Made by a program: the position numbers and the translations under genes
From: Candidatus Omnitrophota bacterium
GTDB lineage: Bacteria; Omnitrophota; Gorgyraeia; 1-14-0-20-64-10
NCBI GenBank assembly: GCA_016201735.1
Contig: JACQCH010000057.1
Coordinates: 18-64,017 of the forward strand
DNA length: 64,000 nucleotides
Direction: 5' to 3'
In this document: positions 1 to 64,000 of the stretch, one piece after another
Layout of the letters: the number at the start of each line of letters is the position of its first letter
Numbering within the stretch: position 1 is the first letter of the stretch
Notes under the pieces: model-generated
The model's input: the letters and a program-made list of their open reading frames with translations, nothing else
What the model was told of the DNA's origin: nothing
Databases searched by the model: none

Positions 1-510
1 ACTCGATGATGGCTGGCATAAAGCTCCCCTTTCGTGTTGGGGGAGCCACCTCCAATGCCTCAATTGAGGGAAAGGTTATGCCTATCATACGTCAGAGAGA
101 AGTGATTTTGCAAAAGTCCAGTTAGAATCAAAAACCTTAGGAAGGAGCAGCACCACAAAATCGCGTTGAAGTTGATCCGCAACTACGGCTTGATTGCTGT
201 GGAGTGCTTGGGTGTTCATAGAATGCTCAAGAACCACAGGCTTGCCCGTGCGATATCCGATGTCGCTTGGAGCAGCTTCATGAACATCCTGAAATCCAAG
301 GCTGAAAGTGCCGGGATTCCAGTTGTAGAAGTTGAATCGGGGGGAACGAGCCAAGTTTGTAGCGCTTGTGGCTGCGTAGTGGAAAAAATGCTGTCTGTTC
401 GTTGGCATCATTGCCATCGCTGTGGATTTTCCATTCATCGTGATCACAACGCTGCTCTCAATATTCTAGGTCGTGCTTTGCAGGCACGGACGGTGCCTGT
501 TGGGGCGTAA
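1..510 (+). pseudogene. tnpB: IS200/IS605-family TnpB (OrfB) C-terminal remnant, frameshifted and truncated; RuvC-II/III and zinc-finger region retained
   Basis: Frame 1 (112-510) reads ...HHKIALKLIRNYGLIAVECLGVHRMLKNHRLARAISDVAWSSF...TSQVCSACGCV...HCHRCGFSIHRDHNAALNIL, typical of the TnpB RuvC-II E, CxxC...CxxC finger and RuvC-III HRDxNAA. Frame 3 of 3-116 reads MAGIKLPF..., which is TnpB-like and interrupted by stops. A frameshift falls near nt 100-120. Confidence 0.7.
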
Positions 511-568
511 CGTGAGCTGCTGGGCTGTGCGTGCCCCAAGAAGCCGCCTGACTTATTGGGCGGAGTAG

Positions 569-1243
569 TCACAGTCTCCCGTCCTTTAATAAGAGGACAC
601 GCGAAGCGATTCGCTGGAGCACCGGCTCGTGAGTCACAATGACAAACGTCGTCCCCTGCTCCCGGTGAAGCCCCGCCAGCAGTTTCAAGATTTCTGATCC
701 GGTCTCGGAATCCAAGTTCCCGGTCGGCTCGTCGCAAAACAGGAGCGGCGGCCGGTTCACCAGGGCCCGGGCCAGCGCCACCCGCTGCTGCTCCCCGCCG
801 GAGAGTTCTGTCGGCCGATGGGAGAGCCGATGCCGCAAGCCGACCTGCTCCAGAATCTCCTGCGCCGCTTTAAGGGCCGATCGGGAAGGCCCCGCCCCGT
901 TGCGGATCCAGCCGGCCAGCGCCACATTCTCCAGCGCCGTCAACTCCGGAACCAGATGATAAGACTGGAACACGAATCCGAAGGAAAGGTTCCGGGTCCT
1001 TGCCAGCTCTCCATCCCCCAGGGCGTACAGATCCTTCCCTTGAAACCGGACCTTCCCGCCGGTCGGCCAGTCCAATCCTCCCAAAAGATGGAGCAGGGTC
1101 GACTTCCCCGACCCCGACGGGCCGACGATCACCACCGCCTCCCCCTCGGCGACGGAAAAGTCGACGCCGCGGAGCACCTCAACCTGCCGCGTCCCCTGCC
1201 GGTACGTCTTCTTCAGCCCGACCGCCTGCAACAGCGATTTCAT
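569..1243 (-). CDS. lolD: Lipoprotein-releasing system ATP-binding protein LolD (ABC ATPase)
   Basis: Has Walker A GPSGSGKST, LSGGEQQRVALARAL and the Walker B DEPTGNLD motif. MacB/LolD-type ABC ATPase; stop overlaps upstream lolC (ATGA). Confidence 0.85.
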   Translation of the reverse strand: MKSLLQAVGLKKTYRQGTRQVEVLRGVDFSVAEGEAVVIVGPSGSGKSTLLHLLGGLDWPTGGKVRFQGKDLYALGDGELARTRNLSFGFVFQSYHLVPELTALENVALAGWIRNGAGPSRSALKAAQEILEQVGLRHRLSHRPTELSGGEQQRVALARALVNRPPLLFCDEPTGNLDSETGSEILKLLAGLHREQGTTFVIVTHEPVLQRIASRVLLLKDGRL

Positions 1244-2427
1244 TCGTATCGCAGCGCCTCGGCCGGCTGCAGACGAGCCGCCACCCAGGCCGGATACACA
1301 CAGGAGGCCCAGCTGATCGCCAGCGCCGCCAATATCACCGCTCCCGCGTCCGGCCATTCCAACTTCACCGGCAGGCGGTCAATGTAATAAATCTCCGGCG
1401 GAAGCCGAATGAACTGATACTTCCCCAGCGCCGCGCAGAGGCTTAAGCCGATCCCCGCCCCGAGCAATGTCCCGGTCACCCCGATCAAAAGCCCCGCCCA
1501 GGTAAAGATCCGCCGGATCGAACGGGAGTTCGCCCCGATCGACTTTAAGATCCCGATCTCCTTGGTCTTGGCCACCACCATCATCAGGATCGTCGCGATG
1601 ATGTTGAAGCAGGCAACCAGAACGATCAGCGAAAGCAGAATGAACATCGCCGTCTTCTCCAGCTTCAGGGCATCGAAGAGGGTCCGGTTCGATTCCATCC
1701 AGCTGACCACCCAGTACGGAAATCCCAGCCGGCGCCGGAGTTCTTTTTTAACCGAAGCGGCCCGGACCGCTTGTTGAACCCGAACGCCGATCCCGGAGAT
1801 TTTCCCCGGCTGATTCAACAGGGCCTGCACCGTCGGCAGAGAGCAGAGGGCCAGGTGAAGATCGTAATCGTAATAGCCGGTCGTGAACGTCCCGCCGACC
1901 GTCGCCGACTGGGGTGTGGGTTTCTTGCCTGGCACGATCACGCTGATCGGGTCCCCCTCTTGAACCCCCAACCGCCCGGCAAGCTCCGACCCTAAAAAGA
2001 TCTCCCCCTCTCTCGGGGGCCATCTGCCGCTGACCACCGAGTCGGCCACCCCGGTGACCCGCTTCTCCCGGTCCGGCTCCACCCCCCGCAGGATCACCCC
2101 TTCGCCCCGCTCCTTCTGCTGAAGAAGCACCTCGGCGTGAATGTAGGGAGAGGCTGCCACCACTCCGGGAGTCTCTTCAATCCGTTTCAGAAGAGAGTCG
2201 ACATCGGCGATCCCTCCTTCGGCTTCCACCCGCAGATGGGGATTGGCCCCGACGATCTTCGCTTCCAGATCGGCGTCGAACCCGCTCATCACCCCCAGGA
2301 CCACGAGCAGGGCCGCCACGCCGACGGCCACGCCGAGCACCGAGATCGCCGCGATCACCGACACAAACGGCTGCTGCCGTTTCAGCCCCACCAGGTACCT
2401 CATCGCCAGAAACAGCTCGTACCGCAT
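1240..2427 (-). CDS. lolC: Lipoprotein-releasing system permease LolC/LolE (FtsX-like)
   Basis: MRYELFLAMRYL... N-terminal TM, large periplasmic loop, C-terminal FtsX-type 3-TM bundle; coupled to lolD. Confidence 0.8.
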   Translation of the reverse strand: MRYELFLAMRYLVGLKRQQPFVSVIAAISVLGVAVGVAALLVVLGVMSGFDADLEAKIVGANPHLRVEAEGGIADVDSLLKRIEETPGVVAASPYIHAEVLLQQKERGEGVILRGVEPDREKRVTGVADSVVSGRWPPREGEIFLGSELAGRLGVQEGDPISVIVPGKKPTPQSATVGGTFTTGYYDYDLHLALCSLPTVQALLNQPGKISGIGVRVQQAVRAASVKKELRRRLGFPYWVVSWMESNRTLFDALKLEKTAMFILLSLIVLVACFNIIATILMMVVAKTKEIGILKSIGANSRSIRRIFTWAGLLIGVTGTLLGAGIGLSLCAALGKYQFIRLPPEIYYIDRLPVKLEWPDAGAVILAALAISWASCVYPAWVAARLQPAEALRYE

Positions 2428-2430
2428 CCC

Positions 2431-2856
2431 CTAAACAGCCCTTCCCGATCGGCGTATTCTCTTGGCCGCTTTTCTCAAGACATTCTCCACGAACCGAAAA
2501 TAGTCCACTGCCTCTTTCTCAGTGACAATCGTCCCCCCTCCATAAAAATCGTCATTTCTTTTCATCCGCATGGCATTCCCAACCATCATAAGATCATCGT
2601 CGCGAAGAATCTCGCTCATTTTCCCCAATATCTTGACATGATGACCTGGAATACCCCTCACCCGCACCTGCCCCACATGAGCCAACAGGGCAATACCTGC
2701 CTTAATCAAGGCCTGGTAGCCGTATGAAAATTTAACTTCCGGGATAGAATCCTTCCGGGCGATCTCCAAATCTCGAAGCGCGTTTTTGAAATAACGCTCG
2801 ACCTGGTCCCGCGTGAACTCAAATCTTTGAAAATACTCTTTCTCAAAACCCTTCAC
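2431..2856 (-). CDS. HEPN-like / nucleotidyltransferase substrate-binding helical protein (toxin-like partner of MNT)
   Basis: 141-aa helical protein. 4-bp overlap with upstream nucleotidyltransferase gene. R-N-x-x-F-Y where HepT has RNxxxHxY. Locus GC ~48% versus ~62% genome. Confidence 0.5.
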   Translation of the reverse strand: MKGFEKEYFQRFEFTRDQVERYFKNALRDLEIARKDSIPEVKFSYGYQALIKAGIALLAHVGQVRVRGIPGHHVKILGKMSEILRDDDLMMVGNAMRMKRNDDFYGGGTIVTEKEAVDYFRFVENVLRKAAKRIRRSGRAV

Positions 2857-3395
2857 AGGACAATGACCTTGTCCTTCCGAACGATGGAGCGGATCAGCGG
2901 ATCGGATCTCTTCTTTTTTTCATATTCGGCCGGGCTCAGACTGACCACGTTCATCTCACGGTCGATCTTCCTCTGCAGCAAAGCGACCTGCCGCTGAAGA
3001 TCCACGGTGCTGTGGTCTCCAACCACAAGCAGGTCCAAATCGCTGGAAAGATTCATCCGATTCCCCGCGTACGACCCGAACAATACGGCCGACCGGATTC
3101 CCCGCACCTTGCCAAGCGCCTCACGCAAAAAGGCTTCCAGGCCAACGGTCTTTAAGACGATTTTTTTATACTCCTGAAGCAGGGGAAAAGAAGGGTTGAG
3201 CCGATAATAGCGCTGGTTCCCCTGCCATTCGCTCTTGAGGATTTTCTCTCCCTCTAATTCTTTCAATTTACGAATCAGGTTCCCGCGATCCACCCCAAAC
3301 CGACGGCACATCTCATTCACGTAGAGCTGGCTGCTCTCCTGAAGAAAGAAATGGCCTAAAACCTTTTGCGCGATTTCCGACCGAAGATTTACCAT
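2853..3395 (-). CDS. Winged-helix + minimal nucleotidyltransferase (MNT/MntA-like antitoxin)
   Basis: N-terminal wHTH (GVDRGNLIRKLKELE), then the NTase motif LFGSYAGN...SDLDLLVV. Paired with the downstream HEPN-like gene. Confidence 0.65.
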   Translation of the reverse strand: MVNLRSEIAQKVLGHFFLQESSQLYVNEMCRRFGVDRGNLIRKLKELEGEKILKSEWQGNQRYYRLNPSFPLLQEYKKIVLKTVGLEAFLREALGKVRGIRSAVLFGSYAGNRMNLSSDLDLLVVGDHSTVDLQRQVALLQRKIDREMNVVSLSPAEYEKKKRSDPLIRSIVRKDKVIVL

Positions 3396-3529
3396 GGCTA
3401 TGAGGCCGCCGTCTGAATATACACCAATGAGTGTAACTTAATACACTAATCTTTGCAAACGAAAAGGCCCCGCCGACTCGGCTAACACGAGATCTCCGCG
3501 GGCAAACGCTGTCCAATCATGCGGCTCGG

Positions 3530-3712
3530 TCATAGAGAACCTTCCCTTTGCCGTCGGGTGTCTTTCACGATCGCCAGATCAATGTCGCTCCATTCATGAG
3601 TGGTTCCTTGCGCTAATGATCCGAACAAGATGATGCGCTCTGGTTTGTATTCCCGAACAATCACTCGGATCATTCGCCGGAGTTCCTGTTCCAGCAAGGA
3701 TTTTCTGCTCAT
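3530..3712 (-). CDS. Truncated minimal nucleotidyltransferase (MNT) fragment, probably a decaying second TA module
   Basis: ILFGSLAQGTTHEWSDIDLAIV gives the GS...DxD NTase core, but the ORF is only 60 aa. It overlaps the lysS 3' end by 4 nt and is followed by an ATGA-coupled 31-aa ORF (3438-3533). Confidence 0.5.
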   Translation of the reverse strand: MSRKSLLEQELRRMIRVIVREYKPERIILFGSLAQGTTHEWSDIDLAIVKDTRRQREGSL

Positions 3713-5208
3713 GCTTTCGCTTCCTTCTCCTCGGGGCGGAGGGTTGGGAACAAAATCACGTCCCGGATCGACTCCTGCTGGGTCAGCAGCATCGCCAGCC
3801 GGTCGATGCCGATCCCTAGGCCGCCGGCCGGCGGCATTCCGTACTCCAGTGCCTCCAGGAAATCTTCGTCCACCGGCTGGGCCAGCTCTCCCCCAAAATC
3901 TTGGGAAGCCTGTAGGCTGTGGCGTTGCTCGATCGGGTCGTTCTGCTCGGTGTAGGCGTTGGCCACCTCCAGACCCCCGATAAAAAGCTCAAACCGGTCC
4001 GCAATCCCTGGCCGGTCTGTAATTGACTTGGCTAAAGGCGAAAAAAAGGAGAAGAAATCGATAACGAAGATGGGGGATTCCTCTTCTCCTTCTAGAACAA
4101 CTTCTTCCAACAATTCCGTCACAAGCTTGGCAAGTTGATTCCGAGGAATTCTGGCCAGACCTTTTTTCCCTTCTTTCAATTCCCCAGAGAATCCCTCGAG
4201 AGCGATCTGAGGGATTTTGCTCGCCATCTCCTCTAAGGAATCAGTCGGTTCAATCTTGTATCTTTGTCTAGCCATTTCGGCAAACGACACCGTCGGCCAG
4301 GGACGAGTCAGATCGATTGTCTTGCCACCATACTTCAGTTTCAAACCGCCCTTTAATTCTTGGGCCAACACGGTGATGAGGTCCTGGGTGAGATCCATCA
4401 TGGAGGCGCAGTTGCCGTACGCCTCGTACACCTCCAGCATGGTGAACTCCGGGTTGTGCCGGGTGGAGAGCCCTTCGTTGCGGAAGTTCCGGTTGATCTC
4501 GTAGACTTTGTCGAAGCCGCCCACCAGGAGTCGCTTCAGGTAAAGTTCCGGCGCGATCCGCAGATAAAGGTCCATTCCCAACGCGTTGTGATGGGTCTTG
4601 AACGGCTTGCCGGCCGCCCCACCCGGGATCGGCTGCATCATCGGGGTCTCCACCTCCAGGAATCCTCGTCCATCGAGAAACCGCCGGATCCCACTGACTA
4701 ACCGGCTTCGCAGTTGAAACGCCTCTCGGGTCTCCGGGTTGCTCATCAGGTCCAGGTACCGCTTCCGATATTTCAGCTCCCGGTTCTGGAGGCCGTGCCA
4801 TTTTTCCGGAGGAGGCCGCAGGGCCTTCGACAGCAGATGCCATTCGGAAACCCGGATCGTCTTTTCTCCGGTCTTCGTGGTGAAGGATTCTCCCTCGGCC
4901 GCGACGATATCTCCCAGATCGAGGGTCGCCGCGATGAGGGGATACTTCTCTTTCAGAATCTCCTCGGAGAAAAACAGCTGGATCTTGCCGGTCTGGTCCT
5001 TGAGATCCCCGAAAGCGATTTTCCCCTGGCCCCGCAGAGCGGTCAGCCGGCCGGCCACATGCAGAGTTTGCCCCTCTTTAAAACCGGCCAGAAGTTCTTG
5101 GATCGACCCGTCCCGTTTGAAGGCAGTCTGGTACGGATCGGGCCCGGTCTTTCGGGCCGCCTCTAATTTTGTAACTCGTTGTTTGACAAGCTGATCCAGC
5201 GCTTCCAT
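3709..5208 (-). CDS. lysS: Lysine--tRNA ligase, class II
   Basis: N-terminal OB anticodon-binding domain; class II motifs (FRNEG, GGLGIGIDRLAML); full-length 499 aa. Confidence 0.95.
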   Translation of the reverse strand: MEALDQLVKQRVTKLEAARKTGPDPYQTAFKRDGSIQELLAGFKEGQTLHVAGRLTALRGQGKIAFGDLKDQTGKIQLFFSEEILKEKYPLIAATLDLGDIVAAEGESFTTKTGEKTIRVSEWHLLSKALRPPPEKWHGLQNRELKYRKRYLDLMSNPETREAFQLRSRLVSGIRRFLDGRGFLEVETPMMQPIPGGAAGKPFKTHHNALGMDLYLRIAPELYLKRLLVGGFDKVYEINRNFRNEGLSTRHNPEFTMLEVYEAYGNCASMMDLTQDLITVLAQELKGGLKLKYGGKTIDLTRPWPTVSFAEMARQRYKIEPTDSLEEMASKIPQIALEGFSGELKEGKKGLARIPRNQLAKLVTELLEEVVLEGEEESPIFVIDFFSFFSPLAKSITDRPGIADRFELFIGGLEVANAYTEQNDPIEQRHSLQASQDFGGELAQPVDEDFLEALEYGMPPAGGLGIGIDRLAMLLTQQESIRDVILFPTLRPEEKEAKA

Positions 5209-5216
5209 TTTTCGGC

Positions 5217-6809
5217 CTAAAGTTCCTTATTATACCCCTTTCTCGACGGAAGGAAAGCCCATCCTAAAAACAACAAACAGAGCCAGATAAACCAATCTCC
5301 CCACCGGCCGTAAAAAGTGGGACGCGACATTGCCGCCGCCGGGACAGCCAGTTCCGCGGCGGCCACGCCCGGTTTGAAACGAGGAGCTTGGGAAGGAGGC
5401 GGTAATCGCCGGCCGCATGGATCCACAAATCCAGACCATCCGGTATTGGCCGCCCGAACCACCCAGACCCGATTTTCCACAGCCCGGAACACGGATGCCT
5501 GGAGATGTTGGAGCGAAGCGGCAGAGTGCTTGAACCAGGCATCGTTGGTAATCACTACCAGCCATTCGGCCCCTTCCCGGACAAAGCGGCGGGACAGCCC
5601 GGGAAAAAGATCCTCGAAGCAGATCAGGACAGAAAAGGGGGGCACCCCGGAACGAAATACTGTGTACCGGTTCCCCGGCGAGAATTCTCCCATCAAAACG
5701 AAGTTCCGCAGCCATCCCAGCACGGGTTGAAGCGGCAGGTATTCTCCGAAAGGAACCAGATGCACCTTGTCGTAACGTTCCAAGACCGTTCCATCCGACC
5801 CGATCAACGCCGCGCTGTTGTATTCCCGCTCGATCTGTCGCCCGGAAAGGTGGTCCGGCGCAGTCCTGATCAGAGGGACCCCTGCCAAAAAGGGCGTTCG
5901 GCTTTCTTGAGCAATCTTTCGAAGCCGATCGGCAACGAGCGCGTCATCGAGAAACCCAGGAACGGAAGTTTCAGGCCAGAGGATCAGATCCGGCTTCGCT
6001 TTCGCCGCTTCTTGGATCAACGACTCATACCGCTTCCAGATCGCCTCGGCGAAGGCGTCGTCCCACTTCTGCGGCTGGGGGATGTTCCCCTGCACGATCG
6101 ACACCTTGAAGGAGGAGGAGCCAGCATCCGCGGCCCCAATCTGTTGAAGGCGAACATTTCCGTAGACCAGCGCAAGGAGAAGGAATCCCCCAGCAATTAT
6201 GTCATCTCGAGCCACGAAGTGGCGAGAGATCTCGAGATCTCTCACTTCGTTCGAGATGACGCTTCGCGTCAGATTTCTCGGCTTCGCCTCGAAATGACGG
6301 CGTCGAACCCATTCCCAAACAGCGACGTTGACCAGAACGACTAAGAAGGAGACGCCGTAAACGCCGGTCAAGTCGGCGATCTGGATCAGGGAAATCCAAT
6401 TCCACTGGGTATGGGCCAGGAGATTCCAGCCCAGGCCGGTCAGAAGGTGCCCGCGCAAATATTCCAGGACCACCCACGCCGCCGGCAGCCCGAACAGAAG
6501 CCGAAGTGACAGGCCCGTTCCCGAGGGGACCGTGAGTCGACGCGCGAGCCACCCCCACACTCCGAAATACAACGCCAGGTACGGGATGAGTAGAATCGTG
6601 CCGGGGATCGTGACGTGAACCAACCATCCCATCGTGCCGCCGAAAAACAGCAGGCCGACGAGAGCACTGCGAAGGAAGGCCTGCCGGGGAGCCGCGGCCT
6701 GGATCGCGCAGAGCCAGGGCACAAGCGCGACCCAGGCCACCCACCCGAAATCAAAGGGGGGATAACTTAAGATCAGGAGGGCGGCAGATAGGAAAAGTTG
6801 TATCATCAA
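5217..6809 (-). CDS. lnt: Apolipoprotein N-acyltransferase
   Basis: Multi-TM N-terminus plus a CN-hydrolase domain (SIVQGNIPQ...LILWPETSVP...VLICFE); 530 aa. Confidence 0.9.
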   Translation of the reverse strand: MMIQLFLSAALLILSYPPFDFGWVAWVALVPWLCAIQAAAPRQAFLRSALVGLLFFGGTMGWLVHVTIPGTILLIPYLALYFGVWGWLARRLTVPSGTGLSLRLLFGLPAAWVVLEYLRGHLLTGLGWNLLAHTQWNWISLIQIADLTGVYGVSFLVVLVNVAVWEWVRRRHFEAKPRNLTRSVISNEVRDLEISRHFVARDDIIAGGFLLLALVYGNVRLQQIGAADAGSSSFKVSIVQGNIPQPQKWDDAFAEAIWKRYESLIQEAAKAKPDLILWPETSVPGFLDDALVADRLRKIAQESRTPFLAGVPLIRTAPDHLSGRQIEREYNSAALIGSDGTVLERYDKVHLVPFGEYLPLQPVLGWLRNFVLMGEFSPGNRYTVFRSGVPPFSVLICFEDLFPGLSRRFVREGAEWLVVITNDAWFKHSAASLQHLQASVFRAVENRVWVVRAANTGWSGFVDPCGRRLPPPSQAPRFKPGVAAAELAVPAAAMSRPTFYGRWGDWFIWLCLLFLGWAFLPSRKGYNKEL

Positions 6810-6832
6810 CGGCCGTCATTTGCGAACGTCCC

Positions 6833-7204
6833 TTACCGCTGGCTTCCCAGTTGAGGAATCCCCGTCGAGAGTACGATCTTCATCGCCTCTTCCTCGGTGA
6901 ATCCTTGGGCAATCAACGCCTTATAGTAATTTCGCATAAAGGTGGCCACATTCTGGGCGAACTCCGGTTTCGCCATCGCCCGGCCCATCCCTTCCATCAT
7001 CAACCCCATCATATTGCCCATCATCTGCTGCATCATCGCCTGCTGATCTTCCGCCGAAGGCCTTTCGGCCGGCTGCTCCAACGGGGCCGCTTCCTCGGAC
7101 GATCCGGCTCTCGGGCGATCCTTCTGGACCGGCGCCGCCGCGGCTGAAGTCACCAGCGATCCTGTAATCAAAATTCCAACAATCACCCACTCAAATCGAA
7201 TCAT
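6833..7204 (-). CDS. Small secreted Met-rich protein (possible periplasmic metal-binding/chaperone-like)
   Basis: Signal peptide; MMQQMMGNMMGLMMEGMG methionine cluster; good SD (GGGAGG) 8 nt upstream of ATG. Confidence 0.5.
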   Translation of the reverse strand: MIRFEWVIVGILITGSLVTSAAAAPVQKDRPRAGSSEEAAPLEQPAERPSAEDQQAMMQQMMGNMMGLMMEGMGRAMAKPEFAQNVATFMRNYYKALIAQGFTEEEAMKIVLSTGIPQLGSQR

Positions 7205-7226
7205 TTAGTATTCCTCCCATTCTGTC

Positions 7227-7278
7227 ATCCTCGCGAAAGCGAGGATCAACTCGGCATAGATTCCCGCTTCCGCGGGAA
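7227..7278 (-). terminator. Two tandem GC hairpins between secA 3' end and the next gene
   Basis: atcctcgcGAAAgcgaggat (GNRA loop) and ttcccgcTTCCgcgggaa; both read as minus-strand RNA downstream of secA stop. Confidence 0.4.
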
Positions 7279-7297
7279 TGACCGAACATTCGTTGAT

Positions 7298-10198
7298 TCA
7301 TGCGCCGTGGCACTTCTTATATTTCACTGGCTTCCCCTCTCCATCTACCTTGCCACAGGGACAGGGGTCGTTTCGACCCACCTTCGGCTGATCGCGCCGA
7401 ACCGGCGCGAAAGCTTCCCGAGCTGCTTGCGGGCCTGGCTCAAAACCGGGCGAGAGGGGATCCACGACCGTGTCGTAACGCATCGTCGGATTGGGCTGAG
7501 GAAAAACGGCGGCCGCCGCCGGGCTGGGGGCCTCGGGATGAAGGAACTGGGTCGGCTCCAGGATCCGAGCCGCCCGTTCCGCCCGGACCGCCTGAATCTT
7601 GAAGATCAGCTCGACCAGCTCCTGCCGGATCGATTCCACCATCCGGGTGAACATCTCGTACGCCTCATGCTGATACTCGACGAGCGGATCCTGCTGGCCG
7701 TACACCCGGTAGCTGATCCCCTCCCGAAGGTGGTCCATCCCGTACAGGTGATCCTTCCACTTGGCATCGATCACCTGCAGCATCACCCATTGTTCCAGGC
7801 GGCGGAATTGTTCTTTTCCAAACTCCAGCTCCCGGGCCTCGTACGCCTTGTGGGCCGCGTCGATCACCTGATCCACCAACGTTTTCCGGTCGGGGCGATC
7901 CTCCTCCTCGATCTGCCGGGCCGCTTCCAGCGGCATCTGAACGTTGAATTGGGACGACATCAGATCCCGCAGCCCCTTCAAATCCCATTCCTCCGGGGAC
8001 TGATGGTCCGGGGCGTGGAGGGCCAGGATTCCCTCGACCGCTTCGTCCAACATCCCCAGGATCTTCGGCCGCAGCAGCTCCCCTTCCAGGACGGCCCGCC
8101 TCTGCTTGTAAATCACTTCCCTCTGCCGGTTCATCACGTTGTCGTACTCGAGCAGGCGCTTCCGGATCTCAAAGTTCTGCATCTCCACCCGCTTCTGCGC
8201 CGTCTCGATCGCCCTGGAAAGCCATGGGTGTTCAATCGCCTCCCCCTCGGGGATCGCCGCCTTGGTCCACTCCAGCATCCGGTTCTCTCCGAAGAGCCGG
8301 ATCAGTTCATCCTCCAGCGAAAGGTAGAAGCGGCTCGACCCGGGGTCCCCCTGGCGGCCGGACCGGCCCCGCAGCTGGTTATCAATCCGACGGGCCTCGT
8401 GCCGCTCGGTGCCGAGCACATGGAGGCCTCCTAAAGCGACCACCTTCTGATGCTCCTCCTCCACCTGCCCCTGAACCCGGGCCTGGATCTCCTTCAACAA
8501 CTGCCCCTGCTTCTCGGGCGAAACTTCTTCTTTGGAGGGTTCCTCCAGCCGTTTGAACTCCGAGGCGACGAGGAATTGAAGATTCCCTCCGAGGAGGATG
8601 TCGGTTCCCCGCCCCGCCATGTTCGTGGCGATGGTCACCGCCCGGTGCCGGCCGGCCTGCGCGACGATCTGCGCTTCCATCTCGTGGTATTTGGCGTTCA
8701 AGACATGGTGCGGGATCTGGCGGGTTTTCAGGAGTTTGCTCAACCGCTCCGATTTCTCGATGGAAACCGTTCCCACCAGAACCGGCCGCCCCTTCTCATA
8801 GAGCTGGGCGATCTCCTCCACCACCGCTTTAAACTTCTCCCGTTCGCTCTTGAAAACCACGTCGGGGTGATTCGTCCGGATCAGGGCCTGGTTCGTTGGG
8901 ACCGTGATGACCTCCAGGGTGTAGATCTGATGAAATTCGGCCGCCTCCGTCGAGGCGGTGCCGGTCATCCCGGCGAGCTTGTCGTACATCCGGAAATAAT
9001 TCTGGAAGGTGATCGTCGCCAGGGTCTGATTCTCCCGCTCGATCTTGACCCCTTCCTTGGCCTCGATCGCCTGGTGCAGGCCGTCCGACCAGCGCCGCCC
9101 CGGCATGAGGCGGCCGGTGAATTCATCCACAATCACCACCTGGCCGTCCTTGAGCATGTAATCCACGTCCCGCTCGTAGAGCGTGTGCGCCCGGAGGGCC
9201 TGGTTGATGTGGTGGACCAGCGTGATGTTGGTGTCCTCGTACAGGTTCCCGACGTTGAGCAGCCCCTCCGCCTTCTTGACCCCTTCTTCGGTGAGGACCG
9301 CGGAGTGGGCCTTCTCGTCCACGGTGAAATCCGCCCCTTTGGCCAGGTTCGGGATGATCCGGTCGATCCGGTAATAAAGCTCGGTCGACTCCTCGGCCGG
9401 CCCGGAGATGATGAGCGGAGTCCTCGCCTCGTCGATCAGGATCGAGTCCACCTCATCGACGATCGCGTAGCACAACGGCCGCTGGACGCATTCCTCCACC
9501 GAGCCGGCCATGTTGTCCCGCAGATAATCGAACCCGAACTCGTTGTTCGTCCCGTAGGTGACGTCGCAGGCGTAGGCCGAGCGCCGGTCCTGCGGGTCCA
9601 TGTCGTGCTGGATCACCCCAACCGTCAAGCCCAGCGCCTCGTAGATCGGCCCCATCCAGTGCCGGTCCCGTTTGGCCAGGTAATCGTTCACCGTAACCAG
9701 ATGAACCCCCCGGCCCAACAGGGCGTTTAAGAAAACCGCCAGGGTGGCGACGAGTGTCTTCCCTTCTCCTGTCGCCATCTCGGCGATCTTTCCCTGATGG
9801 AGAACCATTCCCCCGATGAGCTGGACGTCGAAGTGCCGCATCGAAACGGTCCGGCGGCCCGCTTCCCGGACCAGGGCGAACGCCTCGGGCAGAATCTCAT
9901 CCATCGCTTGATTCTCTAGTTTGAGGCGGCGCTTCCTCCGCTGTTTCTTGACATCCTCATCCTCCGGTTCCATTTCCTGGTCCGGAACGGCTTCCGGCTC
10001 GAGGAGATCGCCGCCGAGCGCCTTGATCCGGCTCTGGAGCCGGGCCCGCAGATCCTGGGCCTTGGCCTTGAGCCCCGCGTCGTCCAGATTCTTCATCGAT
10101 GGCTCCAACCCATTGATCTGGGCGACGACGGGCCGTAGCTTCTTAATCAGGCGCTCGTTCTGAGAACCGATGATTTTGTCGACGATCCAATTCAACAT
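7298..10198 (-). CDS. secA: Preprotein translocase ATPase SecA
   Basis: 966 aa; DEAD-motor motifs, PPXD, C-terminal zinc finger [20 protein letters not shown]. Confidence 0.97.
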
Positions 10199-10228
10199 AT
10201 CAAGAAAGCGGTGAGAGGATTAATCCTC

Positions 10229-11333
10229 TCACCGCTTTTGCGCCTTCCAGCGCAGATACGCGTCGATGAACAGATCCAGCTCCTCCCCATTCAGCATCGC
10301 CTGGGTTTTCCCGGTTTCCAGATCGGTCCGGTGATCCTTCACCATCTGGTACGGCTGAAGGACATAGGAGCGGATCTGCGACCCCCATTCGATCTTCTGT
10401 TTCTGGGCGTACTGTTTGGCCAGGGCCTCTTCCCGGCGCTTCCGTTCCGCTTCGTAGAGCCGGGCCCGGAGCACCTTCATGGCGGAGGCCTTGTTCTTGT
10501 GCTGGGACCGTTCATTCTGGCACTGGACCACGATCCCCGTCGGAAGATGGGTGATTCGGACGGCGGAGTCGGTGGTGTTGACCCCCTGGCCGCCGGGGCC
10601 GCTGGCCCGGTAGACGTCGATTCGAAGATCCTTTTCCTGAACATCGACTTGGATGTCGTCGGGAATTTCAGGGATCGCATCCACCGCGGCGAACGAGGTG
10701 TGCCGCCGCTTGTTCGAATCAAACGGGGAAATCCGGACGAGGCGATGAACCCCCGATTCTCCCTGGAGAAGCCCGAAGGCATACTCCCCCTGGATCTCGA
10801 CCGTCACCGATTTGATCCCCGCCTCCTCGCCGGCCAGGTAATCCAACACTTGGGATTTAAATCCTTTCGACTCGACCCACCGGCTGTACATCCGGAACAG
10901 CATCGAGACCCAATCGCACGACTCCGTCCCGCCGGCCCCGGCAGTGATCGAGAGGATCGCGTTGTTGGCGTCCACTTCCCCTTGGAAAAGGGTTTTCCGC
11001 TCCAGGGCGGCCACTGCTTTTGAAAGGGCGTCCAACGAATGCTGGAGGTCCTTGACGGAGGCGGCATCGTTCGGATCGACGAGGGCCGCCAGCTCCTGCA
11101 GGGTCTCCATCTCCGCCCAGGCCACCCTCCAAGGTTCCGCGATGGACTTGAACCGCTTCAACTCCTGGATCGTGACGTTGGCCTTGGCCTGATCGTCCCA
11201 GAATCCGGGCGCGGCGAGGGCTTGTTCGAGGACCTTTATCCTGGATTCCGCGGAGTCCAGGTCAAAGATACCTCCGCAGGTTCGAGAGAGTCTCTCGGAG
11301 GTTGGTCAATTGAGTGGCGATGGTATCGAGCAC
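10229..11333 (-). CDS. prfB: Peptide chain release factor 2 with programmed +1 frameshift
   Basis: RF2 signatures SPFDSNKRRHTSFAAV and GGQGVNTTDSAVRITH. The short 0-frame ORF (..ATQLTNLRETLSNLRRYL*) ends in CTT TGA C at 11261-11267 and is preceded by an internal GGAGG. The +1 frame continues GGIFDLDSAESRIKVLEQ... to 10229. Confidence 0.9.
11255..11275 (-). promoter_or_regulatory. prfB: prfB autoregulatory +1 frameshift site (GGAGG-N3-CUU UGA C)
   Basis: Minus-strand sequence ggaggtatCTTTGAC read directly; matches the canonical RF2 recoding site. Confidence 0.85.
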
Positions 11334-11611
11334 GGAAGGATTATACCGTCCGGTGTCTATCGAGGCAAGGGTGACTCAGAGAGAACCGTGAGCGGAATTT
11401 CTTCAGGAGCGATGGTGCTGGTGGCGCCGACGGTGGCGGCGGTCGGACCAGTAAGTCCAAGCAATGCCTGTGAGTCCAACCGCTCCAAGGATGAGATACA
11501 TCGCAATCACGTTGTCCATCCTTAATCTCCTCTCCCATCAAGGGAGTAGCCCCACCTGAAGAAAATCAATGCGATGATCGACCCCAACACAAAAGATACC
11601 ACGTGGAAGGA

Positions 11612-13159
11612 TTACGCGGATCGGCGGCGGGCCAGCTGTTCTTCCAGCCCAACGGCATCGATCTGATCCAGAAGGGCGGCAGGAACCCCCATCGCCGCCA
11701 GGATCAGCCGGAAGGCAGCGTTCATATCCAGGAAGGAGACGGTGATGCTCGGCGGGACGACCCGCTCCAACCGCTGAGCGAGGGCGAGCCAGCCCAGCAC
11801 AGCGACCCGGTCCGCCTCCGGCATCGCGAGCAGGATTGGGATCAACGCGTTCAGATCATCCTTTTCAATCACCCGGACGCCGCGATTCAACTGCCGAAGC
11901 CGCTCGGCCCAGACGGCGCCGACCGCAAAGAAGACCATCCGGTGCAGAAGCTCCGGCGGCGCCCGCTTCACCATCTCCTCCAGCCCGGCCCGCACCTCCA
12001 ACCCCTCCGGCCCGATCACCACCACCCCGGCCCCCTGCGCCCCTTCCGCCAACGCGGCCAGCGCCCCCTCAACGTTTCTCTCCTCCATCCCGGCGGCGGG
12101 AGGAAGATTGGAAACGATCCAGCCATTCTGTCCCCCAACAATCCTCCATCTGCCTTGGCCGTCCACCAACTCAATCTGGACTTGCTGTTCTAGAATCTCA
12201 CTCATGTTCGGAAGCGTCGGACCTTGAAACTCGATTTCGGCAGCACCTCCCGCTGCCGCGATGTTGTCCATCATCTCGCGAAGAAGCTGTCGGTTGTCCT
12301 CCGTAACGTCCACGCCTACTTCCAGCTCGAGGGCCCTCCTACTAGAATCCGCATGATAATGAAAAAAGGCACCTTGCTCGGCGTGCATCGTCAGCAAGCC
12401 ATCCTCAGCCGTGTAAACCAATAGTCTCAGCGGCATGATCTGCCCGTAGGAGAACTTGAATTCTCCGGAGGAAGAGAACTCCGCCTCCGCATCGTAGAGC
12501 ACCTCCGTTCCTCGCAAGATGAGCTTTTGGAGAAGTCCCCGTTCATCCAGTTCCACCTGGAAGACCCCCTCCGAATTGATCCGTTGTTTCAACCTTTGCT
12601 CATAGGCCAGAAACGCCGGCGACACTTCCTCCATCCCGGCGGAGGGATCAGCAGAAAGCGGCTTGACAGGGAACAGGAATCCGATAGGCGCTGCAAAACC
12701 GATAGGCGCGTTTTCCCTTTTGAAGGTAAGCGTGTTGGAAATTCGAACAATCCAGATCTCATCACCTGAAAATTTCTGCAGCACAGCTTGTCCTCTGGGC
12801 GCACGCAGCCAGGCCAGCGGGTCGACGCGAAAGAATCCCTCGAAAGGCCGCCCCTCAAATCCTTCGCCCTGCTTAAGAACAGCTATCCTTTTCTGTTCGA
12901 CTCTCAAAAGAAGGTAGGGTTCGTTGAACGAATGAACGAGAAGGAACATCTGTCCGTTGGCCGCCTCTATGGTGTGCGTTTTCTCAAGTTTTATCGGAGG
13001 CTGCTGCCAGTCGATAGCGTATTCCTCCATCCCGGCGGCAGGTTGGAATCTTTCTTCCAAGGCGGAACGATCGAGTTCAGGGCGAAGAGCCCAGGCAGGG
13101 TTTGGCAAAGCCAGGGTGAAGCAGAGATAAAAAATAACCGCTCGGGGAATCGGTTTCAT
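11612..13159 (-). CDS. Secreted hypothetical protein with three copies of a P-[AS]-A-G-M-E-E motif
   Basis: Signal peptide MKPIPRAVIFYLCFTLALPNPAWA; motif copies PAAGMEEY, SAGMEEV, PAAGMEER; no recognisable catalytic domain. Confidence 0.6.
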   Translation of the reverse strand: MKPIPRAVIFYLCFTLALPNPAWALRPELDRSALEERFQPAAGMEEYAIDWQQPPIKLEKTHTIEAANGQMFLLVHSFNEPYLLLRVEQKRIAVLKQGEGFEGRPFEGFFRVDPLAWLRAPRGQAVLQKFSGDEIWIVRISNTLTFKRENAPIGFAAPIGFLFPVKPLSADPSAGMEEVSPAFLAYEQRLKQRINSEGVFQVELDERGLLQKLILRGTEVLYDAEAEFSSSGEFKFSYGQIMPLRLLVYTAEDGLLTMHAEQGAFFHYHADSSRRALELEVGVDVTEDNRQLLREMMDNIAAAGGAAEIEFQGPTLPNMSEILEQQVQIELVDGQGRWRIVGGQNGWIVSNLPPAAGMEERNVEGALAALAEGAQGAGVVVIGPEGLEVRAGLEEMVKRAPPELLHRMVFFAVGAVWAERLRQLNRGVRVIEKDDLNALIPILLAMPEADRVAVLGWLALAQRLERVVPPSITVSFLDMNAAFRLILAAMGVPAALLDQIDAVGLEEQLARRRSA

Positions 13160-13196
13160 GGTTTGTCTTTTGAAGAAAGCATACCAGAAATTCAGA

Positions 13197-13493
13197 TCAG
13201 CCGAGAACTTTTTCTTGGCGGAGGAGCCGGCGCTTGGCGGCCAGGCCGCCGGCGGCGGAATAGCCGCCGAGGGAACCGTCGCTGGCCACGACCCGGTGAC
13301 AGGGAATCTTGGGCGCCCAGCGGTTCCGCTTCAAGGCCTGCCCGACGGCCCGGGCTGCTTTCGGCTTACCGATCATCCGGGCGACCTCGGCGTAGGTGCG
13401 CACCTGCCCTCTCGGAATCCGCAAGATGGCCTCGTATACCTTCCGCTGGAAGGGAGTCGTGTAGAGTTTCCAATCCGTTCGATCTCCCTTCAT
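13197..13493 (-). CDS. ogt: Methylated-DNA--protein-cysteine methyltransferase DNA-binding/active-site domain protein (Ogt-like, 98 aa)
   Basis: PCHRVV active-site motif plus HTH (TYAEVARMIGKPKAARAVGQA); start overlaps vapC stop. Confidence 0.75.
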   Translation of the reverse strand: MKGDRTDWKLYTTPFQRKVYEAILRIPRGQVRTYAEVARMIGKPKAARAVGQALKRNRWAPKIPCHRVVASDGSLGGYSAAGGLAAKRRLLRQEKVLG

Positions 13494-13906
13494 GATCTCA
13501 CCTGTTTTAGGTGCAACACATGAGGAACCCCTTTAAGCTGGGAAAGGAGCCGTTCATCAGCCGTAATGAAACGGCAACGCAGTACTTCGGCTAAAACAAC
13601 GTAGCAGGCGTCGTAACCTGAAATTCCATGGCGACGCGAAATCTCAATGGCCCGGGTGAATTGGGGCGCCTCAAACGGGTAGATCTGGACTTCGGAGGCG
13701 TGAATTTCTCGGAAGAAATCGGCTGCCCTGTTTGTATCCGGCCACCTTCGAGGCAAAACGTTCGCAATTTCATACCACAACAGCTCCGGAGCCGTGATGG
13801 ATTCCGTTCCAGAAAGATGCCTTTGCCTTAAAGCCAAAGCCGCTTTGCGGTCCAACTCGTCAGGAAGAACCCACTTCAAGATCACCGAGGCGTCGACAAC
13901 AATCAT
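13490..13906 (-). CDS. vapC: PIN-domain toxin VapC
   Basis: MIVVDASVILKW... with acidic PIN residues (D5, E, D, D); 4-bp overlap with upstream antitoxin. Confidence 0.8.
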   Translation of the reverse strand: MIVVDASVILKWVLPDELDRKAALALRQRHLSGTESITAPELLWYEIANVLPRRWPDTNRAADFFREIHASEVQIYPFEAPQFTRAIEISRRHGISGYDACYVVLAEVLRCRFITADERLLSQLKGVPHVLHLKQVRS

Positions 13907-14184
13907 CGACTGTCTCGAAGCTTTCGGATCAGCGTCACCGCGTCGGGTCCCTTTTTCAAATACTTTGCGTTTCGCTCTACCAGCTCATCCATGCGGCGGG
14001 CGACTTCTGTCAGCCGCTTTCGACGCGCCTCTTGGTTCGTCCGCGCCTCATACACAGCGTAAGGCTCCATGACAACCATGGGGCGATTGGCCCGCGTGAT
14101 GGCAATGGGTTCCTTCCCTTTGGCGACCTCATCCAGAATCAAGCCAAACTGCTTCCTAACCGTCAGTGCCGACACCATCTTCAT
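13903..14184 (-). CDS. Phd/YefM-family antitoxin
   Basis: 93 aa; MKMVSALTVRKQFGLILDEVAKGKEPIAITRANRPMVVMEP is a typical Phd/YefM N-terminus; SD GGGAGGTGA. Confidence 0.75.
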   Translation of the reverse strand: MKMVSALTVRKQFGLILDEVAKGKEPIAITRANRPMVVMEPYAVYEARTNQEARRKRLTEVARRMDELVERNAKYLKKGPDAVTLIRKLRDSR

Positions 14185-14187
14185 GGT

Positions 14188-14228
14188 TTCTCACCTCCCT
14201 TAACTATAGTATAGCATATGATATACTA
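14188..14228 (-). promoter_or_regulatory. Promoter/operator of the phd-vapC-ogt operon with perfect inverted repeat
   Basis: TATAGTATA-gcatatga-TATACTATA palindrome in an AT-rich stretch immediately upstream of the antitoxin start, overlapping -10-like hexamers. Confidence 0.55.
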
Positions 14229-14239
14229 TATATCAGTAG

Positions 14240-15691
14240 TCATCGCTTCAGGCGCTGGTGGAGCCGCTGAGCGAGCATCTGGGAGATCCCCCGCACCTGG
14301 GTGAGATCCTCGATGGGGGCCCGGCGGATCGCCTCGACGGAACCGAACTGAACCAGGAGATCCTGCCTCCGGCGGGGGCCAATGCCGGGGATCTCATCGA
14401 GCGCGGAACGAAGAGCCTGTTTCCCCCGCAGGAGCCGGTGGTAGCCGATCGCGAACCGGTGGGCTTCATCCCGCAACCGCTGGATGATCTGCAGCGCCTT
14501 GGATTGGGGCGGCAGGAGGATCGGCTCCTTCTGGCTGCGGCTAGCGGAAGCCGCACCACTTGTAATCTCTGAGTCGTGCGCGGGGAGGAACAGCTCCTCG
14601 AACTCCTTGGCGATCCCAATCGCGGGCAAATTCAATTTCAGTTCTCCGAGAACCTCGAGAGCGGCGTTCAAATGCCCCTTGCCCCCGTCGATCACCACCA
14701 GATCCGGAACATCGGTACCGGCGGCGCGGTACCGGCGGCGGACGATTTCCCGCATCATCGCGTAGTCGTCGATCCCGGCAACGGTCTTGATCTTGAACCG
14801 CCGGTAGCCGTCCTTCCACGGTTTTCCGTCGACGAAAGTGACCATCGAGCCGACCGGCTCCCGGCCGTAGATGTTGGAGACATCAAACGCCTCGATCCTC
14901 CGAGGAAACTTCGGCAGCCGCAGGATCGACTGCAGATCCGCCAGCGCCTCGGATGGAATCAGCCGGCGGGGGCGGACGGTCAGTTGAATCAGCCCGGAGA
15001 CTTGATCCCGGAATTTCGCCGCCTCTTCGTACCGGCGGGCCTTGGAGGCCTCCTGCATCTTCCCCTCAAACTCTTTCAACACCTCCCCTTTCCTCCCCTC
15101 CATCAGGCGGATGATCCGGGACAGATTTTCCTGGTACGCCTCCTGCCCGATCTTCCCCTCGCAGGGAGCCGGGCAGAGCTTCAAGTAATAATCGAGGCAG
15201 GCCCGTTTCGGCAGGGTCCGGCAGGTCCGGAACGGGATGATCTGCCGGATCGCAAGAAAAGCCTGCTTCAAAAGGGTCGCGTTGGCGAACGGGCCGATCG
15301 ACTTGACACCCGGTTCCTGGCCCCGCCCGATGAACAGCCGGGGAAACGGTTCTTCCCCGGTGACCTTGATGAACGGATACGACTTGTCATCCCGGAGGGA
15401 AACGTTGTACTTGGGCTGTTTTTCCTTGATGAGACTGGATTCGTAGAGAAGGGCTTCCGCCTCGGAACCGGTGACGATCCAATCCAGGTCGGCGGTTTTC
15501 TGTATCAGCCAGGAGATTCTTGCTCCGTGCGGGCGGGTCGGCTGGAAATAGCTGGAGACCCGCTTGCGCAGGGAGACGGCCTTCCCGACGTAGAGGACCT
15601 GCCCCTGGGCATCCTTGAACAGATAGACCCCCGGGCGGTCGGGGACCTGCTTTAATTTCTCTTGAAGGCGCGGCTTTTCGTCAGAAACCAT
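14240..15691 (-). CDS. uvrC: Excinuclease ABC subunit C
   Basis: GIY-YIG N-terminus (PGVYLFKDAQGQVLYVGKA), UvrBC domain and C-terminal HhH. The annotated ORF carries a spurious 154-aa N-terminal extension; true start MVSDEK at 15691. Confidence 0.9.
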   Translation of the reverse strand: MVSDEKPRLQEKLKQVPDRPGVYLFKDAQGQVLYVGKAVSLRKRVSSYFQPTRPHGARISWLIQKTADLDWIVTGSEAEALLYESSLIKEKQPKYNVSLRDDKSYPFIKVTGEEPFPRLFIGRGQEPGVKSIGPFANATLLKQAFLAIRQIIPFRTCRTLPKRACLDYYLKLCPAPCEGKIGQEAYQENLSRIIRLMEGRKGEVLKEFEGKMQEASKARRYEEAAKFRDQVSGLIQLTVRPRRLIPSEALADLQSILRLPKFPRRIEAFDVSNIYGREPVGSMVTFVDGKPWKDGYRRFKIKTVAGIDDYAMMREIVRRRYRAAGTDVPDLVVIDGGKGHLNAALEVLGELKLNLPAIGIAKEFEELFLPAHDSEITSGAASASRSQKEPILLPPQSKALQIIQRLRDEAHRFAIGYHRLLRGKQALRSALDEIPGIGPRRRQDLLVQFGSVEAIRRAPIEDLTQVRGISQMLAQRLHQRLKR

Positions 15692-17184
15692 CCAACCATT
15701 TGGCCGATCTCTTCCACTCCGAGAAGCAGCCCGAATCCAAAAAAACTGGCAACTCCGCAGCCCACGGCAACGAGCAGCCACGGGACGGCCGCCCACGGAC
15801 CGATGCTTCCGAACGTCCGGATCCCGACGACCCAGACCCCCTGAGCCGTCAGCCCCATCCCGACGGAAGCAGCGACGATCCGGGACACCCAGATCCACAC
15901 CCGCCCATCGAAGGGGCCGATCCGCCGCCGGACCGCCAAGTACAGTTGAATGCTGTTCAATGTCGAACTGACCGATGTGGCCAGGGCAAGCCCGGCCAGC
16001 TTCATCGGCCAGACGAGCAGAAAATTTAAGATCACGTTCGCCGCCAGGGCGGCCGCCGCCGAGCGGACCGGCGTCCAGGTGTCGTGCAGGGCGTAGAGGG
16101 TGTTGGCCAGCACCTTGACCGCGCACATCGAGGCCAGCCCCAGCGCGTACCACTGCAGGGTTCTTACCGTCGTCGCCGTCGCCTCCGGGGAGAAAGCGCC
16201 CCGCTCGAGCAGGGTCTGGACGATCGGGTATCCTAAGAACACCAACCCCACGCTCGCCGGGATCGCGATCAACAGAGAGGAACGCAGCGCCATCCCGCAG
16301 GTCTCTCTCATGGCATCCAGATCCTTCTCCGCCGCCTGCCTCGACAAGGTGGGCAGGGCGGCCTGGGCCATTGAAATCCCGAACAGGGCCATGGGGAGCT
16401 GGAGAAACCGGTGGGCGAAATACAAGGCGGCGATTCCGCCGGCTCCCACCAACTGCGAAAAGGAGGCGAAGATCGTGTCGACGAGCACACTCACCTGGTA
16501 GACCCCGGTGCCGATGAGACGAGGGAAAAGCAGCCGGCGGATCTGCCCGACCCCAGGATTCTTCTCAAAACTGAATCGAAATCTTACCCCGGCCTTTCTT
16601 AAGAGAGGAACCTGAACCGCCAACTGGATCACTCCGCCGGCGATCACCCCCCAGGCCAGCCCCACCGCGTCCGGCCGCCAAAGGAAAAGGCCGCCGATCA
16701 TGCAGAGGTTTAGGATCGCGGGGCCCACGCTCGGCAGGGCAAAATGATGGATGCTGTTTAACAGCCCCATGAAGAAAGCAGAAAGCCCGACCAGCCCGAT
16801 GAAAGGGAACAGGATCCGGGTCAGCCGGGTCGTCAGCCCCACCAACTGGGGATCGGCGTGAAAACCGGGCGCCACCAGCGTGACCAGCCACGGAGCCGCG
16901 ACGACCCCGATGATCGACACCCCGAAGAACCCGATCAAGGCCTGGCTCCAGACCGCCTGAGCCAGTTTTGCCCAGGCGGCTTCCCCGCCGAGCATCCGGG
17001 TGCGGCTGAAGACCGGAACGAAAGCGGCGTTGGCCGCCCCCTCGCCCGATAAATCCCGAAGAAGGTTCGGGATCCGGAAGGCGACGACGAAGGCCTGGGC
17101 CGGCGCGGAAGTCCCGTAGGCCGCCGCGATCAGCGCGTCCCGGACGAATCCCAGGATCCGGCTTAAGGCCGTAAAGCCCCCCAT
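15652..17184 (-). CDS. murJ: Lipid II flippase MurJ (MviN)
   Basis: 14-TM MOP flippase; N-terminus MGGFTALSRILGFVRDALIAAAYG matches the MurJ consensus. Confidence 0.85.
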   Translation of the reverse strand: MGGFTALSRILGFVRDALIAAAYGTSAPAQAFVVAFRIPNLLRDLSGEGAANAAFVPVFSRTRMLGGEAAWAKLAQAVWSQALIGFFGVSIIGVVAAPWLVTLVAPGFHADPQLVGLTTRLTRILFPFIGLVGLSAFFMGLLNSIHHFALPSVGPAILNLCMIGGLFLWRPDAVGLAWGVIAGGVIQLAVQVPLLRKAGVRFRFSFEKNPGVGQIRRLLFPRLIGTGVYQVSVLVDTIFASFSQLVGAGGIAALYFAHRFLQLPMALFGISMAQAALPTLSRQAAEKDLDAMRETCGMALRSSLLIAIPASVGLVFLGYPIVQTLLERGAFSPEATATTVRTLQWYALGLASMCAVKVLANTLYALHDTWTPVRSAAAALAANVILNFLLVWPMKLAGLALATSVSSTLNSIQLYLAVRRRIGPFDGRVWIWVSRIVAASVGMGLTAQGVWVVGIRTFGSIGPWAAVPWLLVAVGCGVASFFGFGLLLGVEEIGQMVGWFLTKSRAFKRN

Positions 17185-17279
17185 CACCCCGGCCGCTCTA
17201 AAAATCCGCGATGGGGGATGCGTTGAAGAACTGCTTTCTGTTGACAGGGATGGATTCATTGTGCTACCTTTCAACCACC

Positions 17280-17555
17280 ATGCCAATCACTCGCTCAGCG
17301 GCAAAACGGGTGCGGGCCGACCGGAAACGGCACCTGTGGAACCTCGAGATCAAATCGGAACTCAAGACCCTGACTCGGAATTTCCTGAAGTCAATCAAGG
17401 AAGGAGGCGCCGATAAAGCCCGGAGCGCCCTGGGGACTCTTCTCAAGCGGCTGGACCAGGCCGCCAGCAAGAAAACCATTCATCGGAACACCGCTTCCCG
17501 CTTAAAAAGCCGACTGAGCCGCCGTTTTTCCAAGCTCACCAAGTCTGCTTCTTAA
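17280..17555 (+). CDS. rpsT: 30S ribosomal protein S20
   Basis: MPITRSAAKRVRADRKRH...IHRNTASRLKSRLS; divergent from murJ. Confidence 0.85.
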   Translation: MPITRSAAKRVRADRKRHLWNLEIKSELKTLTRNFLKSIKEGGADKARSALGTLLKRLDQAASKKTIHRNTASRLKSRLSRRFSKLTKSAS

Positions 17556-18403
17556 CTTCCAAGCCGCAGCAGCAGCTGATCCGCCAGGAACTCCGGCGCC
17601 GGGTGTCCCAATTTCAGATCCACCTCCGCCTGGAGAAGCTGTTCCATCGCTTCCTGAATCCGGAGGGTCGGCTTTCGCTTCCACGCCGTCCGGTAATACC
17701 AACCCAGCGCTCCCATGAACTGTTCGATCGTCAGATGCCCCTGCGCGATCGCCTGTTTGAGTTTCATCATGGCCGGACCCGGCTGCCCCGCCGCCGCGGT
17801 GTCCAAAAGTTCAAAGACAGTTTCCCTGATCGATGGAACGATCAACCCCTCGACGTGGGCCTTGGTGATTTTTTCCGGTAACCCGGCAAAGAGGGTTAAG
17901 CCCTCCACCGCCTGGGCCAACGACTGGAGCCCGTTCCCCAAACGCCGGATCAAAAGAGCCGCCGCTTCCGGTTCGATCCCGGCGCCGGCGGCTACGGCTT
18001 GAGCGGCCACCCAATTTTCCAATTCCCTTCCTTTCAACGGCTGACACCAGAGAATTTCGGCTCGGCCTAGAACACCCTCCCCCGCCCGCTCCCCGCAGAG
18101 GAGAAGACAGCTTCTGCCGGGGGGATGGACGAGGAGATCGGACAGCCAAGGGATGGACTTCTCCTCCAATTGAGTGAATCCTTGAACGACCACCAGACGG
18201 GCCGGGGATCCGAACGGAAGGGTCCGGACCGCTTCCAGGATCATCCGGGGATCGGTCGGAGGGTCTAAGAAGAGGGTGACGTCCATCTCCTCAAAACCGG
18301 GGGAGACCCATTCCTTCTTAAGGCGCTGAATCGCCTGCTCCCGCAGCCATTTCTCCGGGCCGATGCAGAAGAGGACCGGGGGCGGGTGGTTACCAGTCTT
18401 CAA
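17552..18403 (-). CDS. holA: DNA polymerase III delta subunit
   Basis: 283 aa with a delta-subunit-like N-terminal fold; conserved lptE-holA gene order as in the leuS-lptE-holA arrangement. Confidence 0.7.
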   Translation of the reverse strand: MKTGNHPPPVLFCIGPEKWLREQAIQRLKKEWVSPGFEEMDVTLFLDPPTDPRMILEAVRTLPFGSPARLVVVQGFTQLEEKSIPWLSDLLVHPPGRSCLLLCGERAGEGVLGRAEILWCQPLKGRELENWVAAQAVAAGAGIEPEAAALLIRRLGNGLQSLAQAVEGLTLFAGLPEKITKAHVEGLIVPSIRETVFELLDTAAAGQPGPAMMKLKQAIAQGHLTIEQFMGALGWYYRTAWKRKPTLRIQEAMEQLLQAEVDLKLGHPAPEFLADQLLLRLGS

Positions 18404-18977
18404 TGATCCGCTCCACCACGCGCTTGGAAAAATCGGTCATCAGCTTCGTCACGGCGGACGACTCGCTCACCGCGGAGCTCCCGGCGGCAAGGTAGGTGGT
18501 GTCTCCGATAAAGCTGGGTTCCGAAAAAATCAGTTTCCCGGAGCGGTCCCGGAGGTTCAGGGAAGCGACGAGGTTCAGCCGGTACTCCTCGACGGTGTTG
18601 TCCGGCAGGCGCTTGAGCGCCTGCCGGAAGAAATCCAGCAGTTTCCCATCGAGGATAAGGTCCGCTTCCTCCCGTTTGGTCGTCACCCTCAGGTTCCCGT
18701 CGATCAGGAACTGGCTGATCAGCTCCCGGGTCACGGTTTCTTCCAGCGCCGGCAGGGTGGTCGTCAGGCCGGTCCGCTCGTCGGGCTCCTTGGTGAACTG
18801 GATCCCGTTCCGGAACGGCTCAATGTAGATGGCCCGGTAATTGCTCGGAAGAAGCCGCGTCGTCGAGTAGCCGCACCCGGCAACGACCGCCAGGAAACAA
18901 ACAACGGCAACCGTTGCCGTTCGCCCTGAGCCCCCGATCAAGTCGGGGGCAGGCTCCGTCGAAGGGCGAACGGTCAT
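18390..18977 (-). CDS. lptE: LptE-like LPS-assembly lipoprotein
   Basis: Lipobox VVAGCGY; ~190 aa; sits immediately upstream of holA. Confidence 0.5.
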   Translation of the reverse strand: MTVRPSTEPAPDLIGGSGRTATVAVVCFLAVVAGCGYSTTRLLPSNYRAIYIEPFRNGIQFTKEPDERTGLTTTLPALEETVTRELISQFLIDGNLRVTTKREEADLILDGKLLDFFRQALKRLPDNTVEEYRLNLVASLNLRDRSGKLIFSEPSFIGDTTYLAAGSSAVSESSAVTKLMTDFSKRVVERIIEDW

Positions 18978-19951
18978 TGCTTCGCTCCCCCAGCCGGCTC
19001 CAGCTCGGCGATCTTGGCGACGGCCTGCGCCGCCTCGGTGGAATCCGGATACTCCTTAAGGATCTGCCGGTAATAGAAGAGGGCGCTCTCTTTCTTTCCC
19101 TGGATTTCATAGAAATGAGCCGTCTGGCTTAAGCCCTGGGCCTTAAACCCCTTCAGATGGGCGAGACTCTCCTTCGCCTCGGGAATCAGTTCACTCTCCG
19201 GATGGGTGGAGATGAAGGTCTCGTACCAGTTGATCGCTTCATCCGTGGCCGATTGGTCGTAGCTGGGTTTCAAGGACATCTGATACGCGCAGAACGCCAC
19301 GTTGTATTTGGCCTGCTCCGCGAAGAGGGAATTCGGGTACTCGTCCAGCACCTTCTGGAAAGCCCGGCTGGCCTCCTCAAACCGTTTCTGCTTCCGGTAA
19401 CATTCCCCCAGCCGGAACTGAGCTTGCGCTCCGTAATCCCCGTAGGGGGCCTGACTGACGATGTGCTCGTACACCTCAATCGCCTTATCCAAAGAAGGAA
19501 AGCTCACCGGCCCGATGAGCCGGAGCCGCTTGCCGGAAAAGAACAACTCCCCGATCGCGAACTCCCGTTCAGTCGCATCCTTGAACCGGGCGGAAAAAGG
19601 ATAGATCTCCACCAGCTTTTTGTAGGCGCCGAACGCCTCCGCCGGCCGATCCATCATCTCATAGGAGACCCCGGTCAAATATTGGGCCTCGGGGGCCAGC
19701 TCGGAGCGGGGATAGGTTTTCACCAACCGGACAAACTCCTTCATCGCCCTGGCGTACTCCTTCGTCTCAAAGAAACCGACCGCCCAATCCATCTGCGCGC
19801 GGGGGGTGTCTTTCGCCGTGTATTTGGGGTTGACCCATCGGCGGGTCTGGGGGGTCCAGATCCAAGCCGCCGCCGCCGTCGGTGGGAAAACCGCTCCGGC
19901 CGCAAGCGCCCCGCTTAGAAAGAAAGGGAAGAATCGCCAGCCGTTTTTCAC
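18974..19951 (-). CDS. TPR-repeat outer-membrane assembly lipoprotein (BamD/YfiO-like)
   Basis: Signal peptide, multiple TPR-like repeats (AQYLTGVSYEMM, AQFRLGECYRKQ, AKYNVAFCAYQM). Confidence 0.55.
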   Translation of the reverse strand: MKNGWRFFPFFLSGALAAGAVFPPTAAAAWIWTPQTRRWVNPKYTAKDTPRAQMDWAVGFFETKEYARAMKEFVRLVKTYPRSELAPEAQYLTGVSYEMMDRPAEAFGAYKKLVEIYPFSARFKDATEREFAIGELFFSGKRLRLIGPVSFPSLDKAIEVYEHIVSQAPYGDYGAQAQFRLGECYRKQKRFEEASRAFQKVLDEYPNSLFAEQAKYNVAFCAYQMSLKPSYDQSATDEAINWYETFISTHPESELIPEAKESLAHLKGFKAQGLSQTAHFYEIQGKKESALFYYRQILKEYPDSTEAAQAVAKIAELEPAGGAKQ

Positions 19952-20322
19952 GCGGTAATCCCCTGTTCAATGTATTGGGCGATTGCCTCCCGGTCCTCCG
20001 GGGCAACCTCGATAAACTGCAGACCGCAATCGCAGGCCTCGGCAAGGCCCGGTTCCTGGGTCCAGACCACCCGGGCGATCGCCCGAATGGGTTTAAGCGA
20101 ATGGGGCAGGGACAGAAGCAGGACGAGCCTCGACTCCACCGAAAAAAAAGAAAAGACCCTCATCCGAATCCCTGAAACCGACAGATCCTTGGAGAGTGAC
20201 CCTGCAAAAGGATCCTGCGGTTCCAAAACGGACCGGAGTTGAACTGGAGCGGAACAGACCAGGCGAGAAAACCGACGCCGTTCAACCACGAAATTATTTA
20301 TACCATAAATCACACCCATTCC
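19948..20322 (-). CDS. PilZ-domain (c-di-GMP-binding) protein
   Basis: RRRFSR (RxxxR) and DLSVSGIRM (DxSxxG) motifs; the ORF's N-terminal extension is likely spurious. Confidence 0.55.
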   Translation of the reverse strand, partial: GMGVIYGINNFVVERRRFSRLVCSAPVQLRSVLEPQDPFAGSLSKDLSVSGIRMRVFSFFSVESRLVLLLSLPHSLKPIRAIARVVWTQEPGLAEACDCGLQFIEVAPEDREAIAQYIEQGITA

Positions 20323-21851
20323 CAAGAAGCGCCGGGGAGGGACGCAGCCGCAGTCACCGCCCAGGTCAACCCATGCGCCATCCAAGAGAAGCTGGCCGCC
20401 GCCGGAAGCGCCAACCCGCTGTGGAGCAGGATCAACCCGTACAGAATCAGGCCGATGGCGATCAGAGCGGAGGTCCAGGGGATCACCCACAGATTGGCCG
20501 CCAGGGCAATGGGGCTGACCGAGTGAAAATGCCACGCCGCGACGGGAGAGACGGCAACCCACGCTCCAGCGGAGGCCGCCAGTCCTTTGACGATCTGCCG
20601 CCAAATCCCCTGACTCCACCCTCTTCCCTCCACGAAGGGGGCGAGCTTCTCCTCGATCCACGGCGATAATCCCAGCAGTCCTCCCATCGCCGCGAAGGAA
20701 AGCTGGAAACTGACATCCGCCAAGGCCCGGGGATCCACCCCAAGGATCAGAAGCGCCGCCAGACCGAGGCCGTTCACGGAGGAACTCTCCCGCCCTGTGA
20801 TTTTTCCGAGAGAAAATAGAAGCCCCATAATCGTGGCCCGAAGGATCGGCGGGTCGGACCCGGTCAGGGTGCAGTAAAGGGTCATTCCTGCCCCGACCAA
20901 CAGATATCGGGTGGCGCGGGGGATCCGGACGATCGATGAACCGATGAAGATCATCGTTCCGATGAGCCCCACCTGCAGGCCTGACACCACCAGAACATGG
21001 ACCGTCCCGGTCTTCCGGAAGGCGTCATGGATCTCCAGCGGAAGCCGATGCGGCTCGGCCAACAGGAGACTCTCCAGGTAACCGGCCTCGATCGGCCCCA
21101 GCCAGGATCGTCCCGATTCCCTCAACTCCCGGCGCAGATCGGCGACCCATCGCCGATAGCGGACCCAAAGAGTCTGCGGTGAGTCAAGTCTCGTTACCGC
21201 GTCCGGGCCGCTGACGGTCAGCCGCCCGGACGCGCCCCGCAGCCAGAACCATTCGGCCTCACTGAAACCGCCGATTCCCGGATCCTTAACGGCTCTCGGC
21301 CTCCGGACCTCTCCATTCAGTCTCACCCGATCTCCAAAACCCGGCGGAACTCCTCTCGACCGAATCCCAACCTCCATTGGGAGCCGGATGAGGAGCCGGC
21401 CGCAGGCCGGAACCCATCCATCCGCCTGCCGGACTTGCGCCAACTCCATCCATCCCCGCAGATGGGCCGGCCCGTGAGCCGGCCGAACCCAGTCCACCTC
21501 GCTGACCAAGATTCCCTCGCAGGTAACCGGCTGCGGAGATTCCGTGAGGATCCATGATATAGAGGAAGGGGGCACCCGAGCATTGACTCCGGCCCGGAAC
21601 GCCCCCAGCGCCATGACGAGCGCCAAGATCAAAAGGTTCCCGGTCGCGGCTGCGGCTAGAGGAAGCCGCACCACTTGTAATCTCTGAGTCGTGGCTCGAC
21701 CTTTCGCCCACCCCAGGCCGACCGCCCCGAGCAGAAGACCGCTCCCTAGAATCAACGGCGGCGGCTTCAGCCACCAACCCAGCCCAATTCCAACTGCGAA
21801 AAAAACAGCAACAAACGCCAGTGGCGCCCGCAAATTAATCAAAGCGAACAT
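20310..21851 (-). CDS. comEC: ComEC/Rec2-family DNA internalisation channel (competence domain only, no C-terminal beta-lactamase domain)
   Basis: Multi-TM with the competence-domain motif HDAFRKTGTVHVLVVSGLQVGLIG. Confidence 0.75.
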   Translation of the reverse strand: MFALINLRAPLAFVAVFFAVGIGLGWWLKPPPLILGSGLLLGAVGLGWAKGRATTQRLQVVRLPLAAAATGNLLILALVMALGAFRAGVNARVPPSSISWILTESPQPVTCEGILVSEVDWVRPAHGPAHLRGWMELAQVRQADGWVPACGRLLIRLPMEVGIRSRGVPPGFGDRVRLNGEVRRPRAVKDPGIGGFSEAEWFWLRGASGRLTVSGPDAVTRLDSPQTLWVRYRRWVADLRRELRESGRSWLGPIEAGYLESLLLAEPHRLPLEIHDAFRKTGTVHVLVVSGLQVGLIGTMIFIGSSIVRIPRATRYLLVGAGMTLYCTLTGSDPPILRATIMGLLFSLGKITGRESSSVNGLGLAALLILGVDPRALADVSFQLSFAAMGGLLGLSPWIEEKLAPFVEGRGWSQGIWRQIVKGLAASAGAWVAVSPVAAWHFHSVSPIALAANLWVIPWTSALIAIGLILYGLILLHSGLALPAAASFSWMAHGLTWAVTAAASLPGASWEWV

Positions 21852-22197
21852 AACCTTGAAGTTGATTCAGCGTCTTGCGGCTCACTCCCTTGACCCGCTT
21901 CAAGTCGGCCAGCGTGAGAAAATGGCCGTGGCGCTGGCGGTCCTCCACGATCCGCTGGGCCACGGTCGGCCCGATGCCGGGGAGGCCGGCGATTTCAGGA
22001 GCGGAGGCGGTGTTGACCCGTACCGCGAGGCGGACGGAAGCGTCCTGCGCCGGGCTCATCCAGGGGACCCTCCCCCGCCACAAACCCAGGAGAATCATCC
22101 CTCCCAAGGCCGCTCCGATGATGAATCCGAGCGCCAGCCGCTCCTGCCGAGTGAAGATCCCATCCAGGAACCCCGGCAAATGAGGTTTCCCATTCAC
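21835..22197 (-). CDS. comEA: ComEA-like helix-hairpin-helix DNA receptor
   Basis: N-terminal TM; HhH motif VNTASAPEIAGLPGIGPTVAQRIVEDRQRHGHF. Confidence 0.75.
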   Translation of the reverse strand: MNGKPHLPGFLDGIFTRQERLALGFIIGAALGGMILLGLWRGRVPWMSPAQDASVRLAVRVNTASAPEIAGLPGIGPTVAQRIVEDRQRHGHFLTLADLKRVKGVSRKTLNQLQGYVRFD

Positions 22198-22246
22198 GAG
22201 TATAAATTATCATAATCTGCAAATACCGGGGAAACAAAAATACCGC

Positions 22247-24067
22247 TTATGCGTACAACTCCGTCAGGCCGGCCCGCATCTCATCCGCGTTCAAACCCCT
22301 CAGGCGCAGGTAATGCGTCACATTGACGGCAAAAATCTCTGACCCCGAAGCCACCGCCCTGGAAAGTACCAGGAGCATCAGTTCCTTGGGAATCGGATCC
22401 CGCATCCGATCCTCTCCATCCCGGGTAATCCGAACGATCCGGTACCCTCGCTCCCGGTAGGCCGTCTCAGTTTTTTCGGACCATGGATCGATCTGGAGCA
22501 TCACCTCCTCCGGCCACGCAAAGACTCCTCTGAGATTTCCTGCCATCTCCCAAAGTTCAAGCGGAGGTTCGCTGGGATCCTTCGGCATCCAACCCGGAGG
22601 CAGAAGCTCCGGCTTGATGAGGATCGCCACCCGGTCCGTCATGATCGCCGGATCATGGACCCGATGGACCGACTCGGCCAACTCCTCCGGCGTCATCACC
22701 GACTCCAGCCACTCCGGCATCCGCCCCCTGAGCCCCTCCTGCTCCTCCAGCCCGGCGGAGGAAGCGTTCCCCGAGGCCAGCTCTTGCGCAACCTGTCTTA
22801 GAGTCTCTTCAACCTGCTGACGGGACCGATTAATCTTCCCTTCAGCATTCTCATCATCGCGAAAGATGCTCACTTCCACACCTTTATATTTGAACCCTGA
22901 CAAGAGCATGTCGAAGAAGCTCCTCGCATCCCGAGGATAATCCTTCTGGCTCTTTCTCAAACGTTCAAAGATCGGCTTGATCTGGGAATCCAGCCGACCC
23001 TGCCGGTTGCGCCCATATTGCTGCGTCAAGTAATCGGAAACCTTTTTCTCCAAGTCCGCCAGGTCCAAACGGGCCACATCCCGCACGATGGGCTTCAGTT
23101 CTCCTATATCAATCCGGTCCGTCAGCTCAAGAGGGTCGATTCGGAGCTGCCGGAGTTTCGGGGCGTTTTCTTCTCTCGTGCTGCCAGCTAGGCCAATGAA
23201 ATCATGTACCGCGAAATAATTGAAGATCAAGTGCTGTATGAAGGATTCCTGACCTTCCATCTCCGGATGGAACGCCTGCTCCGCGTCAAACATCATTGAC
23301 AGCTTCGTGGAATCTTCCAGGGGGCCGGAGTTATTGTCATGGATATCCCAGAGCCGGATAAACAAAGCGGCTCCGATCCTCCGAGCCTGTTCCTTCAAAG
23401 GATCCGTTTGGAAGACTTCCGGATCCTTAAGCAAGTAATTGGAGCTTAACTGAACAAGAAAGAGAGAATCGGGGTCTGGGGGTGGCCTTACCATCTCAGC
23501 CAATCTCTTTCTCGTCTGCGGATCCGGAATCTCCACATCGCAGACATTGCAGCCAAGGGCGCGAAGCAGCCGGGCGGCAATCACTTCTCGAACAGGATTA
23601 TTGATGTCGGGCCAAACGGCCCGCCCACGGACTTCTTCCACATTTTCGATTCTACTTTTAACCAAGAAATAGCGCCAGCGCCCATCCATTTTCCGTTTGA
23701 CGAGTCGACTCTGATATGCTGGCAGACGGTTGGCCCAGTTCAGCCGCTCCCGGAGCCATGGAATCTCTGAAAGATCCGCCTTCTGGTAATCTTGCTGCCA
23801 GCCGGCCGAGGCCTTCTCCATCCCGACGGCAGGAGCAAGAGGGTGCCGAAGGTTCTTTCTTAATTCCTCGCCGACGGGGGATTCCTCCATGCCGGCGTTG
23901 GCGGGGCGCAGGGTTTGAACCGGCCGTCGTGCTTCGACAAGCTCAGCACGAACGGACGGCTGAATTCCGGCAGGAGATGGGGGCAGCCCGAGGGATAGGA
24001 TTAGAAATCCGCTTAGGATACGGGCAAAAAATAACTGGCCCGGTCGGCGCAGGAAGTTACGATTCAT
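22247..24067 (-). CDS. Secreted/membrane-anchored hypothetical protein with atypical kinase-like catalytic motif (PI3/4K/HipA-like DxHxxN...MFD)
   Basis: N-terminal hydrophobic segment; LWDIHDNNSG followed 15 aa later by MFDAEQ; also carries the AGMEE-type motifs (ANAGMEES, PAVGMEKA). Confidence 0.45.
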   Translation of the reverse strand: MNRNFLRRPGQLFFARILSGFLILSLGLPPSPAGIQPSVRAELVEARRPVQTLRPANAGMEESPVGEELRKNLRHPLAPAVGMEKASAGWQQDYQKADLSEIPWLRERLNWANRLPAYQSRLVKRKMDGRWRYFLVKSRIENVEEVRGRAVWPDINNPVREVIAARLLRALGCNVCDVEIPDPQTRKRLAEMVRPPPDPDSLFLVQLSSNYLLKDPEVFQTDPLKEQARRIGAALFIRLWDIHDNNSGPLEDSTKLSMMFDAEQAFHPEMEGQESFIQHLIFNYFAVHDFIGLAGSTREENAPKLRQLRIDPLELTDRIDIGELKPIVRDVARLDLADLEKKVSDYLTQQYGRNRQGRLDSQIKPIFERLRKSQKDYPRDARSFFDMLLSGFKYKGVEVSIFRDDENAEGKINRSRQQVEETLRQVAQELASGNASSAGLEEQEGLRGRMPEWLESVMTPEELAESVHRVHDPAIMTDRVAILIKPELLPPGWMPKDPSEPPLELWEMAGNLRGVFAWPEEVMLQIDPWSEKTETAYRERGYRIVRITRDGEDRMRDPIPKELMLLVLSRAVASGSEIFAVNVTHYLRLRGLNADEMRAGLTELYA

Positions 24068-24142
24068 CGTATTACCAAGTATACCTACCGCTTCTCTCAA
24101 ATTCAAGTATCGAAACAAGATATGTATTACCATTTACATTTG

Positions 24143-26677
24143 CTACACGACGACGTTGACGAGGCGGTTGGGGACGACCACCATCTGCTTGGGCGGTTTA
24201 CCGTCGAGCCACTTCCGGACAGCTGGATCGGCGAGGACCTTCGCCTTCAAATCCTCGCTGCTCGAGCCGGCCGGAACGGTGAGACGGGAGCGGACCTTCC
24301 CGTTGACCTGCACGACCAAGGTCACTTCCTTCTCTTCAAGCAGGGCGGCCTCATAAGCCGGCCAAGATTTGCCGGCCAGCATTTCTCTGTGTCCGAGCCG
24401 GGCCCAAAGTTCCTCGGTCATGTGCGGCGCAAACGGATTGAGCAGATGGACCAGCGCCTCCACCGCCCCGCGAACATCGGGGCCGGACCCTTGAGCGGCG
24501 CTTTTCTCAATGGCGCTTCGAAACTCCATGAGAGCGCTGATCGCCGTGTTGAACTTGAACGATTCCAGATCCCCGGTGACCCTCTTGATCGCGGCGTGGG
24601 TAACGCGGCGGAGTTGAGCGGTCCGGTCACCCTGAGGCTCTCGAAGGGTGATCGGCCTGGTTCGTCCTTCGACAGGCTCAGGACGAACGGGCACGGACCC
24701 GGCCGCGATGACACTTTCCACCAACTCCCAGACCCGATTCAGGAACCGCCAGCTTCCGTCGATCGCATTGTCATTCCATTCCAGCGAATCCTCGGGAGGT
24801 GCCGCGAACAGGATGAACAGCCGCAAGGTGTCGGCCCCATAACGCTGGATCACCCCATCGGGGTCGACGACGTTTCCCTTCGACTTGGACATCACCTCCC
24901 CTTCCTTCAAAACCATTCCCTGCGTGAGCAGTCGGGCAAACGGCTCGTCCAGCTTTAAAAGCCCGATGTCCCGCAGAAACTTGGTGAAGAAGCGGGAATA
25001 TAAAAGGTGCAGGATCGCGTGCTCGATCCCGCCGATGTATTGGTCCACCGGCATCCAGAATTCCGCCTCCTTCGGGTCGAAAGGGAGCGTCGACTCTTTC
25101 GGGGAGCAGAACCGGAGGAAATACCAGGAGGAATCGAAGAAGGTGGCCATGGTGTCGGTCTCCCGGCGGGCCGGTTTGCGGCAGCGGGGGCAGGTTGTTT
25201 CAACAAAACTCTTCATCTTCCCCAAGGGTGACCCCCCCTCGCCGGTGATCGAAACTTCTTTGGGCAGGATCACCGGCAACTGATCGTCGGGGACGGGGAC
25301 CACGCCGCAGGCGGAACAGTAAATGATTGGGATCGGTGTCCCCCAGTACCTCTGCCGGGAAATCAGCCAGTCCCTCAGCCGCCAGTGGATGGTCCGCTTA
25401 CCCGTTTTCTTTTCTTCCATCCAGGCAGCGATCCTTCTCTTCCCCCCGGTGCTGGGCAGTTCGTCGAACTGGGCGGAATTGACCTGTGTTCCTTCCCCTT
25501 CAAAGGCCTCGGACCAACTTTTCGGATCCGGATCTCCCTCGGGCGGCCGGATCACGACCCGGATCGGAAGTTTATGCTCCCGAGCGAACAGAAAGTCCCG
25601 CTGGTCATGCGCGGGGACCGCCATGATCGCGCCGGTGCCGTATTCCATCAGGACGTAATCGGCCACCCAGATCGGGACCACTTCCCCGTTGACCGGATTG
25701 ATGGCGTATCCTCCGGTGAACAACCCTTCCTTCTTGACTCCCTCAGCGGCCCGGTCCTGTTTGCTCCGGCGGGAGACCCGCTCAACGAATTGGCGAACTT
25801 GCGCTTCCTGCGGTTTGCCTCGGATCAGTTCCTCAACGAGCGGATGTTCGCAGGCGAGCACCACGTAGGTGGCCCCGAAGATCGTGTCCGGCCGGGTGGT
25901 GAAGACCGGGATTCTCTTCCCCGAATCCTGCACCGGTGAACCGGCCTGCACGGTGAACCAGATCTCGACCCCTTCGCTTCGGCCGATCCAGTTCCTCTGC
26001 ATCGCAATGACCCGCTCCGGCCAATCGGAGAGTTTTCCCAAGTCGGCAAGAAGCGGCTCGGCGTAGGCGCTGATTTTCAGGAACCACTGCTCCAGCTCCT
26101 TCGGCTCGACGGCCGTCGAGCAGCGCCAGCAGTTTCCTTGGATCACCTCCTCGTTGGCCAGGGTGGTTTTACAGCTCGGGCACCAGTTGACCGCAGCACC
26201 CGCCCGGTAGGCCAGCCCCTTCTCGAACATCTTGAGGAAGATCCATTGATTCCACCGGTAATAGGCCGGATCGCAGGTGGCAACTTCCCGGTTCCAGTCG
26301 TAGGAGAAACCGAGCCGCTTGAGCCCCTCCCGCATCTGCTGAACGCAGCGATCCGTCCAGGTGGCCGGATCGACTCCTTGCTTGATCGCCGCGTTCTCCG
26401 CCGGCTGGCCGAAGGCGTCGAATCCCATCGGGTGCAGGACCCGGTACCCCTGGGCGAAGCGGAACCGGGCCAGGACGTCGCCGATCGTGTAGTTGCGGAC
26501 ATGCCCCATGTGGATCCGCCCCGACGGGTACGGGAACATCTCGAGGAGGTAATATTCCCTCTCCCGGTACCGGGTACCCTCCGCGGTACCCGGTACCGGG
26601 CTGATGGCCCGGAAAACGCCGGCCTCCTCCCACCGCCTCTGCCACTTGGGCTCTATCTCGTTAAAGGGGTAACTCAT
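24143..26677 (-). CDS. leuS: Leucine--tRNA ligase
   Basis: 844 aa; [12 protein letters not shown] (HIGH-class), KMSKSKGN, CP1 editing domain. Confidence 0.97.
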
Positions 26678-26741
26678 CGTCGAGAACTGATTCTAGCATG
26701 CCGCGGGAAAGATTGACAATGTGAGGGCCGTCCCGGTAGAC

Positions 26742-27521
26742 TTAGAGCCGAGAAATTAACGTGGGGCCGTGGCGTAGCGGGAGCGCACCGCGATGGCATC
26801 GCGGAGGTGAGAGTTCAACTCTCTCCGGCTCCACCATCTTTAAAGCTTCTTCTCCCAAACTCTGCAGGGTAAATTGCAGAGTTGTACTCGAATACTGAAC
26901 GGCACAAACTCCCTTATAATCCTGGCGTTTGGTTATTTTCCCCATCGTGCGCAAATCAGGTTTTCGCCGATAGAAATGACTCTCTGGAATTCCGGTAACT
27001 TTAGACCAATACTGAATAAGTAATTTTTGAGATTGATCGCATCGATGTCCCACTTCTCCGCGCAATCTCTGTTCATCAATAACAAAATACGTTCGTAGCA
27101 ATTGAAGGAAGAATCGAATCATCTGCGGATCAGAGTTCCCAAAACGCATTCCTTGGGTCGAAGGATACTTGGCCCCTTCACAGATATAAAGCAGAGCGCA
27201 GAGCAATTTCCCTAGAACGGGGGAAAGTGTAACATTTTGAACTATAGCTCGAACTTCCTCGCGTATTCCTTGTTTCCAATCCTCTATCTTTTTCCGATTA
27301 GCAATCACAGCAAGTGGCTGCCCGATTCGAGCTGCCGCCACAACTCGGGAATGGATTCGGTTCCTGGCTTCCGTCGAAAGCGAAACAGATCTTACCCATC
27401 CTTGCACCGTCGTTTTTGGAACGTGAAGTTGGACGCTCAATTCATCCAGAGAATACCCCTTCCGACGAAGCTGGATCGCCTGCATTTTGATTTCAGGAGG
27501 ATATCGCTGATATACAGACAT
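26742..27521 (-). CDS. Low-GC (~42%) foreign gene with N-terminal HTH, possibly a degenerate homing-endonuclease/transposase-like protein
   Basis: GC drops sharply from ~62% to ~42%. HTH segment GYSLDELSVQLHVPKTTVQGWV; possible degenerate LAGLIDADG-like motif LLCALLYICEGAKY. The C-terminal ~31 codons are antisense to tRNA-Ala. Confidence 0.5.
   Translation of the reverse strand: MSVYQRYPPEIKMQAIQLRRKGYSLDELSVQLHVPKTTVQGWVRSVSLSTEARNRIHSRVVAAARIGQPLAVIANRKKIEDWKQGIREEVRAIVQNVTLSPVLGKLLCALLYICEGAKYPSTQGMRFGNSDPQMIRFFLQLLRTYFVIDEQRLRGEVGHRCDQSQKLLIQYWSKVTGIPESHFYRRKPDLRTMGKITKRQDYKGVCAVQYSSTTLQFTLQSLGEEALKMVEPERVELSPPRCHRGALPLRHGPTLISRL
26763..26836 (+). tRNA. tRNA-Ala (anticodon GGC), CCA encoded
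   Basis: Manual fold: acceptor GGGGCCG/CGGCTCC with G3:U70 Ala identity pair, D stem GCGT/GCGC, anticodon stem CCGCG/CGCGG with loop AUGGCAU, T loop TTCAACT, then ACCA. Confidence 0.85.
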
Positions 27522-27586
27522 AAGTATACTATACCAGACTTCTTACCTTTGTCAACGTGAAGTAATATAATGAGTCCACACTTTTT

Positions 27587-27670
27587 GCCGAGGTGGCGAA
27601 ACCGGCAGACGCGCGAGCCTCAAAAGCTCGTGAGGGCAACCTCATGAGAGTTCGATTCTCTCCCTCGGCA
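27587..27670 (+). tRNA. tRNA-Leu (anticodon CAA), long variable arm
   Basis: Manual fold: acceptor GCCGAGG/CCTCGGC, anticodon stem CGAGC/GCTCG with loop CUCAAAA, variable arm TGAGGGCAACCTCA, T arm GAGAG-TTCGATT-CTCTC. Upstream TATAAT at 27566. Confidence 0.85.
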
Positions 27671-27718
27671 CAACACAGGCGAGGCCCGTTTACGGGAAAA
27701 TCAGAATGGAGAAGATAA

Positions 27719-28105
27719 ATGCCGACATTTAAACCGAAGATTCTGGTGGTGGATGACGAGGAGGAAGCCCGGACCGGGCTGGCCCGGAGTCTCCGTTCGA
27801 AAGGCTACGACGTTCTGGAGGCCGCGACGGGCGGCGAGGTGGTTGCCCGGGCCAAGGCGGAGTGGCCGGCGCTCATCATTCTGGACATCGTTCTGCCGGA
27901 TCTGCCGGGCACCGAGGTGTTTGAATCCCTCCGGGCCGATCCGATCACCAAAGCGATCCCCGTCCTCCTGTTGACCGCGAAACCGGACATCGTCGCGCAG
28001 GTTCCTGCGGTGCGTGAAAAGTCGGAGCAGTATCGTTTCTTGGAAAAACCGGGGCGCATTGAGGATCTGCTCAAGATCATTCAGGAGATGCTGACCGGAA
28101 AATGA
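27719..28105 (+). CDS. Stand-alone response-regulator receiver (CheY-like)
   Basis: VVDDEEE...ILDIVLPD (phospho-acceptor Asp)...LLLTAK. Confidence 0.8.
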   Translation: MPTFKPKILVVDDEEEARTGLARSLRSKGYDVLEAATGGEVVARAKAEWPALIILDIVLPDLPGTEVFESLRADPITKAIPVLLLTAKPDIVAQVPAVREKSEQYRFLEKPGRIEDLLKIIQEMLTGK

Positions 28106-28229
28106 GTCTGCTCAAAATGGTCTCGGATGCGAGGCGCATGCAAGTGACCGCGGAGGCGTACGTCAACATGTACGCCGCACAAGGGAGCGCAGCATGCAAC
28201 GAAGCAGACGAGCCATTTTCAGCAGACTA

Positions 28230-28781
28230 CTAGTAGTCGACTCCCTGCTGGGCGGGAATCCCCTGCTTCATCGGGTGTTTGATTTCCCGCATCTCGGTGA
28301 CCAGGTCGGCCGCTTCAATCACTTTGGGGTGGGCGTTCCGGCCGGTTAAGATCAAGTGAAGTTCCGGCGGTTTGGTCCGGATCAACTCCAGAACATCCTC
28401 CAGTTCAATCAGCCGAAAGTCCATGTACCCCAGCGCGTAGTTGACCTCGTCGAGGATGATCAGGTCGTATTGGCCCGAAAAGACTTTCTCCTTGGTGAGC
28501 GCCAAAGCCGCCTTGGCCGCCTCGACATGCTCTGAAAACGGTTTCTTGTCCCCCATGATCTTCACGAAACCGCGGCCCAGCTGAAGGACCTCGAATTGGG
28601 GATAAAGTTTCTTGGCCAGCTCCAGCTCTCCATACACCACCGGCCAATCTCCTTTGAAGAACTGGATCACCAGCACCTTCCAGCCGTGACCGAGCGCCCG
28701 CATGGCCGCGCCCAGCGCGGCGGAGGTTTTCCCCTTGCCGTCGCCGGTGTAGACGATCGTCAGTCCCTTGCGTTTGGGCAT
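28230..28781 (-). CDS. cobO: ATP:cob(I)alamin adenosyltransferase (CobO/BtuR/CobA type)
   Basis: P-loop YTGDGKGKTSAALG plus the conserved LILDEVNYALGY. Confidence 0.85.
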   Translation of the reverse strand: MPKRKGLTIVYTGDGKGKTSAALGAAMRALGHGWKVLVIQFFKGDWPVVYGELELAKKLYPQFEVLQLGRGFVKIMGDKKPFSEHVEAAKAALALTKEKVFSGQYDLIILDEVNYALGYMDFRLIELEDVLELIRTKPPELHLILTGRNAHPKVIEAADLVTEMREIKHPMKQGIPAQQGVDY

Positions 28782-29744
28782 TTACACCTCGGTGAAGAGC
28801 CCCATCTTCCGGAATTTCGCGTGGCGCCCGGCGATTAATTCCTCGGGGGAAAGTTTTTTAAGTTCCTGAAGGTTCCGTTGGAGGGCGGATTTGAGATTCT
28901 CCGCGGCGGTGTCCGGGTCCCGGTGCGCCCCGCCCAGCGGCTCGGGCACCACCTCATCGATCAACTTCAACTCCAAGAGATCCTTCGCCGTCAATTTCAG
29001 GCAGGCGGCCGCTTCCGGGGCCTTCGCCCGGTTCTTCCAGAGAATCGCCGCGCACCCTTCCGGGGAAATGACCGAGTAATAGGCATTCTCCATCACCAGG
29101 ATCCGATCCCCCACTCCGATTCCCAGCGCCCCGCCCGATCCTCCCTCTCCGATCACCGCCACCACGATCGGCACGGAGAGCCGGCCCATCTCCCGAAGGT
29201 TGTAGGCGATCGCCTGCGCCTGGCCCCGCTCCTCCGCCCCGATGCCGGGATAGGCCCCGGGGGTGTCGACAAGGCAGAGGATCGGTAAATGGAATTTCGC
29301 CGCCATCTGCATCAGGCGGATCGCCTTCCGGTACCCTTCCGGATGGGCGGACCCGAAGTTTCGGTACAGGTTCTCCTTGGTGTCCCTCCCCTTCTGATGC
29401 CCAAGCACCAGAAGTTTCATCTCTCCCAGCTTGGCGAACCCTCCGATCAATGCTTTGTCGTCGGCAAAGACCCGGTCCCCGTGAAGCTCGATGAAGTCGG
29501 TCATGAACTTGGCGATGTAATCCAGGGTATAGGGACGCTTCGGATGCCGGGCCAGCTGGACCCTCTGCCAGGGAGTCAGCCGCTCGTAAACCTCCCGGCG
29601 GGCCTGAGCCAGTTTTTCTTCCAGCTGTTCAATCTCGTTGTCGAGGTCGATGGACTTGGAGGCGGGCAGGGCTTTGAGCTCTTGGATCTTCTGCTCCAAT
29701 TCAAGGATGGGGCGCTCGAAATCGAGAGCGAATCCGTTGGCCAT
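28782..29744 (-). CDS. accA: Acetyl-CoA carboxylase carboxyltransferase alpha subunit
   Basis: 320 aa; PGAYPGIGAEERGQAQAIAYNL and GEGGSGGALG motifs. Confidence 0.95.
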   Translation of the reverse strand: MANGFALDFERPILELEQKIQELKALPASKSIDLDNEIEQLEEKLAQARREVYERLTPWQRVQLARHPKRPYTLDYIAKFMTDFIELHGDRVFADDKALIGGFAKLGEMKLLVLGHQKGRDTKENLYRNFGSAHPEGYRKAIRLMQMAAKFHLPILCLVDTPGAYPGIGAEERGQAQAIAYNLREMGRLSVPIVVAVIGEGGSGGALGIGVGDRILVMENAYYSVISPEGCAAILWKNRAKAPEAAACLKLTAKDLLELKLIDEVVPEPLGGAHRDPDTAAENLKSALQRNLQELKKLSPEELIAGRHAKFRKMGLFTEV

Positions 29745-29760
29745 GGGTTTTGCGGGCAGT

Positions 29761-30600
29761 TTAGTCGACGATGATGACGGAGGTTCCTTCCGGCAGAAGA
29801 ATGAACAGCTCTTCCACCTCCGCGTTGGCCAGGCGGACGCAGCCCTGGGTTACCGCTTTGCCGATCGAGGCCGGATCCGTGGTCCCATGAATCCCGTAGC
29901 CGGGCTGGTCAAATCCCATCCATCGGCTTCCCAAAACATTCCGGGGATCCCCGGCGGGAATCATTCCCTGCGGGGTAAACCAGGGAGGATTGACGATCCG
30001 ATTCACAATCTTGAACTTGCCCGTCGGGGTGTTGCCTCCGGCGCCGGTGGAGCACCGGTACACCCTCAGGACCTCCTCGTCATTTTTCAAGACCAGCGTG
30101 TTCTGGGATTTGTCCACCACGACGCTGAAGTTGGCCTTGGTCACCTTGAGGCGCTGCTCGGGACGGATCCGGTCGCTGGTGAGGCCGTTAGCGATCTTTA
30201 ACAGGTCGATCGTGGTGTGGAACTCCTTCGCGATCTTGGTGAGGGTATCCCCCGGCTGCACCAGGTAAGTGACCGAGCCGGGAGTCAGGGTGGGAGAGAA
30301 AATTAGTTTCAGGTTCACTTCACCCAGCCGCTGCTGGGCGGCCGTGGCCGCCTCGCTGGTGGGCATCTGCTGAAGGATCTGCTGGTAAAGCTGCTTGGCG
30401 TCGAGGAGAGATCCCTGCACCCTGGCCCGTTCCGCCTGAGCAAAGAGAACCCGGGCCGCCGGGGCATCGGAGGACGGCGCTTCGGGAATCCCTCCCTCAA
30501 CAGAAATCGGGGGCCGTCTCAACGCAACGATCCCAAAACCCAGAAGCAGAATCGCCGCCCCTGCGAGTCCGAGAGACAACCCGCGCCTTGTTATCGACAT
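29761..30600 (-). CDS. L,D-transpeptidase (YkuD) with LysM domain
   Basis: Signal peptide; LysM (VQPGDTLTKIAKEFHTTIDLLKIANGL); catalytic IHGTTDPASIGKAVTQGCVRL. Confidence 0.85.
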   Translation of the reverse strand: MSITRRGLSLGLAGAAILLLGFGIVALRRPPISVEGGIPEAPSSDAPAARVLFAQAERARVQGSLLDAKQLYQQILQQMPTSEAATAAQQRLGEVNLKLIFSPTLTPGSVTYLVQPGDTLTKIAKEFHTTIDLLKIANGLTSDRIRPEQRLKVTKANFSVVVDKSQNTLVLKNDEEVLRVYRCSTGAGGNTPTGKFKIVNRIVNPPWFTPQGMIPAGDPRNVLGSRWMGFDQPGYGIHGTTDPASIGKAVTQGCVRLANAEVEELFILLPEGTSVIIVD

Positions 30601-31037
30601 ATCGGTATCGCGATGAGAATTCCGATCGCAGACCCCGCAACCACTTCAATCGGCGTGTGTCCCACCAACTCGATCAGATGCTCTTCCTTGAATTGCCCGC
30701 TCACATAAACTTCATTGATCATCTTGTTCAAAACCATCGCCTGCCGCCCGGCCGCCCGGCGCACCCCTTGAGCATCAAACATGGTGACCAGAGCGAACAT
30801 GGCCGCCACAGCAAAGGCGGGGGTGTGGAAACCCAACTCGAGACCTACCCCGGTGGCCAAGGCAGAGACCCCGGCCGAATGGGACGAAGGCATCCCCCCT
30901 GTCCCCAGGAACCACCGGAAATCAAACCGGCGGTCACGGCGGGCGGCCAAGAGGGACTTGATCGTCTGGGCGATAACCCAAGCCACTATGGTCGCGATCA
31001 AAACCCGGTTTTGAAGAAACTCTCCGAGGGGGGTCAT
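30591..31037 (-). CDS. Divergent PAP2-family membrane protein (DUF212/YuiD-like)
   Basis: 148 aa, 4 TM, motifs GGMPSSHSAGVSAL and FDAQGVRR. Confidence 0.65.
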   Translation of the reverse strand: MTPLGEFLQNRVLIATIVAWVIAQTIKSLLAARRDRRFDFRWFLGTGGMPSSHSAGVSALATGVGLELGFHTPAFAVAAMFALVTMFDAQGVRRAAGRQAMVLNKMINEVYVSGQFKEEHLIELVGHTPIEVVAGSAIGILIAIPICR

Positions 31038-32038
31038 TGTTTCTTTAAGGAAGCTATTCTATCCTTAATCTGGACGGCTGACAACCCCAAGGTTTCTTTG
31101 GCCCGGATCAGATCGGTCAACAGCCCGTTAACGGGCGTGGGAATCCGATGCCGGATCCCCATCCGGACGATGGCGCCGTTTAAGGCGCCGATCTCCGTCT
31201 TCTTTCTCCGACGGAGGTCCTGAAGCATCGAGGGATGATGGGCCGCCGTGGCCGGAATCAACCGGTCGAACAGCTCCTTGGAATATTCTTCGGCAGTGGA
31301 AGGGGCCAAATCCATCCCCTCGGCCCGCCCTACCTGATAGGATTCCTTCACCACACCGCGCATCAGATGGCGAGTCGCTTCAGTCTCTAGAAGCCGGCCG
31401 TACGGAACCTCCAGCAGGGTCGAGAGGGGGTTTAAGGCGCAGTTGTAAATCACCTTGCTCCAGAGCGCTTCCCGAATCCGATCGGTGACTTGGGTCTTCA
31501 AGCCCGCCGAGGTCAAGCCCTCCGCGATTGGTTTTAAACGCTCCAACGGCAGGGCCGGGGCGAGCGCCCCCAACAAGATATCTCCTCCCCAGACCGTGAC
31601 CGTGGCGACACCGGGTTCAAGCTCGACGCCGAAGATCACCCGGCCGCCGACCAGTTGAGAAACCGGCAGGTGCTCCGCCAACGTTTCCCAATTCCCGAGT
31701 CCGTTCTGCAGGGAGATCACCTGGGTTGAGGATTGAATCCGATCCGCCAAACCCCGGGCCGCCTCGAGCGTGTCGTTGGATTTCACCGTCACCAGGACGA
31801 CGTCCCACGTTTCACGGGGAAGCTCCTCGAACTCCAGAGCGACTCGGCAATCTCTGATCTGATGTTCCCCAAGGATTCCCCGAAGGACCAGCCCATTGCG
31901 GCGAACCTCGTCGAGATGCCAGGGCCTCCCCAGCAGGCAGACCCGTTGTCCGGATTTCGCCAGAAGGCCGCCGACCACCGAACCAATGGCCCCCGCCCCG
32001 ACAACGAGCCAGTTCCCCTTATCCGTCGAGAGATTCAC
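31034..32038 (-). CDS. panE: 2-dehydropantoate 2-reductase (ketopantoate reductase)
   Basis: Rossmann motif VVGAGAIGSVVGG plus an ApbA C-terminal domain. Likely GTG start overlapping the upstream stop (GTGA); the ORF's longer N-terminal extension is probably non-coding. Confidence 0.75.
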   Translation of the reverse strand: MNLSTDKGNWLVVGAGAIGSVVGGLLAKSGQRVCLLGRPWHLDEVRRNGLVLRGILGEHQIRDCRVALEFEELPRETWDVVLVTVKSNDTLEAARGLADRIQSSTQVISLQNGLGNWETLAEHLPVSQLVGGRVIFGVELEPGVATVTVWGGDILLGALAPALPLERLKPIAEGLTSAGLKTQVTDRIREALWSKVIYNCALNPLSTLLEVPYGRLLETEATRHLMRGVVKESYQVGRAEGMDLAPSTAEEYSKELFDRLIPATAAHHPSMLQDLRRRKKTEIGALNGAIVRMGIRHRIPTPVNGLLTDLIRAKETLGLSAVQIKDRIASLKKQ

Positions 32039-32625
32039 CCCTCGAGGCGCCCGGTGATCTCTTCCAGGGCCTGGCGGAATGGTTGGTTGTCCACCACCGG
32101 GACGGTTCCCTCGATGGGAACCGGCGTCGAAAGGGGCACCCAAGATTTACAGCCGGCGTATTCCGGCCGGACCGGATGAACAATTTCCTTCTTTAACCGA
32201 TAGGCCCGCAGAACCACCGCCAGCATCGGGGAGATCGGCCGGTATCTCATCCGCTCCTGGATAAATTCCGGGGTCCAGATGTGGAACTTTTCCAATCCGG
32301 CAATCCGCTGGGGATCTTGAACCTGGGCGCAGTAGGCAACGCCGGCATACACCTTTAGAGGGACGCTCTGCGGGGCCGGCGGCTGCGTGAACAGCTCCTT
32401 GTAACGTTCCCGAAACTCGGGACGGACGCGGCACTCCGGGGATTCTCTTTGATGTTCCCAGGTCGGATAAAGGAAGAACTCCCGATGCTCCAGCTGGAAG
32501 GCCCCCTTCGGATCCCGAATCCCTCCTTTACGCAACAGGAGGATCTGCCGGCCCTCTGCCATGGCCTGGACCACCACTGCCCATTCTTTCAGCGCTACAT
32601 CCGATGTCATCATGGAAGCTTTCAT
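32035..32625 (-). CDS. Conserved hypothetical cytoplasmic protein
   Basis: 196-aa ORF with good codon periodicity; coupled to panE; no recognisable motif. Confidence 0.45.
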   Translation of the reverse strand: MKASMMTSDVALKEWAVVVQAMAEGRQILLLRKGGIRDPKGAFQLEHREFFLYPTWEHQRESPECRVRPEFRERYKELFTQPPAPQSVPLKVYAGVAYCAQVQDPQRIAGLEKFHIWTPEFIQERMRYRPISPMLAVVLRAYRLKKEIVHPVRPEYAGCKSWVPLSTPVPIEGTVPVVDNQPFRQALEEITGRLEG

Positions 32626-32760
32626 TATATACTAATCGGCCTCCGGGGTCCTGTCGGGGGCGGGCCGGCTCCCGGCATCGGGGTGGCAGGGGGCAGGCCA
32701 GATTCCGCCAGCAGGGCCGACCCATGAGGCTCAAGCCCTTCTTGAATGGGAAACCTAAGC

Positions 32761-32964
32761 TGACCCCGCCCCTCCATGGGTTTCTCTGGAGCAAGGTGGG
32801 GGAGTACGTATGGGTGTGCTCTTCCGAACATGAGAGGTCAGACAGGGTACATCGAGGTAACTTCCAACTTGCTCCAGAGAATAAAAGCTCCTGGAGCTTT
32901 TCGGGACGCCCCCGATTCTTGTCCACCCAGCGAGGGCGTCCCGACCCATGGAGGGGCGGGGTGA
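32761..32964 (+). repeat. Structured repeat element copy E1 (19-bp terminal inverted repeats TGACCCCGCCCCTCCATGGGT / ACCCATGGAGGGGCGGGGTGA; nested hairpins)
   Basis: Perfect 19-bp inverted repeat closes a three-hairpin cluster: TCTCTGGAGCAAG...CTTGCTCCAGAGA, AAAGCTCC/GGAGCTTT and CGGGACGCCC...GGGCGTCCCG. The 3' end GGAGGGGCGGGGTGAAATG supplies SD + GTG/ATG for a 24-41-aa ORF. Confidence 0.6.
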
Positions 32965-33500
32965 AATGTACGACTTTCCATGGAACGTCCTGTTGGGTTC
33001 GGCCATCTCCCTATGCTCTGACATCGTTACTGTGAACAATCCATCCAGTAAGGCTCGATGCCGGAACTGGCCTGCCCTCTGACAGGACCCCGAGGAGCCA
33101 ACTCCACCCCGAGATGGGGTCGACGAGCGGGCCTGAGAAGCCCTCCCACGAGACGGGGCATATTCGATAAAGTGGTATGAAAGCCAGCCGACATTTTTTC
33201 TTGACAGGATCCAACCCCTTGCGGTACAAGAGAACCGTACCCTCAAGATCTTGTGGGGGAGGGAGCGCGACAGCTTGAGAGGTCCCCGTCAGCCTGATGG
33301 CAGGCAGAGGAGGTCCTCCTAAAGCCAAGAGTGAAACAGGCTTCATCCTAATGCTCCCCGAAGGACGATTCCTTCCCAGTCACAAGGATCCCAAGGACGT
33401 AGGGTATAATACAAATTAGGGGTTTTAAGGACACGGCAACTAGCCACGTGGGGGGTGGTGCTGTCTCACCCATCCCAAAGCGAAGAGGAGTTTTTACGCG

Positions 33501-36500
33501 ATGATCAAGGACACCAAACCGGTTACCTGGGGGCAAACTTCCGCTGCTGAGCACCCCAACGGCCAGCCGCAGGAGTTTGCCGCTCCCACGCACGGCCTGA
33601 ACATCCCCCTTTATTTCTCGGAAGCGGGAGTGGATCCGTTTCGCCAGGTGACCTGGGAGCTGCGGACCGCCTCCATCACCAATGAGCATGGAGAGGTGGT
33701 TTTCGAACAGGCGCAGGTGGAGGTGCCTTCCTTCTGGTCCCAGATCGCCACGAACGTGGTGGTCTCCAAGTATTTCCGCGGAGCCCTGGGCACCCCCCAG
33801 AGAGAAAACTCGGTCAAGCAGCTCATCAGCCGGGTGGCCAACACCGTTACGGAATGGGGAATTAAGGATAAATACTTCGCGACCCCCCAGGAGGCCGAAA
33901 ATTTCAGGGCGGAATTGAGCACCCTCCTGCTGACGCAACGGGCCTCTTTTAATTCCCCGGTCTGGTTCAATGTCGGGATCGAACCTCACCCCCAGTGCTC
34001 GGCCTGCTTCATCCTGTCGGTGGAAGACAAGATGGAGTCGATCCTGGACTGGTACCGGGTGGAAGGAATGATCTTCAAGTACGGGTCCGGGTCAGGGATC
34101 AACCTTTCCCCGATCCGATCCGCCAGGGAGCCCCTGGCCGGAGGGGGAACGGCCAGCGGGCCGGTCTCCTTCATGAGGGCGGCCGACGCTTCCGCCGGAG
34201 TGATCAAGTCGGGTGGAAAAACCCGCAGAGCGGCAAAGATGGTGGTGCTCAACGCCGACCATCCGGACATCGAGAAATTCATCTGCTGCAAATGGCAGGA
34301 GGAAAAGAAGGCCTGGACCCTGGTGGACGCCGGTTACGATTCCTCCATCGACGGAGAGGCCTACTCCAGCGTCTTCTTCCAGAACGCCAATAACTCCGTC
34401 CGGGCAACCGACGAATTCATGAAGGCGGCCCTGGAAGATAAGCCGTGGGATTTGAAGGCCGTCACCACGGCCCAGCCGTTTCAGACGGTCCGGGCCCGGG
34501 AGCTGCTCCATTTGATTGCCGAAGCGACGTGGAACTGCGGCGATCCCGGCATGCAGTTTGATACGACGATCAACCGCTGGCACACCTGCCCCAACACCGG
34601 GCGGATCAACGCCAGCAACCCCTGTTTTACAGGCGACGCCAAAGTCTACACCGATCGGGGGCTTATTCCGTTCAAAGAACTAGCCGAACGTGTTTCCCTT
34701 GGTGAGACCTTTCGAGTTTTCACTCATGATGCGACGAACGCTCATTCTCCGGCAGAGACGGTCAGCCTGACCCGGCCAACCCAGATCATGCAGACAGGCG
34801 TGAATGAGGTGTACCGGCTGCGATTCTCAAATGGGATAGAAGTGACCTGCACCAAGAATCATCGCTTCTTTACCCGGAACCGGGGCATGGTAGCCGCAGA
34901 GGATCTTCAACCGGATGATGAGATTCTAACGCTCAACCAGCCGGTCGAGTTCCCGGCCTCTTCCTTGGCCATCGATGCGGACCACGCAGCCATTTTTTCC
35001 GGCGGGCGGGCATCGGGGGGGGCCACCCACGGCTACAAACCGGTTCAATTACCGTCCGTCTGGACGACCCCCCTTGCGGAGTATCTTGGATATCTCGTCG
35101 GGGACGGCTGCATCAGGGACGGCTCTGATTCGCGCAACCGCCTCAGTACCGCCAGCGTTGTCTTTGGCGCTCCAGCAGACGCAGAAGAACTGGCGCCTCG
35201 CTTCCGCGCTCTCTTTCAGGAAATGGGCGTAGAGGAATTGCAGGAAGTGGAGATGCCCAATGGGACGTCGCAATTGCGAGTCAACCGAACGCCGGTGATC
35301 CGTTTCTTCAAGCAGCTCGGGGTTTCTACCGCCAAGGCGCCCGAAAAAGTGATTCCGCACACTCTGTTTAAAGCCCCAAAACATATCGTCGCAGGATTTC
35401 TCCGCGGACTCTTTACGGCGGACGGCTGCGTGTACGATGGAAAGAAATCTCGCTACGTTGGCTTGGGCAGCGTTTCAAAACAACTTTTGCTCGAAACCCA
35501 ACAGCTTCTGGCCAGTTTTGGAATCAAGAGCGGGATCTATTCAACCAGGGAACCCTTCGAGGCTTTCCCCTATACCAAGCGGGATGGGAGCCGCGTAGTG
35601 TACCGCACTCACCAGATCTATGATTTGCGAGTCAGCGGCCCAAGCATCGCCCGCTTCAAGGAACAGATCGGGTTCCTGACGGCAAACAAGCAGGCAAAGC
35701 TGGATCGGCTCATTGCTGAACACGAACTCTATCAGGTCAAGGAAACGGTCCGGCTGAAAGAGCGGACCTTCGTTGGTCTGGAGACGACCTACAACCTGAC
35801 GGAACCCAAGAACCACAGCTACATCGTGAATTCGTTAATAGTATCTAACTGCAGTGAATACATGCATTTAGATAACTCGGCGTGCAACCTCGCTTCATTA
35901 AATCTCATGAGGTTTCTCGACGACAGCGGCCGATTCAAGATCGCCGACTTCCGGGCGGCGGTGCGAACCATGACGATCGCGATGGACATCCTCGTGGATA
36001 ACTCTTCCTACCCGACGCCGAAGATCACGGAGAACGCCAAGAACTTCCGGGAACTGGGATTGGGGTACGCCAACCTGGGAGCCCTTCTGATGTCGCTGGG
36101 AGTTCCCTACGACTCCGATGAGGGCCGGGCCTACGCCGCCACCGTGACGGCCTTGATGTGCGGCGAGGCGTACCGGACCTCCGCGGAGATCTCCGGAGTC
36201 AAAGGGTCCTACGCCGGGTTCGTCAAAAACAAGGAACCTCAGCTTCACGTCATCCGGATGCACCGGGACGCCCTCATCCATGTGGACGATCGCATTGTCC
36301 CCGAAGAAATGTTCGCCGCCGCCGCCCGCACCTGGGAGGAGGCCCTGCGGCTGGGGACGCTCCAGGGGATCCGGAATTCGCAAGTCACCGTCCTGGCTCC
36401 CACCGGCACGATCGGATTCATGATGGACTGCGACACGACCGGCGTTGAGCCGGACATCGCCCTGATCAAATACAAGAAACTCGTGGGCGGGGGCTTGATC

Positions 36501-37517
36501 AAGATCGTCAACAACACGGTCCCTCGGGCTTTAAAGAAGCTCGGCTACTCTCCGGAACAGATTCAGGCGATCTGCGATTACCTGAACAAAGAGGGAATGG
36601 TCGAGGGAGCGCCGGGCCTGGACCCGAAACATCTGCCGGTTTTTGACTGCGCCTTCAAACCAATGAAAGGGACCCGGTCCATCCATTACATGGGTCACAT
36701 CCGGATGATGGGAGCCGTCCAGCCGTTCATCAGCGGGGCAATCTCCAAAACCGTTAACGTTCCTCCCGACGCTACGGTGGATGAGATCATGCAGAGCTAC
36801 ACCGAAGCATGGAAACTCGGCGTCAAGGCCGTTGCGATCTACCGGGACGGTTCCAAACGGGTGCAGCCGCTGTCCACCGGAAAAACCGAGGTGGCCGAGA
36901 AAGAATCTTCGGACCCCCCCAAGCACCGGCCGCAGCGGCGCTATCTGCCCGATGAGCGAAACGCCCTCACTCACAAATTCTCGATCGCCGGCCACGATGG
37001 GTACGTGACGGTCGGGCTCTACGAGGACGGAAAACCGGGCGAGATTTTCATTGTGATGTCCAAGGAAGGAACGGTGATCTCCGGCCTCCTGGACGCCTTC
37101 GCCACGGCGATCTCCCTGGCCCTGCAGTACGGAGTTCCTCTGGAGGCTCTGGTGAAGAAATTCAGCCACATGCGGTTTGAGCCGGCGGGGATCACTTCCA
37201 ATCCGCAGATCCGGTTCGCCCAATCGATTCTCGACTATGTCTTCCGCTGGATGGCTCTGAAATTCTTGCCTGCGGACAAGCAGCCCACTCCGCCAGCGAC
37301 CGTGACGGACCTGGCGGCCAATCAGGCCGACGTGACGCAGCCGAACTCGACCGCCGGAACCGGCTCCACCCTGGAGCCAAGCCGGCAGGCCATTCAAAGT
37401 CAATCCTTCCAGGGCCAAGTGGACGCTCCTCCCTGTCCGGACTGCGGGGCGATGATGATTCGTTCCGGCAGCTGCTACAAGTGCTTCAACTGCGGAGCCA
37501 CTTCCGGCTGCAGCTAA
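33501..37517 (+). CDS. nrdJ: Class II (adenosylcobalamin-dependent) ribonucleotide reductase NrdJ, intein-containing
   Basis: 1338-aa ORF. Exteins carry RNR motifs (...INASNP|CSEYMHLDNSACNLASLNL, C-terminal zinc ribbon CPDCG...CFNCG). SD aagaggag sits 8 nt upstream of ATG. Confidence 0.93.
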   Translation: MIKDTKPVTWGQTSAAEHPNGQPQEFAAPTHGLNIPLYFSEAGVDPFRQVTWELRTASITNEHGEVVFEQAQVEVPSFWSQIATNVVVSKYFRGALGTPQRENSVKQLISRVANTVTEWGIKDKYFATPQEAENFRAELSTLLLTQRASFNSPVWFNVGIEPHPQCSACFILSVEDKMESILDWYRVEGMIFKYGSGSGINLSPIRSAREPLAGGGTASGPVSFMRAADASAGVIKSGGKTRRAAKMVVLNADHPDIEKFICCKWQEEKKAWTLVDAGYDSSIDGEAYSSVFFQNANNSVRATDEFMKAALEDKPWDLKAVTTAQPFQTVRARELLHLIAEATWNCGDPGMQFDTTINRWHTCPNTGRINASNPCFTGDAKVYTDRGLIPFKELAERVSLGETFRVFTHDATNAHSPAETVSLTRPTQIMQTGVNEVYRLRFSNGIEVTCTKNHRFFTRNRGMVAAEDLQPDDEILTLNQPVEFPASSLAIDADHAAIFSGGRASGGATHGYKPVQLPSVWTTPLAEYLGYLVGDGCIRDGSDSRNRLSTASVVFGAPADAEELAPRFRALFQEMGVEELQEVEMPNGTSQLRVNRTPVIRFFKQLGVSTAKAPEKVIPHTLFKAPKHIVAGFLRGLFTADGCVYDGKKSRYVGLGSVSKQLLLETQQLLASFGIKSGIYSTREPFEAFPYTKRDGSRVVYRTHQIYDLRVSGPSIARFKEQIGFLTANKQAKLDRLIAEHELYQVKETVRLKERTFVGLETTYNLTEPKNHSYIVNSLIVSNCSEYMHLDNSACNLASLNLMRFLDDSGRFKIADFRAAVRTMTIAMDILVDNSSYPTPKITENAKNFRELGLGYANLGALLMSLGVPYDSDEGRAYAATVTALMCGEAYRTSAEISGVKGSYAGFVKNKEPQLHVIRMHRDALIHVDDRIVPEEMFAAAARTWEEALRLGTLQGIRNSQVTVLAPTGTIGFMMDCDTTGVEPDIALIKYKKLVGGGLIKIVNNTVPRALKKLGYSPEQIQAICDYLNKEGMVEGAPGLDPKHLPVFDCAFKPMKGTRSIHYMGHIRMMGAVQPFISGAISKTVNVPPDATVDEIMQSYTEAWKLGVKAVAIYRDGSKRVQPLSTGKTEVAEKESSDPPKHRPQRRYLPDERNALTHKFSIAGHDGYVTVGLYEDGKPGEIFIVMSKEGTVISGLLDAFATAISLALQYGVPLEALVKKFSHMRFEPAGITSNPQIRFAQSILDYVFRWMALKFLPADKQPTPPATVTDLAANQADVTQPNSTAGTGSTLEPSRQAIQSQSFQGQVDAPPCPDCGAMMIRSGSCYKCFNCGATSGCS
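34623..35849 (+). mobile_element. Intein (409 aa) with LAGLIDADG homing-endonuclease domain, inserted immediately before the catalytic Cys of NrdJ
   Basis: Begins CFTGDAKVYT (block A Cys1), block B TCTKNHRF, two LAGLIDADG motifs (LGYLVGDGC and AGFLRGLFTADGC), and ends ...IVNSLIVSN|C (Asn + Cys+1). Confidence 0.9.
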
Positions 37518-37906
37518 TCAAACAGAGGCGGGCACTCCGTCGCGGCCTCAGCGAACCGACCTAACAAGTCCTGATCCGGATATCGGTGCGCTTTCCGGCG
37601 AAGTTGATCCAAGGACAATCCCAACGAAGGCTCGATAACCTCTGGACTGAAACTCGGTTCCGGCACTTGAGAGACCGGAATGGTTACCCCGAGAGAAATA
37701 TCCGCCGTTCGGCTCAAGCTCATCGAAGATCGATTCACGGATTGAACTGCTTGAACTTGAACCGGTGAACCGGCTTGAACAGCCGGTAAGATTTTCACCG
37801 GGGATGGGGAGTCGATTGTTGCCGCAAATCCCCCAGAGGAATTGAATAGAAGTCCTACGGTTCCCACAAACACCCACACGCCCAAGATCCTTGCTAACTT
37901 CATCAC
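37514..37906 (-). CDS. Small secreted P/S/V-rich hypothetical protein downstream of tpsA
   Basis: Signal peptide MMKLARILGVWVFVGTVGLL; low-complexity mature part; convergent 4-nt overlap with nrdJ. Confidence 0.4.
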   Translation of the reverse strand: MMKLARILGVWVFVGTVGLLFNSSGGFAATIDSPSPVKILPAVQAGSPVQVQAVQSVNRSSMSLSRTADISLGVTIPVSQVPEPSFSPEVIEPSLGLSLDQLRRKAHRYPDQDLLGRFAEAATECPPLFD

Positions 37907-38222
37907 CCGACCCTCCGCGTTTTCCTCCTTCAGCGCGCGAGGGCCTTGGGTCTCTTTCTGAACCTGGCAACTGGCTACCCGCCACTTTTGGCGGGCCCTT
38001 TAGCTTTGCGACCCCGGATTACTCCGGGTGTGCCTTGAGACAGGTCCCCGCGTCTTTCAACCCATCTAGTTAATTTATACCTTACAAACCGGCTAGAAAT
38101 CAAGAGGTAAACATCGTAACTTAAATAGAATCATATATTTATAAACAAGCTTCTTTCTGTCTAGCGGCGCTTAGAACTGCTTAAATCCACTTAGGGTTTC
38201 AGGTGGCTAGAGGGGACTTTAG

Positions 38223-41200
38223 TTAGCTCGCCAGCGTCCGGGCGCGGCGCCGATTCTCTGGAGAAAAGACAAAGGAGAGGTACTGACTGAGGAAATCCAG
38301 GAAGACCCCCGTATTCGAGGTAACCACCAAAGGTCCTGCCGTCGGCAAAGGCGCAGGGGGAGGTGGAGGGGGAGAATAAATCACCGCTCCGTTAAAGATC
38401 ACCTGCCCTGGCGGGCTGTTGAGCAGACTCAGTGTCCCGCTCGGGGTGACGGTGCCTGAAATGTCCACGGAAACCCCGCTCACCTCAGAAGCGGCTGAAA
38501 CACCCAAGGAAGCCCCAGTGACCAGGACATCGAATGGATCGGCCAACAGGCCGATGACGCCGCCGGCCGTCAGAGAAGAATTGCCTCCCGCCGTCAGATT
38601 CAGAGCGGAGCCGTTGCCATCCAGGATCGATCCGCCGGCCGTCAGAACCACAGCCCCGGTGGTGGAGACTGTTCCAACGGTGATGTCGCCGCCCGGAACC
38701 AACGTCAGGTTCTTTGAACCTTGGGTGAGGCCATCCACCGCCATCGCTCCGGCGGTGGAATTGCCGATGGTGAGGACGCCGGTGGTCGTGACTTGATCCA
38801 GCTCCCCGTCGGTCAGGTTGAAATGCCCGGCGCCGGCTCCCAAGCCGACCGTGACTCCTGTGGAGGGCAGCAGGGTTACGCTGCCCGACCCGCTGTTGAT
38901 GAAGCCGTTTAACGCAATGTCGTCCGCTGTGATCTGCGCCGGCTGGCCCAGCGCGTTGATCGTCCTGGCGGCTGCCACGGTAAAGGTGCCGACCCCGTCC
39001 GTATTGGAGTCGGCGTTGGCCGTGAAGCCACCGGTCGTCACCGTCAGATTCCGGTCGACGGTGATGCCGTCCGCTCCGTTTGCAACCAGCCCTTTGAAGG
39101 TAGAGTCTCCGGTGGCGAAGCTCACCGTCTTTGCCGCTCCTGTCGCGCTTAAGGTAACGGTCCCGACGTTTCCGCTGTTGGCCGCGGTGATTCCATTCAC
39201 GATCACGTTGCCCGCCGTCTGAAGGGTCAGCCCATTGGAGGTGATCCGCTGGAGCTCCGCGCCGCTCACGTTCACTCCATTCGTAACGGCAGTACCGCCC
39301 AAACCGATTCCAGTCCCGTCGGAGTCGTTCAGGATCAGCGCCGCGGTCCCGCTGGTGATGCTGCCGGAAGCGGCCAGGTCGAAATTGTTCACAGTAAGGG
39401 TCAGGGGGTTGTTTGAAGTTGAAAGGGTCCGGCCGTTGGCAACGGTCAATGTTCCGCTGTTATCCCCAAAATTCCGGTCGGTGTCGATCACGGCCATCTG
39501 GTTCGTGGTCAGAGAACGGTTGAGCGTGATCCCATTATTGGCAAAAAGCTCTACCCCGCTTCCGCTGGCAGCGCCGATGGTCACATCCGAGGCCCCCTGG
39601 ACCGTGATGGAGCTGGCCCGACGCGTTAAGGCCCCCGCTCCCGACCCGTTGGTGCCGCGGGTTAAAGCTTCTCCGAGAGTAAGGGTGCCGGTGGTCTGCA
39701 GCCGGTCCATCTCGCTCTGGATCAGCAGGCCGGTCGATCCGATCGTCAAAGAAGCGTGCTGCGACCGGGCCAGATGAATCGCTCCGGATCCGGCATCGAC
39801 ATCCGCGTTGAGGGCAAAGTTGGCGCCCATTAAGGTCACCTCCCCTCCATTCGAAGCAACAGCGCTGTCGACGGTCAGAGTGCCCGTCCCGTCCGCGGCG
39901 CCGGATGTGCTGTGGGGAGAATCGGCTTCCAGGTAAAGGCCGCCGCCGGCCGTCGTGATCGGCCCGCTTACGGTGATGTGCCGCCCCGCCTGAAGGGTGG
40001 CTGATTTTCCAGTTCCATTAACCACGATGCTGGCCGCTGCGATGTCCGTGCCGGCGGCCACGGCAATCGACCCATCGGTCGTAGAAAGGTCCGTCAGGGT
40101 AATCGCATCCGCCTCACGAAGAGCGATGCCGCCCGTGCCGCTGACTGCCGCAATGACATCGCTCACGACTGTGTCCAGATTGATTCCAGTCACCGCCGAC
40201 AGGGTCAGTGTCGAACCGGTCACATTCGCGGCGGCCCCGTTGCCGTCGGTAATGGCGCCTCCAGAGGTGAGACTCACGGTGCTGGTCGTCCGGACCTGCC
40301 CCACAGCGAACCCGTTCGCGTCCCGGTAGGTGAGCGCCCCAGCCGCGTTCGCCGAGTCCGCCGCGTTGCGGGCGCTTAAGTTGACCGTGGTGAAGTCGTT
40401 GCTGGCGTTGTCCAGGGTGACCGCTGCACCAGAGTTGTTCAAGGTTTTGACCGCCAGCGTCGAACCCGCCATCGCACCGCTCTGCGTGATCGCCCCGCCG
40501 CCCGTCAGCGTCACTGTACCCGTCGTGTTCGCCGCCGCCGCATCAAACCCGTTTGCGTCCCGGTAGCTCAGTGCCCCCGCCGCATTCGACGTGTCCGCCC
40601 CGTTCCGGGCTCGCAGATCCACCGTCGTAAAGTCATTGCCAGCGTTGTTCAGCGTGATCGCTGACCCTGCATTGTTCAAGGTCTTCGCCGTCAGCGTCGT
40701 GCCGGTCATCGCACCGATCTGCGTGATCGCTCCCCCGCCGGTCAGTGTCACCGTGCCTGTCGTCCGAACTCCGGAGACGCGAAAGCCGTTCGTGTCCCGG
40801 TAAACCAGCGCCCCACCAACGTTCGCGTTGTCCGCCGCGTTGCGGGTGCTCAAGTTGACCGTGGTGAAGTCGTTGCTGGCGTTGTCCAGGGTGACCGCTG
40901 CACCAGAGTTGTTCAAGGTTTTCACCGTCAGCGTCGAGCCGGTTATCGCGCCGCTCTGGGTAATCACCCCGCCGGCTGTCAGCGTCACCGTGCCCGTCGT
41001 GTTCGCCGCCGCCGCATCGAACCCGTTCGCATCCCGGTAGGCGATCGCCCCCGCGGCATTGGCGCTGTCCGCCGTATCCCGAGACCGAAGGTCGACCGTG
41101 GTCGCATCGTTGGTGGCGGAGTTGAGCGTAATCGCAGCCCCCCCATTGATCAGCGTCTTGGCCGTCAGGGTGTTGGCGCTGATCGTGCCGCTGGGCTGGG

Positions 41201-43190
41201 TAATGCCGCCGTTGCGGCCGGTGATTGTGACATTGCCGGTGGTGGTCAGGGAGCGGACCGTGATCGTCCCAGCCGTATTGAGAGTTCCCATGGTGAGGGT
41301 GATGTCCTGGTTCCCTGCGTTAAGGGTTGTGCCCACCGCCATTGTCATGTTTGCGGCGCCCGCCGTGCGATTCGCCGATTGCGCCGCAGAATCATTGGCG
41401 GTCAGTGAGATGGCGCCGTTATTGGTTGTGATGTTGTTGTTGATCAGAACCGACCGGCCGGCCTGGATGGTCAGCGTCTTCCCCGCCGAGATCATATTGA
41501 TCGGGTCGGTCACGGTGACATCCGTATTGGCCTGCAGAAGAATGTTGGCGGCAGCGGCGGCGATGGACGCCGGCGTGATGACGTTGGTGCCGGCCGGGTT
41601 ATTGCCAAACAGGTTGTTGACCCCGCTGTTGTAAGCAGATCCCCCCGCCGTTCGGACCATCAGGAATTTTGGATCCAGCAGCAGGGTGCCGACCGCGCCC
41701 TGGGGAGCGAGGAGGTTAACGTTGCCGTTGAAATCCAGCTCCTCCTTGCCCGACACCTCAGCGAATCCGCCGTCGCCGGAGAAGAGCCCCCCTTGAGCCG
41801 TGATGGAGCCGTAAAACCGATTGGCGTCATCCGCCCAGACGATCACCCGGCCGCCGTTGCCTTGATTCAGGGAATCCGCCCGGATTGCAGCATCCGGACT
41901 CGCATAAGTCCTCCAAGCGTTGGGCACCGTCCCTTTCCCCTGGAAATCACCGCCCATCAAGACCGTGCCTCCGCCGACATCTCCGGATACATCAACGAGC
42001 GCGTTCTCCAAAAGTCCAACCTTCTGTGCTAAGAGATGGATCGTCCCGCCCTTTCCCCCGGCGAAGCGGCCCGTCGCCTCTGTCTGGCTGTGCCCGGCGA
42101 GGAGAGTTTCATCGACGCCGACGATCTCAATCTGTCCGGCCTGTCCGCCAGGACCTGCGTTGGCGGTCACCGTTCCCATCTGGACGATTCGTGTTCCCTT
42201 CAGAGAAATCTGGCCGGCATCCGGAGAATTTGATGTGCCGTCCGCGTGAATCATCCCCCCCTGCTCAAGAGTTCCCCCTTCCCCGACGAATGCGATCCGC
42301 CCCCCTTGATTCTCCAATCGGCTGGCCTCCACCAACCCGCTGTTATTGACCACCCGGTCAAAGAGATTCTCCAACGACTCCGCCTTAATCAACACATTCC
42401 CACCAGGAGCGGAAATCGTTCCGGCTTGCTGGACCGCCGCGGAGACCGGACGGCCTTCCAGGTCCATGACAATCTGGGAAAGAGGTTTGTCGACCGTCAC
42501 GGCGATCTGCTCGGTCGGATCCAAGGTGAGCGTCATCTGCTCCCCGGAGCCCAAGGCGACGGTTCCCTGCTGCGCCACCAGCAATCCCTTGTTCACCACC
42601 GCGCCTCCCAAGAGGGCGATCAGGCCGCCGGGTCCAACGGCCTCGATGCTTCCTCTATTAACCAGTTCCGCGGGGAAGAACCCATCCGGCTGGCTGAAGC
42701 GGTAGGACCCCTGGGCAAAATCAAGATTGGAGATATCCAGGGTGGAGGCCACAAAGGTAGGGGCTTGAATCCTCGCCGTGTCGGCAATCTGTATCCCGCT
42801 GGGGTTGACATGGAAGAAGGGGACGTTCGAAGTTAAAGTGCCGGCGATGTCCGAAGGATCCCCGCCGGTGACGCGGGTCAGGACCCGGGAAGTATCGGTC
42901 GGCTGATGGAGATGGAAGACGATCGTTTCTTGGGGTGCCAGATTAAACTGGTTGTATTGGAGAATCGCCTGATCCGACTCGATGTGAACATGCTCTCTCT
43001 GTGGGTCGACTTGTTCGGAGGAAGCGGTCCCCTCTTCAACGGTGAAGCCGGTAGGCAAAGCAAGGACACCCACCGGAAGGATCAACCCTTGCACAAGGGC
43101 TAAGAATCCCACCAGAAATTTCAGCGCCGCCGCGCGTAGTTCATGGCGACGCAGCGCGTTGAGCCAACCCCAGCGGCTCACGCGTTGCAA
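38223..43190 (-). CDS. Two-partner-secretion exoprotein TpsA (filamentous haemagglutinin-like, 1655 aa)
   Basis: Extended signal peptide; N-terminal TPS domain (...VLTRVTGGDPSDIAGTL...FHVNPSGIQIAD...); long beta-helical repeat region; poly-Pro then a hydrophobic/basic tail FLDFLSQYLSFVFSPENRRRARTLAS. Confidence 0.85.
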   Translation of the reverse strand: MQRVSRWGWLNALRRHELRAAALKFLVGFLALVQGLILPVGVLALPTGFTVEEGTASSEQVDPQREHVHIESDQAILQYNQFNLAPQETIVFHLHQPTDTSRVLTRVTGGDPSDIAGTLTSNVPFFHVNPSGIQIADTARIQAPTFVASTLDISNLDFAQGSYRFSQPDGFFPAELVNRGSIEAVGPGGLIALLGGAVVNKGLLVAQQGTVALGSGEQMTLTLDPTEQIAVTVDKPLSQIVMDLEGRPVSAAVQQAGTISAPGGNVLIKAESLENLFDRVVNNSGLVEASRLENQGGRIAFVGEGGTLEQGGMIHADGTSNSPDAGQISLKGTRIVQMGTVTANAGPGGQAGQIEIVGVDETLLAGHSQTEATGRFAGGKGGTIHLLAQKVGLLENALVDVSGDVGGGTVLMGGDFQGKGTVPNAWRTYASPDAAIRADSLNQGNGGRVIVWADDANRFYGSITAQGGLFSGDGGFAEVSGKEELDFNGNVNLLAPQGAVGTLLLDPKFLMVRTAGGSAYNSGVNNLFGNNPAGTNVITPASIAAAAANILLQANTDVTVTDPINMISAGKTLTIQAGRSVLINNNITTNNGAISLTANDSAAQSANRTAGAANMTMAVGTTLNAGNQDITLTMGTLNTAGTITVRSLTTTGNVTITGRNGGITQPSGTISANTLTAKTLINGGAAITLNSATNDATTVDLRSRDTADSANAAGAIAYRDANGFDAAAANTTGTVTLTAGGVITQSGAITGSTLTVKTLNNSGAAVTLDNASNDFTTVNLSTRNAADNANVGGALVYRDTNGFRVSGVRTTGTVTLTGGGAITQIGAMTGTTLTAKTLNNAGSAITLNNAGNDFTTVDLRARNGADTSNAAGALSYRDANGFDAAAANTTGTVTLTGGGAITQSGAMAGSTLAVKTLNNSGAAVTLDNASNDFTTVNLSARNAADSANAAGALTYRDANGFAVGQVRTTSTVSLTSGGAITDGNGAAANVTGSTLTLSAVTGINLDTVVSDVIAAVSGTGGIALREADAITLTDLSTTDGSIAVAAGTDIAAASIVVNGTGKSATLQAGRHITVSGPITTAGGGLYLEADSPHSTSGAADGTGTLTVDSAVASNGGEVTLMGANFALNADVDAGSGAIHLARSQHASLTIGSTGLLIQSEMDRLQTTGTLTLGEALTRGTNGSGAGALTRRASSITVQGASDVTIGAASGSGVELFANNGITLNRSLTTNQMAVIDTDRNFGDNSGTLTVANGRTLSTSNNPLTLTVNNFDLAASGSITSGTAALILNDSDGTGIGLGGTAVTNGVNVSGAELQRITSNGLTLQTAGNVIVNGITAANSGNVGTVTLSATGAAKTVSFATGDSTFKGLVANGADGITVDRNLTVTTGGFTANADSNTDGVGTFTVAAARTINALGQPAQITADDIALNGFINSGSGSVTLLPSTGVTVGLGAGAGHFNLTDGELDQVTTTGVLTIGNSTAGAMAVDGLTQGSKNLTLVPGGDITVGTVSTTGAVVLTAGGSILDGNGSALNLTAGGNSSLTAGGVIGLLADPFDVLVTGASLGVSAASEVSGVSVDISGTVTPSGTLSLLNSPPGQVIFNGAVIYSPPPPPPAPLPTAGPLVVTSNTGVFLDFLSQYLSFVFSPENRRRARTLAS
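40090..41160 (-). repeat. Intragenic tandem repeats (~237 bp / ~79 aa, 4-5 copies) within tpsA
   Basis: Repeated peptide TLxxKTLNNSGAAVTLDNASNDFTTVNLSxRNAADxANAAGALxYRDANGF...TTGTVTLTGGGAITQ; plus-strand shadow ORFs start with ~237-nt periodicity (40330, 40591, 40828, 41059). Confidence 0.65.
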
Positions 43191-43389
43191 ACTTTCTATT
43201 TACCGGGGTTGGCTATTTTTTCTCAATTTCATTTCAATCTCTTACATATCCAAGATTACTTGATCGTTAACGGAAAATTCAAGAGGGAAGAACGGTTTTT
43301 TTTCGAGTTTGGACCAAAGGGGAAAAGTTGCAACTACATAAATTGACACGGGGTGATACCGTTGTGATACGGTCTGGAGAGAGGCGTTT

Positions 43390-45195
43390 TTAAAACCCAA
43401 CGCGGCAAATCAGGTGCAGGCGAGGGCGGTCCTTCTCCTGGTCCCGATCCCCGATCGCCCAGCCAAAATCCATCTGAAGGAAACTCTCAGAGGTCGGCCG
43501 AAGTCGAAACCCACATCCCACCCCGCTTAATCTCATGTCCGCGTCCTCGTTGCTCTGTGGAGAGCGAAGGAACCCCTCCGCGAAATCCCAGAACCCGACC
43601 AGAAGGAGGGAGCGCCGCAGATGGTTGAACGTGGAGCGGGCGTTCGCGGGCCCCGGGACAAACCGTTCCAGCGGCGCCCGAAGCTCCACGGTAGTCTGAA
43701 CCCCGTAATCGGCGAGGAACTCTCCCTCGGGATAGCCCCGGACCGTGTCGAACCCACCCAGCCGGAACTGTTCCGCGGGAACCAGCCGATTGGTGGTCAA
43801 CTGAAAGGCCCCCCGAAGAATCAGAGAAGTTCCCCAGGGTGCCTGTTGGACCCGAACCCCATTTCCGTTCCAACGAAAGAAGGATCCCCCTGCGTTGGCC
43901 CGGCTGGCGGCTGGATCTTCCGCGTGAGATCCCCCTAACAGACTTCCTATCCCCCACCGGAGCTCCTGGGTAAGAAGGGACTGTCCCTTTCTATCCTGTT
44001 CCAGAAGATTGGTTCCTAGATAGAGGACTCGAAGGTCATCCTTGGAGGTAATCCGGTCATCCAGCCGGGTCCGGATTCGTTTCCAGTCGAACCCGGTATT
44101 TACCTCCAGCTCCATCCCGGTATGGTAGACCCAGGGGATAATCAGGCCTGGGCTCACCGTCAATGCGTCTCCTCGGGCAAGGAGACCTTTCAAATCTCCT
44201 CCGATCGAAGATTTCACCCCGCTCACATCCAAGGTGGCCGTTAGACCCGATGGCTGAAGCGGCCGCAGGTAACTGAACGTCCCTCCCTTCAACCCTCCGA
44301 ATTCGCTCACGATCCCTCGAACAGACACCTGATCCTCACGACCGGTCAGATTGCCGTGCGAGAGTAGAATACTCTGGCGAATCTGTCCGGTCACCTTGGT
44401 TCCTAATGTATCGATGCTGTAGCTGGCGTGGAAGGGCCGATGGTCGGTGACTTGCAGAACCAGGTCGGTGGTCCCGGGTTGAGTCCCGGGGGTAAGGACC
44501 AGCTTCGCCTTCCGGTCCGGGTGGGCGTTGATCCGGTTCAACTGCTTCTGGAGGCGCGGCAGCCAGAGGATTTCCCCCGGCTGAACCTTCATCTGTCTGG
44601 CCAGAAGCTCCGTCGAGAAGAACCGGTTCCCCACCACCTGCAGACGGCCCACCTTCCCTTCGATGACCCGAACCCGAATCAGACCTTCCTCGACGGTCTG
44701 AGCGGGAATGACCGCCCGGGAGGTCACGTAGCCCCTTCCCCGGTACCAGCGGGTGATCCCCTCGGCCGCCGCTTTCAGTTCCTCCAGCGTGACGGTCCGG
44801 TTGATGATGGGACCCACCAATTTCCTCAATTCCTCATCGGGCAGGAGAGTGGCTCCCTCGACCGCCACACGGCGGACAGTGACCTCGGGGACTTGAAGGG
44901 TCGGGGCGGACGTCGGTTCCTCCGGAGGAACTTCAACAGGAGCGGGAACAGGAGCGGGTGCTTCTAACTTTTTGGGACGGCGCAGCCGTTCTTCCTCCGA
45001 GCCGACTTCCGTCTGCCGGGTGGAATCATCGGCAGATGCAGCCCTGATCCAGCCAAACCCTAGAGAGAGCCCCAGCAGACAAACCGAAACTGACGTCTTG
45101 AGAGTGCCCGTTAAGTTCACCGGACGGTGAGGACCTTGGTCGTTTTCCCGTCGGAAAGAACCACCTGCTTCTTTCGAATCTCCATCACCTGCCAC
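43390..45195 (-). CDS. TpsB outer-membrane transporter (ShlB/FhaC/HecB family, Omp85 superfamily)
   Basis: Signal peptide; POTRA region (VRRVAVEGATLLPDEELRKLV...RVIEGKVGRLQVVGNRFF); 16-strand barrel ending ...ICRVGF. Confidence 0.85.
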   Translation of the reverse strand: MAGDGDSKEAGGSFRRENDQGPHRPVNLTGTLKTSVSVCLLGLSLGFGWIRAASADDSTRQTEVGSEEERLRRPKKLEAPAPVPAPVEVPPEEPTSAPTLQVPEVTVRRVAVEGATLLPDEELRKLVGPIINRTVTLEELKAAAEGITRWYRGRGYVTSRAVIPAQTVEEGLIRVRVIEGKVGRLQVVGNRFFSTELLARQMKVQPGEILWLPRLQKQLNRINAHPDRKAKLVLTPGTQPGTTDLVLQVTDHRPFHASYSIDTLGTKVTGQIRQSILLSHGNLTGREDQVSVRGIVSEFGGLKGGTFSYLRPLQPSGLTATLDVSGVKSSIGGDLKGLLARGDALTVSPGLIIPWVYHTGMELEVNTGFDWKRIRTRLDDRITSKDDLRVLYLGTNLLEQDRKGQSLLTQELRWGIGSLLGGSHAEDPAASRANAGGSFFRWNGNGVRVQQAPWGTSLILRGAFQLTTNRLVPAEQFRLGGFDTVRGYPEGEFLADYGVQTTVELRAPLERFVPGPANARSTFNHLRRSLLLVGFWDFAEGFLRSPQSNEDADMRLSGVGCGFRLRPTSESFLQMDFGWAIGDRDQEKDRPRLHLICRVGF

Positions 45196-45551
45196 TGATC
45201 CAAGGTGTCTCCCACGGCGACCAGCCGGTTATTCACGACGGCCGACGGAATTCTTGAATCCCAAAGAATTCCGCTTAACACCCAGCCGTCGGAGCCCTCT
45301 TGCGCCTGCCCGGAGAGACGGCGGTCGATCTGGAAAGGGCTGTCCCCCCATTCCGTGGAACGGGGCCGCGCAGCCCCCTCGATCATTTTCCCTCTCCCCT
45401 GAGAGGAGAGGGTGGGAACCAGAGGGGCCGGCGCCGTTGGATTCGCCGGCCCCCTGGATCGGGCCGGCTTTACGGTCAGTCCCCGCGCCCAGAGGAGCAC
45501 TCCCAAAACAACCAGGGCCGCTGCCGCCAAACGCTGTTTCTTAGGATCCAC
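45117..45551 (-). CDS. pilP: PilP-like pilus assembly protein
   Basis: N-terminal TM, Pro-rich linker, C-terminal beta domain VNNRLVAVGDTLDQWQVMEIRKKQVVL; follows pilO. Confidence 0.5.
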   Translation of the reverse strand: MDPKKQRLAAAALVVLGVLLWARGLTVKPARSRGPANPTAPAPLVPTLSSQGRGKMIEGAARPRSTEWGDSPFQIDRRLSGQAQEGSDGWVLSGILWDSRIPSAVVNNRLVAVGDTLDQWQVMEIRKKQVVLSDGKTTKVLTVR

Positions 45552-46095
45552 TCTCCGCCTCGCTCAAGAAAATCTCCAACGACAGCCGCCCCCTCAAGTG
45601 AGGCAGGAGCCGCTCCTCCCGGTCAATCGATAACTGCCGCACAAAGGTTCCACTCAAAGAGGGTGTTCGAGCCAGTGCCCCCAGGAATTCTCCCCAAGAC
45701 CGATACACTCCTTCCAGAGTAAGCTCCACCGGTAGGATAACCAACCCCGGAGGATCGCCAGCGCGCGCGGCTCCGGGGGAAACTTGAATAAATTGGATTT
45801 GCTTCGACCGGGCCACGGTGTTGAGCTGTTTCAATACCGTCGAGATCGCGTCCGCGCGGGGCAATAAAGGAACCTCTCCCCGACGAATCGGGTCGACCGT
45901 CTTTCGGACATCGATTAATTCGGTTTTCAGGCGGAGCCATTCCGCATGGGACCGCCGGATCGACTGGAAGGCCGGCGCGTAAACGGCCCAGATCAGGACC
46001 AGGCCCCCGATGAACACTCCGGCCAGAACGAACCGGGGTTGGCGGAAAAGCCACACCCGGGTCTGGCGGATCGATTCGGTCACATCAGGGAACAT
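45541..46095 (-). CDS. pilO: PilO-like pilus assembly protein
   Basis: Single TM, coiled coil, C-terminal domain LTLEGVYRSWGEFLGAL; its position after pilN. Confidence 0.6.
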   Translation of the reverse strand: MFPDVTESIRQTRVWLFRQPRFVLAGVFIGGLVLIWAVYAPAFQSIRRSHAEWLRLKTELIDVRKTVDPIRRGEVPLLPRADAISTVLKQLNTVARSKQIQFIQVSPGAARAGDPPGLVILPVELTLEGVYRSWGEFLGALARTPSLSGTFVRQLSIDREERLLPHLRGRLSLEIFLSEAESGS

Positions 46096-47657
46096 CGAAT
46101 CTCAAACTCCGATTCTTTCGCCGGGCCTTCCAATTGTCTGGAGGAAATCAGCCGCACCTGGGTGAAAAATCTCTCTTCTTCCAGGGCCCGCAGAAAATCG
46201 GCCAGCACCTGATCCGAAGGCCGGCCTTGCTCCCGCACTTGGCCTCGAAGAGTGACTTCGTTCCCACTCAAGGTAAGCCCCGTGAGATAAATCTCCCTCG
46301 GAAGAACGTGGGTTAATTCCTTGAACAGATCTTCCCAGCGCGGTTGGCTGCGCTGCTTCTCTTGAGTAACAAAAGCGATCCTCGCCTGGACAAGCTCCGA
46401 TGCGACCGCCGCCCGTTCCAACGAAAAAGCAGTGATCTGCGTCCGAAGGGTTCTCTCATAAACCCCCATCCCGATCCGAATGAGCAGTGCTCCCACCACG
46501 GTGGCCGTTAGGACTCCGGTCAAGGCCGCCCGTTGGATCCGCATCTGATGGGCTTGCTTTATTTCCGCCGGCAACAGGTTGATCCCGAGGCCTTCGGTGA
46601 GAGCGGCTCCGAGGACCGGGACGAAGCTCAAGGGGGTCGCGCTGGCAGGTCCCTGGAGGGCCGCAGGCGTCTGCTGGAACCCCTCCAGGGGATCTGGTAC
46701 CTGTACCTGGATTTTAAGGTGTTCCTGCAGCCGATCGGACAAGCCCTTCAGGTGAGCTCCTCCTCCGACGAGAATCAACTCTGAGACCGCGGGCCCACCG
46801 GTTGACTCCCCATAGAAGACAAGGGAACGCTCCACCTCGGCGGTCAGCCGCTCAAGATTCCCTCGGAGAAGCGCGCAGAGCTGCGTCCCGGAAATTCCCT
46901 TCGCCCCCGTTTCGGAAAGAGGATCCTGAGGAATTCCCAGGGACCGTTTGATTGTCTCCGCTTCGGACTCGGTGAGGCGCGTCTGGCCTTGTTCCGTCAT
47001 CAAAGTGCCGGTCATCCCTTTGGTAAAATCGACCCCGGAGACCGGAACCTTCCGGGTAAACAGGGGTTGTCCTCCTTCAACCACAATGAACTCCGAGGAA
47101 CTCCCTCCCAAATACAGCAGGCCGACCGGTCCATCCTTCCGGGGAGATTTTTGTTGAACCCAACGAGCAACGGCAACCGCTTTCAGAAACAACTGCGTCG
47201 GCCGGACCCCCGCCTCCGAAAGGAGATTCAGATGTTTTTGGATCGCCGCTTTCGGAAGGGCCGCCGCCAAAAGTTTCTGCTTCTTGACCCCTGAAACCTC
47301 CACCTCCCCCGAAGGTTGATAATCCACCATGGCTTCCTCAGGAGGAACCGCTAAATGCTGCTGGAGCTCCGATCGGACCGCTCCGAGGAGTTCTCCTGCC
47401 GGCATAGGAGGGACCAGCACATGGCACAGACAGGCGAATGGATCATCCACGACGCTGACCACCTGCGCGAACTCCGCCGGGAAGATTCCCTGAAGCAGCT
47501 GTTTCAAGGCCGCCTGCCGGGCCGCTTCATCGCACCCCGGCGGAAGCTCCAGAAATCTCATCTGGGTCACCAGTGGTCTGGATTCTCTCCATTCCAAGAG
47601 GACCAGCTTGAAGGTACAGCTCCCCAGATCCAGCCCCAGAACCGGCTTACCTTTCAT
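46080..47657 (-). CDS. pilMN: PilM-PilN fusion (actin-like ATPase fused to inner-membrane PilN)
   Basis: N-terminus LGLDLGSCTFKLVLLE (PilM/FtsA-like); residues ~350-525 carry the INLLPAEIKQ PilN signature plus a TM. Confidence 0.8.
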   Translation of the reverse strand: MKGKPVLGLDLGSCTFKLVLLEWRESRPLVTQMRFLELPPGCDEAARQAALKQLLQGIFPAEFAQVVSVVDDPFACLCHVLVPPMPAGELLGAVRSELQQHLAVPPEEAMVDYQPSGEVEVSGVKKQKLLAAALPKAAIQKHLNLLSEAGVRPTQLFLKAVAVARWVQQKSPRKDGPVGLLYLGGSSSEFIVVEGGQPLFTRKVPVSGVDFTKGMTGTLMTEQGQTRLTESEAETIKRSLGIPQDPLSETGAKGISGTQLCALLRGNLERLTAEVERSLVFYGESTGGPAVSELILVGGGAHLKGLSDRLQEHLKIQVQVPDPLEGFQQTPAALQGPASATPLSFVPVLGAALTEGLGINLLPAEIKQAHQMRIQRAALTGVLTATVVGALLIRIGMGVYERTLRTQITAFSLERAAVASELVQARIAFVTQEKQRSQPRWEDLFKELTHVLPREIYLTGLTLSGNEVTLRGQVREQGRPSDQVLADFLRALEEERFFTQVRLISSRQLEGPAKESEFEIRCSLM

Positions 47658-47660
47658 CCG

Positions 47661-48518
47661 TCACTGCTCCACCCAGTCCGGCTCATAGTAGGCCACCTGG
47701 TTCTGGGGGGCAGCGTCGTCCGTCACGACCGTCTGCACCACCGTCCGGGTCAACGTGTTCCCGCCAGTCACCACCGTCCCGGTAGAGCTGATCTTGCGCC
47801 CGATGACCTCCAAGGTCGAGACCCGGACGTGGCCGCCGCCGCCGGACCGGGTCACCCGGAGCCGAAGATAGTTCACATTCGACTGCGCGGAGAAGGTATC
47901 CGTCACGTCGGTGGCCCCGTTGCCGACGACCGACAGGACGGTCGTGTAGCTGCTGTTGTCCGCGGAGACCTGCCAGGAATAATCCCGGGGCCGGGTGGCT
48001 GCGGTGTTCGCTATAAAATGGACCTTGTTGACCGTCAGGGTATAAGGAAACGTGATCGTGATGAATTGCGGAGTCCCGTTGCCCGAGCCGGCGCCGGCGC
48101 CTGGATTGAATTGGGACTCCCAAAAAGTGACATTGTTGCCGTCAATCGCCCTGGAGGGGACGTTCACTCCGTTGGATGAATTCGCGGAGGCGGTCGAGCC
48201 GTTGGCCGCCAGCGCGAAATCCCAGAACGTCACCGCCATCGTGTAGGTATTGTTCACGTCGGGCAGATTTTCCGTCAGGGTCACCGTACCGGAAGCCGGC
48301 CAGTTTTCTCCGCGGCCACCGGAAGCCACCGGGGTCATCAAATACCAGATCGCCTTCTGCAGGCCGGCCTCCGCCAACCATAAAACCTTCGCGTCGGTTT
48401 CCTCCCAGCCGCTGTTCTTGATGAAGACGCCGATGGCGTAGAGGAAAGACCCGATGAGAGTGACGAGGAGGATCATCACCGCCAGCGTCATGATAAGAAG
48501 AGATCCCCTATTCTTCAT
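47661..48518 (-). CDS. PilX_N-type pseudopilin fused to an F5/8 type C (discoidin) carbohydrate-binding domain
   Basis: N-terminus MKNRGSLLIMTLAVMILLVTLIGSFLYA (PilX_N-like); AIDGNNVTFWESQ...YSWQV is the discoidin hallmark. Confidence 0.55.
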   Translation of the reverse strand: MKNRGSLLIMTLAVMILLVTLIGSFLYAIGVFIKNSGWEETDAKVLWLAEAGLQKAIWYLMTPVASGGRGENWPASGTVTLTENLPDVNNTYTMAVTFWDFALAANGSTASANSSNGVNVPSRAIDGNNVTFWESQFNPGAGAGSGNGTPQFITITFPYTLTVNKVHFIANTAATRPRDYSWQVSADNSSYTTVLSVVGNGATDVTDTFSAQSNVNYLRLRVTRSGGGGHVRVSTLEVIGRKISSTGTVVTGGNTLTRTVVQTVVTDDAAPQNQVAYYEPDWVEQ

Positions 48519-49054
48519 AAGTTGCGTCTCTTGACCCGTTCGATCAGGCGGAAGGTTTCATCCCCCCGGATCAAGGTGAGATCCAGCGTCGCCACCGAGC
48601 CGCTGACCGACAAGGCGGAGGCCGCCGGCGGCTGGACATCTCGCATCAGCAGATCGCCGCTTCCGTAGGTGAAGGTGCCGCCGATCCCCCCGGTGAGGGC
48701 GGCCTTCCTGAGTTGATAACTCGACTGCGTGTAGGTGTTGTCCCATGCGGCGTCGCTGGCGTTGTAAAAGTAAAGGATGTAGCTGTTATTGATGCCGCTC
48801 TCCCGGACCGTGAACCGGATCGCCGCGGTCACTGTGGCGTCGTTCTGCATCGCCCCGGCCAGCCGGAGATCCCGGATCCCTCTCTCCAATCCGAGCTGGA
48901 TCTGCCGCTGGAGATTCATCCGATCCTGGTGGCTCGACCAGGCCAGGAGAATTGGATTGAGTGACATTGCCGCCGCCGACAGGAGGACCGCGAAAAGAAG
49001 GAGGACGATGACCACCTCGATCAGCGTCCACCCCTGGAAAGGTCGTATCCTCAT
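48515..49054 (-). CDS. Prepilin-type minor pilin/pseudopilin
   Basis: Prepilin leader plus G|WTLIEVVIVLLLFAVLL (class III signal). Confidence 0.65.
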   Translation of the reverse strand: MRIRPFQGWTLIEVVIVLLLFAVLLSAAAMSLNPILLAWSSHQDRMNLQRQIQLGLERGIRDLRLAGAMQNDATVTAAIRFTVRESGINNSYILYFYNASDAAWDNTYTQSSYQLRKAALTGGIGGTFTYGSGDLLMRDVQPPAASALSVSGSVATLDLTLIRGDETFRLIERVKRRNL

Positions 49055-49770
49055 TAAAACTGGACGTTCAGTTTTGTCCCCAGGATCTGATTGCTGCTCC
49101 GGTCGTGCCGGGCGCCGAGCAGACTTTGATTCATATAATAGAGGTCCACACTGGAACGAACTCCTTTGACTTCCTTCATCGGAATCACCACCCCCAGGAA
49201 GGCCCGGTTTTGGTTCCAGGCCTTGCGGGTATAATCGTAGAAGGCGTCGTTGGCGATATAGGGAGTCACCTTGTGGCCGAAGATTTCCATCGAATAAGCA
49301 ATCTTAGGCATCAACCGGATCTGAAATTCCTGTTCGCCGGAACTGCCCTGAACCGTCTTGAGCGCGACACGGCCTCTCATGGAAAAATCCCAGGGACCCC
49401 ATTTTGTTTTGGGGGTGATGTCCAATTCCCCGGTGTGTTCATCCCGATTCTTGCCGGAGGAGTTTTCGCTGCGAGCAAAGAGGTAATTCAGGCCGAACTC
49501 AAGGTGATTCGACGGCTTCCAACGGAGTCCCTGCCGGTATTCGTGATAGAAAAGGTGGCTGGCCCCGTCCTCCATCCGGATCTCGGGCCGGAAAAACAGA
49601 TCCCACTTTGGATTCAACCGCTTGACGAGCTCCAAGGTGTTCCAATATTGAAAGTCATCTTTCCCCTGAGCCGGGAGCGCAGCCAGCAAGATAACACCGA
49701 TCATTAAGCCACTAAGCCAAATGGACCGGATTTTAGAGCCCCTTTCAATTATTATTGACGTTGGCCACAT
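49054..49770 (-). CDS. Putative outer-membrane beta-barrel protein (DUF2490-like) embedded in the pilin cluster
   Basis: Signal peptide; alternating amphipathic beta-strand pattern; C-terminal ...KLNVQF aromatic terminus; not a secretin. Confidence 0.45.
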   Translation of the reverse strand: MWPTSIIIERGSKIRSIWLSGLMIGVILLAALPAQGKDDFQYWNTLELVKRLNPKWDLFFRPEIRMEDGASHLFYHEYRQGLRWKPSNHLEFGLNYLFARSENSSGKNRDEHTGELDITPKTKWGPWDFSMRGRVALKTVQGSSGEQEFQIRLMPKIAYSMEIFGHKVTPYIANDAFYDYTRKAWNQNRAFLGVVIPMKEVKGVRSSVDLYYMNQSLLGARHDRSSNQILGTKLNVQF

Positions 49771-50125
49771 AACTGGTCAGAGAGGTGGAAAGCTCCGCCG
49801 CACCCGGCGTCCAGTAGACGGTCACCACGACCTGTTTGAAGTTGGCGTTGGTTCCGGCCGGTTGAGTGATATCGACCTGGCGGGAGAAACCGGTCCAGCT
49901 GGAGACAGCCGCTTTTGCCTCGTTGGCGATGGAAGCGAAGGCCGTCCCTCGGAGGTTCTCCATCCTCTCCTGGGCGAGAGCGACGGCCTGCTCGAGGGTT
50001 TCGGTGTCGGCGGCGGCGAACATACCGCGGCTCATGGCAAAGGTGGCGGCGGCAACCCCTCCCACCAGCAGAAGGATGGCAATCATCAATTCAATGAGGG
50101 TAAACCCACCCCGCCGTGAGCTCAT
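49745..50125 (-). CDS. Prepilin-type pilin-like protein
   Basis: GGFTLIELMIAILLLVGG class III signal; 126 aa. Confidence 0.65.
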   Translation of the reverse strand: MSSRRGGFTLIELMIAILLLVGGVAAATFAMSRGMFAAADTETLEQAVALAQERMENLRGTAFASIANEAKAAVSSWTGFSRQVDITQPAGTNANFKQVVVTVYWTPGAAELSTSLTSYVANVNNN

Positions 50126-50157
50126 ACCCCTATATTATACGCCACGCCCCTGTCGTT

Positions 50158-51807
50158 TTACGCGGCAACCTTCTTCTGCTCTTTCAAAACTTTGGCGGTG
50201 AATCTTGGCAGGGTAAAGGTGAAGATGGTCCCCACTCCTGGGGCGCTTTCCACCCGGATTGTTCCCTGCTGCAGCTCAATCAGTTCCTTGGCGATCGCCA
50301 AGCCTAAGCCGGTGCCTTTGGCTGCTTTATCCGAGGTGCGGCTAAACTGCTCAAATTTTTGGAACACCTTGGGAAGATTCTCAGCCGCGATTCCAATACC
50401 GGTATCCGAAACGGCGCACTCGATGAAATCTTCCTTGGCCTGAGCGGAGATCTCAATGGAACCCTTCTCCGTAAACCTCAAGGCATCGTCCACCAGATTG
50501 GTCAGGACTTGGATGACCTTATCGCTGTCGGCGTAAGCCTCCATCTGCTCCGAGGGAAAACCCATCTTTAACTCCAGGCCTTTCTGTTCCACCTCGGGCT
50601 GGAAGGTTGCAGCCACCTGACGGACGAGATCCTTCAGATCCACCCGTTCCATCCGGAGAGTCACCTTGCCCGCTTCCAACTTGGAGATGTCCAGAAGATC
50701 GCTGATGATCCGGCTTAAGCGGTCGATGTTTTTCCCGCTGATATCGAGAAGTTTATCCTGCTGTTCATTGAGCTCTCCCACCGCCCGATCGAACAAGAGT
50801 CCCACTCCTTCTTTGATGATGGACAGGGGGGTGCGCAGCTCATGGCTGACGGTGGCCACGAACTTATCCTTGAGGGCGGAGAGTTCCTGATACCGCTTAT
50901 TCGCCACCCGAAGCGCCTCTTCCACCTGCTTGCGGTGGATGATTTCCCGTTGAAGCCCCCGGTTGGTCGTTTCCAGCTGCGCGGTTCTCTCTTTGACCCG
51001 CCGTTCCAAATCTTCACTGAACCGCTGGGACTTCTCCTTTTCCCTTCGGAGCGCATTGGGGATCTCATCGAAGGAGCGGGCAAGCCGGCTTAATTCATGT
51101 GGGCTGCCCGCCATCCCGGTCCGGACGCTGAAGTCTCCTCTGCGGATCCGATCCACCGCATCCTCAAGAAGATTCACCGGACGAATCACCAAGAAGTGGC
51201 CGATGAACCAGGCCTCCAGAAGCGCCAGGAGGCCGATGAACACAAACCCCCAAACGGATCGGGGGAAAAACGGATTGAACTTAGAAAAAACCCTCTCCTT
51301 GGGAATGCTCACCGCCACGGTGAGATCCCTCTCCGGCTTCTTTTCCAACGGGGAAAAAGCCGCCAGGCACGGGACGCCGTCCAGACCCGCAACCTCCGCA
51401 GTTCCTTCCCTCGAAGCCAGGAGGACCCGAATCAGCGGGGCTTGGCGCATCGATCTTCCCACCCACTTCTTGGACTCGGGGTAATGAAACAAGATCGTCC
51501 CCTCCCGATCGATCACCGCGAACCGCCCCCCTTTGGGCAGTTGGGCTAAGATCGTCTGGAGCAGCGACTCAGAGCTTACAAGTGGTGCGGCCTCCTCTGG
51601 CCGCAGCCAGGACTCATTCTCGATGAGCCGCCTCTGCTGGGAAGCCGCCATCCGGGTGAACCGCAGCAGGTTTTCCTTCGCTTCAGAGACAGCGACCCGT
51701 CCCTGCTCCGAGCCGTTGTAAAGCAGGATCCCCAGCGCCGGGACCACGGCCATCAGCACGAGAAACAATAAGCGGAAACGAATGGATGAAAAATGAACTC
51801 CGTCCAT
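50158..51807 (-). CDS. Sensor histidine kinase (periplasmic sensor-HAMP-HisKA-HATPase)
   Basis: Two TM segments flanking a periplasmic domain; H-box VATVSHELRTPLSII; N/G1/G2 boxes (DTGIGI, GTGLGLAI). Confidence 0.85.
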   Translation of the reverse strand: MDGVHFSSIRFRLLFLVLMAVVPALGILLYNGSEQGRVAVSEAKENLLRFTRMAASQQRRLIENESWLRPEEAAPLVSSESLLQTILAQLPKGGRFAVIDREGTILFHYPESKKWVGRSMRQAPLIRVLLASREGTAEVAGLDGVPCLAAFSPLEKKPERDLTVAVSIPKERVFSKFNPFFPRSVWGFVFIGLLALLEAWFIGHFLVIRPVNLLEDAVDRIRRGDFSVRTGMAGSPHELSRLARSFDEIPNALRREKEKSQRFSEDLERRVKERTAQLETTNRGLQREIIHRKQVEEALRVANKRYQELSALKDKFVATVSHELRTPLSIIKEGVGLLFDRAVGELNEQQDKLLDISGKNIDRLSRIISDLLDISKLEAGKVTLRMERVDLKDLVRQVAATFQPEVEQKGLELKMGFPSEQMEAYADSDKVIQVLTNLVDDALRFTEKGSIEISAQAKEDFIECAVSDTGIGIAAENLPKVFQKFEQFSRTSDKAAKGTGLGLAIAKELIELQQGTIRVESAPGVGTIFTFTLPRFTAKVLKEQKKVAA

Positions 51808-51830
51808 TGGGATATCCCTTTTATCTCAGA

Positions 51831-52286
51831 TTAGAATCCGCCGGAGCCGCTGGTCCCATTGGAGACATAGATGTCGTCGCCCGCCGCGCCGGTGAGAGCC
51901 CCAGTATTATCAATGCCGGTAATGCCTGCCGTGTTGTCGATCGACACCGACCAGATGATGTAGTATAAGCCATTGGCGGACTTCCCGTACTGGTACTGGG
52001 CGCTGGAAGTCGAGAAGGCGTCGATGAGGGCCGTGCCGATCATTTTCGGCGAGGCGCCCGTTAAGGCCGACTCCCAGGTAGCTCCTGTGGCCGGGTAGGC
52101 CTTGCTGTGGTGGATGTAGTACGATTCCACGGCCGCCTGCAGAGCTCCACACTCTGCCGCCGCCTTAGCGACGTTCCCTTCATCGATCATGCCTCGCAAC
52201 CTCGGCAGGGCAATCCCCAGTAAAATGGCAATCACTGCGATGACGATGACTAACTCAATTAAGGTGAAACCTTTTTCTTTTTTCAT
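51831..52286 (-). CDS. Major pilin / GspG-like pseudopilin
   Basis: KGFTLIELVIVIAVIAILLGIALP; AAAECGALQAAVESYYIHHSKAYP resembles the GspG alpha-beta loop. Confidence 0.75.
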   Translation of the reverse strand: MKKEKGFTLIELVIVIAVIAILLGIALPRLRGMIDEGNVAKAAAECGALQAAVESYYIHHSKAYPATGATWESALTGASPKMIGTALIDAFSTSSAQYQYGKSANGLYYIIWSVSIDNTAGITGIDNTGALTGAAGDDIYVSNGTSGSGGF

Positions 52287-53509
52287 CGAATCCCTCCATG
52301 TTGAAGAACCTTCACCATATCGAACATAGGAAACAATAATGAAGCCATGATAAACGCGACGACACCGCCCATCACGATGAGAAGAATCGGTTCTAAAAGA
52401 GTCATCATCTGCTTCAAGCTGTAATTCACCCGCAGTTCATAGTAGTCGGCAATCTTTTCCAGCATGGTGTCCAGCCGGCCCGACTCCTCTCCTACCTGAA
52501 TCATCTGGATCACGTCCGGATAGAAGACCTTCCCCACAGAAAGGGTGGCCGCCATCCGTTCTCCCTGCTCCACAGCGGTCTTTACCCGTTTCAATTCCTG
52601 AAAGATCACCTGATTGTCCACCACCCCGCCGGCCGTCTCCAGGGCGCCGACAATGGGGACACTGCTCTCCACCAAGGTGGCCAAGGTCCGGGCGAACCGG
52701 GCCACCACCGTCTGATGAAGCGCCAAACCCAGAACAGGAATCTTTAGAAGAAACCGGTCGATTCTGAAACGCAACGTGGGGATCCGGGCCGCGGCCCCCA
52801 AACCGACCATCGCTCCGACGGCGGCCGGGAGGATGACCCACCCGTGGGACCGGAGAGCGCTCCCAATAACCAGCAGGATCTGTGTCGGCAGTGGAAGAGG
52901 GATCCCCGCCTTAGCGAAAAGACTGGCGAACTGCGGCACCACAAAGGCAACGAGGAACAGGATCAGCAGAGTCGCCGCACCCAACAGCACGGCCGGATAA
53001 AGGAGCGCCCCCTTGACCGCCCGGGTCAATGCCAGGTCCCTCTCGATAAAGTTCGCGAAACGGGTCAGGATGGTATCCAGCTGGCCGCTGGCCTCCCCCA
53101 CCGCCGCGAGATTCACCATCAGTTTCGGGAAGACGGCGGGGTAGTGACTTAACGCTTGAGAGAAGGGCTCCCCTCCTTCAACCTCCCGGGAAAGCCCTTC
53201 GAACGCCTCCCGGAGGAGTCGGTCTGTCGTCTGGGATCCGACGGCTTGAAGAGACGCAATCAAAGCAACCCCTGCCCCCACTAGGTTGGACAATTGGATC
53301 GAAGCCAGAAGCAGTGCCTCCTGCGAGACACTCCCTCCCAGCCGGACGGTCAAGATTCCCCGGAACCCGGCCGCCATCTCCTCCATCCGGGTAACCAGGT
53401 ATCCCATCTTCCGCAGGCGATCGACGAGAGACTCCTTCGAGTCCGCCTCCAGAACCCCTTTCACGAGGCGACCCTGTTCATCCCGAGCTTGATAAGCAAA
53501 GGCCGGCAT
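52283..53509 (-). CDS. pilC: Pilus/T2SS inner-membrane platform protein (PilC/GspF family)
   Basis: Two GspF repeats, 3 TM; ATG immediately preceded by GGAGGGGCGGGGTG from element E2. Confidence 0.85.
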   Translation of the reverse strand: MPAFAYQARDEQGRLVKGVLEADSKESLVDRLRKMGYLVTRMEEMAAGFRGILTVRLGGSVSQEALLLASIQLSNLVGAGVALIASLQAVGSQTTDRLLREAFEGLSREVEGGEPFSQALSHYPAVFPKLMVNLAAVGEASGQLDTILTRFANFIERDLALTRAVKGALLYPAVLLGAATLLILFLVAFVVPQFASLFAKAGIPLPLPTQILLVIGSALRSHGWVILPAAVGAMVGLGAAARIPTLRFRIDRFLLKIPVLGLALHQTVVARFARTLATLVESSVPIVGALETAGGVVDNQVIFQELKRVKTAVEQGERMAATLSVGKVFYPDVIQMIQVGEESGRLDTMLEKIADYYELRVNYSLKQMMTLLEPILLIVMGGVVAFIMASLLFPMFDMVKVLQHGGIR

Positions 53510-53690
53510 CACCCCGCCCCTCCGGAGTCATGAAGCGGCCGCGGCCGCTTCACTGTGCCGAAGGCACAGATGCCCTCGGCTGTCTCTCGCTTTAATCGAT
53601 CACCCCATTCAAAAAACATCTGTTGCGCCTCCTTGAACCTTAAAGAATCCATCCTCTCTGCCGAGGGCATACTCCGGAGGGGCGGGGTCA
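53510..53690 (-). repeat. Structured repeat element copy E2 in the pilB-pilC intergenic region
   Basis: Terminal inverted repeats TGACCCCGCCCCTCCGGAGT (just after pilB TGA) and ACTCCGGAGGGGCGGGGTG (SD + GTGATG of pilC). Internal hairpins: an 11-bp stem ATGCCCTCGGC/GCCGAGGGCAT, CUGUGCC-UUCG-GGCACAG, and the GAAGCGGCCGCGGCCGCTTC palindrome. Confidence 0.6.
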
Positions 53691-53692
53691 AT

Positions 53693-55381
53693 TCAAATCT
53701 CCTGTGTGACGCGCAGCACCTCATCCAGGGTCGTCACCCCGGCGGCCGCCTTGGCGAGACCATCCTCCCGAAGGGCCCGCATCCCCTTCCCCACCGCATG
53801 AGATTTAAGCTGTCCTGAAGAGCTCTTTCCAATCGTCAGGCGGTTCATCTCCTCATCCATCACCATCAATTCAAAGATCCCGATCCGTCCTCGGTACCCG
53901 GCCTGACTGCACTTCCGGCACCCTTTCCCTTTCATCCAATGGCCGGCCGCCCCAATGCCAAGACGCTTCCCCGCCTCCTCTTGGGTCGGGTCCGCCACCT
54001 TGCAGTCAGGACAAACGGTCCGGACCAGACGCTGAGCGGCCACCCCGATCAGGCTTGAGGCGACGAGAAATGGTTCGATCCCCATATCGAGCAGGCGCGT
54101 GACGGCGGTGGCGGCGTCGTTGGTGTGCAGGGTGGAAAAAACCAGGTGCCCCGTCAGGGCCGCCTGAATGGCGATCTCCGCCGTCTCCCGGTCCCGGATC
54201 TCTCCCACCATGATGACATTCGGATCCTGCCGCAGGATGGACCGAAGTCCCGTCGCGAAGGTCAGCCCCACCCCCGGATTGACCGGAATCTGCCGCACCC
54301 CATGCAGACGGTACTCGACCGGATCTTCAATGGTCACGATGTTCTGCTCCGTGGCGTTCAGGGTAGCCATGGAAGCATACAGGGTGGTTGTCTTTCCCGA
54401 GCCGGTCGGGCCGGTGACAAGAACAATCCCCCAGCTCCGTTTTAAAAGATCCTGATACCGGGAGAGAAGTTCCGGATCCATCCCCAGCTCCGCCAATCCG
54501 ATCTGAAGACCCTTGGTGTCCAGGAGCCTCAGCACCACCGTTTCCCCGTCGATCGCCGGCATCACCGAAACCCGCAGATCCACCTCATGCCCTTCCATGG
54601 CGACTCTGAAACGGCCGTCTTGGGGTTTCCGCCGCTCCGCGATGTCCAGGCCGGCCAGGATCTTGACGCGGGAGACGATCGCCGACTCCAAATGTTTGGG
54701 CAGAACCGTCGCTTCCCGCAAGATGCCATCCACCCGGAATCGAACCCGAAAAATATCCCTTTCCGGCTCCAGGTGAATGTCCGAGGCCCGGGCCCGAATC
54801 GCGTCGCTCAAGAGGAGATTCACCAGGCGGACGACCGGCGGTTCCGAGACCAATCCCTGAAGATGTTTGAGTTCCAGGGACTGGCCGGCCTTAAGCCCCA
54901 GCCTTTCCTGACTCAGATCGGCAACCAGATCGTCGAGGCGCCCCTTGGCCCCGTAATATTCCTCCAGGGCCTGCAGGATCTCATGCTCCGTCGCCACGAC
55001 CGGTTCCACCGTCAAGCCGGTGCGCAGGCGCAGCTCATCCATCGCGATCAGATTCAACGGATCGGCCGTGGCCACTGTTAAGGTTTGTCCCAATTTGAAC
55101 AAGGGAATCAGCTGATGCTTCCTCGCCAGCGCTTCCGGGACAACATCCAGGACCTGCGGGTCAATCAGATAGCTTGCCAGTTCGACCCGGGGGACCCCCA
55201 GGAGACGACTCAGCCAGTGCGCCATGGTCGGCGGATCGAGAAACTTCAGGCGGATCAGGGTTTGCCGGATCGTCTGTCCCGTACGGACCGCTTCCCCCTG
55301 GGCCTGATGCATCTGTTCAGCGGTAATCAAGCCCTCTTCCACCAGCTTCTCTTCGGGCCGCTTCACTGCTTCTGTTTTCAC
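53693..55381 (-). CDS. pilB: Pilus/T2SS assembly ATPase (PilB/GspE family)
   Basis: N-terminal GspE_N domain; Walker A GPTGSGKTT; Asp box; tetracysteine CPDCK...CRKC; GTG start inside a GAGGCGGGGTGA junction. Confidence 0.9.
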   Translation of the reverse strand: MKTEAVKRPEEKLVEEGLITAEQMHQAQGEAVRTGQTIRQTLIRLKFLDPPTMAHWLSRLLGVPRVELASYLIDPQVLDVVPEALARKHQLIPLFKLGQTLTVATADPLNLIAMDELRLRTGLTVEPVVATEHEILQALEEYYGAKGRLDDLVADLSQERLGLKAGQSLELKHLQGLVSEPPVVRLVNLLLSDAIRARASDIHLEPERDIFRVRFRVDGILREATVLPKHLESAIVSRVKILAGLDIAERRKPQDGRFRVAMEGHEVDLRVSVMPAIDGETVVLRLLDTKGLQIGLAELGMDPELLSRYQDLLKRSWGIVLVTGPTGSGKTTTLYASMATLNATEQNIVTIEDPVEYRLHGVRQIPVNPGVGLTFATGLRSILRQDPNVIMVGEIRDRETAEIAIQAALTGHLVFSTLHTNDAATAVTRLLDMGIEPFLVASSLIGVAAQRLVRTVCPDCKVADPTQEEAGKRLGIGAAGHWMKGKGCRKCSQAGYRGRIGIFELMVMDEEMNRLTIGKSSSGQLKSHAVGKGMRALREDGLAKAAAGVTTLDEVLRVTQEI

Positions 55382-55773
55382 CCCGCCTCTCCCTCATCCA
55401 TCGGCTCACCCAACGCCGTGCGGACCTTCTGAATCAGCTCCGCCGCCCGATAGGGCTTGCCTAGGATCGCGTAACTTTCTGTGAGATCCAAACTCTTTTG
55501 GGTCACGGAAATATCCTGCGATAAAGCGGTCAGGAAAATCACCGGGATCCGCTGTGTGATGGGATCTTCCCTTAAAGTGTGATAGGTCTCCACCCCGTCC
55601 TGATTCGGCATCAGGATGTCCAGCAGAATCAGATCCGGTTTTTCCTCCCGAGCCACGGCAATTCCCGAGGGGCCGTCCGGGGCTTCCAGGATTTCAAACC
55701 CGTTGGCGGCCAGCCGCGAGTTCAAGAGAGCTCTCACGTCCGGTTCGTCATCCACAATCAGTATTTTTTTCAC
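55378..55773 (-). CDS. Stand-alone response-regulator receiver
   Basis: ILIVDDEPD...LILLDILMP...; GTG start inside a partial copy of the repeat element. Confidence 0.8.
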   Translation of the reverse strand: MKKILIVDDEPDVRALLNSRLAANGFEILEAPDGPSGIAVAREEKPDLILLDILMPNQDGVETYHTLREDPITQRIPVIFLTALSQDISVTQKSLDLTESYAILGKPYRAAELIQKVRTALGEPMDEGEAG

Positions 55774-57437
55774 CCCGCCCCTCCTTTGGTCTCTCTGCTT
55801 AAGAGACCTTGGCTTTCCCTCTGTTCTCTCGCCCGCCGTTGGGCCAGCTTCAGAACAACCGCCAGCTCCGATCCTTCTTCAGGAACAAATGCCGATCCCC
55901 AGCGCAGCCGCTCCGGGTGGATCCATTCCGGGGAGGACCCCAACACCGCTTCCAGCCGCTGGCGTATCGCCTGAAAGCCGTCGGAATCGGTCACGGAAAG
56001 AAGCACCAGGCCTCCCTCCGGGTTGACCAGCACCCGGTCCTCCCGAGAGATGTGCCGGCGCAGCAGGTTCATCACCTCGGAACGCTCCAGAGAACCGTTC
56101 GACTCCGCCCAAAGAACCTGGCAGGCCAGAGAGGTCCCTTCCCGGGCCGCCTGCTCCCGCATGACCCGAAATTCTTCCGTCAAGGCAAAGGCCGGCGTAT
56201 ACAAAGGGAGGCTCACCGTGAAGGTGGTTCCTTGACCCGGCTCGGAGGCCGCCCGAATGGTCCCCCCATGAAGCTGGACGATCTCCTTGACGATCGTCAG
56301 CCCCAGGCCGGTTCCCCGCTGTGCGATCTGGTCCGGGGCCTTGGGCTGGAAAAATTTTTGGAACAACTTGTACTGTTCCTTCTTCGGAATCCCGATTCCC
56401 GTATCCGAAACGGACAATTCCGCGGACCGGCCGTGGGCGTTTAAACTCACGGTGATCGATCCTTCCGCCGGCGTGAACTTGATGGCGTTGGTCAGCAGGT
56501 TCTCGACCACCTGGCCCAGCCGGACCCGGTCCCCGTAGACTGCAGGAATCGAGTCCGCCGCCAACTTCAATTTCCTTGACAGAATCAACGGCTGGCAATG
56601 GGTCTGCACCTCCCGGACCACCTCCGCCAGATCCATCGGCTTGCGATGGAGGACCATCCGTCCCGCCTCTATCCTGGAAACATCCAAGAGCTCGGTGACG
56701 AGCTTGATCATCCGCTCCGACTGATTCTTGACGAGACGAAGCGTTTCCGTCTGCCTGGAACTTAAAGATCCCCCCAAACCATCCAGGAGTTGCTGGGTTC
56801 CCTCCATGATCAAGGTCAGCGGGGTTCGAATCTCGTGGCTCACCTGCGCCACCGTCTCGGAAGTTACCTTCGCCTTTAATCTCCAACGTTGAGAGGCCGT
56901 TTCCATTTCACGGAGAAGAACCGCCTGAGCGATGACCTGCCCCAACCGCTGGAGGAACCGCTGGGCGGCCGGTTCCCTCAACCAGAGGAACCGGCGAGAG
57001 GAGGAAAAGCTGGACAAGTTCACAACCCCCACGGTTTGCCCTTCCACAACCAGGGGGAGACAACAGATGGTCTTGACCGGACGGAACCGGCCGTTCGCCT
57101 TCCTCGGAGGAAGAACGAATCGGGGATCCTTGGTCGCGTCCAGGACGCAAAAGGCTTTTTGGGATCGGGCCACCCAGCCGCAAAGTCCTTCTCCCATCCG
57201 GAATTTCATGTTCCGCCCATGAGGTTTGACTCGAGCCCCGTGGGCCCAGCGGACGGACAGCTCCTCGGTAGATCCGTCCAGGACCATGATCGAGATCCGA
57301 TCCGCCTCGGAGAGCTCCAAAAGGGCTTTGCAGCAGCCAACCATCAGCTGCTCCAGATCCAACTGGATCTCCAGTTTCTTAAGCCAGCGATCCAACAATC
57401 CCTTAGACCGAACGCGCATCGCCCCTCCCATTTCCAA
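55770..57437 (-). CDS. GAF-domain sensor histidine kinase with C-terminal extension
   Basis: GAF region (LCGWVARSQKAF), H-box VSHEIRTPLTLI, HATPase (DTGIGI, GTGLGLTI), ~130-aa C-terminal tail whose last 13 codons lie inside the partial repeat element. Confidence 0.85.
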   Translation of the reverse strand: MEMGGAMRVRSKGLLDRWLKKLEIQLDLEQLMVGCCKALLELSEADRISIMVLDGSTEELSVRWAHGARVKPHGRNMKFRMGEGLCGWVARSQKAFCVLDATKDPRFVLPPRKANGRFRPVKTICCLPLVVEGQTVGVVNLSSFSSSRRFLWLREPAAQRFLQRLGQVIAQAVLLREMETASQRWRLKAKVTSETVAQVSHEIRTPLTLIMEGTQQLLDGLGGSLSSRQTETLRLVKNQSERMIKLVTELLDVSRIEAGRMVLHRKPMDLAEVVREVQTHCQPLILSRKLKLAADSIPAVYGDRVRLGQVVENLLTNAIKFTPAEGSITVSLNAHGRSAELSVSDTGIGIPKKEQYKLFQKFFQPKAPDQIAQRGTGLGLTIVKEIVQLHGGTIRAASEPGQGTTFTVSLPLYTPAFALTEEFRVMREQAAREGTSLACQVLWAESNGSLERSEVMNLLRRHISREDRVLVNPEGGLVLLSVTDSDGFQAIRQRLEAVLGSSPEWIHPERLRWGSAFVPEEGSELAVVLKLAQRRAREQRESQGLLSRETKGGAG

Positions 57438-57801
57438 GCAGGTTGTGAACCTGATCCATCAGAACGTCCAATTGCAATGGTTTGACCAGACACCCATCGG
57501 CGCCGCATTCGACCGCCTGCGTCAAATCCCCGGCGTCCCCCCGGGCCGTAATCACCAAGATCGGGATTCCCCGGTACCGCTCATCGGACTTGAGCAGTTT
57601 TAAAACATGGTACCCATCCAGTCCCGGAAGCATCAGGTCCAGAAGGATCAGATGAGGAATCTCTTTTCGGGCCAACTCCAAGGCATTGTTTCCATCCTGA
57701 GCCGTCAGGACCTGGTAGCCCTGCAGTTCCAGCCCCTCCTTCAGGCAATCGATCATCCCCTGTTCATCGTCCACCAGCAGTACCTTCTGAGGTTCCATCA
57801 A
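57403..57801 (-). CDS. Stand-alone response-regulator receiver
   Basis: VLLVDDEQG...LILLDLMLPGLDG...LVITAR. Confidence 0.8.
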   Translation of the reverse strand: MMEPQKVLLVDDEQGMIDCLKEGLELQGYQVLTAQDGNNALELARKEIPHLILLDLMLPGLDGYHVLKLLKSDERYRGIPILVITARGDAGDLTQAVECGADGCLVKPLQLDVLMDQVHNLLGNGRGDARSV

Positions 57802-57802
57802 A

Positions 57803-58201
57803 TTATTCCTTCTTGCACGCCGTTTTCGCTGTGTCCAGAAGTTCTTTGATCTTTGCCAGAAGCACCGAGGCCTCGAACGGCTTGGTCAGGTAGGCGTCGG
57901 CCCCGCAGTCCATGGCAAGCTTAATGTCCTCCGCCTGAGCCCGGGCGGTAAAGATCAGGACCGGGACTTTCTGATACCGTTCATCGAATTTGAGCAGCCG
58001 GCAAACCTTGTAGCCATCCATCTTGGGAAGCATCAGGTCCAGAATGATCAGGTCCGGCCTGGACTGCTTCACCCGATCCAACGCCTCCTGGCCATCGTAG
58101 GCAACCGCCACCTCATAGCCGGCGGTGTTCAGACGAAGGCAGACCAGTTGTACCAAATCCGGCTCATCGTCGACCAATAAAAGTTTCGTTTTATCGCTCA
58201 T
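57803..58201 (-). CDS. Stand-alone response-regulator receiver
   Basis: LLLVDDEPD...LIILDLMLPKMDG...LIFTAR. Confidence 0.8.
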   Translation of the reverse strand: MSDKTKLLLVDDEPDLVQLVCLRLNTAGYEVAVAYDGQEALDRVKQSRPDLIILDLMLPKMDGYKVCRLLKFDERYQKVPVLIFTARAQAEDIKLAMDCGADAYLTKPFEASVLLAKIKELLDTAKTACKKE

Positions 58202-58424
58202 GGACCCCCCTCTGAAGCCGAAGGTTCTCTGCTTCCAGCTTGGCTACCTGAGCCCGATCCACCATCCAAGATTCCATCGCATCCCGCCGGAAGCGCCAGC
58301 GGCCCCCCACTTTAAAACCGGGCAACTTCCCCTCCTTAGACAACCGGTAAACCGTCATCGCGTGTAAATGGAGAAGTTCCGCAACTTGCCCAACGGTTAA
58401 AATGTCAGATTCCATTTTTAGCAA
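58191..58424 (-). CDS. Excisionase/MerR-superfamily HTH DNA-binding protein
   Basis: LTVGQVAELLHLHAMTVYRLSKEGKLPGFKVGGRWRF matches the excisionase-family HTH; AT-rich promoter region upstream (58425-58540). Confidence 0.6.
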   Translation of the reverse strand: MLKMESDILTVGQVAELLHLHAMTVYRLSKEGKLPGFKVGGRWRFRRDAMESWMVDRAQVAKLEAENLRLQRGVHER

Positions 58425-58540
58425 TCCTAAGTTTTTGAAAGTTAAGTTTGATAATTTTTATTACTCTTCATCACTTTTAAGTGTGGCCGATTGGAGCAGA
58501 AAAAATCAAGGGGGTTTAAAAAATTTAGTAGTCTATAAAT

Positions 58541-59653
58541 CTATCTAGACCGCAAAGCCCAGCTGACCAGACCAGCCAAGAGGATGAATCCTACGGGGGT
58601 AAAGGTCCAGGAATTGTTGACCCAGGTTTTACTGCAGGCAATCAGGGTTGTCGACCAGAGGAAAATCAGAAAAAGGGCCTTCAGCTGATGGGGCAACCAG
58701 GAGGTGACAAAGGTGCGGCCCCGGCGGATCTCCAACCAACCCCAAAGGACCAGCCCGACGAGAATGAGAAGCAAAACCAGACCAACTGCCTTTCCTACCC
58801 AGACCGGAAGAACCGCCCGTTCAACGATCCAAAAGTCAAGATTGTTCGCGATTAACCAGGCTGGGAGAACCCACAAAACCCAGGTCACCGCGAACCAACG
58901 TTCCAGCGGACGGACGGCCAGAGGCAAGGTCCAGGTGGGCTCCAAGGTAAGAATTGCTATCCCAAGACTGATTCCTCCGCACAGCCCAATCAGATGCTCG
59001 GCCACCTTCCACCAGTCCACCGGAATTCCTAGGGTACCGCCGATCCCCTGCACCCAGGCGGCCAGCGGAAACCCAATCCCAAATCCAATCGCCCCCGCTA
59101 CCGCCAGCTTCAAGGAGGTCCTGTCCTGCCGCCACACCCCAACGTAAGCGGAAACCAGCGCCCAGCTGCTTAAAAGAATCACCGCCATTAATTCCCGGGT
59201 CGCCAAATCCTGGGGACCCGCCAGCCGTCCCCAGATAAGACGATCCACAAGAAACCAGACCAGGAAAAGGCCGCCGGCGATTATTGCCCGTTCCCAAGGG
59301 CGATATTTCGGAAGACTCAAGCCCAATCCGAGCCCAAGAGCTCCCAGGCCTCCCCAGGCGAACCCGATCAATCCCAGGGAACCGATCGCCTCCCAAGAAC
59401 CTTGATACGCGAGAGAGACGAATCGGCCGTAGCTTAACGCCCCACCCACGGCAAAGCTAAGAGATCCAATGACAGCCGCTCCAACCCAACGTGGGCCCCC
59501 TGTCACCGCGGCGATGCTCAAACCGGCCATCGCCCCGGCAATCGCGGACCCCCGCTCATGGCCATGCTGGCCCCGAATCCCCCACGCCAAGGTCATGGCC
59601 AGGGTGATCACGGCCAACTCCCGCCAACGAAGTCGAATCCGAGAGAAACTCAC
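58541..59653 (-). CDS. Polytopic inner-membrane protein of unknown function
   Basis: About 10 predicted TM helices; GTG start (59653) supplied by the 3' end of repeat element E3 (GGAGGGGCGGGGTGAGTTTC...). Confidence 0.5.
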   Translation of the reverse strand: MSFSRIRLRWRELAVITLAMTLAWGIRGQHGHERGSAIAGAMAGLSIAAVTGGPRWVGAAVIGSLSFAVGGALSYGRFVSLAYQGSWEAIGSLGLIGFAWGGLGALGLGLGLSLPKYRPWERAIIAGGLFLVWFLVDRLIWGRLAGPQDLATRELMAVILLSSWALVSAYVGVWRQDRTSLKLAVAGAIGFGIGFPLAAWVQGIGGTLGIPVDWWKVAEHLIGLCGGISLGIAILTLEPTWTLPLAVRPLERWFAVTWVLWVLPAWLIANNLDFWIVERAVLPVWVGKAVGLVLLLILVGLVLWGWLEIRRGRTFVTSWLPHQLKALFLIFLWSTTLIACSKTWVNNSWTFTPVGFILLAGLVSWALRSR

Positions 59654-59798
59654 CCCGCCCCTCCTTTGGTAGGGACGCCTTTCAGGCGTCCCAGAAATCT
59701 TTCGTAAGATTTCTCTCTCTGGCACAGGTGACTCGCCGACCCCTCTCGGTTGACCACCCTCCACCTGTGCCAGAGAGCCCAAAGGAGGGGCGGGGTCA
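59650..59798 (-). repeat. Structured repeat element copy E3 forming the 5' leader of the membrane-protein gene
   Basis: Terminal inverted repeats TGACCCCGCCCCTCCTTTGGG / CCAAAGGAGGGGCGGGGTG. Internal 16-bp stem CTCTCTGGCACAGGTG/CACCTGTGCCAGAGAG, hairpin AGAAATCTT-ACGA-AAGATTTCT, and hairpin GGGACGCC-TGAAA-GGCGTCCC, which is homologous to E1. Confidence 0.6.
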
Positions 59799-59825
59799 TT
59801 CGTGTTCCACGTATTTTAACAAAAA

Positions 59826-59870
59826 GCCCCGCACCTTTGCACTGCAGTACTTTTTCTTAAGCAAAGGTGC
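59826..59870 (-). terminator. Intrinsic terminator (15-bp perfect stem + U-run on minus strand)
   Basis: GCCCCGCACCTTTGC...GCAAAGGTGCGGGGC followed on the minus strand by TTTTTGTT. Confidence 0.6.
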
Positions 59871-59913
59871 GGGGCTGTGACCAGCCACCGGCCGTCACCG
59901 GCGATGCAGAAAT

Positions 59914-60162
59914 CTACGCCGATCGAGCCCGAACTGCCACGGCCCGCATTTCATCGGCCCATCGATCCGACATCTTCCCGAAAGAATCCGATCCCTCAGA
60001 CAACCTGCGCTCCTTAGAAGAGAAATCAGAAACCTTATCCGAATAAAATCTTTTTTCGGAAGGATCAGGCCTTGTTCCCAACATTGCCGGCGGGAGAACC
60101 GTGGAGTTTAAAACCAACAACCCAAAAGCAAACCACTTGTCGACTGGCAACCCTGCAGCCAT
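59914..60162 (-). CDS. Small hypothetical protein (82 aa) with hydrophobic N-terminus
   Basis: ORF followed by a strong terminator hairpin; no motif. Confidence 0.3.
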   Translation of the reverse strand: MAAGLPVDKWFAFGLLVLNSTVLPPAMLGTRPDPSEKRFYSDKVSDFSSKERRLSEGSDSFGKMSDRWADEMRAVAVRARSA

Positions 60163-60328
60163 GAGAACCTCCTTCTTTTAGGCCAGCGGTTTTGCGCCCC
60201 CGTCTTTCAGCGGGTTTGCCATTTCTCAGCCGAATCCGTTTTCTAAAACTTCTATTTTAAGTATAGCTGGCCCACGGCGACAATTCAAGAGAAATTGGGG
60301 TAATTTTCCTTGACGGTTCCTCTCAGAG

Positions 60329-61237
60329 ATGCTACCCTTTAAGCCAACTATGATGACACCTTCTCTCGACCGTTTGCGGATCAAATGGGGCAGCGTGGTG
60401 GGTTTCACCTTGATTCACCTGGTCGCCCTGGGGACTTTTTTCACGTTCAGTTGGCCCGCCTTCTGGGTTTTCTTCACCCTCCAGTGGGTAACAGGAGGCC
60501 TGGGAATCTGCCTTTGCTACCACCGACTTTTGACCCATCGCTCTTTTCAGCTTTGGAAACCGCTGGAATATCTCCTGGCACTGTTCGGTTGCCTGGCTTA
60601 CCAGAACGGCCCCATCAAGTGGGTTGCCATCCACCGGCTCCATCACGCCCGGTCGGACCAGCCGAACGATCCTCACAGCCCCACCAAAGGGTTTTGGTGG
60701 GCTCATATGGGATGGCTGTTCGGCTTCAATGAGGATCTGGATCTGTACGAGCGATACAAGGCCTACGCGCCGGAACTGGCTCGGGATCCGGTTTACCGGT
60801 TCCTCAACGCCACCCACGGACTTTACCAGGTGATTCTCGGAGTCCTTCTGTATCTCTGGGGCGGCTGGCCCTTCGTCATTTGGGGAGTATTCCTTCGCAC
60901 CGTTTTCATGTGGCACTGCACCTGGCTGGTCAACTCGGCTTCCCACACCTGGGGTTACCGGGTTTGGGCGACCGGCGACCAATCCACCAACAACTGGTGG
61001 GTGGCCCTGTTGACCTACGGAGAAGGTTGGCACAACAATCACCATGCCTTCCTCCGGTCCGCCGCCCACGGCCTGGCCTGGTGGGAGTTCGATCTGACAT
61101 ACCTGACCATCCGGACCTTGGCTGCCCTTAAGTTAGCTTCCAGAATCCAACTGCCGAACCTGGAACTGAAGAAACAGCGTACCCTCGACAGATCGGCCGC
61201 AGACCCGGCCCGTTCCCCCGACGCCGTCGCCGCGTAA
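60329..61237 (+). CDS. Membrane fatty-acid (acyl-CoA/acyl-lipid delta-9-type) desaturase
   Basis: Three His boxes (HRLLTH, HRLHH, HNNHH), four TM; TTGACG -35 at 60311. Confidence 0.85.
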   Translation: MLPFKPTMMTPSLDRLRIKWGSVVGFTLIHLVALGTFFTFSWPAFWVFFTLQWVTGGLGICLCYHRLLTHRSFQLWKPLEYLLALFGCLAYQNGPIKWVAIHRLHHARSDQPNDPHSPTKGFWWAHMGWLFGFNEDLDLYERYKAYAPELARDPVYRFLNATHGLYQVILGVLLYLWGGWPFVIWGVFLRTVFMWHCTWLVNSASHTWGYRVWATGDQSTNNWWVALLTYGEGWHNNHHAFLRSAAHGLAWWEFDLTYLTIRTLAALKLASRIQLPNLELKKQRTLDRSAADPARSPDAVAA

Positions 61238-61306
61238 CATCTAAGCATCCGTTCGTGCTGAGCCCCCGATCGAGTCGAGGGCAGGCTCTGTCGAAGCACG
61301 AATGCT

Positions 61307-61525
61307 CTACCTGGGCAGACGCTTCGGTTCCTCGAGCAACTCCTCAATCTCCCGCCCTTTCGCACCGAATTCCTTCGCCACGGCGATAAAGTCGGCGCAC
61401 TGCTCATACCGCTGCTTTAAGAGCGCTTCCCTCAAGTACAACAACGCTGTCAGTTTCACCGGATCCCTTTTGACCCGCAACAAGGTCAGGGTCGGGGGTC
61501 TCGCATTGGCTTGGATCGCTGCCAT
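61307..61525 (-). CDS. Small helical hypothetical protein (72 aa)
   Basis: Strong SD AAGGAG 9 nt upstream of ATG; coding-like composition. Confidence 0.35.
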   Translation of the reverse strand: MAAIQANARPPTLTLLRVKRDPVKLTALLYLREALLKQRYEQCADFIAVAKEFGAKGREIEELLEEPKRLPR

Positions 61526-61880
61526 GGTTTTCTTCTCCTTTCTCGTGCTGGTTAGACAAATAAAAAACCCATGTCGGTTTTCCGATCATGGGTTCGGTGC
61601 TTCCTCTCTCGACGAATCTACTGCTTAACCGACGCTTGCCTCCTCATAACCCATGACCGGCATGCCTTCGTGGTCTAGACAGACGAAGGCCGTCTTGCGC
61701 CAGATGGCCTTATTCACATCCAGCGCGTACCGAATCATGGGCACTGTTCTGTTGGGTTCGAGTCGGTTCATTTTCTTCTCTAGAAACGAATCCATTGTAC
61801 CACAACCCCATCCCAAAAGCCACCGGGCCCGCCAATCTTCTCGGCGGGCCCGGCGCTTAAAACTCAAACAGGTGTTGGCG

Positions 61881-62090
61881 TTACGCTGCCGCTAACCGCT
61901 TGACGTTTGCCGCTTGCTCGCCCTTGGGACCACGGGTAACTTCAAACTCGACGGATTCGCCTTCGCGAAGCGTCTTGAAGCCATCCCCAAGGATTGCGCT
62001 GTAATGGACGAACACGTCCTTACCGTTCTCCGGGGTAATGAACCCGTAGCCTTTCTGATCCGAAAACCACTTGACTGTTCCTTTTGGCAT
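61881..62090 (-). CDS. cspA: Cold-shock protein CspA family
   Basis: [33 protein letters not shown] with RNP1/RNP2 motifs; a long ~190-nt 5' UTR follows upstream (62091-62280). Confidence 0.9.
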
Positions 62091-62278
62091 CCTGAACTAA
62101 AACCTCCTTCTTTTCTTTAACGTCACACCGTGGTCCGGCAAACAATAACGACCGTCAGTTTGAGTACCACCAACGGTCGTCTTTAGTCACAATCTGTTTT
62201 CCTAGGTCCTCGGGCACGTCTCAAACTTACTCCGACATCAAATTTTACACATCGTCGGCCGTCTGTCAAGGAAAATAG

Positions 62279-62419
62279 CTAGGGCTGTTGTTCAGGAGAA
62301 GATTCCTGGGCGTGGGCGTAGCATTCCGGGCAGGCATACAGAATCTCGTTGCCCCGTTCCAGGATCTGGAGGAGGGCATCCTCCACCACCTGCCCGCATA
62401 AATCGCAGGGGACCTTCAC
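62279..62419 (-). CDS. Putative 46-aa zinc-ribbon micro-protein (CxxC...CPxC)
   Basis: GTG immediately after the TAG of the upstream gene, with SD GAGGAAGGG; encodes KVPCDLCGQVVEDALLQILERGNEILYACPECYAHAQESSPEQQP. Confidence 0.35.
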   Translation of the reverse strand: MKVPCDLCGQVVEDALLQILERGNEILYACPECYAHAQESSPEQQP

Positions 62420-63232
62420 CTAACGCCCTTCCTCTTTAAATTCCACCAGCTCGATGATCGCTTGAGGGGAGCCGGGGCCGCCGACGGGTCCTTGATAGCG
62501 GACCCAGTAATGAGGAAGGTCCTTCGTGCACCAGAGAGACATCCTCGGCGCCAAGCGGCTCAAAGGCCCGAACAGCTTCGGAGCCAGGTTCACCCGATAG
62601 CAGGAAAAGGTCCCGGCAGGGGTGGTAATTCTTTCGGTGCCGGCCATCTGCGCCTGCATCCGGATCCGCTGGGTCGGAGAAACCATCAGCATGCACTCCC
62701 CGCCCTGGCCAAAGGGAAGGGTCCGGGCCCAGTGAAACAGCAGTTCGTCCGGAACCATCTGCGGCGTCCAGGGGAACACGGCCGACTGCGGGGTCTTCCC
62801 GGTCTCTGAATCCTGGTACAGGATGCGCTGATGTTCCGGGTCCGCCTGAATCTGAAGTTGGCTGATCAGCTTCCCCCCTTGGTTCCAGCGGGAACCTTCC
62901 ACCAACTGGAATTGAAGAGGGTGGATTGAACTGTCCGATGGGGCCTGGAAAACCATCCGCTTCTTCCAACTCACCGGTTCCTTGTAGCGCAAGGGCTGCC
63001 CTTCTCCCTGTTCATGGATCTCCACCTGTTTGTTGTCGCCCGCCTGCTTCGTCACCGTCGTTTCCCAGGCCACTTTCCAGAGAATCTTGCCGGTGGATGC
63101 GATCCGGACCTGGTAGGCCCCTCTTTCCTTCGGGCTGGGCCATCGGTCGGAGCGCAACGCGCCCCACGCCGGGGAGGCAGCCGTGAGGACCGCCAGCGTT
63201 ACCGTTAGACGGAACCAGTCTTCTCGACTCAT
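62420..63232 (-). CDS. Secreted hypothetical protein (DUF3108-like periplasmic/lipoprotein)
   Basis: Signal peptide MSREDWFRLTVTLAVLTAASPAWG; beta-rich. Confidence 0.5.
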   Translation of the reverse strand: MSREDWFRLTVTLAVLTAASPAWGALRSDRWPSPKERGAYQVRIASTGKILWKVAWETTVTKQAGDNKQVEIHEQGEGQPLRYKEPVSWKKRMVFQAPSDSSIHPLQFQLVEGSRWNQGGKLISQLQIQADPEHQRILYQDSETGKTPQSAVFPWTPQMVPDELLFHWARTLPFGQGGECMLMVSPTQRIRMQAQMAGTERITTPAGTFSCYRVNLAPKLFGPLSRLAPRMSLWCTKDLPHYWVRYQGPVGGPGSPQAIIELVEFKEEGR

Positions 63233-64000
63233 GCTCCTATTGTAGCAAAGAGGCGCTGGATGCCTTCGCGGAAAATCTCCGGCAGGGGCAGAAGAGAGAG
63301 GACCAGATGGCCCGGCTCTTCGAAATCGAAGAAATAGCCCGGGTGGACGAGAAGGTGTTCCCGTTCCAGCAGATCCAGGACGAAGGCCTCTTCATCCCGA
63401 ATCGCCGGCAGACGCAGGACGGCGTTCCAGCCCCCGTCCGCCTGCAGGCATTGGGCGGAGGAACCTGCCGGATCGATCTGTTCCAGAAGCGCCTTCCGGT
63501 TCTCTAGAATCCGACGGCGAATCTGAGATTGAATCGCCGGCGCATTGGCCAGCCATTGGGGAACTGCCCGCTGCACCGGCGTATTCACCGACAGGTAGGT
63601 GTCGGCGATCATCTCCAGCCGTTCCATGGCCGGATGAAGAAGATCGGCGGGACCGGTCACAGCCATCCAGGCCAGTTTCATCTGGGGCAGCGCAAGGAAT
63701 TTCGAGAGACCCCCCAGGCAAAAGGTCAGCAGATCCGGATTCCCCGCCAGGGTGCGGGGAATCCCAGGGTTCGGATCGTGCCAATAATCGGCGAAAACTT
63801 CGTCGACGATCAAGGCCGCCTTTTTCTGCCGGCAAAGAGAAGCCAGTTGGCTTGTCTCTTCCAAGGTCAGGCCCGAACCGGTCGGATTGTTGGGGTGGAC
63901 GGCGACGATCCCCCGGGTTCTGGCTGAGATTGCGCGGCCCAAACTTCCGAAATCGATGCCCCACCTCTGATCGCACCGCAGGCGGTAGGCCGAGAGTTCA
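63229..64000 (-). CDS. PLP-dependent aminotransferase class I/II (C-terminal part; 5' end beyond window)
   Basis: ...HPNNPTGSGLTLEE...LIVDEVFADYW...GGLSKFLALPQMKLAWM (Lys-pyridoxal region); ORF open to the window edge. Confidence 0.75.
   Translation of the reverse strand, partial: ELSAYRLRCDQRWGIDFGSLGRAISARTRGIVAVHPNNPTGSGLTLEETSQLASLCRQKKAALIVDEVFADYWHDPNPGIPRTLAGNPDLLTFCLGGLSKFLALPQMKLAWMAVTGPADLLHPAMERLEMIADTYLSVNTPVQRAVPQWLANAPAIQSQIRRRILENRKALLEQIDPAGSSAQCLQADGGWNAVLRLPAIRDEEAFVLDLLEREHLLVHPGYFFDFEEPGHLVLSLLPLPEIFREGIQRLFATIGA

Follow-up and report, generated by a model that had tools for sequence, protein, structure and literature searches.

A low-GC gene lies between two tRNA genes

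The window, meaning the whole stretch of 64,000 nucleotides analysed, carries a 259-codon open reading frame (ORF) of low GC content between the genes for tRNA-Ala(GGC) and tRNA-Leu(CAA). The ORF runs antisense across the whole of tRNA-Ala, an arrangement described in the initial annotation and confirmed here by ARAGORN, Rfam, and ORF and GC scans. The locus is composed of the following features.

24143-26677, minus strand: leuS (leucyl-tRNA synthetase), the syntenic anchor, near the ORF/tRNA pair in most Omnitrophota loci
26713-26742, plus strand: predicted sigma-70-like promoter of tRNA-Ala (TTGACA, 18-nt spacer, TAGACT; promoter scan)
26742-27521, minus strand: ORF of 259 aa (ORF listing)
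26742-26837, minus strand: ORF tail, residues 229-259 plus stop, antisense to the entire tRNA-Ala; non-conserved read-through
26763-26836, plus strand: tRNA-Ala(GGC), CCA encoded, the constant partner of the gene family (ARAGORN; Rfam 60.5 bits)
26837-27586, no strand: 750-nt segment, in whose place the nearest empty-site relatives have 7-12 nt (locus comparison)
26838-27521, minus strand: conserved protein core, 228 residues (homologue alignment; usual family length about 225-230 aa)
27528-27555, minus strand: predicted ORF promoter (TTGACA, 16-nt spacer, TG-n-TATAGT; 11/12 consensus matches)
27543-27571, plus strand: possible tRNA-Leu promoter within the inserted segment (TTACCT, 17-nt spacer, TATAAT), read by eye and absent from the promoter scan output
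27587-27671, plus strand: tRNA-Leu(CAA) (ARAGORN; Rfam 55.5 bits)

The tail of the ORF and its stop are the reverse complement of positions 26742-26837, comprising all of tRNA-Ala and 21 nt upstream of it, and the stop codon (26742-26744) adjoins the -10 box of the tRNA-Ala promoter. Sequence comparison shows the same tRNA-Ala promoter in relatives, including those with an empty site. Among homologues the tail differs in both length and sequence, and its predicted structure is disordered (pLDDT < 50). The gene lacks a stop codon of its own, which makes these 31 residues incidental read-through. The previously reported sharing of DNA between the protein C-terminus and the tRNA is a real overlap, but the conserved protein consists of residues 1-228 only. 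A non-conserved, variable and probably disordered tail means that the sharing is not functional dual coding.

The -10 box of the predicted ORF promoter ends 7 nt before the ATG, so the mRNA is predicted to be leaderless. The same TATAGT-ATAC(A/T)T-ATG arrangement is kept in two relatives (L119 and L122), and comparable layouts are found in two others (L001 and L128). Occupied relatives also have a -10-like box at the site of the possible tRNA-Leu promoter.

Occupied, empty and degraded sites among relatives

In the clade to which the window belongs, five occupied loci (the window, L001, L119, L122 and L128) and five empty ones (L117, L118, L121, L123 and L124) were found. In the nearest relatives found (L117, L121 and L124) the two tRNA genes are 7-12 nt apart with no ORF. 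Across the empty sites, where tRNA-Leu(CAA) directly follows tRNA-Ala, the gap is 7-35 nt in L117, L121, L124 and L123 and 170 nt in L118, and none of the five retains a remnant of the ORF. This presence/absence polymorphism places the insertion exactly between the two tRNA genes, as had been proposed. Occupied and empty states are interleaved on a LeuRS tree that takes in nine of the ten clade loci (L128 is without a leuS sequence). The tRNA-Ala D-arm type showed no clear association with occupancy.

Degraded copies were also observed. One is internally deleted (L036) and five have broken frames (L017, L023, L026, L033 and L034). Occupied alleles alongside clean empty ones in close relatives, plus degenerate copies, make up the pattern expected of free-standing homing endonuclease genes.

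No att-like or terminal inverted repeats flank the insert, and the tRNA-Ala 3′ end is not duplicated within 26400-28000, where tRNA-related repetition is limited to the T-arms, which are similar in the two different tRNAs. The direct repeats of the tRNA 3′ end that the initial annotation suggested looking for are thus absent from the window. Searches of Pfam, NCBIfam and PHROGs for an integrase, resolvase or DDE catalytic domain gave HTH matches only. The empty locus L118 carries a different insert, of ~125 nt, with a 20-nt direct repeat of the tRNA-Ala 3′ end on either side, which shows that the site is open to att-type events.

Low GC is a family trait

In 200-nt windows, GC falls from 0.60-0.67 to 0.42-0.48 between ~26800 and ~27600. 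The conserved core of the ORF has a GC of 0.45 and a third-position GC (GC3) of 0.40, compared with a GC3 of 0.74-0.79 in four neighboring genes. Of 24 Omnitrophota loci, 23 have a GC3 deficit relative to the host, as do all four occupied relatives of high GC. Since third-position GC is far below that of the host in nearly every genome, the low GC is a trait of the family and gives no evidence of recent transfer. Distances between ORFs also follow those between LeuRS sequences within Omnitrophota (Mantel r = 0.82, 0/5000 permutations), so the incongruence between gene and host phylogenies that is looked for in homing endonuclease genes was not found.

These two grounds led us to reject recent transfer from a donor of low GC, and with it the description of the gene as foreign in the sense of newly arrived. 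Co-divergence with LeuRS and the clade-specific layouts described below leave no direct evidence of recent horizontal movement. The only sign of transfer is the occurrence of the family in two distant phyla, which points to an old event.

A large family abutting a single tRNA isoacceptor gene

The search retrieved 35 homologues, with E-values down to 1e-98. The family is unannotated; clustered at 50% identity, it comprises at least 3,400 clusters, and its C-terminal domain is matched by 3,428 representative clusters. These numbers, together with the consensus residue at 39 of 40 conserved positions, identify the ORF as a genuine gene, not a frame left open by chance. Members were found in two phyla, Omnitrophota and Patescibacteria. 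We found no description of this protein family in the literature and no relatives on viral contigs.

The gene 3′ end is adjoined by tRNA-Ala(GGC) in 34/34 informative Omnitrophota loci and 72/74 informative Patescibacteria loci (106/108 in total), at a median distance from the domain end of 13 nt and 2 nt, respectively. Such constant association with one conserved site is characteristic of free-standing homing endonuclease genes. Paralogues are subfamily-specific in their partners, adjoining tRNA-Arg(CCT) in L089 and L094, tRNA-Gly(GCC) in L112, L114 and L116, tRNA-Trp(CCA) in the case of P0168 and tRNA-Met(CAT) in that of P0035.

In most of the family it is the tRNA 5′ end that the gene adjoins. 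The stop codon lies within the tRNA at 52 of 69 co-directional Patescibacteria junctions, and 25 of these 52 use tRNA positions 8-10. Layouts within Omnitrophota are clade-specific, and gene and tRNA are convergent in 24/34 loci there, as they are in the window. With no spacer, the junction of gene and tRNA leaves no room for a tolerated rearrangement breakpoint, which would in itself freeze an old adjacency; some of the tRNA association could therefore be inherited and not targeted.

Domain structure of the protein

Three features were mapped onto the conserved core.

27390-27497, minus strand: N-terminal helix-turn-helix (HTH), residues 9-44, homeodomain-like / transposase PAI type (Pfam, family profile, AF2)
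26838-27236, minus strand: C-terminal alpha/beta domain, residues 96-228 (AF2 pLDDT 90.8; conservation over 272 sequences)
27165-27206, minus strand: LLCALLYICEGAKY motif, residues 106-119, consensus L-Y-L-[GCA]-E-G-[SA]-K; sub-threshold LAGLIDADG_3 site (Pfam, alignment)

The N-terminal HTH, already suspected from the initial reading, is borne out by a Pfam HTH_23 match that passes the gathering score (25.4 bits versus a cut-off of 24.6, E 1.2e-5, residues 11-44) and is shared by 30 of the 35 homologues. Against PDB sequences, the family profile matches the PAI subdomain of Sleeping Beauty (E 9.7e-5), and the AF2 model has helices at residues 9-42. The protein is composed of a transposase-like HTH, a long helix and a 130-residue domain.

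The C-terminal domain is modeled with high confidence (pLDDT 90.8) in the order alpha-beta-alpha-beta-alpha-beta-alpha. Across 272 sequences its near-invariant residues are E115, G116, K118, R160, D162, Q163, W172, D189, R191, Y202 and G204, with conservation of 98% for E115 (plus 1% D), 98% for G116, 100% for W172 and 99% for Y202. Every near-invariant polar residue is kept in the window copy, whose sole deviation from the 40 family-wide conserved positions is L for I at position 28. Judged by this conservation, the invariant polar residues resemble the active site of an enzyme.

Known folds and families gave little beyond the HTH. Searches of Pfam, NCBIfam and PDB with the full protein found nothing further, a broader C-terminal-domain profile had no match among PDB sequences, and PHROGs and PADLOC returned no phage or defence family. 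Foldseek found no significant match for the full or domain model in PDB or for the domain model in BFVD; the best hit, the OmpA-like YfiB (TM 0.4), was rejected as meaningless. Readings of the conserved R/K/H/W/Y residues as those of a tyrosine recombinase or an HUH enzyme were rejected on the insufficient size of the domain, its different predicted topology and the absence of profile support. A DDE/RNase-H reading was rejected on topology.

The relationship to LAGLIDADG enzymes

A degenerate LAGLIDADG-like motif had been suggested from the sequence of this ORF. No Pfam family other than LAGLIDADG_3 (PF14528) recurs on the C-terminal domain. It matches 5 of 34 diverse members, always at the motif position, but all matches fall below the cut-off (best E 0.0042). 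The window domain itself reaches 13 bits (E 0.13), where the cut-off is 22.5 bits, and the full-length window protein has no LAGLIDADG match in Pfam. No significant match was obtained to the LAGLIDADG profiles PF00961, PF03161 or PF14528, none to PF14527, the WhiA LAGLIDADG-like domain, and the family profile retrieved no LAGLIDADG sequence from PDB.

The motif does resemble that of LAGLIDADG enzymes in terminating a helix (residues 101-114 of the AF2 model) with an acidic residue followed by glycine, which reads LLYICEG in the window and L-Y-L-[GCA]-E-G in the family. The LAGLIDADG fold has the order alpha-beta-beta-alpha-beta-beta-alpha, whereas the domain model has single strands in place of the hairpins, plus a 40-residue insertion. 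Foldseek gave no LAGLIDADG match at E < 1 in PDB or BFVD. An hhalign comparison with three canonical LAGLIDADG proteins from the tRNA arrays discussed below gave a probability of 1.5%, with a thin profile that makes this a weak test. The motif position thus carries a recurring match below threshold, and the structure and profile tests did not confirm the earlier suggestion. The protein is possibly a very divergent LAGLIDADG enzyme.

A proposed resident homing-endonuclease-like selfish gene

The explanation that we favor, tentatively, is that the ORF is an intact, long-resident, tRNA-gene-associated selfish gene of homing-endonuclease-like character. The selfish, homing-endonuclease-like nature raised in the initial annotation fits the site specificity, clean empty sites, degraded copies and deviant codon composition. 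It is also favored by the paralogues at other tRNA genes, the lack of a spacer and the canonical LAGLIDADG and HNH genes of the same tRNA arrays, whereas the failure to match a nuclease fold or family, the co-divergence with LeuRS and the absence of relatives from viral contigs count against it. The most likely function of the protein would be that of a site-specific DNA endonuclease of the free-standing homing kind, an activity that we infer from this pattern and from the conserved residues. The conserved tRNA-Ala(GGC) gene would serve as its anchor or target, so that the gene could stay at, and re-enter, the site beside that tRNA, and homing would account for its persistence.

In the layout that we take as ancestral, represented in Patescibacteria and one Omnitrophota clade, the gene lies in the pre-tRNA 5′ leader with zero spacer and often with its stop codon inside the tRNA, and it would be expressed from the tRNA transcript. 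The gene/tRNA pair has probably been rearranged in the window clade, where the gene runs antisense into the tRNA 3′ end from its own predicted leaderless-type promoter, reading through the whole antisense tRNA because it has no stop codon of its own.

A broader formulation, which we consider possible but rather doubtful, is that the family constitutes a previously unrecognized class of tRNA-gene-targeting selfish enzymes. Its nuclease domain would be new or unrecognizably divergent, each subfamily would be devoted to one isoacceptor gene (Ala-GGC, Arg-CCT, Gly-GCC, Trp or Met), and the ancestral gene would itself be the pre-tRNA 5′ leader. The host could then not silence the gene without losing the tRNA. 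RNase P would remove the stop codon, so that full protein would come from unprocessed precursors only, and processed transcripts would enter trans-translation.

Alternative explanations

A domesticated, lineage-specific DNA-binding regulator of the tRNA-Ala / tRNA-Leu / leuS locus, similar to WhiA, is an unlikely alternative that nonetheless accounts for several observations, with adjacency reflecting cis-regulation and old synteny. The HTH is real, inheritance is largely vertical with LeuRS, the position near leuS and tRNA-Leu(CAA) is conserved, the window ORF promoter overlaps the divergent tRNA-Leu promoter region, and neither Foldseek nor hhalign detected a nuclease fold. Against it, the gene is dispensable in the nearest relatives, with their clean empty sites, occurs in degraded copies, and retains a GC3 far below that of its host. 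The near-invariant E, K, R, D, Q, D, R and Y resemble a catalytic site and not a scaffold, and regulation explains neither the lack of a spacer nor the existence of isoacceptor-specific paralogues at five or more different tRNAs. We consider it very improbable that the protein instead acts on RNA, in the processing, modification or protection of tRNA-Ala(GGC) or its precursor, with abutment as obligatory co-transcription. The pairing of one isoacceptor with each subfamily and an ancestral ORF that forms the pre-tRNA 5′ leader, with nucleotides common to both, would suit such a role. The N-terminal domain, though, is a DNA-binding HTH of the transposase type; the convergent orientation in the window and in 24 of the 34 Omnitrophota loci means that gene and tRNA are not co-transcribed there; the tRNA is retained in relatives without the gene; and Pfam and NCBIfam revealed no RNA-binding or modification domain. 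That tRNA-Ala(GGC) is common in bacteria beyond the two phyla of the family also counts against it.

Two readings put forward at the outset fare worse. An integrase-mediated island remnant, in which the tRNA 3′ end was rebuilt on insertion, is effectively refuted: the insert does directly follow the CCA end of tRNA-Ala, and L118 has its att-type repeat around a different insert, but there is no recombinase domain in the ORF or adjacent to it, no second copy of the tRNA-Ala 3′ end in the window, and only one gene in the insert, and most family genes adjoin the tRNA 5′ end and not the 3′ end. A dying or non-functional ORF that overlaps the tRNA by a chance open frame is scarcely credible. The non-conserved, probably disordered 31-codon tail and the broken copies in some relatives would suit it, but the window copy is intact and full-length, with all of its near-invariant polar residues, a predicted promoter close to consensus and homologues conserved across two phyla.

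Implications

Should the selfish-gene reading hold, the tRNA genes of Patescibacteria and Omnitrophota would host a large unannotated guild of selfish genes, a counterpart of the intron-borne endonucleases in rRNA genes, that exploits tRNA processing to render insertion harmless. The subfamilies would be natural DNA-recognition modules, each for its own highly conserved sequence of 70-80 bp, of interest for the evolution of target specificity and possibly for engineering. ORFs that end inside a tRNA raise the question of how translation and RNase P processing compete. A context-based annotation would become available for thousands of "hypothetical proteins", and gene callers that extend such ORFs across tRNA genes, as in the window, could be corrected.

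Comparison with known systems

The best functional analogy for a selfish gene anchored on tRNA genes is SegB, a free-standing GIY-YIG homing endonuclease in the tRNA gene cluster of phage T4, whose recognition site takes in conserved tRNA sequence, namely the T-psi-C stem-loop, and which drives inheritance of itself and the neighboring tRNA genes (PMC2330249). Both are single genes between tRNA genes. Unlike SegB, the present family has no GIY-YIG domain and is chromosomal, with none on viral contigs; it is tied to one isoacceptor with zero spacer and is mostly vertically inherited, and its cleavage activity is putative.

Islands and prophages integrated by tyrosine integrases likewise use a tRNA gene as the mark of their site and show presence/absence polymorphism, but here there is a single gene with no integrase or att duplication, ancestrally on the tRNA 5′ side. 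In the tRNA punctuation of mitochondria, coding sequences adjoin tRNAs, a proper stop is not encoded before the tRNA boundary, and the mRNA is completed by polyadenylation. A tRNA-processing cut would similarly define the mRNA end in the ancestral layout, with the differences that the system here is bacterial and that the RNase P cut would leave a non-stop mRNA.

WhiA is a bacterial LAGLIDADG-plus-HTH protein domesticated as a transcription factor, with two degenerate LAGLIDADG domains, a C-terminal HTH and loss of the catalytic acidic residues. It shares with this family the pairing of an HTH with a homing-endonuclease-like domain, encoded by a gene that is chromosomal and vertically inherited, whereas the family has one such domain, an N-terminal HTH, a near-invariant acidic residue and dispensability among close relatives. 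Canonical HTH plus double-LAGLIDADG genes (PF14528, 32-34 bits) occur in the same Patescibacteria tRNA arrays, where, in a genomic habit that matches that of the present family, they abut the 5′ end of tRNA-Ser(CGA) in L052, L096 and L115, and HNH genes lie upstream of tRNA-His in these arrays.

An ORF that reads through tRNA-Ala

ARAGORN finds only two tRNA genes in the whole window, and Rfam no further RNA families near them. The ORF lies between the two.

26742..27521, minus strand: ORF, 259 codons, between tRNA-Ala(GGC) and tRNA-Leu(CAA)
26763-26836, plus strand: tRNA-Ala(GGC) (ARAGORN; Rfam, 60.5 bits)
27587-27671, plus strand: tRNA-Leu(CAA) (ARAGORN; Rfam, 55.5 bits)

The final 31 ORF codons and the stop are the reverse complement of the entire tRNA-Ala plus 21 nt upstream of it, and the stop codon directly adjoins the -10 box of the tRNA-Ala promoter. 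The initial annotation, a low-GC ORF between two tRNA genes and antisense across tRNA-Ala, is accurate in coordinates, GC and overlap. Its further claim, that the protein C-terminus and the tRNA are encoded by the same DNA, holds for the overlap itself, but the tail is incidental read-through by an ORF that lacks its own stop codon. Searching with the protein gave 35 homologues, usually ~228 aa long, and alignment conservation ends at ORF residue 228, the exact point where tRNA-Ala, encoded CCA included, starts on the opposite strand. Several close homologues also carry antisense-tRNA tails, differing in length, and the ORF tail is disordered in the AF2 model (pLDDT below 50). Together these features rule out dual coding. 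The T-arms of the two tRNAs are identical at 17 of 19 nt (26808-26826, TGAGAGTTCAACTCTCTCC; 27645-27663, TGAGAGTTCGATTCTCTCC), and this shared sequence forms a direct repeat on both sides of the inserted gene.

Association with tRNA genes across the family

The C-terminal-domain profile matched 3,428 clusters at 50% identity, 1,469 of them at E of 1e-10 or better; database names seen were all 'hypothetical protein', for the most part from the Patescibacteria group. Scanning species genomes gave 36 loci, the majority labelled Candidatus Omnitrophota and some Planctomycetia/Planctomycetales or just 'bacterium'. tRNA-Ala(GGC) adjoins the 3' end of the gene in all loci with sufficient sequence after it (34/34), and tRNA-Leu(CAA) and the leucyl-tRNA synthetase gene, leuS, are near in most. 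A distant subfamily (35-45% identical), whose database entries bear Patescibacteria names, was used to scan metagenomes and gave 80 loci situated in tRNA arrays. Here tRNA-Ala(GGC) lies on the same strand, a median 2 nt past the end of the conserved domain, in 72 of 74 informative loci. The upstream neighbour varies (chiefly Arg(CCT), also Lys, Glu and Val), as does the downstream one; the gene/tRNA-Ala(GGC) pair alone stays the same. At 52 of 69 co-directional junctions no stop precedes the tRNA and the ORF ends within it, 25 of these with TAG or TAA at tRNA positions 8-10.

Paralogues likewise adjoin other tRNAs: Arg(CCT), Gly(GCC), tRNA-Trp(CCA) (homologue P0168) and tRNA-Met(CAT) (P0035, the most distant match of the first search). 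Endonuclease-type genes occupy comparable positions in the same Patescibacteria tRNA arrays, among them genes that join an XRE-HTH to a double LAGLIDADG of canonical type (PF14528, 32-34 bits).

L052 2147-3172, L096 1003-2055 (minus strand) and L115 4308-5405: XRE-HTH plus double-LAGLIDADG genes, ending at or within tRNA-Ser(CGA)
L060 1137-1616, L076 1-462 and L115 207-695: HNH endonuclease-like genes, ~160 aa, ending 3-12 nt ahead of tRNA-His(GTG)

On another contig, L125, which also has a Trp-linked family member, a 178-aa ORF (620-1156) overlaps the 5' part of tRNA-Thr(GGT) (1113-1185); it has no Pfam match and is not detected by the family HMM.

Protein architecture

The N-terminal HTH noted initially is borne out by Pfam HTH_23, above threshold, and a search with the family profile hits the PAI subdomain of Sleeping Beauty (E 9.7e-5). 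In the AF2 model, residues 50-95 form a long helix, and the 130-residue C-terminal alpha/beta domain is modelled at pLDDT 90.8. Across 272 sequences, E115, G116, K118, R160, D162, Q163, W172, D189, R191, Y202 and G204 are 91-100% conserved, a set that, judged from the alignment, looks like an active site.

In the family consensus, the suggested degenerate LAGLIDADG-like motif reads L-Y-L-[GCA]-E-G-[SA]-K. LAGLIDADG_3 is the sole Pfam family recurring on the C-terminal domain, matching 5 of 34 members (best E 0.0042; window copy, E 0.13), always at the motif position but always below threshold. The predicted topology has single strands in place of the hairpins expected for LAGLIDADG (AF2), Foldseek against PDB and BFVD returned no LAGLIDADG structures, and hhalign against a thin profile of three canonical LAGLIDADG proteins was negative. 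The motif position is conserved, but structure and profile comparisons argue against membership; we do not class the ORF as a LAGLIDADG enzyme.

History of the locus in Omnitrophota

Four layouts occur, and these match clades of the LeuRS (leucyl-tRNA synthetase protein) tree.

Layouts in Omnitrophota, oriented so that the ORF is on the plus strand
Leu(-) ORF Ala(-): clade that includes the window
ORF Ala(-) Leu(+): commonest
Leu(-) ORF Ala(+): also found
ORF Ala(+) Leu(+): also found

ORF distances follow LeuRS distances among Omnitrophota loci (Mantel r = 0.82, 0 of 5000 permutations). This agreement and the match of layouts to clades indicate that the ORF has been at the locus for a long time, the ORF/tRNA pair having inverted a few times. 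Between clades (L001-L036) tRNA-Ala changes orientation with respect to the ORF, and because it flips in place the abutment is retained at each inversion. Speculatively, the 7-bp acceptor-stem inverted repeat could serve as the recombination site.

Close-relative loci were fetched with LeuRS homologues (70-81% identity) as anchors. Four are occupied in the same way as the window (L119, L122, L001, L128). Five are empty, none with any ORF remnant.

Spacing between tRNA-Ala and tRNA-Leu at empty sites
L117: 12 nt (nearest relative by LeuRS, 81% identity)
L121: 11 nt
L124: 7 nt
L123: 35 nt
L118: 170 nt

Occupied and empty sites are interleaved in a LeuRS neighbour-joining tree whose internal branches are short. 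L036 is a remnant with an internal deletion, beside tRNA-Ala, and frames are broken in L017, L023, L026, L033 and L034, some possibly from assembly errors. In the L118 spacer (4692-4861), a ~125-nt insert is followed by 20 nt that repeat the tRNA-Ala 3' end in direct orientation (GATCCCCCTCAGCTCCACCA). This looks like an att-like scar left at this site by some other element, with no relation to the ORF family.

Expression signals and base composition

A scan predicted a promoter for the ORF.

-10 box ending at 27528, minus strand: TTGACA, 16-nt spacer, TG-n-TATAGT (11/12 matches)

The ATG at 27521 is 7 nt past the end of the -10 box and no Shine-Dalgarno sequence precedes it in the window, so a leaderless mRNA is predicted. 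L119 and L122 keep the TATAGT-ATAC(A/T)T-ATG arrangement; the layouts of L001 and L128 are similar. No terminator was found downstream; transcription would therefore cross tRNA-Ala and its promoter antisense, toward leuS. Upstream signals are clade-dependent (L002-L034): leaderless-type promoters in the window's clade and in the co-directional one, a Shine-Dalgarno sequence together with a conserved TTACGTCTATTATTATAGG box in the commonest Omnitrophota clade.

GC falls from ~0.60-0.67 to 0.42-0.48 across the ORF stretch. GC3 of the conserved part is 0.40, compared with 0.74-0.79 for leuS and three further neighbouring genes; as third positions are also low, the drop is not due to amino-acid composition. 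ORF GC3 is below leuS GC3 in 23 of 24 Omnitrophota loci. It remains low (0.40-0.55, against 0.72-0.86 for leuS) in the four occupied high-GC relatives, although their ORF proteins have diverged to 54-68% identity. The gene had been called foreign; its low GC stands, but is a family trait rather than a mark of recent arrival. This would fit a gene escaping the forces that keep host GC3 high, as would be expected of a weakly expressed or selfish gene.

Origin and function

A number of observations point towards a selfish, homing-endonuclease-like origin. The gene abuts one tRNA gene site-specifically in two phyla; paralogues, and also bona fide LAGLIDADG and HNH genes, have repeatedly occupied sites of this kind; empty alleles are clean, and degraded copies exist; codon composition is deviant; and an enzyme-like conserved core follows a DNA-binding HTH. 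The putative function is probably homing-endonuclease-like as well. A gene directly ahead of a tRNA does no harm to the host, as the tRNA is excised from the transcript. A domesticated regulator is still a serious rival, since the nuclease activity and target of the protein are putative, inheritance within Omnitrophota is vertical, and zero spacer alone would also preserve an old gene/tRNA adjacency. Integrase-type insertion and a dying ORF are both effectively excluded for the window copy.

The closest analogue of the family is phage T4 SegB, which is likewise located in a tRNA cluster and recognises a tRNA T-arm sequence (PMC2330249). A full-text literature search found no publications on the family or on protein genes adjoining tRNA-Ala(GGC), and in the papers found, homing endonucleases of these bacteria are reported from rRNA introns only. 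A free-standing selfish endonuclease-like gene is a known kind; the habit is new, being isoacceptor-specific, without spacer and with a tRNA-borrowed stop codon. The catalytic domain may also be new.

Features of leuS

tRNA-Leu(CAA) and leuS are adjacent in nearly all Omnitrophota loci (L001-L036; window 24143-27671), so that a synthetase is linked to the gene of one of its cognate tRNAs. Window LeuRS has a 22-residue segment in a variable-length loop (residues about 722-745, ~24440-24510), shared among 15 relatives by L121 only, which may be a repeat-derived in-frame insertion. Similar-looking repeat DNA lies between the tRNA-Ala promoter and leuS in L128. The leuS 5' coding region of the window contains a perfect 16-nt inverted repeat at 26563-26600 (CCCGGTACCGGGTACC / GGTACCCGGTACCGGG).

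Follow-up and report, generated by a model that had tools for sequence, protein, structure and literature searches.

Omnitrophota repeat elements of MITE-like anatomy at stop/start gene junctions, with an in-frame mini-ORF that may preserve translational coupling

A 64,000-nucleotide stretch of the Candidatus Omnitrophota contig JACQCH010000057.1 (assembly GCA_016201735.1), hereafter the window, contains three full copies of a small repeat element (E1, E2, and E3), one 3′ fragment, and one solo arm with a single mismatch. E1 (32761–32964, plus strand, including the flanking TGAs) is located in the divergent DUF1802/nrdJ intergenic region with no flanking ORF attached to it—an orphan, as had been predicted—and comprises a 5′ TGA (32761–32763), arms at 32764–32775 and 32950–32961, and a 3′ TGA (32962–32964). 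E2 (53509–53690, minus strand, including the flanking TGAs) lies between pilB, encoding a T2SSE ATPase (53693–55381, minus strand), and pilC, encoding a T2SSF protein (52283–53512, minus strand), with its 5′ TGA at 53690–53688, 5′ arm at 53687–53676, 3′ arm at 53523–53512, and 3′ TGA at 53511–53509. E3 (59650–59798, minus strand) is found 5′ of a gene for a 370-aa membrane protein (58541–59653, minus strand), and contains a 5′ TGA (59798–59796), arms at 59795–59784 and 59664–59653, and a 3′ TGA (59652–59650). Measured from arm to arm, E1, E2, and E3 are 198 nt (0 mod 3), 176 nt (2 mod 3), and 143 nt (2 mod 3) long, respectively. The original prediction, made from the letters of the window, had the loci right; its boundaries required correction in that E2 extends to 53509, and the reading direction of E2, E3, and the fragment is that of the minus strand.

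The terminal inverted repeats, CCCCGCCCCTCC and GGAGGGGCGGGG, have an invariant 12 nt, with perfect pairing extending to 18–19 nt in the window copies. The 13-mer GGAGGGGCGGGGT occurs exactly seven times in the window, as three inverted pairs and one solo, and the paired-arm pattern gives six matches (three loci on two strands) versus 0.00 in 100 shuffles. Furthermore, the three arm pairs are the top three inverted repeats of the entire window (19, 18, and 18 nt, each with 100% complementarity), confirming that the proposed family of three inverted-arm copies and a 3′ partial copy is real. The 3′ arm consists of a Shine–Dalgarno (SD) sequence, GGAGG, a 6-nt spacer, and GTG. It had been proposed to be exactly the SD and start codon of the downstream gene, which is correct for the SD and GTG and, in E3, for the start of the membrane-protein gene (59653–59651); in E2, the native pilC ATG (53509–53507) is the next in-frame codon after the GTG (53512–53510). 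The pilB stop codon lies 2 nt from the 5′ TGA of E2 and is distinct from it.

As RNA, the three full copies adopt a common predicted architecture, namely a GC closing helix of 18–19 bp and three hairpins, with folding energies of −125, −104, and −109 kcal/mol and z-scores of −8.2, −7.7, and −11.9 for E1, E2, and E3, respectively. The homologous internal hairpins anticipated for E1 and E3, a long stem (CTCTCTGG) and a second stem (GGGACGCC), are both present. The SD and start codon are predicted to be sequestered in the closing helix at −40 to −45 kcal/mol, in agreement with the very stable lock originally suggested.

A total of 36 distinct copies were collected from the window, related MAGs labelled Omnitrophota or "Planctomycetia," and metagenomes, using a search that required exact arms and did not have the TGA flanks in its pattern. 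TGA was nevertheless observed on both sides of all 36 copies, as a direct repeat on one strand in the direction of the genes, the 5′ side being TGAA in four. A check for such boundary repeats, as target-site duplications, had been suggested originally. Within the main subfamily the arms are 100% identical at a mean core identity of 73%; between subfamilies the arms are conserved and the hairpin modules differ. L021, L036, L013, and L064 have their core in the opposite orientation with respect to the TGA flanks, and the cores of L015 and L026 are inverted relative to each other; inversion in place between the arms could alternatively have caused this. Neither an autonomous element nor a transposase with these ends was found, including among the ~40 ORFs of the window, and the collected loci have no long-range arm pairs.

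Comparison with relatives revealed sites without the elements. E2 is absent from the pilB/pilC junction in L043, L044, and L045, and in the first two pilB and pilC meet in a direct TGATG or TAATG overlap; joining the window sequence on either side of E2 gives ...GGAGATTTGAAT-TGA-TGCCG. E3 is absent from L046, in which the corresponding intergenic region is ~230 nt shorter. An exact 3-bp duplication is only inferred from these comparisons, because the relatives are just ~75% identical and none is a near-identical strain. Overall, terminal inverted repeats, invariant TGA flanks, unrelated loci in several Omnitrophota genomes, both orientations, and empty sites bear out the suggestion of a MITE carrying a ribosome-binding site.

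In 34 of the 36 copies, the 5′ junction has the form NTGA, with an old start codon overlapping the stop; the TGA is preceded by A 19 times, by G 9 times, by T 6 times, and by C twice (E1 has CTGA). In 26 copies, a long ORF (as many as 1243 codons) ends at the 5′ TGA and another begins at the 3′ GTG, the other frames at these junctions being short. The flanking pairs include uppS|cdsA, L25|pth, cvpA|dnaG, pgsA|engA, and TPP-N|TPP-C, and the flanking genes (for example, pilC, dnaG, pth, cdsA, engA, and ribD) are functionally unrelated. Pfam domains in the downstream proteins begin at residues 1–6; therefore, the GTG of the element is the real start. Neither the frequent identity of the 5′ TGA with the upstream stop codon nor the survival of the old start codon at the 5′ junction had been noticed originally.

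An ORF running from the old start through the whole element to the stop of the 3′ GTGA is complete in 27 of the 36 copies and missing in nine, four of which are intercistronic. These mini-ORFs have 49–61 codons and the pattern M-TPPL...GGAG. That of E2 (53509–53691, minus strand) starts at a TTG (53691–53689) located 1 nt past the pilB stop and has 60 codons (LTPPL...SGGAG), its terminal TGA overlapping the new GTG; that of E3 (59650–59799, minus strand) starts at the old ATG (59799–59797) of an ATGA junction and has 49 codons (MTPPL...KGGAG), its stop being the 3′ TGA within the GTGA overlap. Maintenance of the whole element as an in-frame mini-ORF is likewise an addition to the earlier description. 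The old-start frame is free of stops in 29 copies, versus 12 and 7 for the other two forward frames. Of the 36 copies, 29 have a length of 2 mod 3 (P = 8e-9), over 12 different lengths; the proportion is 24 of 26 among intercistronic copies versus 5 of 10 among the rest (Fisher P = 0.01), these P values being optimistic because copies were ascertained by exact arms and are not independent within a subfamily. The main subfamily has six different lengths, all 2 mod 3 despite its divergent cores. Of the four copies in the subfamily that has an additional 5′ A, two (L051 and L054) measure 160 nt from arm to arm, so that the frame is still kept with the extra base; the other two, L049 and L061, are among the seven exceptions to the rule.

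Open frames in 27–29 of the 36 copies, with lengths that preserve codon phase, would also be expected if the ~50-residue product itself were the functional unit, as in a family of small-protein genes. This is extremely improbable, since the peptides are only 19–58% identical outside the arm-encoded ends (MTPPL and GGAG), no common core was found among them, the hairpins translate into Arg/Gly-rich sequence, and the peptides encoded by inverted cores differ. Gene-calling programs hardly ever predict the mini-ORF, and the databases yielded a single protein match. The open frame and the 2 mod 3 lengths instead point to a translated relay maintaining stop–start coupling.

Enrichment at junctions could, in itself, be caused by survivorship instead of targeting. 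A plain neutral MITE might transpose to any TGA, with copies at stop/start junctions surviving longest because imprecise deletion there would harm the flanking genes, and with translation of the mini-ORF immaterial. Inverted repeats, TGA flanks, and dispersed, multiple copies are compatible with any MITE, E1 and L035 are located away from genes, and the mini-ORF peptides are unconserved between subfamilies. We nevertheless regard neutrality as unlikely, because the 2 mod 3 rule is kept over all these length classes while the cores have diverged to 57–88% identity, because only the old-start frame is preferentially open, and because the rule applies mainly to intercistronic copies. In addition, dnaG, pth, cdsA, and engA rely on an SD and GTG inside a helix of −40 kcal/mol; with essential genes locked in this way, some opening mechanism must therefore operate. 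We consider it about 70% probable that the elements are a non-autonomous, MITE-like mobile family of Omnitrophota in which a translated relay keeps stop–start coupling at gene junctions.

The RNA structure is itself conserved. Across the copies, 95.5% of cells are paired, versus 42–46% in slid controls, and the covariation proposed as a check is present, with compensatory changes at 16 pairs and the observed values reached by 0 of 500 shuffles. Predicted stability is higher for the sense than for the antisense RNA (Wilcoxon P = 0.008, optimistic for the reasons given above), and the sense strand has twice the frequency of G-U pairs, an asymmetry for which a transcription-linked C-to-T mutation bias could be an alternative source. 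A translated relay does not by itself explain the retention of three perfect hairpins. Correia and ERIC elements have a reported role as RNA processing or stability modules, and a perfect closing helix with stable hairpins maintained by compensatory changes, together with the G-U enrichment, would suit a substrate of RNase III (or another RNase) or a protective structure, separating or stabilizing the upstream and downstream parts of an operon mRNA. As the principal explanation this is quite improbable—it leaves the frame and length constraint and the exact NTGA/GTGA junctions unexplained, and cleavage of the helix would sever the SD or start region of essential genes—but it is compatible with the relay and not exclusive of it.

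Full predicted sequestration of the SD and start codon in a conserved structure is also what would be expected of a cis-regulatory leader, in which the helix masks the SD until a ligand, protein, or sRNA opens it, as the original prediction had proposed. The findings speak against that proposal, and we consider it very unlikely: conservation between subfamilies is limited to the arms, hairpin modules vary by subfamily and occur in both orientations, the downstream genes have no functional relation, orthologous sites in relatives are without the element, and a search of the elements against Rfam returned zero matches.

Apparent relics of the family are likewise in frame. The E3-type 3′ fragment (55770–55808, minus strand) contains a small hairpin followed by CCAAAGGAGGGGCGGGGTGA, matches the 3′ end of E3 over 26 nt at 96%, and provides a receiver gene with its SD and GTG (55773–55771); a histidine-kinase ORF continues across it and terminates at the GTGA as ...TKGGAG*. 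In relatives, an additional receiver gene, which the window is without, occupies exactly this site. The solo 3′ arm (55378–55392, minus strand; GGAGAGGCGGGGTGA, one mismatch), absent from the earlier list of copies, forms the GTGA overlap between a receiver stop and the pilB start, and the C-terminus of the receiver, ...DEGEAG*, is in the mini-ORF frame. The corresponding junction in relatives has unrelated sequence, and the arm is probably the relic of a deleted copy. Solo 3′ arms at GTGA junctions were found in the window (two), L016, and L046, with the upstream ORFs always terminating in the mini-ORF frame (...G(G/E/V)AG*).

We propose that insertion takes place where a stop and a start codon overlap (as ATGA, GTGA, TTGA, or TGATG), at the TGA. 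A duplicated TGA would keep the stop codon of the upstream gene at the 5′ end, and the last G of the element together with TG would create a new GTG in the old frame, behind the element's own SD. The old start codon is retained at the 5′ junction and opens the mini-ORF, whose stop is the 3′ TGA in the new GTGA; with a mini-ORF reaching from one junction to the other, one −4 overlap is therefore turned into two, linked by a spacer ORF. In the mRNA, pairing of the 5′ arm with the SD and start codon would block free initiation, until the 5′ arm is covered, and the helix opened, by a ribosome that either terminates at the 5′ TGA or initiates at the old start. Mini-ORF translation would then bring a terminating ribosome to the SD–GTGA site, so that the downstream gene remains translationally coupled to the upstream gene and copies can persist between essential genes. 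Decay by deletion would leave a solo 3′ arm, kept as the ribosome-binding site and start codon of the host gene.

Translational coupling by long-range SD masking is known from MS2 coat/replicase and rpmI–rplT, and the proposed mode would resemble these in having a downstream ribosome-binding site paired with upstream translated sequence and opened by translating ribosomes. Reinitiation at −4 overlaps would similarly resemble that of the termination–reinitiation systems at ATGA and TGATG overlaps (Huber et al., 2019, PMC6728339; reviewed in PMC12548453). Known coupling is a fixed trait of one operon, whereas the present device is carried by a mobile repeat to many unrelated junctions.

The nearest analogue is the mycobacterial interspersed repetitive units (MIRU; Supply et al., 1997, as summarized by Delihas, 2011, PMC3184786). 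According to that summary, MIRU also lie between genes of polycistronic operons, with small-ORF ends overlapping the neighbors' stop and start codons, and also have GC-rich internal inverted repeats, short direct repeats where a site is occupied, and unoccupied sites in relatives. They are co-transcribed with the operon, as the present elements would be in the proposed mode. They are 40–100-bp units, described in the literature as variable-number tandem repeats, with only imperfect terminal inverted repeats and 4-nt direct repeats. Unlike MIRU, the Omnitrophota elements are single units of 143–198 nt with perfect 12–19-nt terminal inverted repeats, an invariant TGA flank, a four-way-junction fold, and a built-in SD–GTG, in a different phylum; no sequence similarity between the two was found. 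BOX elements are modular, as are the present ones; Correia (TA), ERIC, RUP, and BOX have other target-site duplications, and these elements are placed much less strictly with respect to genes. To our knowledge, no member of these families restores a stop codon and a start codon together at a stop/start overlap or is maintained as a junction-to-junction ORF. Like the present family, Correia/CREE of Neisseria, ERIC/IRU of enterobacteria, and RUP/BOX of pneumococci are small, transposase-free, and dispersed, with terminal inverted repeats; they are co-transcribed, form stable mRNA hairpins, and can alter the expression of flanking genes (see PMC3184786). Neisseria REP2 and Borrelia plasmid inverted repeats similarly lie directly upstream of genes and supply a ribosome-binding site and start codon, but also bear promoters and act at the 5′ end of a transcription unit; stop/start overlap logic, a mini-ORF, and an SD-closing helix are not among the features described for them in that review (PMC3184786). 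Overall, by carrying its own ribosome-binding site and start codon in a form that a ribosome could read, the element would be tolerable inside operons, even between essential genes.

Three full copies of the element are present in the window, each bounded by terminal inverted repeats (arms) and assigned to a strand by the reading direction of its flanking TGA: E1 (32761–32964, + strand), between divergent genes, upstream of nrdJ, and with no attached ORF; E2 (53509–53690, − strand), between pilB and pilC; and E3 (59650–59798, − strand), before the gene for a 370-aa membrane protein that heads a cluster of regulator and pilus genes. Two relics accompany them, namely a 3′ fragment (55770–55808) at a histidine kinase/receiver junction, matching the 3′ end of E3, and a solo arm with one mismatch (55378–55392) at the GTGA junction between a receiver gene and pilB. 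The 13-mer GGAGGGGCGGGGT occurs exactly seven times in the window, as three inverted pairs and one solo copy, with an eighth site carrying one mismatch. The paired-arm pattern was found at three loci in the window and at none in 100 shuffles, and the arms of E1, E2, and E3 are the top three inverted repeats of the 64 kb (19, 18, and 18 nt, all perfect). The host of the window was placed in Omnitrophota by PilC homologues.

With its flanks, the element reads TGA-CCCCGCCCCTCC...GGAGGGGCGGGG-TGA, and its 3′ end (GGAGG-N7-TGA) contains a built-in Shine–Dalgarno (SD) sequence, GGAGG, followed after 6 nt by GTG. E1, E2, and E3 share a common fold—that is, a closing helix enclosing one long and two shorter hairpins, which form the core—with energies of −125, −104, and −109 kcal/mol and z-scores of −8.2, −7.7, and −11.9, respectively; the closing helices by themselves amount to −40 to −45 kcal/mol. 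On the 13-mer count, the inverted repeats, and the folds, the original prediction of three copies plus a fragment was correct except for small details of coordinates and strand, and folding of each copy confirmed strong stability and one architecture in all three (z −7.7 to −11.9).

Scanning one genome per species for paired arms gave 42 loci, 22 of which, in Omnitrophota MAGs and three Planctomycetia-labelled MAGs (one of them syntenic with the window), have identical ends and the four-way-junction fold. A metagenome scan yielded 17 further loci, and 36 distinct copies made up the final set after duplicates and three oddities (L003, L058, and L060, left out for odd flanks) were dropped. Among these copies, which were collected via exact arms and are not independent of each other, 12 nt of the arms are invariant in 36/36. 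The arm-to-arm size ranges from 143 to 198 nt, each copy is a single unit with no tandem array among the 36, and subfamilies consist of hairpin modules in differing combinations. The 64 kb of the window hold three full copies and two relics, the contigs of the MAG ERP125453_co1_528 at least 12 copies, and five other MAGs several each. The genome-wide search for arm pairs, with many copies at unrelated loci, thus supports a MITE-type element, one of the two identities initially proposed. A blastn search with all cores for degenerate-arm copies in the window and the collected loci recovered only the known fragment. No match was obtained in Rfam (gathering thresholds on the window, E-value thresholds for each copy), where noise scores were 10 bits for RsmV, 24 bits for mir-6505, and 17 bits for snoR9, nor for E2 among PLSDB plasmids by blastn, and an exact look-up of the window PilB returned no record.

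The other 20 of the 42 scan loci, from Prevotella, Rufibacter, Pontibacter, Capsulimonadaceae, Burkholderiales, Streptomyces, and Micromonospora, were set aside as unrelated, being either G-rich palindromes that are long and perfect (CCCCACCCCCGCCCCTCCCC...) or chance hairpins of high GC content. The G-rich palindromes (L007, L008, L033, L038, L011, L039, L040, L020, L037, L041, L012, and L029) are ~140–200 nt long and nearly perfect, begin with CCCCACCCCCGCCCCTCCCC or CCCTCCCCCCGCCCCTCCCC, and were found in Prevotella, Rufibacter, Pontibacter, a Capsulimonadaceae chromosome (3 copies), Burkholderiales, Xanthobacteraceae, and an unclassified bin. They have a 12-mer in common with the Omnitrophota element, but their flanks differ and their fold is a single hairpin; they may represent separate MITE-like families.

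A TGA stands on both sides of all 36 copies, read on one strand (TGAA at the 5′ side in four), although the first search pattern left the flanks free. Relative to these TGAs, the core is inverted in at least 5 copies, at the loci L021, L036, L013, and L064, and between L015 and L026, indicating that the TGA is part of the target and not of the element. The majority core orientation prevails by ~4 to 1, a ratio given without a P value because the majority was defined post hoc. The pilB/pilC junction is a direct overlap in relatives, TGATG in L043 and TAATG in L044, with E2 absent there and in L045, and the window sequences flanking E2 join to ...GGAGATTTGAAT-TGA-TGCCG; E3 is missing from L046, another compared locus. 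From these comparisons, in which the relatives are ~75% identical and none near-identical, we infer a 3-bp TGA duplication event, and the check for target-site duplications showed a TGA direct repeat at the boundaries of 36/36 copies. Both contigs with a PilC identical to that of the window, from the same population, end inside E2, as expected for a repeat.

The element fits the definition of a MITE—that is, small size, terminal inverted repeats, a flanking direct repeat, dispersed copies, and presence or absence at orthologous sites—except that no autonomous partner was found in the ORFs and loci covered. No transposase was detected by Pfam among ~40 window ORFs, and no arm pairs at IS-like distances were found in the collected loci. 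The copies contain no transposase gene, their sole internal ORF being the hairpin-encoded mini-ORF of 49–61 codons. Duplications of 3 bp are typical of IS5/IS1031-, IS3-, and IS30-like enzymes. At L046 (9650–10000; MAG CAYJTC01, ERP125453_co1_454), the pilB–pilC junction holds a different insert of ~350 bp, flanked by ATCCACGA/TCGTGAAT-type repeats, so that the same junction has been invaded independently by another element. The 53-aa ORF inside it (MKVQSYKELEVWKKG...) had no Pfam match, and we take it to resemble 23S rRNA IVS four-helix-bundle proteins.

The copies lie predominantly at gene junctions. In 26/36, the 5′ TGA ends a long upstream ORF and the 3′ G+TG starts a long ORF on the same strand, with the other frames short. 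Immediately ahead of the 5′ TGA, 19 copies have A, 9 have G, 6 have T, and 2 have C, and a start codon overlaps the stop (NTGA) at this junction in 34/36 (P = 0.003 against 75%). The flanking genes are genuine and in many cases essential, and they form the pairs uppS/cdsA, L25/pth, cvpA/dnaG, pgsA/engA, ugd/epimerase, PHP/ribD, and NlpC/dipeptide epimerase, along with a TPP enzyme split into its two halves and a pair of heptosyltransferases. Pfam domains in the downstream proteins start at residues 1–6, which indicates that the GTG of the element is the true start. The enrichment at junctions may reflect targeting, or junction copies may be those not lost by imprecise deletion, two readings inseparable here.

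The second feature of these junctions is a mini-ORF, running in the frame of the old start codon from the NTGA of the 5′ junction through the element to the GTGA of the 3′ junction, which is complete in 27/36 copies. It is 49–61 codons long, and its peptides start with (M/V/L)TPPL and end with GGAG. An open frame of 50 codons would be expected in ~23% of cases, as estimated from base composition, against which 27/36 gives P = 6e-11, and the old-start frame is free of stops in 29/36 copies, compared with 12/36 and 7/36 for the other forward frames. The arm-to-arm length is 2 mod 3 in 29/36 (P = 8e-9), over 12 lengths, and this rule holds in 24/26 intercistronic copies compared with 5/10 of the others (Fisher P = 0.01). 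In the main subfamily, the cores are 73% identical on average and the arms 100%, and the six lengths are all in phase; in another subfamily, which has an additional A following the 5′ TGA, an arm-to-arm length of 160 restores the phase in 2/4 copies (L051 and L054), L049 and L061 being among the exceptions to the rule. In L049 (841–1004; 165 nt including the additional A at the 5′ end, a length of 0 mod 3), the frame of the old ATG continues through the whole element into the downstream gene, and the element may add 55 residues to the N-terminus of the host protein instead of encoding a mini-ORF of its own. Searched with a profile built from 23 mini-ORF peptides, a collection of 5.8 billion proteins gave a single match, a search uninformative on distribution since gene callers evidently skip mini-ORFs. 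A fusion by stop-codon read-through was rejected, with the upstream gene, mini-ORF, and downstream gene lying in three different frames.

The RNA fold also bears marks of conservation. Pairing is maintained in 95.5% of cells in the E2 subfamily, compared with 42–46% when the partners are slid, and compensatory double changes were observed in 16/47 pairs, values attained in 0/500 shuffles; the loops vary freely. The covariation sought among copies is thus present in this subfamily. In addition, the sense RNA is more stable than the antisense by 4.1 kcal/mol on average (P = 0.008), and G-U pairs are ~2 times commoner on the sense strand, differences that fit selection on RNA and that strand-biased mutation could produce equally well.

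Given the observed anatomy, flanks, positions, frame constraint, covariation, and absence in relatives, the element is read, with a probability of about 0.7, as a mobile, junction-bridging, translated relay, of which transposition, helix opening, and mini-ORF translation would be the successive steps. Transposition would duplicate 3 bp of the target (TGA), and insertion into an NTGA overlap would keep the upstream stop while creating, downstream of the element's SD, a GTG start in the old reading frame. In the mRNA, the 5′ arm would pair with this SD and GTG. A ribosome covers the next ~12 nt of its message, and one standing at the 5′ TGA or the old start would cover the entire 5′ arm, such that the closing helix would open. 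Translation of the mini-ORF would then end on GTGA directly behind the SD, prompting reinitiation, termination at an overlap behind an SD being the classic setting for termination–reinitiation (PMC6728339, PMC12548453). One −4 overlap would become two, linked by a translated spacer, and coupling would be kept. Four intercistronic copies have a broken mini-ORF; in these, the terminating ribosome would still open the helix, which may be enough.

The riboswitch-like leader RNA that was initially proposed as an alternative would likewise place the SD under control of the upstream arm, and was not borne out: only the arms are common to the copies, the modules differ between subfamilies and occur in both orientations, and Rfam has no match. 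Nor do the downstream genes form a coherent regulated set, being unrelated in function (pilC, receiver, membrane protein, cdsA, pth, dnaG, engA, ribD, epimerase, and heptosyltransferase). A stronger version of the relay, in which the element is a specialist of coupled junctions, its machinery targeting SD-NTGA overlaps that resemble its own 3′ end, is tentative and less probable than not; in it, the termini and in-frame body would have evolved as a self-contained coupling relay that could colonize even essential operons at no cost, and whose decay would permanently rewrite RBSs and starts of the host (ATG to GTG, with a new SD) throughout Omnitrophota genomes.

Decay of copies may be seen in the relics. 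The fragment at 55770–55808 sits where relatives carry an extra receiver gene, which the window is without: relatives have two receiver genes between the GAF histidine kinase and pilB, and the window lineage has lost one (window 55770–57437, compared with 2920–3378 in L044 and 7185–7607 in L046). Evidently, a deletion removed the receiver gene together with three-quarters of a copy, from its 5′ end, and the histidine-kinase ORF reads through the fragment, ending ...TKGGAG at the stop of GTGA. The site of the solo arm at 55378–55392 is occupied by unrelated sequence in relatives, and at solo arms in L016 and L046 the upstream protein likewise ends in the mini-ORF frame. The surviving part is thus the 3′ arm, as would be expected if this arm had become the RBS and start codon of a host gene.

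Among known systems, the closest analogue is the mycobacterial MIRU, which is intercistronic, has short direct repeats, GC-rich inverted repeats, and empty sites in relatives, and carries small ORFs overlapping at either end with the neighbouring genes (PMC3184786). The element resembles it in lying between co-directional genes (26/36) and in a mini-ORF overlapping the flanking stop and start (27/36). However, MIRUs are 40–100 bp units in variable tandem arrays and form a mycobacterial sequence family, whereas the element occurs in Omnitrophota as single units of 143–198 nt with perfect terminal inverted repeats, an invariant TGA, a four-way junction, and a built-in SD-GTG; by analogy, it appears to work like a MIRU without being a member of that family. 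Neisseria REP2 and Borrelia repeats supply an RBS and start codon as well, though in a promoter setting (PMC3184786). Other identities were rejected: REP/BIME/REPIN sequences (20–40 nt palindromes, no target-site duplication, RAYT-linked), given units of 143–198 nt with terminal inverted repeats and TGA, and with no Y1-transposase (RAYT) domain among the window ORFs scanned; retron ncRNAs, given no RT gene and many copies; integron attC sites, given different conserved ends; and IS200/IS605-type hairpin ends, given the terminal inverted repeats and flanking repeats. Literature searches found no described element that rebuilds a stop/start overlap, and none reported for Omnitrophota. The original prediction holds up, and the element proved to have more structure than it described.

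The window contains several further features of note. Two c-di-GMP-I riboswitch aptamers were found, at 60143–60230 (− strand, 72 bits) and 37963–38044 (− strand, 59 bits). The former has sigma-70-like promoter matches upstream (60288–60254) and is followed by an 82-aa ORF, a 16-bp hairpin (59825–59876), E3, and then the cluster of regulator and type IV pilus genes, an order suggesting that the pilus locus may be under c-di-GMP control via read-through. The latter lies just downstream of a two-partner secretion pair adjoining the pilus genes (38223–45195, − strand), in which a 601-aa transporter of the ShlB/FhaC type is partnered with a TPS-domain exoprotein of 1655 aa that carries DUF5649 repeats. 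At 33501–37517 (+ strand), a 1338-aa ribonucleotide reductase of class II (B12-dependent) contains an intein with a LAGLIDADG homing-endonuclease domain (residues ~400–783). A perfect, loopless 34-nt palindrome (10205–10238; AAAGCGGTGAGAGGATT/AATCCTCTCACCGCTTT) spans the 3′ end of an RF2-like gene (10229–11161, − strand) and the gap to secA (7298–10198, − strand). The listed RF2 ORF aligns with the PCRF profile only from position 33, as would fit the usual prfB programmed frameshift.

Overall, the element shows how mobile DNA can persist within operons without polar damage: its ends rebuild the stop, start, and RBS, and its body is in frame, so that ribosomes could pass from gene to gene. For annotation of Omnitrophota, this means that many genes owe their start codons and SDs to the element, that some ...GGAG C-termini are element relics, and that assemblies break at the element repeats. 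If the relay is real, it would be a natural portable translational-coupling cassette, accommodated even between L25/pth, uppS/cdsA, and cvpA/dnaG, and would offer a testable system for termination–reinitiation and ribosome-driven SD unmasking. The element also takes MIRU-type logic beyond mycobacteria, into an uncultivated phylum with no relation to them and onto a genuine terminal-inverted-repeat element.

Follow-up and report, generated by a model that had tools for sequence, protein, structure and literature searches.

An open reading frame for a class II (B12-dependent) ribonucleotide reductase, nrdJ, in a Candidatus Omnitrophota MAG (contig JACQCH010000057.1) is interrupted by an intein, and the codons immediately following the intein differ in style from those of the surrounding host gene. 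The question raised by this locus is whether that short run of codons is a record of how the intein arrived; an earlier note on this DNA had likened it to an extein co-conversion tract, left by intein homing from a lower-GC donor. Positions given here are those of the window, i.e. the whole stretch of 64,000 nucleotides that was analysed, and all features are on the forward strand; the source sequence is a metagenome assembly and the genome has a GC content of ~59%.

The nrdJ precursor (33501..37517) encodes 1338 residues including the intein, and is 100% identical to a database protein (P0001) from a Candidatus Omnitrophica MAG. Pfam matches to Ribonuc_red_lgC (458.7 bits), Ribonuc_red_2_N (75.8 bits) and TSCPD (46.8 bits) all lie within the exteins, and the protein has the RNR barrel, the class II N-terminal domain and the NPC-x-E motif that characterise a class II NrdJ. 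The N-extein (33501..34622; 374 aa) ends ...TGRINASNP. By motif continuity, the residue which follows the intein, Cys+1 (TGC; 35850..35852), is the active-site Cys of NPCSE and also supplies the nucleophile for C-terminal splicing; from established RNR knowledge we take it to be the thiyl-radical Cys. The host-typical remainder of the C-extein (35916..37517) contains the TSCPD domain and a Cys-rich C-terminal tail (37434-37496). Removal of the intein in silico re-forms the SNP|CSE motif, and SNP-C-SEYMHLDNSACNLASLNL is unbroken in intein-free alleles; the amino acid sequence around the active site hardly varies across phyla. The earlier assignment of the host as NrdJ, with the insertion directly before the thiyl-radical Cys, is borne out by the Pfam domains and by this motif.

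The insert at SNP|CSE (34623..35849) is 409 residues long and runs from Cys1 (TGT; 34623-34625) to the terminal Asn409 (AAC; 35847-35849), precisely as had been proposed from the letters. Its limits agree with the intein-free orthologues, which are colinear over the junction (L083, L084 and the 93 intein-free alleles read ...SNP-CSEYMHL...). The excised intein scores 79.3 bits against the Pfam profile LAGLIDADG_3 (cut-off 22.5) and 38.2 bits against Intein_splicing (cut-off 35.8); on the whole precursor the Intein_splicing score is 34.1 bits, slightly under the cut-off. An alignment of 16 inteins locates splicing block A (CFTGDAKV; 34623..34646), with the Cys1 nucleophile and C-x-x-GD present in 16/16 sequences, block B (CTKNHRFF; 34848..34871), with its T-x-x-H motif in the form TKNH, and blocks F and G (TTYNLTEPKNHSYIV / NSLIVSN; 35784..35849). 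The first LAGLIDADG motif, LAEYLGYLVGDGC (LVGDG; 35073..35111), includes an invariant G-D-G, and the second, IVAGFLRGLFTADGC (FTADG; 35385..35429), an invariant L-x-G-L-F-x-A-D-G core; the acidic residue is present in each. Cys1, the block B T-x-x-H, the terminal Asn and Cys+1 are the hallmarks of a class 1 intein, whilst the two motifs, both acidic residues and the profile match identify the LAGLIDADG homing endonuclease, of double-motif type, that had been noticed earlier. The insert is a class-1 intein of full length, and its double-motif LAGLIDADG homing endonuclease appears to be intact. Its penultimate residue is Ser (VSN|C) and not His, which is usual but not universal at this position in inteins; as the residue varies within the same intein family (A/S/R/H), the Ser is a family trait and not a sign of decay. 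Given the intact motifs, and an insertion which interrupts an otherwise conserved gene within its active-site motif, the intein would be expected to excise itself after translation and so to restore the NPCSE active site.

The N-extein has a third-position GC content (GC3) of 0.80, compared with 0.64 for the intein; the value drops to 0.55 over the first 22 codons of the C-extein and is 0.79 in the remaining C-extein. Rare-codon density in the N-extein (0.027) and in the remaining C-extein (0.021) is that of host-typical codons, and the last 12 codons of the N-extein have the same style as in intein-free orthologues, in accord with the GC-rich N-extein flank described before. A sliding GC3 profile had been suggested; unsupervised two-changepoint GC3 segmentation of the ORF returned the segment 34623..35915, the 5′ boundary of which coincides with intein codon 1 and the 3′ boundary of which lies 66 nt past the intein, with a moderate log-likelihood gain (3.1) for extending the low-GC3 segment beyond the last intein codon. 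The 27-codon window formed by the last five intein codons and the first 22 C-extein codons (35835..35915) is the least host-typical of the ORF (codon typicality score -20.1; the two patches that come next score -15.6 and -14.2). Ranked among 13,230 windows taken from 28 neighbouring genes, its typicality is in the lowest 0.015%, and the value was reached in 0 of 200,000 synonymous resamplings; the 22 extein codons alone give P = 0.0018 by synonymous resampling, before correction for position. The run contains TTA (three times), ATA, GTA, AGT, TCA and AGG, each of which makes up 3-8% of its synonymous family in the 28 other genes of the window. Both measures, segmentation to 35915 and the lowest-typicality window, uphold the claim of atypical AT-rich codons across the C-terminal junction.

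The run begins before the junction, within the last four to five codons of the intein, and its intein side and extein side have to be read differently. AT-ending codons in the last four to five intein codons also occur in the related inteins L085 and L087 (TCG TTA ATA GTA TCT AAC in the focal intein; TCG TTA ATC GTT TCG AAT in L087), so that, measured against its own kind, nothing but the extein part is anomalous, and the earlier description of the tract as an anomaly stands for the extein codons but not for those within the intein. The putative co-conversion tract is therefore the extein part, 35850..35915, maybe reaching ~35934. It adjoins the insertion site and is foreign in composition to the host gene, as co-conversion would require. 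Its GC3 (0.55) is compatible with that of the intein (0.64), whereas its rare-codon density is 0.23 (0.33 if the last five intein codons are included), versus 0.09 in the intein body. The junction palindromes GAATTC, CTGCAG, ATGCAT and TCATGA, which look like restriction sites and fall within 83 nt, are not significant, at least four such sites being found in 5.9% of the 90-nt windows of the contig.

The comparison with intein-free alleles comprised 93 control sequences, 73 of them from GC-rich hosts, a genome-contig scan having supplied more distant ones among the matches listed. GC-rich codons occupy the position of the tract in the closest intein-free orthologues, L083 (88-89% amino acid identity; flank GC3 0.86) and L084 (flank GC3 0.82), in the 93 intein-free alleles overall and in five close intein-bearing relatives. 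The tract is private to the focal allele among those compared. In the 73 intein-free alleles from GC-rich hosts, GC3 of the flank minus that of the rest of the gene is +0.06 +/- 0.07, compared with -0.25 in the focal allele (z = -4.3). The tract also coincides with a local peak of synonymous divergence: the whole-gene maximum of synonymous differences falls at codons +1..+22 against L083 (permutation P = 0.005) and at codons 0..+21 against L084 (permutation P = 0.007). At codon +2 the focal allele encodes Ser by AGT, versus TCN in relatives, a switch that takes several nucleotide changes. Had close intein-free relatives carried the same AT-rich codons, the earlier reading would have fallen, and L083 and L084 are GC-rich there; nor is the tract a general property of the active-site stretch, which is GC3-enriched in intein-free alleles. 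We saw no sign of escape from the target site by synonymous recoding in any of the 93 intein-free alleles (0/93).

An intein occupies the same position (SNP|C...N|CSE) in more than 60 of the best 120 NrdJ matches. The same-site relatives P0002, P0003, P0004 and the L085 allele, examples from public metagenomes (Omnitrophica-like MAGs), have inteins 71-75% identical in amino acid sequence to the focal one, and the same-site NrdJ inteins share with it the insertion point, a length of ~400-410 aa, blocks A/B/F/G and the double LAGLIDADG motif. They differ in their flanks: the 22-codon AT-ending flank is absent from the relatives compared as DNA (P0002 not among them), some of which have a shorter version spanning +1..+8. 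Even the nearest intein on record, that of P0002, shares only 75% identity with the focal one, and the host alleles that flank the 71-75% identical inteins, where compared as DNA, are GC-rich and lack the tract. Divergence from relatives is roughly parallel in the intein (75%) and the exteins (~80%), and the fraction of identical codons shared by the intein with its close relatives is 0.38-0.43. In a tree of the exteins, the focal allele is sister to the intein-free P0012, and every other intein-bearing allele is nested on its own among intein-free alleles; this scattering indicates that the clade has both gained and lost the intein, and such patchy presence among close alleles fits endonuclease activity in the clade.

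A second case is provided by a sister pair of alleles from the same clade, L081 (with the intein) and L112 (without it), which are 94.7% identical at the nucleotide level. Fifteen synonymous differences lie within 20 sites at codons -16..+5, the gene-wide maximum (0 of 5000 permutations; P < 0.0002), and include TCA/AGT and AGT/TCG serine switches. Since these differences run toward both GC and AT, and extend into the N-flank, they form a divergence cluster and not a shift in codon bias; a cluster positioned in this way across the insertion site looks conversion-like. In addition, relative flank GC3 in seven other intein-bearing alleles from GC-rich hosts, a small set whose members are phylogenetically related to one another, lies below that of alleles without the intein (Mann-Whitney p = 0.003), the effect being concentrated at codons -3, -1 and +1..+8.

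On balance, the tract is best read as an extein co-conversion tract from intein homing, and we consider this reading probable. According to the mechanism envisaged, the intein entered the lineage, or was last renewed in it, by homing: the endonuclease would cut an nrdJ allele that lacks the intein at SNP|CSE, a highly conserved site, and an intein-bearing allele would then serve as the template for repair. Repair would copy the intein together with ~66-85 nt of the donor C-extein flank (35850 to ~35915-35934), and the imported flank would be visible as synonymous codons foreign to the host (TTA, AGT, TCA, AAT, CAT, TTT); as the active-site amino acids are almost invariant, it would show in synonymous codons only. 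A corresponding tract on the N-side is presumably either absent, or hidden where donor and host codons coincide.

No donor allele with the tract was found in one genome scan, one metagenome scan, 12 contigs and viral contigs, and no sampled allele with the same intein has a flank that matches beyond the level of shared amino acids; the best match to the tract among sampled alleles is ~80% at the nucleotide level, near the level set by amino acid identity itself. Viral contigs, scanned by DNA pattern, did not contain the tract, a protein search with the intein only returned nothing closer than the known 75%, and tblastn against plasmids and phages returned only distant inteins (21-25% identity). 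The metagenome scan with the intein yielded one useful locus, L085, the flank of which is GC-rich. The earlier proposal of co-conversion from a lower-GC donor hence stands in part: the tract is absent from intein-free orthologues and coincides with a synonymous peak, and the L081/L112 cluster is in keeping with it, but the donor was not found and five intein-bearing relatives lack the tract. For these reasons, and because the intein is at most 75% identical to any other known one and the rare-codon density of the tract exceeds that of the intein body (0.23 > 0.09), homing from a lower-GC donor is something we infer. The identity and GC content of that donor, and the activity of the endonuclease, are likewise inferred.

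The excess of rare codons in the tract also means that a single event from a single donor is not the only scenario that fits. The 3′ splice-junction zone may instead have been replaced afterwards, in a short-patch recombination of its own with a second intein-bearing allele or with a foreign nrdJ fragment, in which case the tract would be foreign DNA but not a footprint of intein delivery. We judge this unlikely. The codons of the junction zone are indeed more atypical than those of the intein body, in density (0.23-0.33 versus 0.09) as in typicality score, and the parallel divergence of intein and exteins fits a long-resident intein; however, the resemblance of the intein 3′ codons to those of L087 makes the intein side look native to the intein lineage, homing itself predicts a patch with its start exactly at the junction, GC3 does not clearly differ between tract and intein (a rough estimate from 20 informative codons), and no donor was found for this event either. 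A chimeric assembly, in which a short patch from a co-occurring lower-GC population was joined in at the ultra-conserved active site, deserves mention since the contig derives from a metagenome and the amino acids are near-invariant there, where cross-population joins tend to arise. It would need two switches ~80 nt apart, one of them inside an intein of low nucleotide similarity to its relatives, and it would have to leave the reading frame and motifs intact; an independent assembly pair (L081/L112) moreover has a similar cluster at this position, and we regard an artefact as very unlikely.

Explanations without any import of DNA appear very unlikely too. The idea of rare-codon clusters at domain boundaries is familiar, and the codons could have been selected to slow translation after the intein, or for another nucleotide-level function (mRNA structure, an internal signal), aiding folding of the precursor and splicing at the catalytic Cys; the tendency of other intein-bearing alleles from GC-rich hosts toward AT-ending codons at +1..+8 would agree with this. 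Yet the 22-codon tract is missing from five close intein-bearing relatives with the same junction residues, the L081/L112 differences run both ways and reach the N-flank, and a pause would seem poorly placed, as the C-terminal strands of the intein would still be in the ribosome tunnel when the tract codons are read. The tract contains no sigma-70-like promoter or terminator and no meaningful repeat, the nrdJ ORF and its surroundings match no Rfam family, and the tract RNA folds no better than shuffled sequences (z = -0.45), which led us to reject a hidden nucleotide-level element; selection is very unlikely as the source of the tract. Chance, or local mutational drift producing an AT-ending run with no special history, is an equally slender prospect. 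In its favour, the statistic for the extein codons alone is modest, as is the log-likelihood gain from letting the low-GC3 segment run on past the intein; against this, codon typicality, flank GC3 and the synonymous peak (P ~0.005 against each of two orthologues) coincide where homing predicts a tract, and the TCN to AGT change at +2 requires several nucleotide changes.

With co-conversion by homing as the preferred reading, the locus is a tidy but ordinary natural example of a known process: RNR inteins are well known, the insertion point is already on record from the SPbeta bnrdE gene, and the focal protein has already been deposited. What it offers is a clean DNA-level homing footprint in an uncultivated phylum, at an active site whose amino acids cannot change, with a second example of it in the 95%-identical sister pair. 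In organisms that cannot be cultured, such synonymous-codon footprints could help to follow intein invasions and place them in time, and could show how far the target of an endonuclease extends. A bolder proposal, which we think quite improbable, is that across GC-rich hosts the intein family carries its own flanking nucleotides (approximately codons -3 to +8, and to +22 here), re-imported by recurrent homing as a portable homing-site signature, or else that the rare codons have been selected as a translational pause which aids splicing at the catalytic Cys; if the flank were such a signature, it could trace gene flow among uncultivated Omnitrophica-like bacteria.

Among known systems, two inteins are the nearest solved structures by sequence: PI-PkoII (PDB 2cw7), which resides in a DNA polymerase, matches the endonuclease region weakly (E = 9e-8), and the NrdJ-1 mini-intein (PDB 8ubs), which has no endonuclease domain, matches the N-terminal splicing region weakly (E = 1e-5). 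A parallel in position is the RIR1 intein in bnrdE of Bacillus phage SPbeta (SPBc2; Lazarevic et al. 1998, cited in PMC3653736), which lies at the homologous site (SNL|C...GN|CSE), directly before the catalytic Cys, and contains a LAGLIDADG-type endonuclease, as in the focal NrdJ. A tblastn alignment with it covers query residues 1-429, through the junction; it differs in that its host is a class Ib NrdE and not a class II NrdJ, in its low identity (23%) and in belonging to a low-GC phage. For the conversion itself, extein residues were co-converted during intein invasion in the Haloferax MCM inteins (PMC10643990), and the same paper, where it cites Liu et al. 2003, gives SegG of phage T4 as a case of co-conversion in endonuclease-mediated homing. 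As described there, those systems were established by experiment or amino acid markers, whereas the focal case is comparative, is seen in synonymous codons only and has no matching donor. The likeness lies in the donor flank, which is copied with the mobile element during double-strand-break repair, and in a tract of donor markers that abuts the insertion site, as the tract at 35850..35915 appears to do.

The nrdJ precursor ORF (33501–37517, + strand) encodes a 1338-aa product with 100% identity to a deposited Candidatus Omnitrophica MAG protein. Its exteins match class II ribonucleotide reductase in Pfam (Ribonuc_red_lgC, 458.7 bits; Ribonuc_red_2_N, 75.8 bits; TSCPD, 46.8 bits) and the insert matches LAGLIDADG_3 (79.3 bits) and, with the excised intein as query, Intein_splicing (38.2 bits). 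The 409-aa intein (+ strand) extends from Cys1 (TGT from 34623) to Asn409 (AAC ending at 35849), directly followed by Cys+1 (TGC at 35850), exactly as placed by the earlier note. Splicing blocks A (CFTGDAKV), B (TKNH), F (TTYNLTEPKNHSYIV) and G (NSLIVSN) are present, together with two LAGLIDADG motifs (LVGDG and FTADG) which, with the Pfam match, bear out the endonuclease claimed there; splicing and endonuclease blocks are kept across related inteins (alignment, n = 16). The penultimate residue is Ser, not His, with A, S, R or H at this position family-wide. Intein-free alleles read SNP-CSEYMHLDNSACNLASLNL unbroken, so the intein directly precedes the conserved active-site Cys, as had been proposed. 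With the sequence hallmarks of an intein, a LAGLIDADG endonuclease and NrdJ all present, the insert is a predicted self-splicing intein with a putative LAGLIDADG homing endonuclease. Four NrdJ database precursors (P0004, P0005, P0007 and P0087; 1696–2251 aa) carry two or three inteins each, the extra sites lying upstream of the SNP/C site (slash, junction); the window gene has one intein only.

GC3 falls from 0.80 in the N-extein to 0.64 across the intein and 0.55 over the first 22 C-extein codons, and is back at 0.79 for the remaining C-extein. Two-changepoint likelihood segmentation of GC3, made without use of annotation, recovers the low-GC3 segment at 34623..35915, with its 5′ edge at intein codon 1 and its 3′ edge 66 nt beyond the intein, this extension bringing a log-likelihood gain of only 3.1. 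The tract at 35835–35915 (the last five intein codons and the first 22 C-extein codons) uses TTA (three times), ATA, GTA, AGT, TCA and AGG, each only 3–8% of its synonymous family in a reference table from the 28 other genes of the window. Its codon typicality is the lowest among 27-codon windows of the nrdJ ORF and within the lowest 0.015% of 13,230 windows from other genes, the few scoring below it all being located at predicted gene starts; its score was reached in 0 of 200,000 synonymous resampling draws (P = 0.0018 for the 22 extein codons, 35850–35915, by themselves). The tract begins in the last 4–5 codons of the intein, and AT-ending codons also occur at the intein 3′ ends of two close intein-bearing relatives, L087 (TCG TTA ATC GTT TCG AAT) and L085 (TCA TTG ATC GTA TCG AAT). 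Judged by codon usage, the intein part of the tract is in the intein's own style and the anomaly is the extein part; thus, of the AT-rich tract previously claimed across the junction, the extein codons are indeed anomalous but the last intein codons are typical of related inteins.

The same AT-rich codons are not found in close intein-free orthologues, the comparison on which the earlier reading was to turn: L083 (88–89% amino acid identity, with shared DUF1802–nrdJ synteny) and L084 encode the same 22 residues at flank GC3 values of 0.86 (L083) and 0.82 (L084). Among intein-free alleles drawn from genome and viral collections (n = 93, non-redundant), flank GC3 is, if anything, above that of the rest of the gene; for the 73 in GC-rich hosts the difference is +0.06 +/- 0.07 (minimum -0.11), against -0.25 (z = -4.3) for the window nrdJ. 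The tract is also missing from the intein-bearing relatives L081/L082, L085, L087 and L088 (flank GC3 0.73–0.91; intein identity 65–72%) and is therefore private to the window allele. Counting nucleotide differences only at codons for the same amino acid in both alleles, the gene-wide maximum against L083 lies at codons +1..+22 past the junction (21 differences/20 sites; permutation P = 0.005), and that against L084 at codons 0..+21 (P = 0.007).

In the extein tree the sister of the window allele is the intein-free P0012, and P0002 (the intein-bearing allele closest to the window's) and P0003, which also carry the intein in this clade, are each nested singly among intein-free ones, a placement which implies repeated intein gain or loss. 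The sister pair L081 (intein-bearing) and L112 (intein-free) share 94.7% nucleotide identity over the exteins; the densest cluster of synonymous changes in the entire gene between L081 (3841 region) and L112 (15 changes/20 sites, codons -16..+5) is centred on the insertion site, contains the serine switches TCA/AGT and AGT/TCG, and was matched in 0 of 5000 permutations. Such a pattern is expected for flank conversion at recombinational gain or loss of an intein, and is seen here at the same site and in the same clade. The conversion-tract signature of this pair is clearer than the window's own.

In a further seven intein-bearing alleles, all from GC-rich hosts (L081, L085, L087, L088, L109, L110 and L111), intein GC3 is consistently 0.2–0.3 under extein GC3. 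Their relative flank GC3 is below that of the intein-free set (Mann–Whitney p = 0.003, for a small, related sample), and their AT-ending flank codons cluster at -3, -1 and +1..+8, which could reflect a hitch-hiking homing-site flank; L088, for example, reads AGT AAY CCD / TGT TCA GAA ... TTA GAT AAT. Intein GC3 lies under extein GC3 in every GC-rich relative examined (0.54–0.77 vs 0.82–0.96); low intein GC3 is thus a standing family property rather than proof of recent arrival.

Intein homing with extein co-conversion is the best fit for the tract, and probably the correct one. The endonuclease would cut the invariant active-site sequence of an nrdJ lacking the intein, and break repair templated by an intein-bearing allele would copy the intein with adjoining donor extein, here about 66–85 nt on the 3′ side; since the amino acids are fixed, the import would be visible only at synonymous positions. 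That extein positions can be co-converted when an intein invades has been documented (PMC10643990). The tract adjoins the insertion site, is foreign in composition, is absent from orthologues and coincides with a local peak of synonymous divergence, and the lower GC3 of intein and tract suggests that GC3 in the donor pool was below that of this genome. A matching donor, the decisive mark of co-conversion, was not found in the sampled alleles: an intein-only protein search gave no match closer than 75% identity, a metagenome scan with the intein added one relative with a GC-rich flank, and pattern scans of viral contigs gave no match to the tract. The footprint suggested earlier is accordingly well supported as regards the private tract and the divergence peak, whilst we infer the donor and a single-event history.

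The rare-codon density of the tract (0.23) is above that of the intein (0.09), which leaves room for a separate short recombination patch, though we consider this rather unlikely. That the sequence is a metagenome assembly is a weakness of the homing reading, but an assembly chimera is quite improbable, as it would require a pair of switches separated by 80 nt, with one falling in poorly conserved intein DNA. A selected translational pause or other nucleotide-level function is very doubtful: the tract is not kept in relatives with the same junction, and a search of it for structure, promoter, terminator or repeat found none. A chance origin is just as doubtful, given that three separate measures converge on the only position at which homing would be expected to leave a tract. 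A 6-bp palindrome cluster at the junction was dismissed as not significant.

A divergent DUF1802-family gene lies upstream of nrdJ in L081/L082, L083, L084 and the P0002 contig, and window ORF 32035–32625 (-) corresponds to it by position alone; should it prove to be the DUF1802 gene, synteny at the nrdJ locus would hold across relatives and the locus would not be part of a mobile island. A c-di-GMP-I riboswitch aptamer (37963–38044, -; Rfam 59.2 bits) lies directly upstream of a small ORF (37514–37906, -) and downstream of a 1655-aa repeat-rich ORF (38223–43190, -), and a second (60143–60230, -; 72.4 bits) is upstream of ORF 58541–59782 (-). There are two tRNA genes on the + strand (26763–26833 and 27587–27670); the low-GC3 'ORF' 26742–27521 (-), which overlaps the former, is probably spurious.

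The locus is chiefly of value as a clear example from nature of homing footprints recorded in synonymous codons. The NrdJ insertion point is already known, with an intein at SNP/C in >60 of the 120 best NrdJ matches. Among solved structures, those nearest to the intein are PI-PkoII (E = 9e-8) and NrdJ-1, a mini-intein (E = 1e-5). In the class Ib bnrdE of phage SPbeta, an intein occupies the homologous position (SNL/C...GN/CSE; Lazarevic et al. 1998, as cited in PMC3653736).
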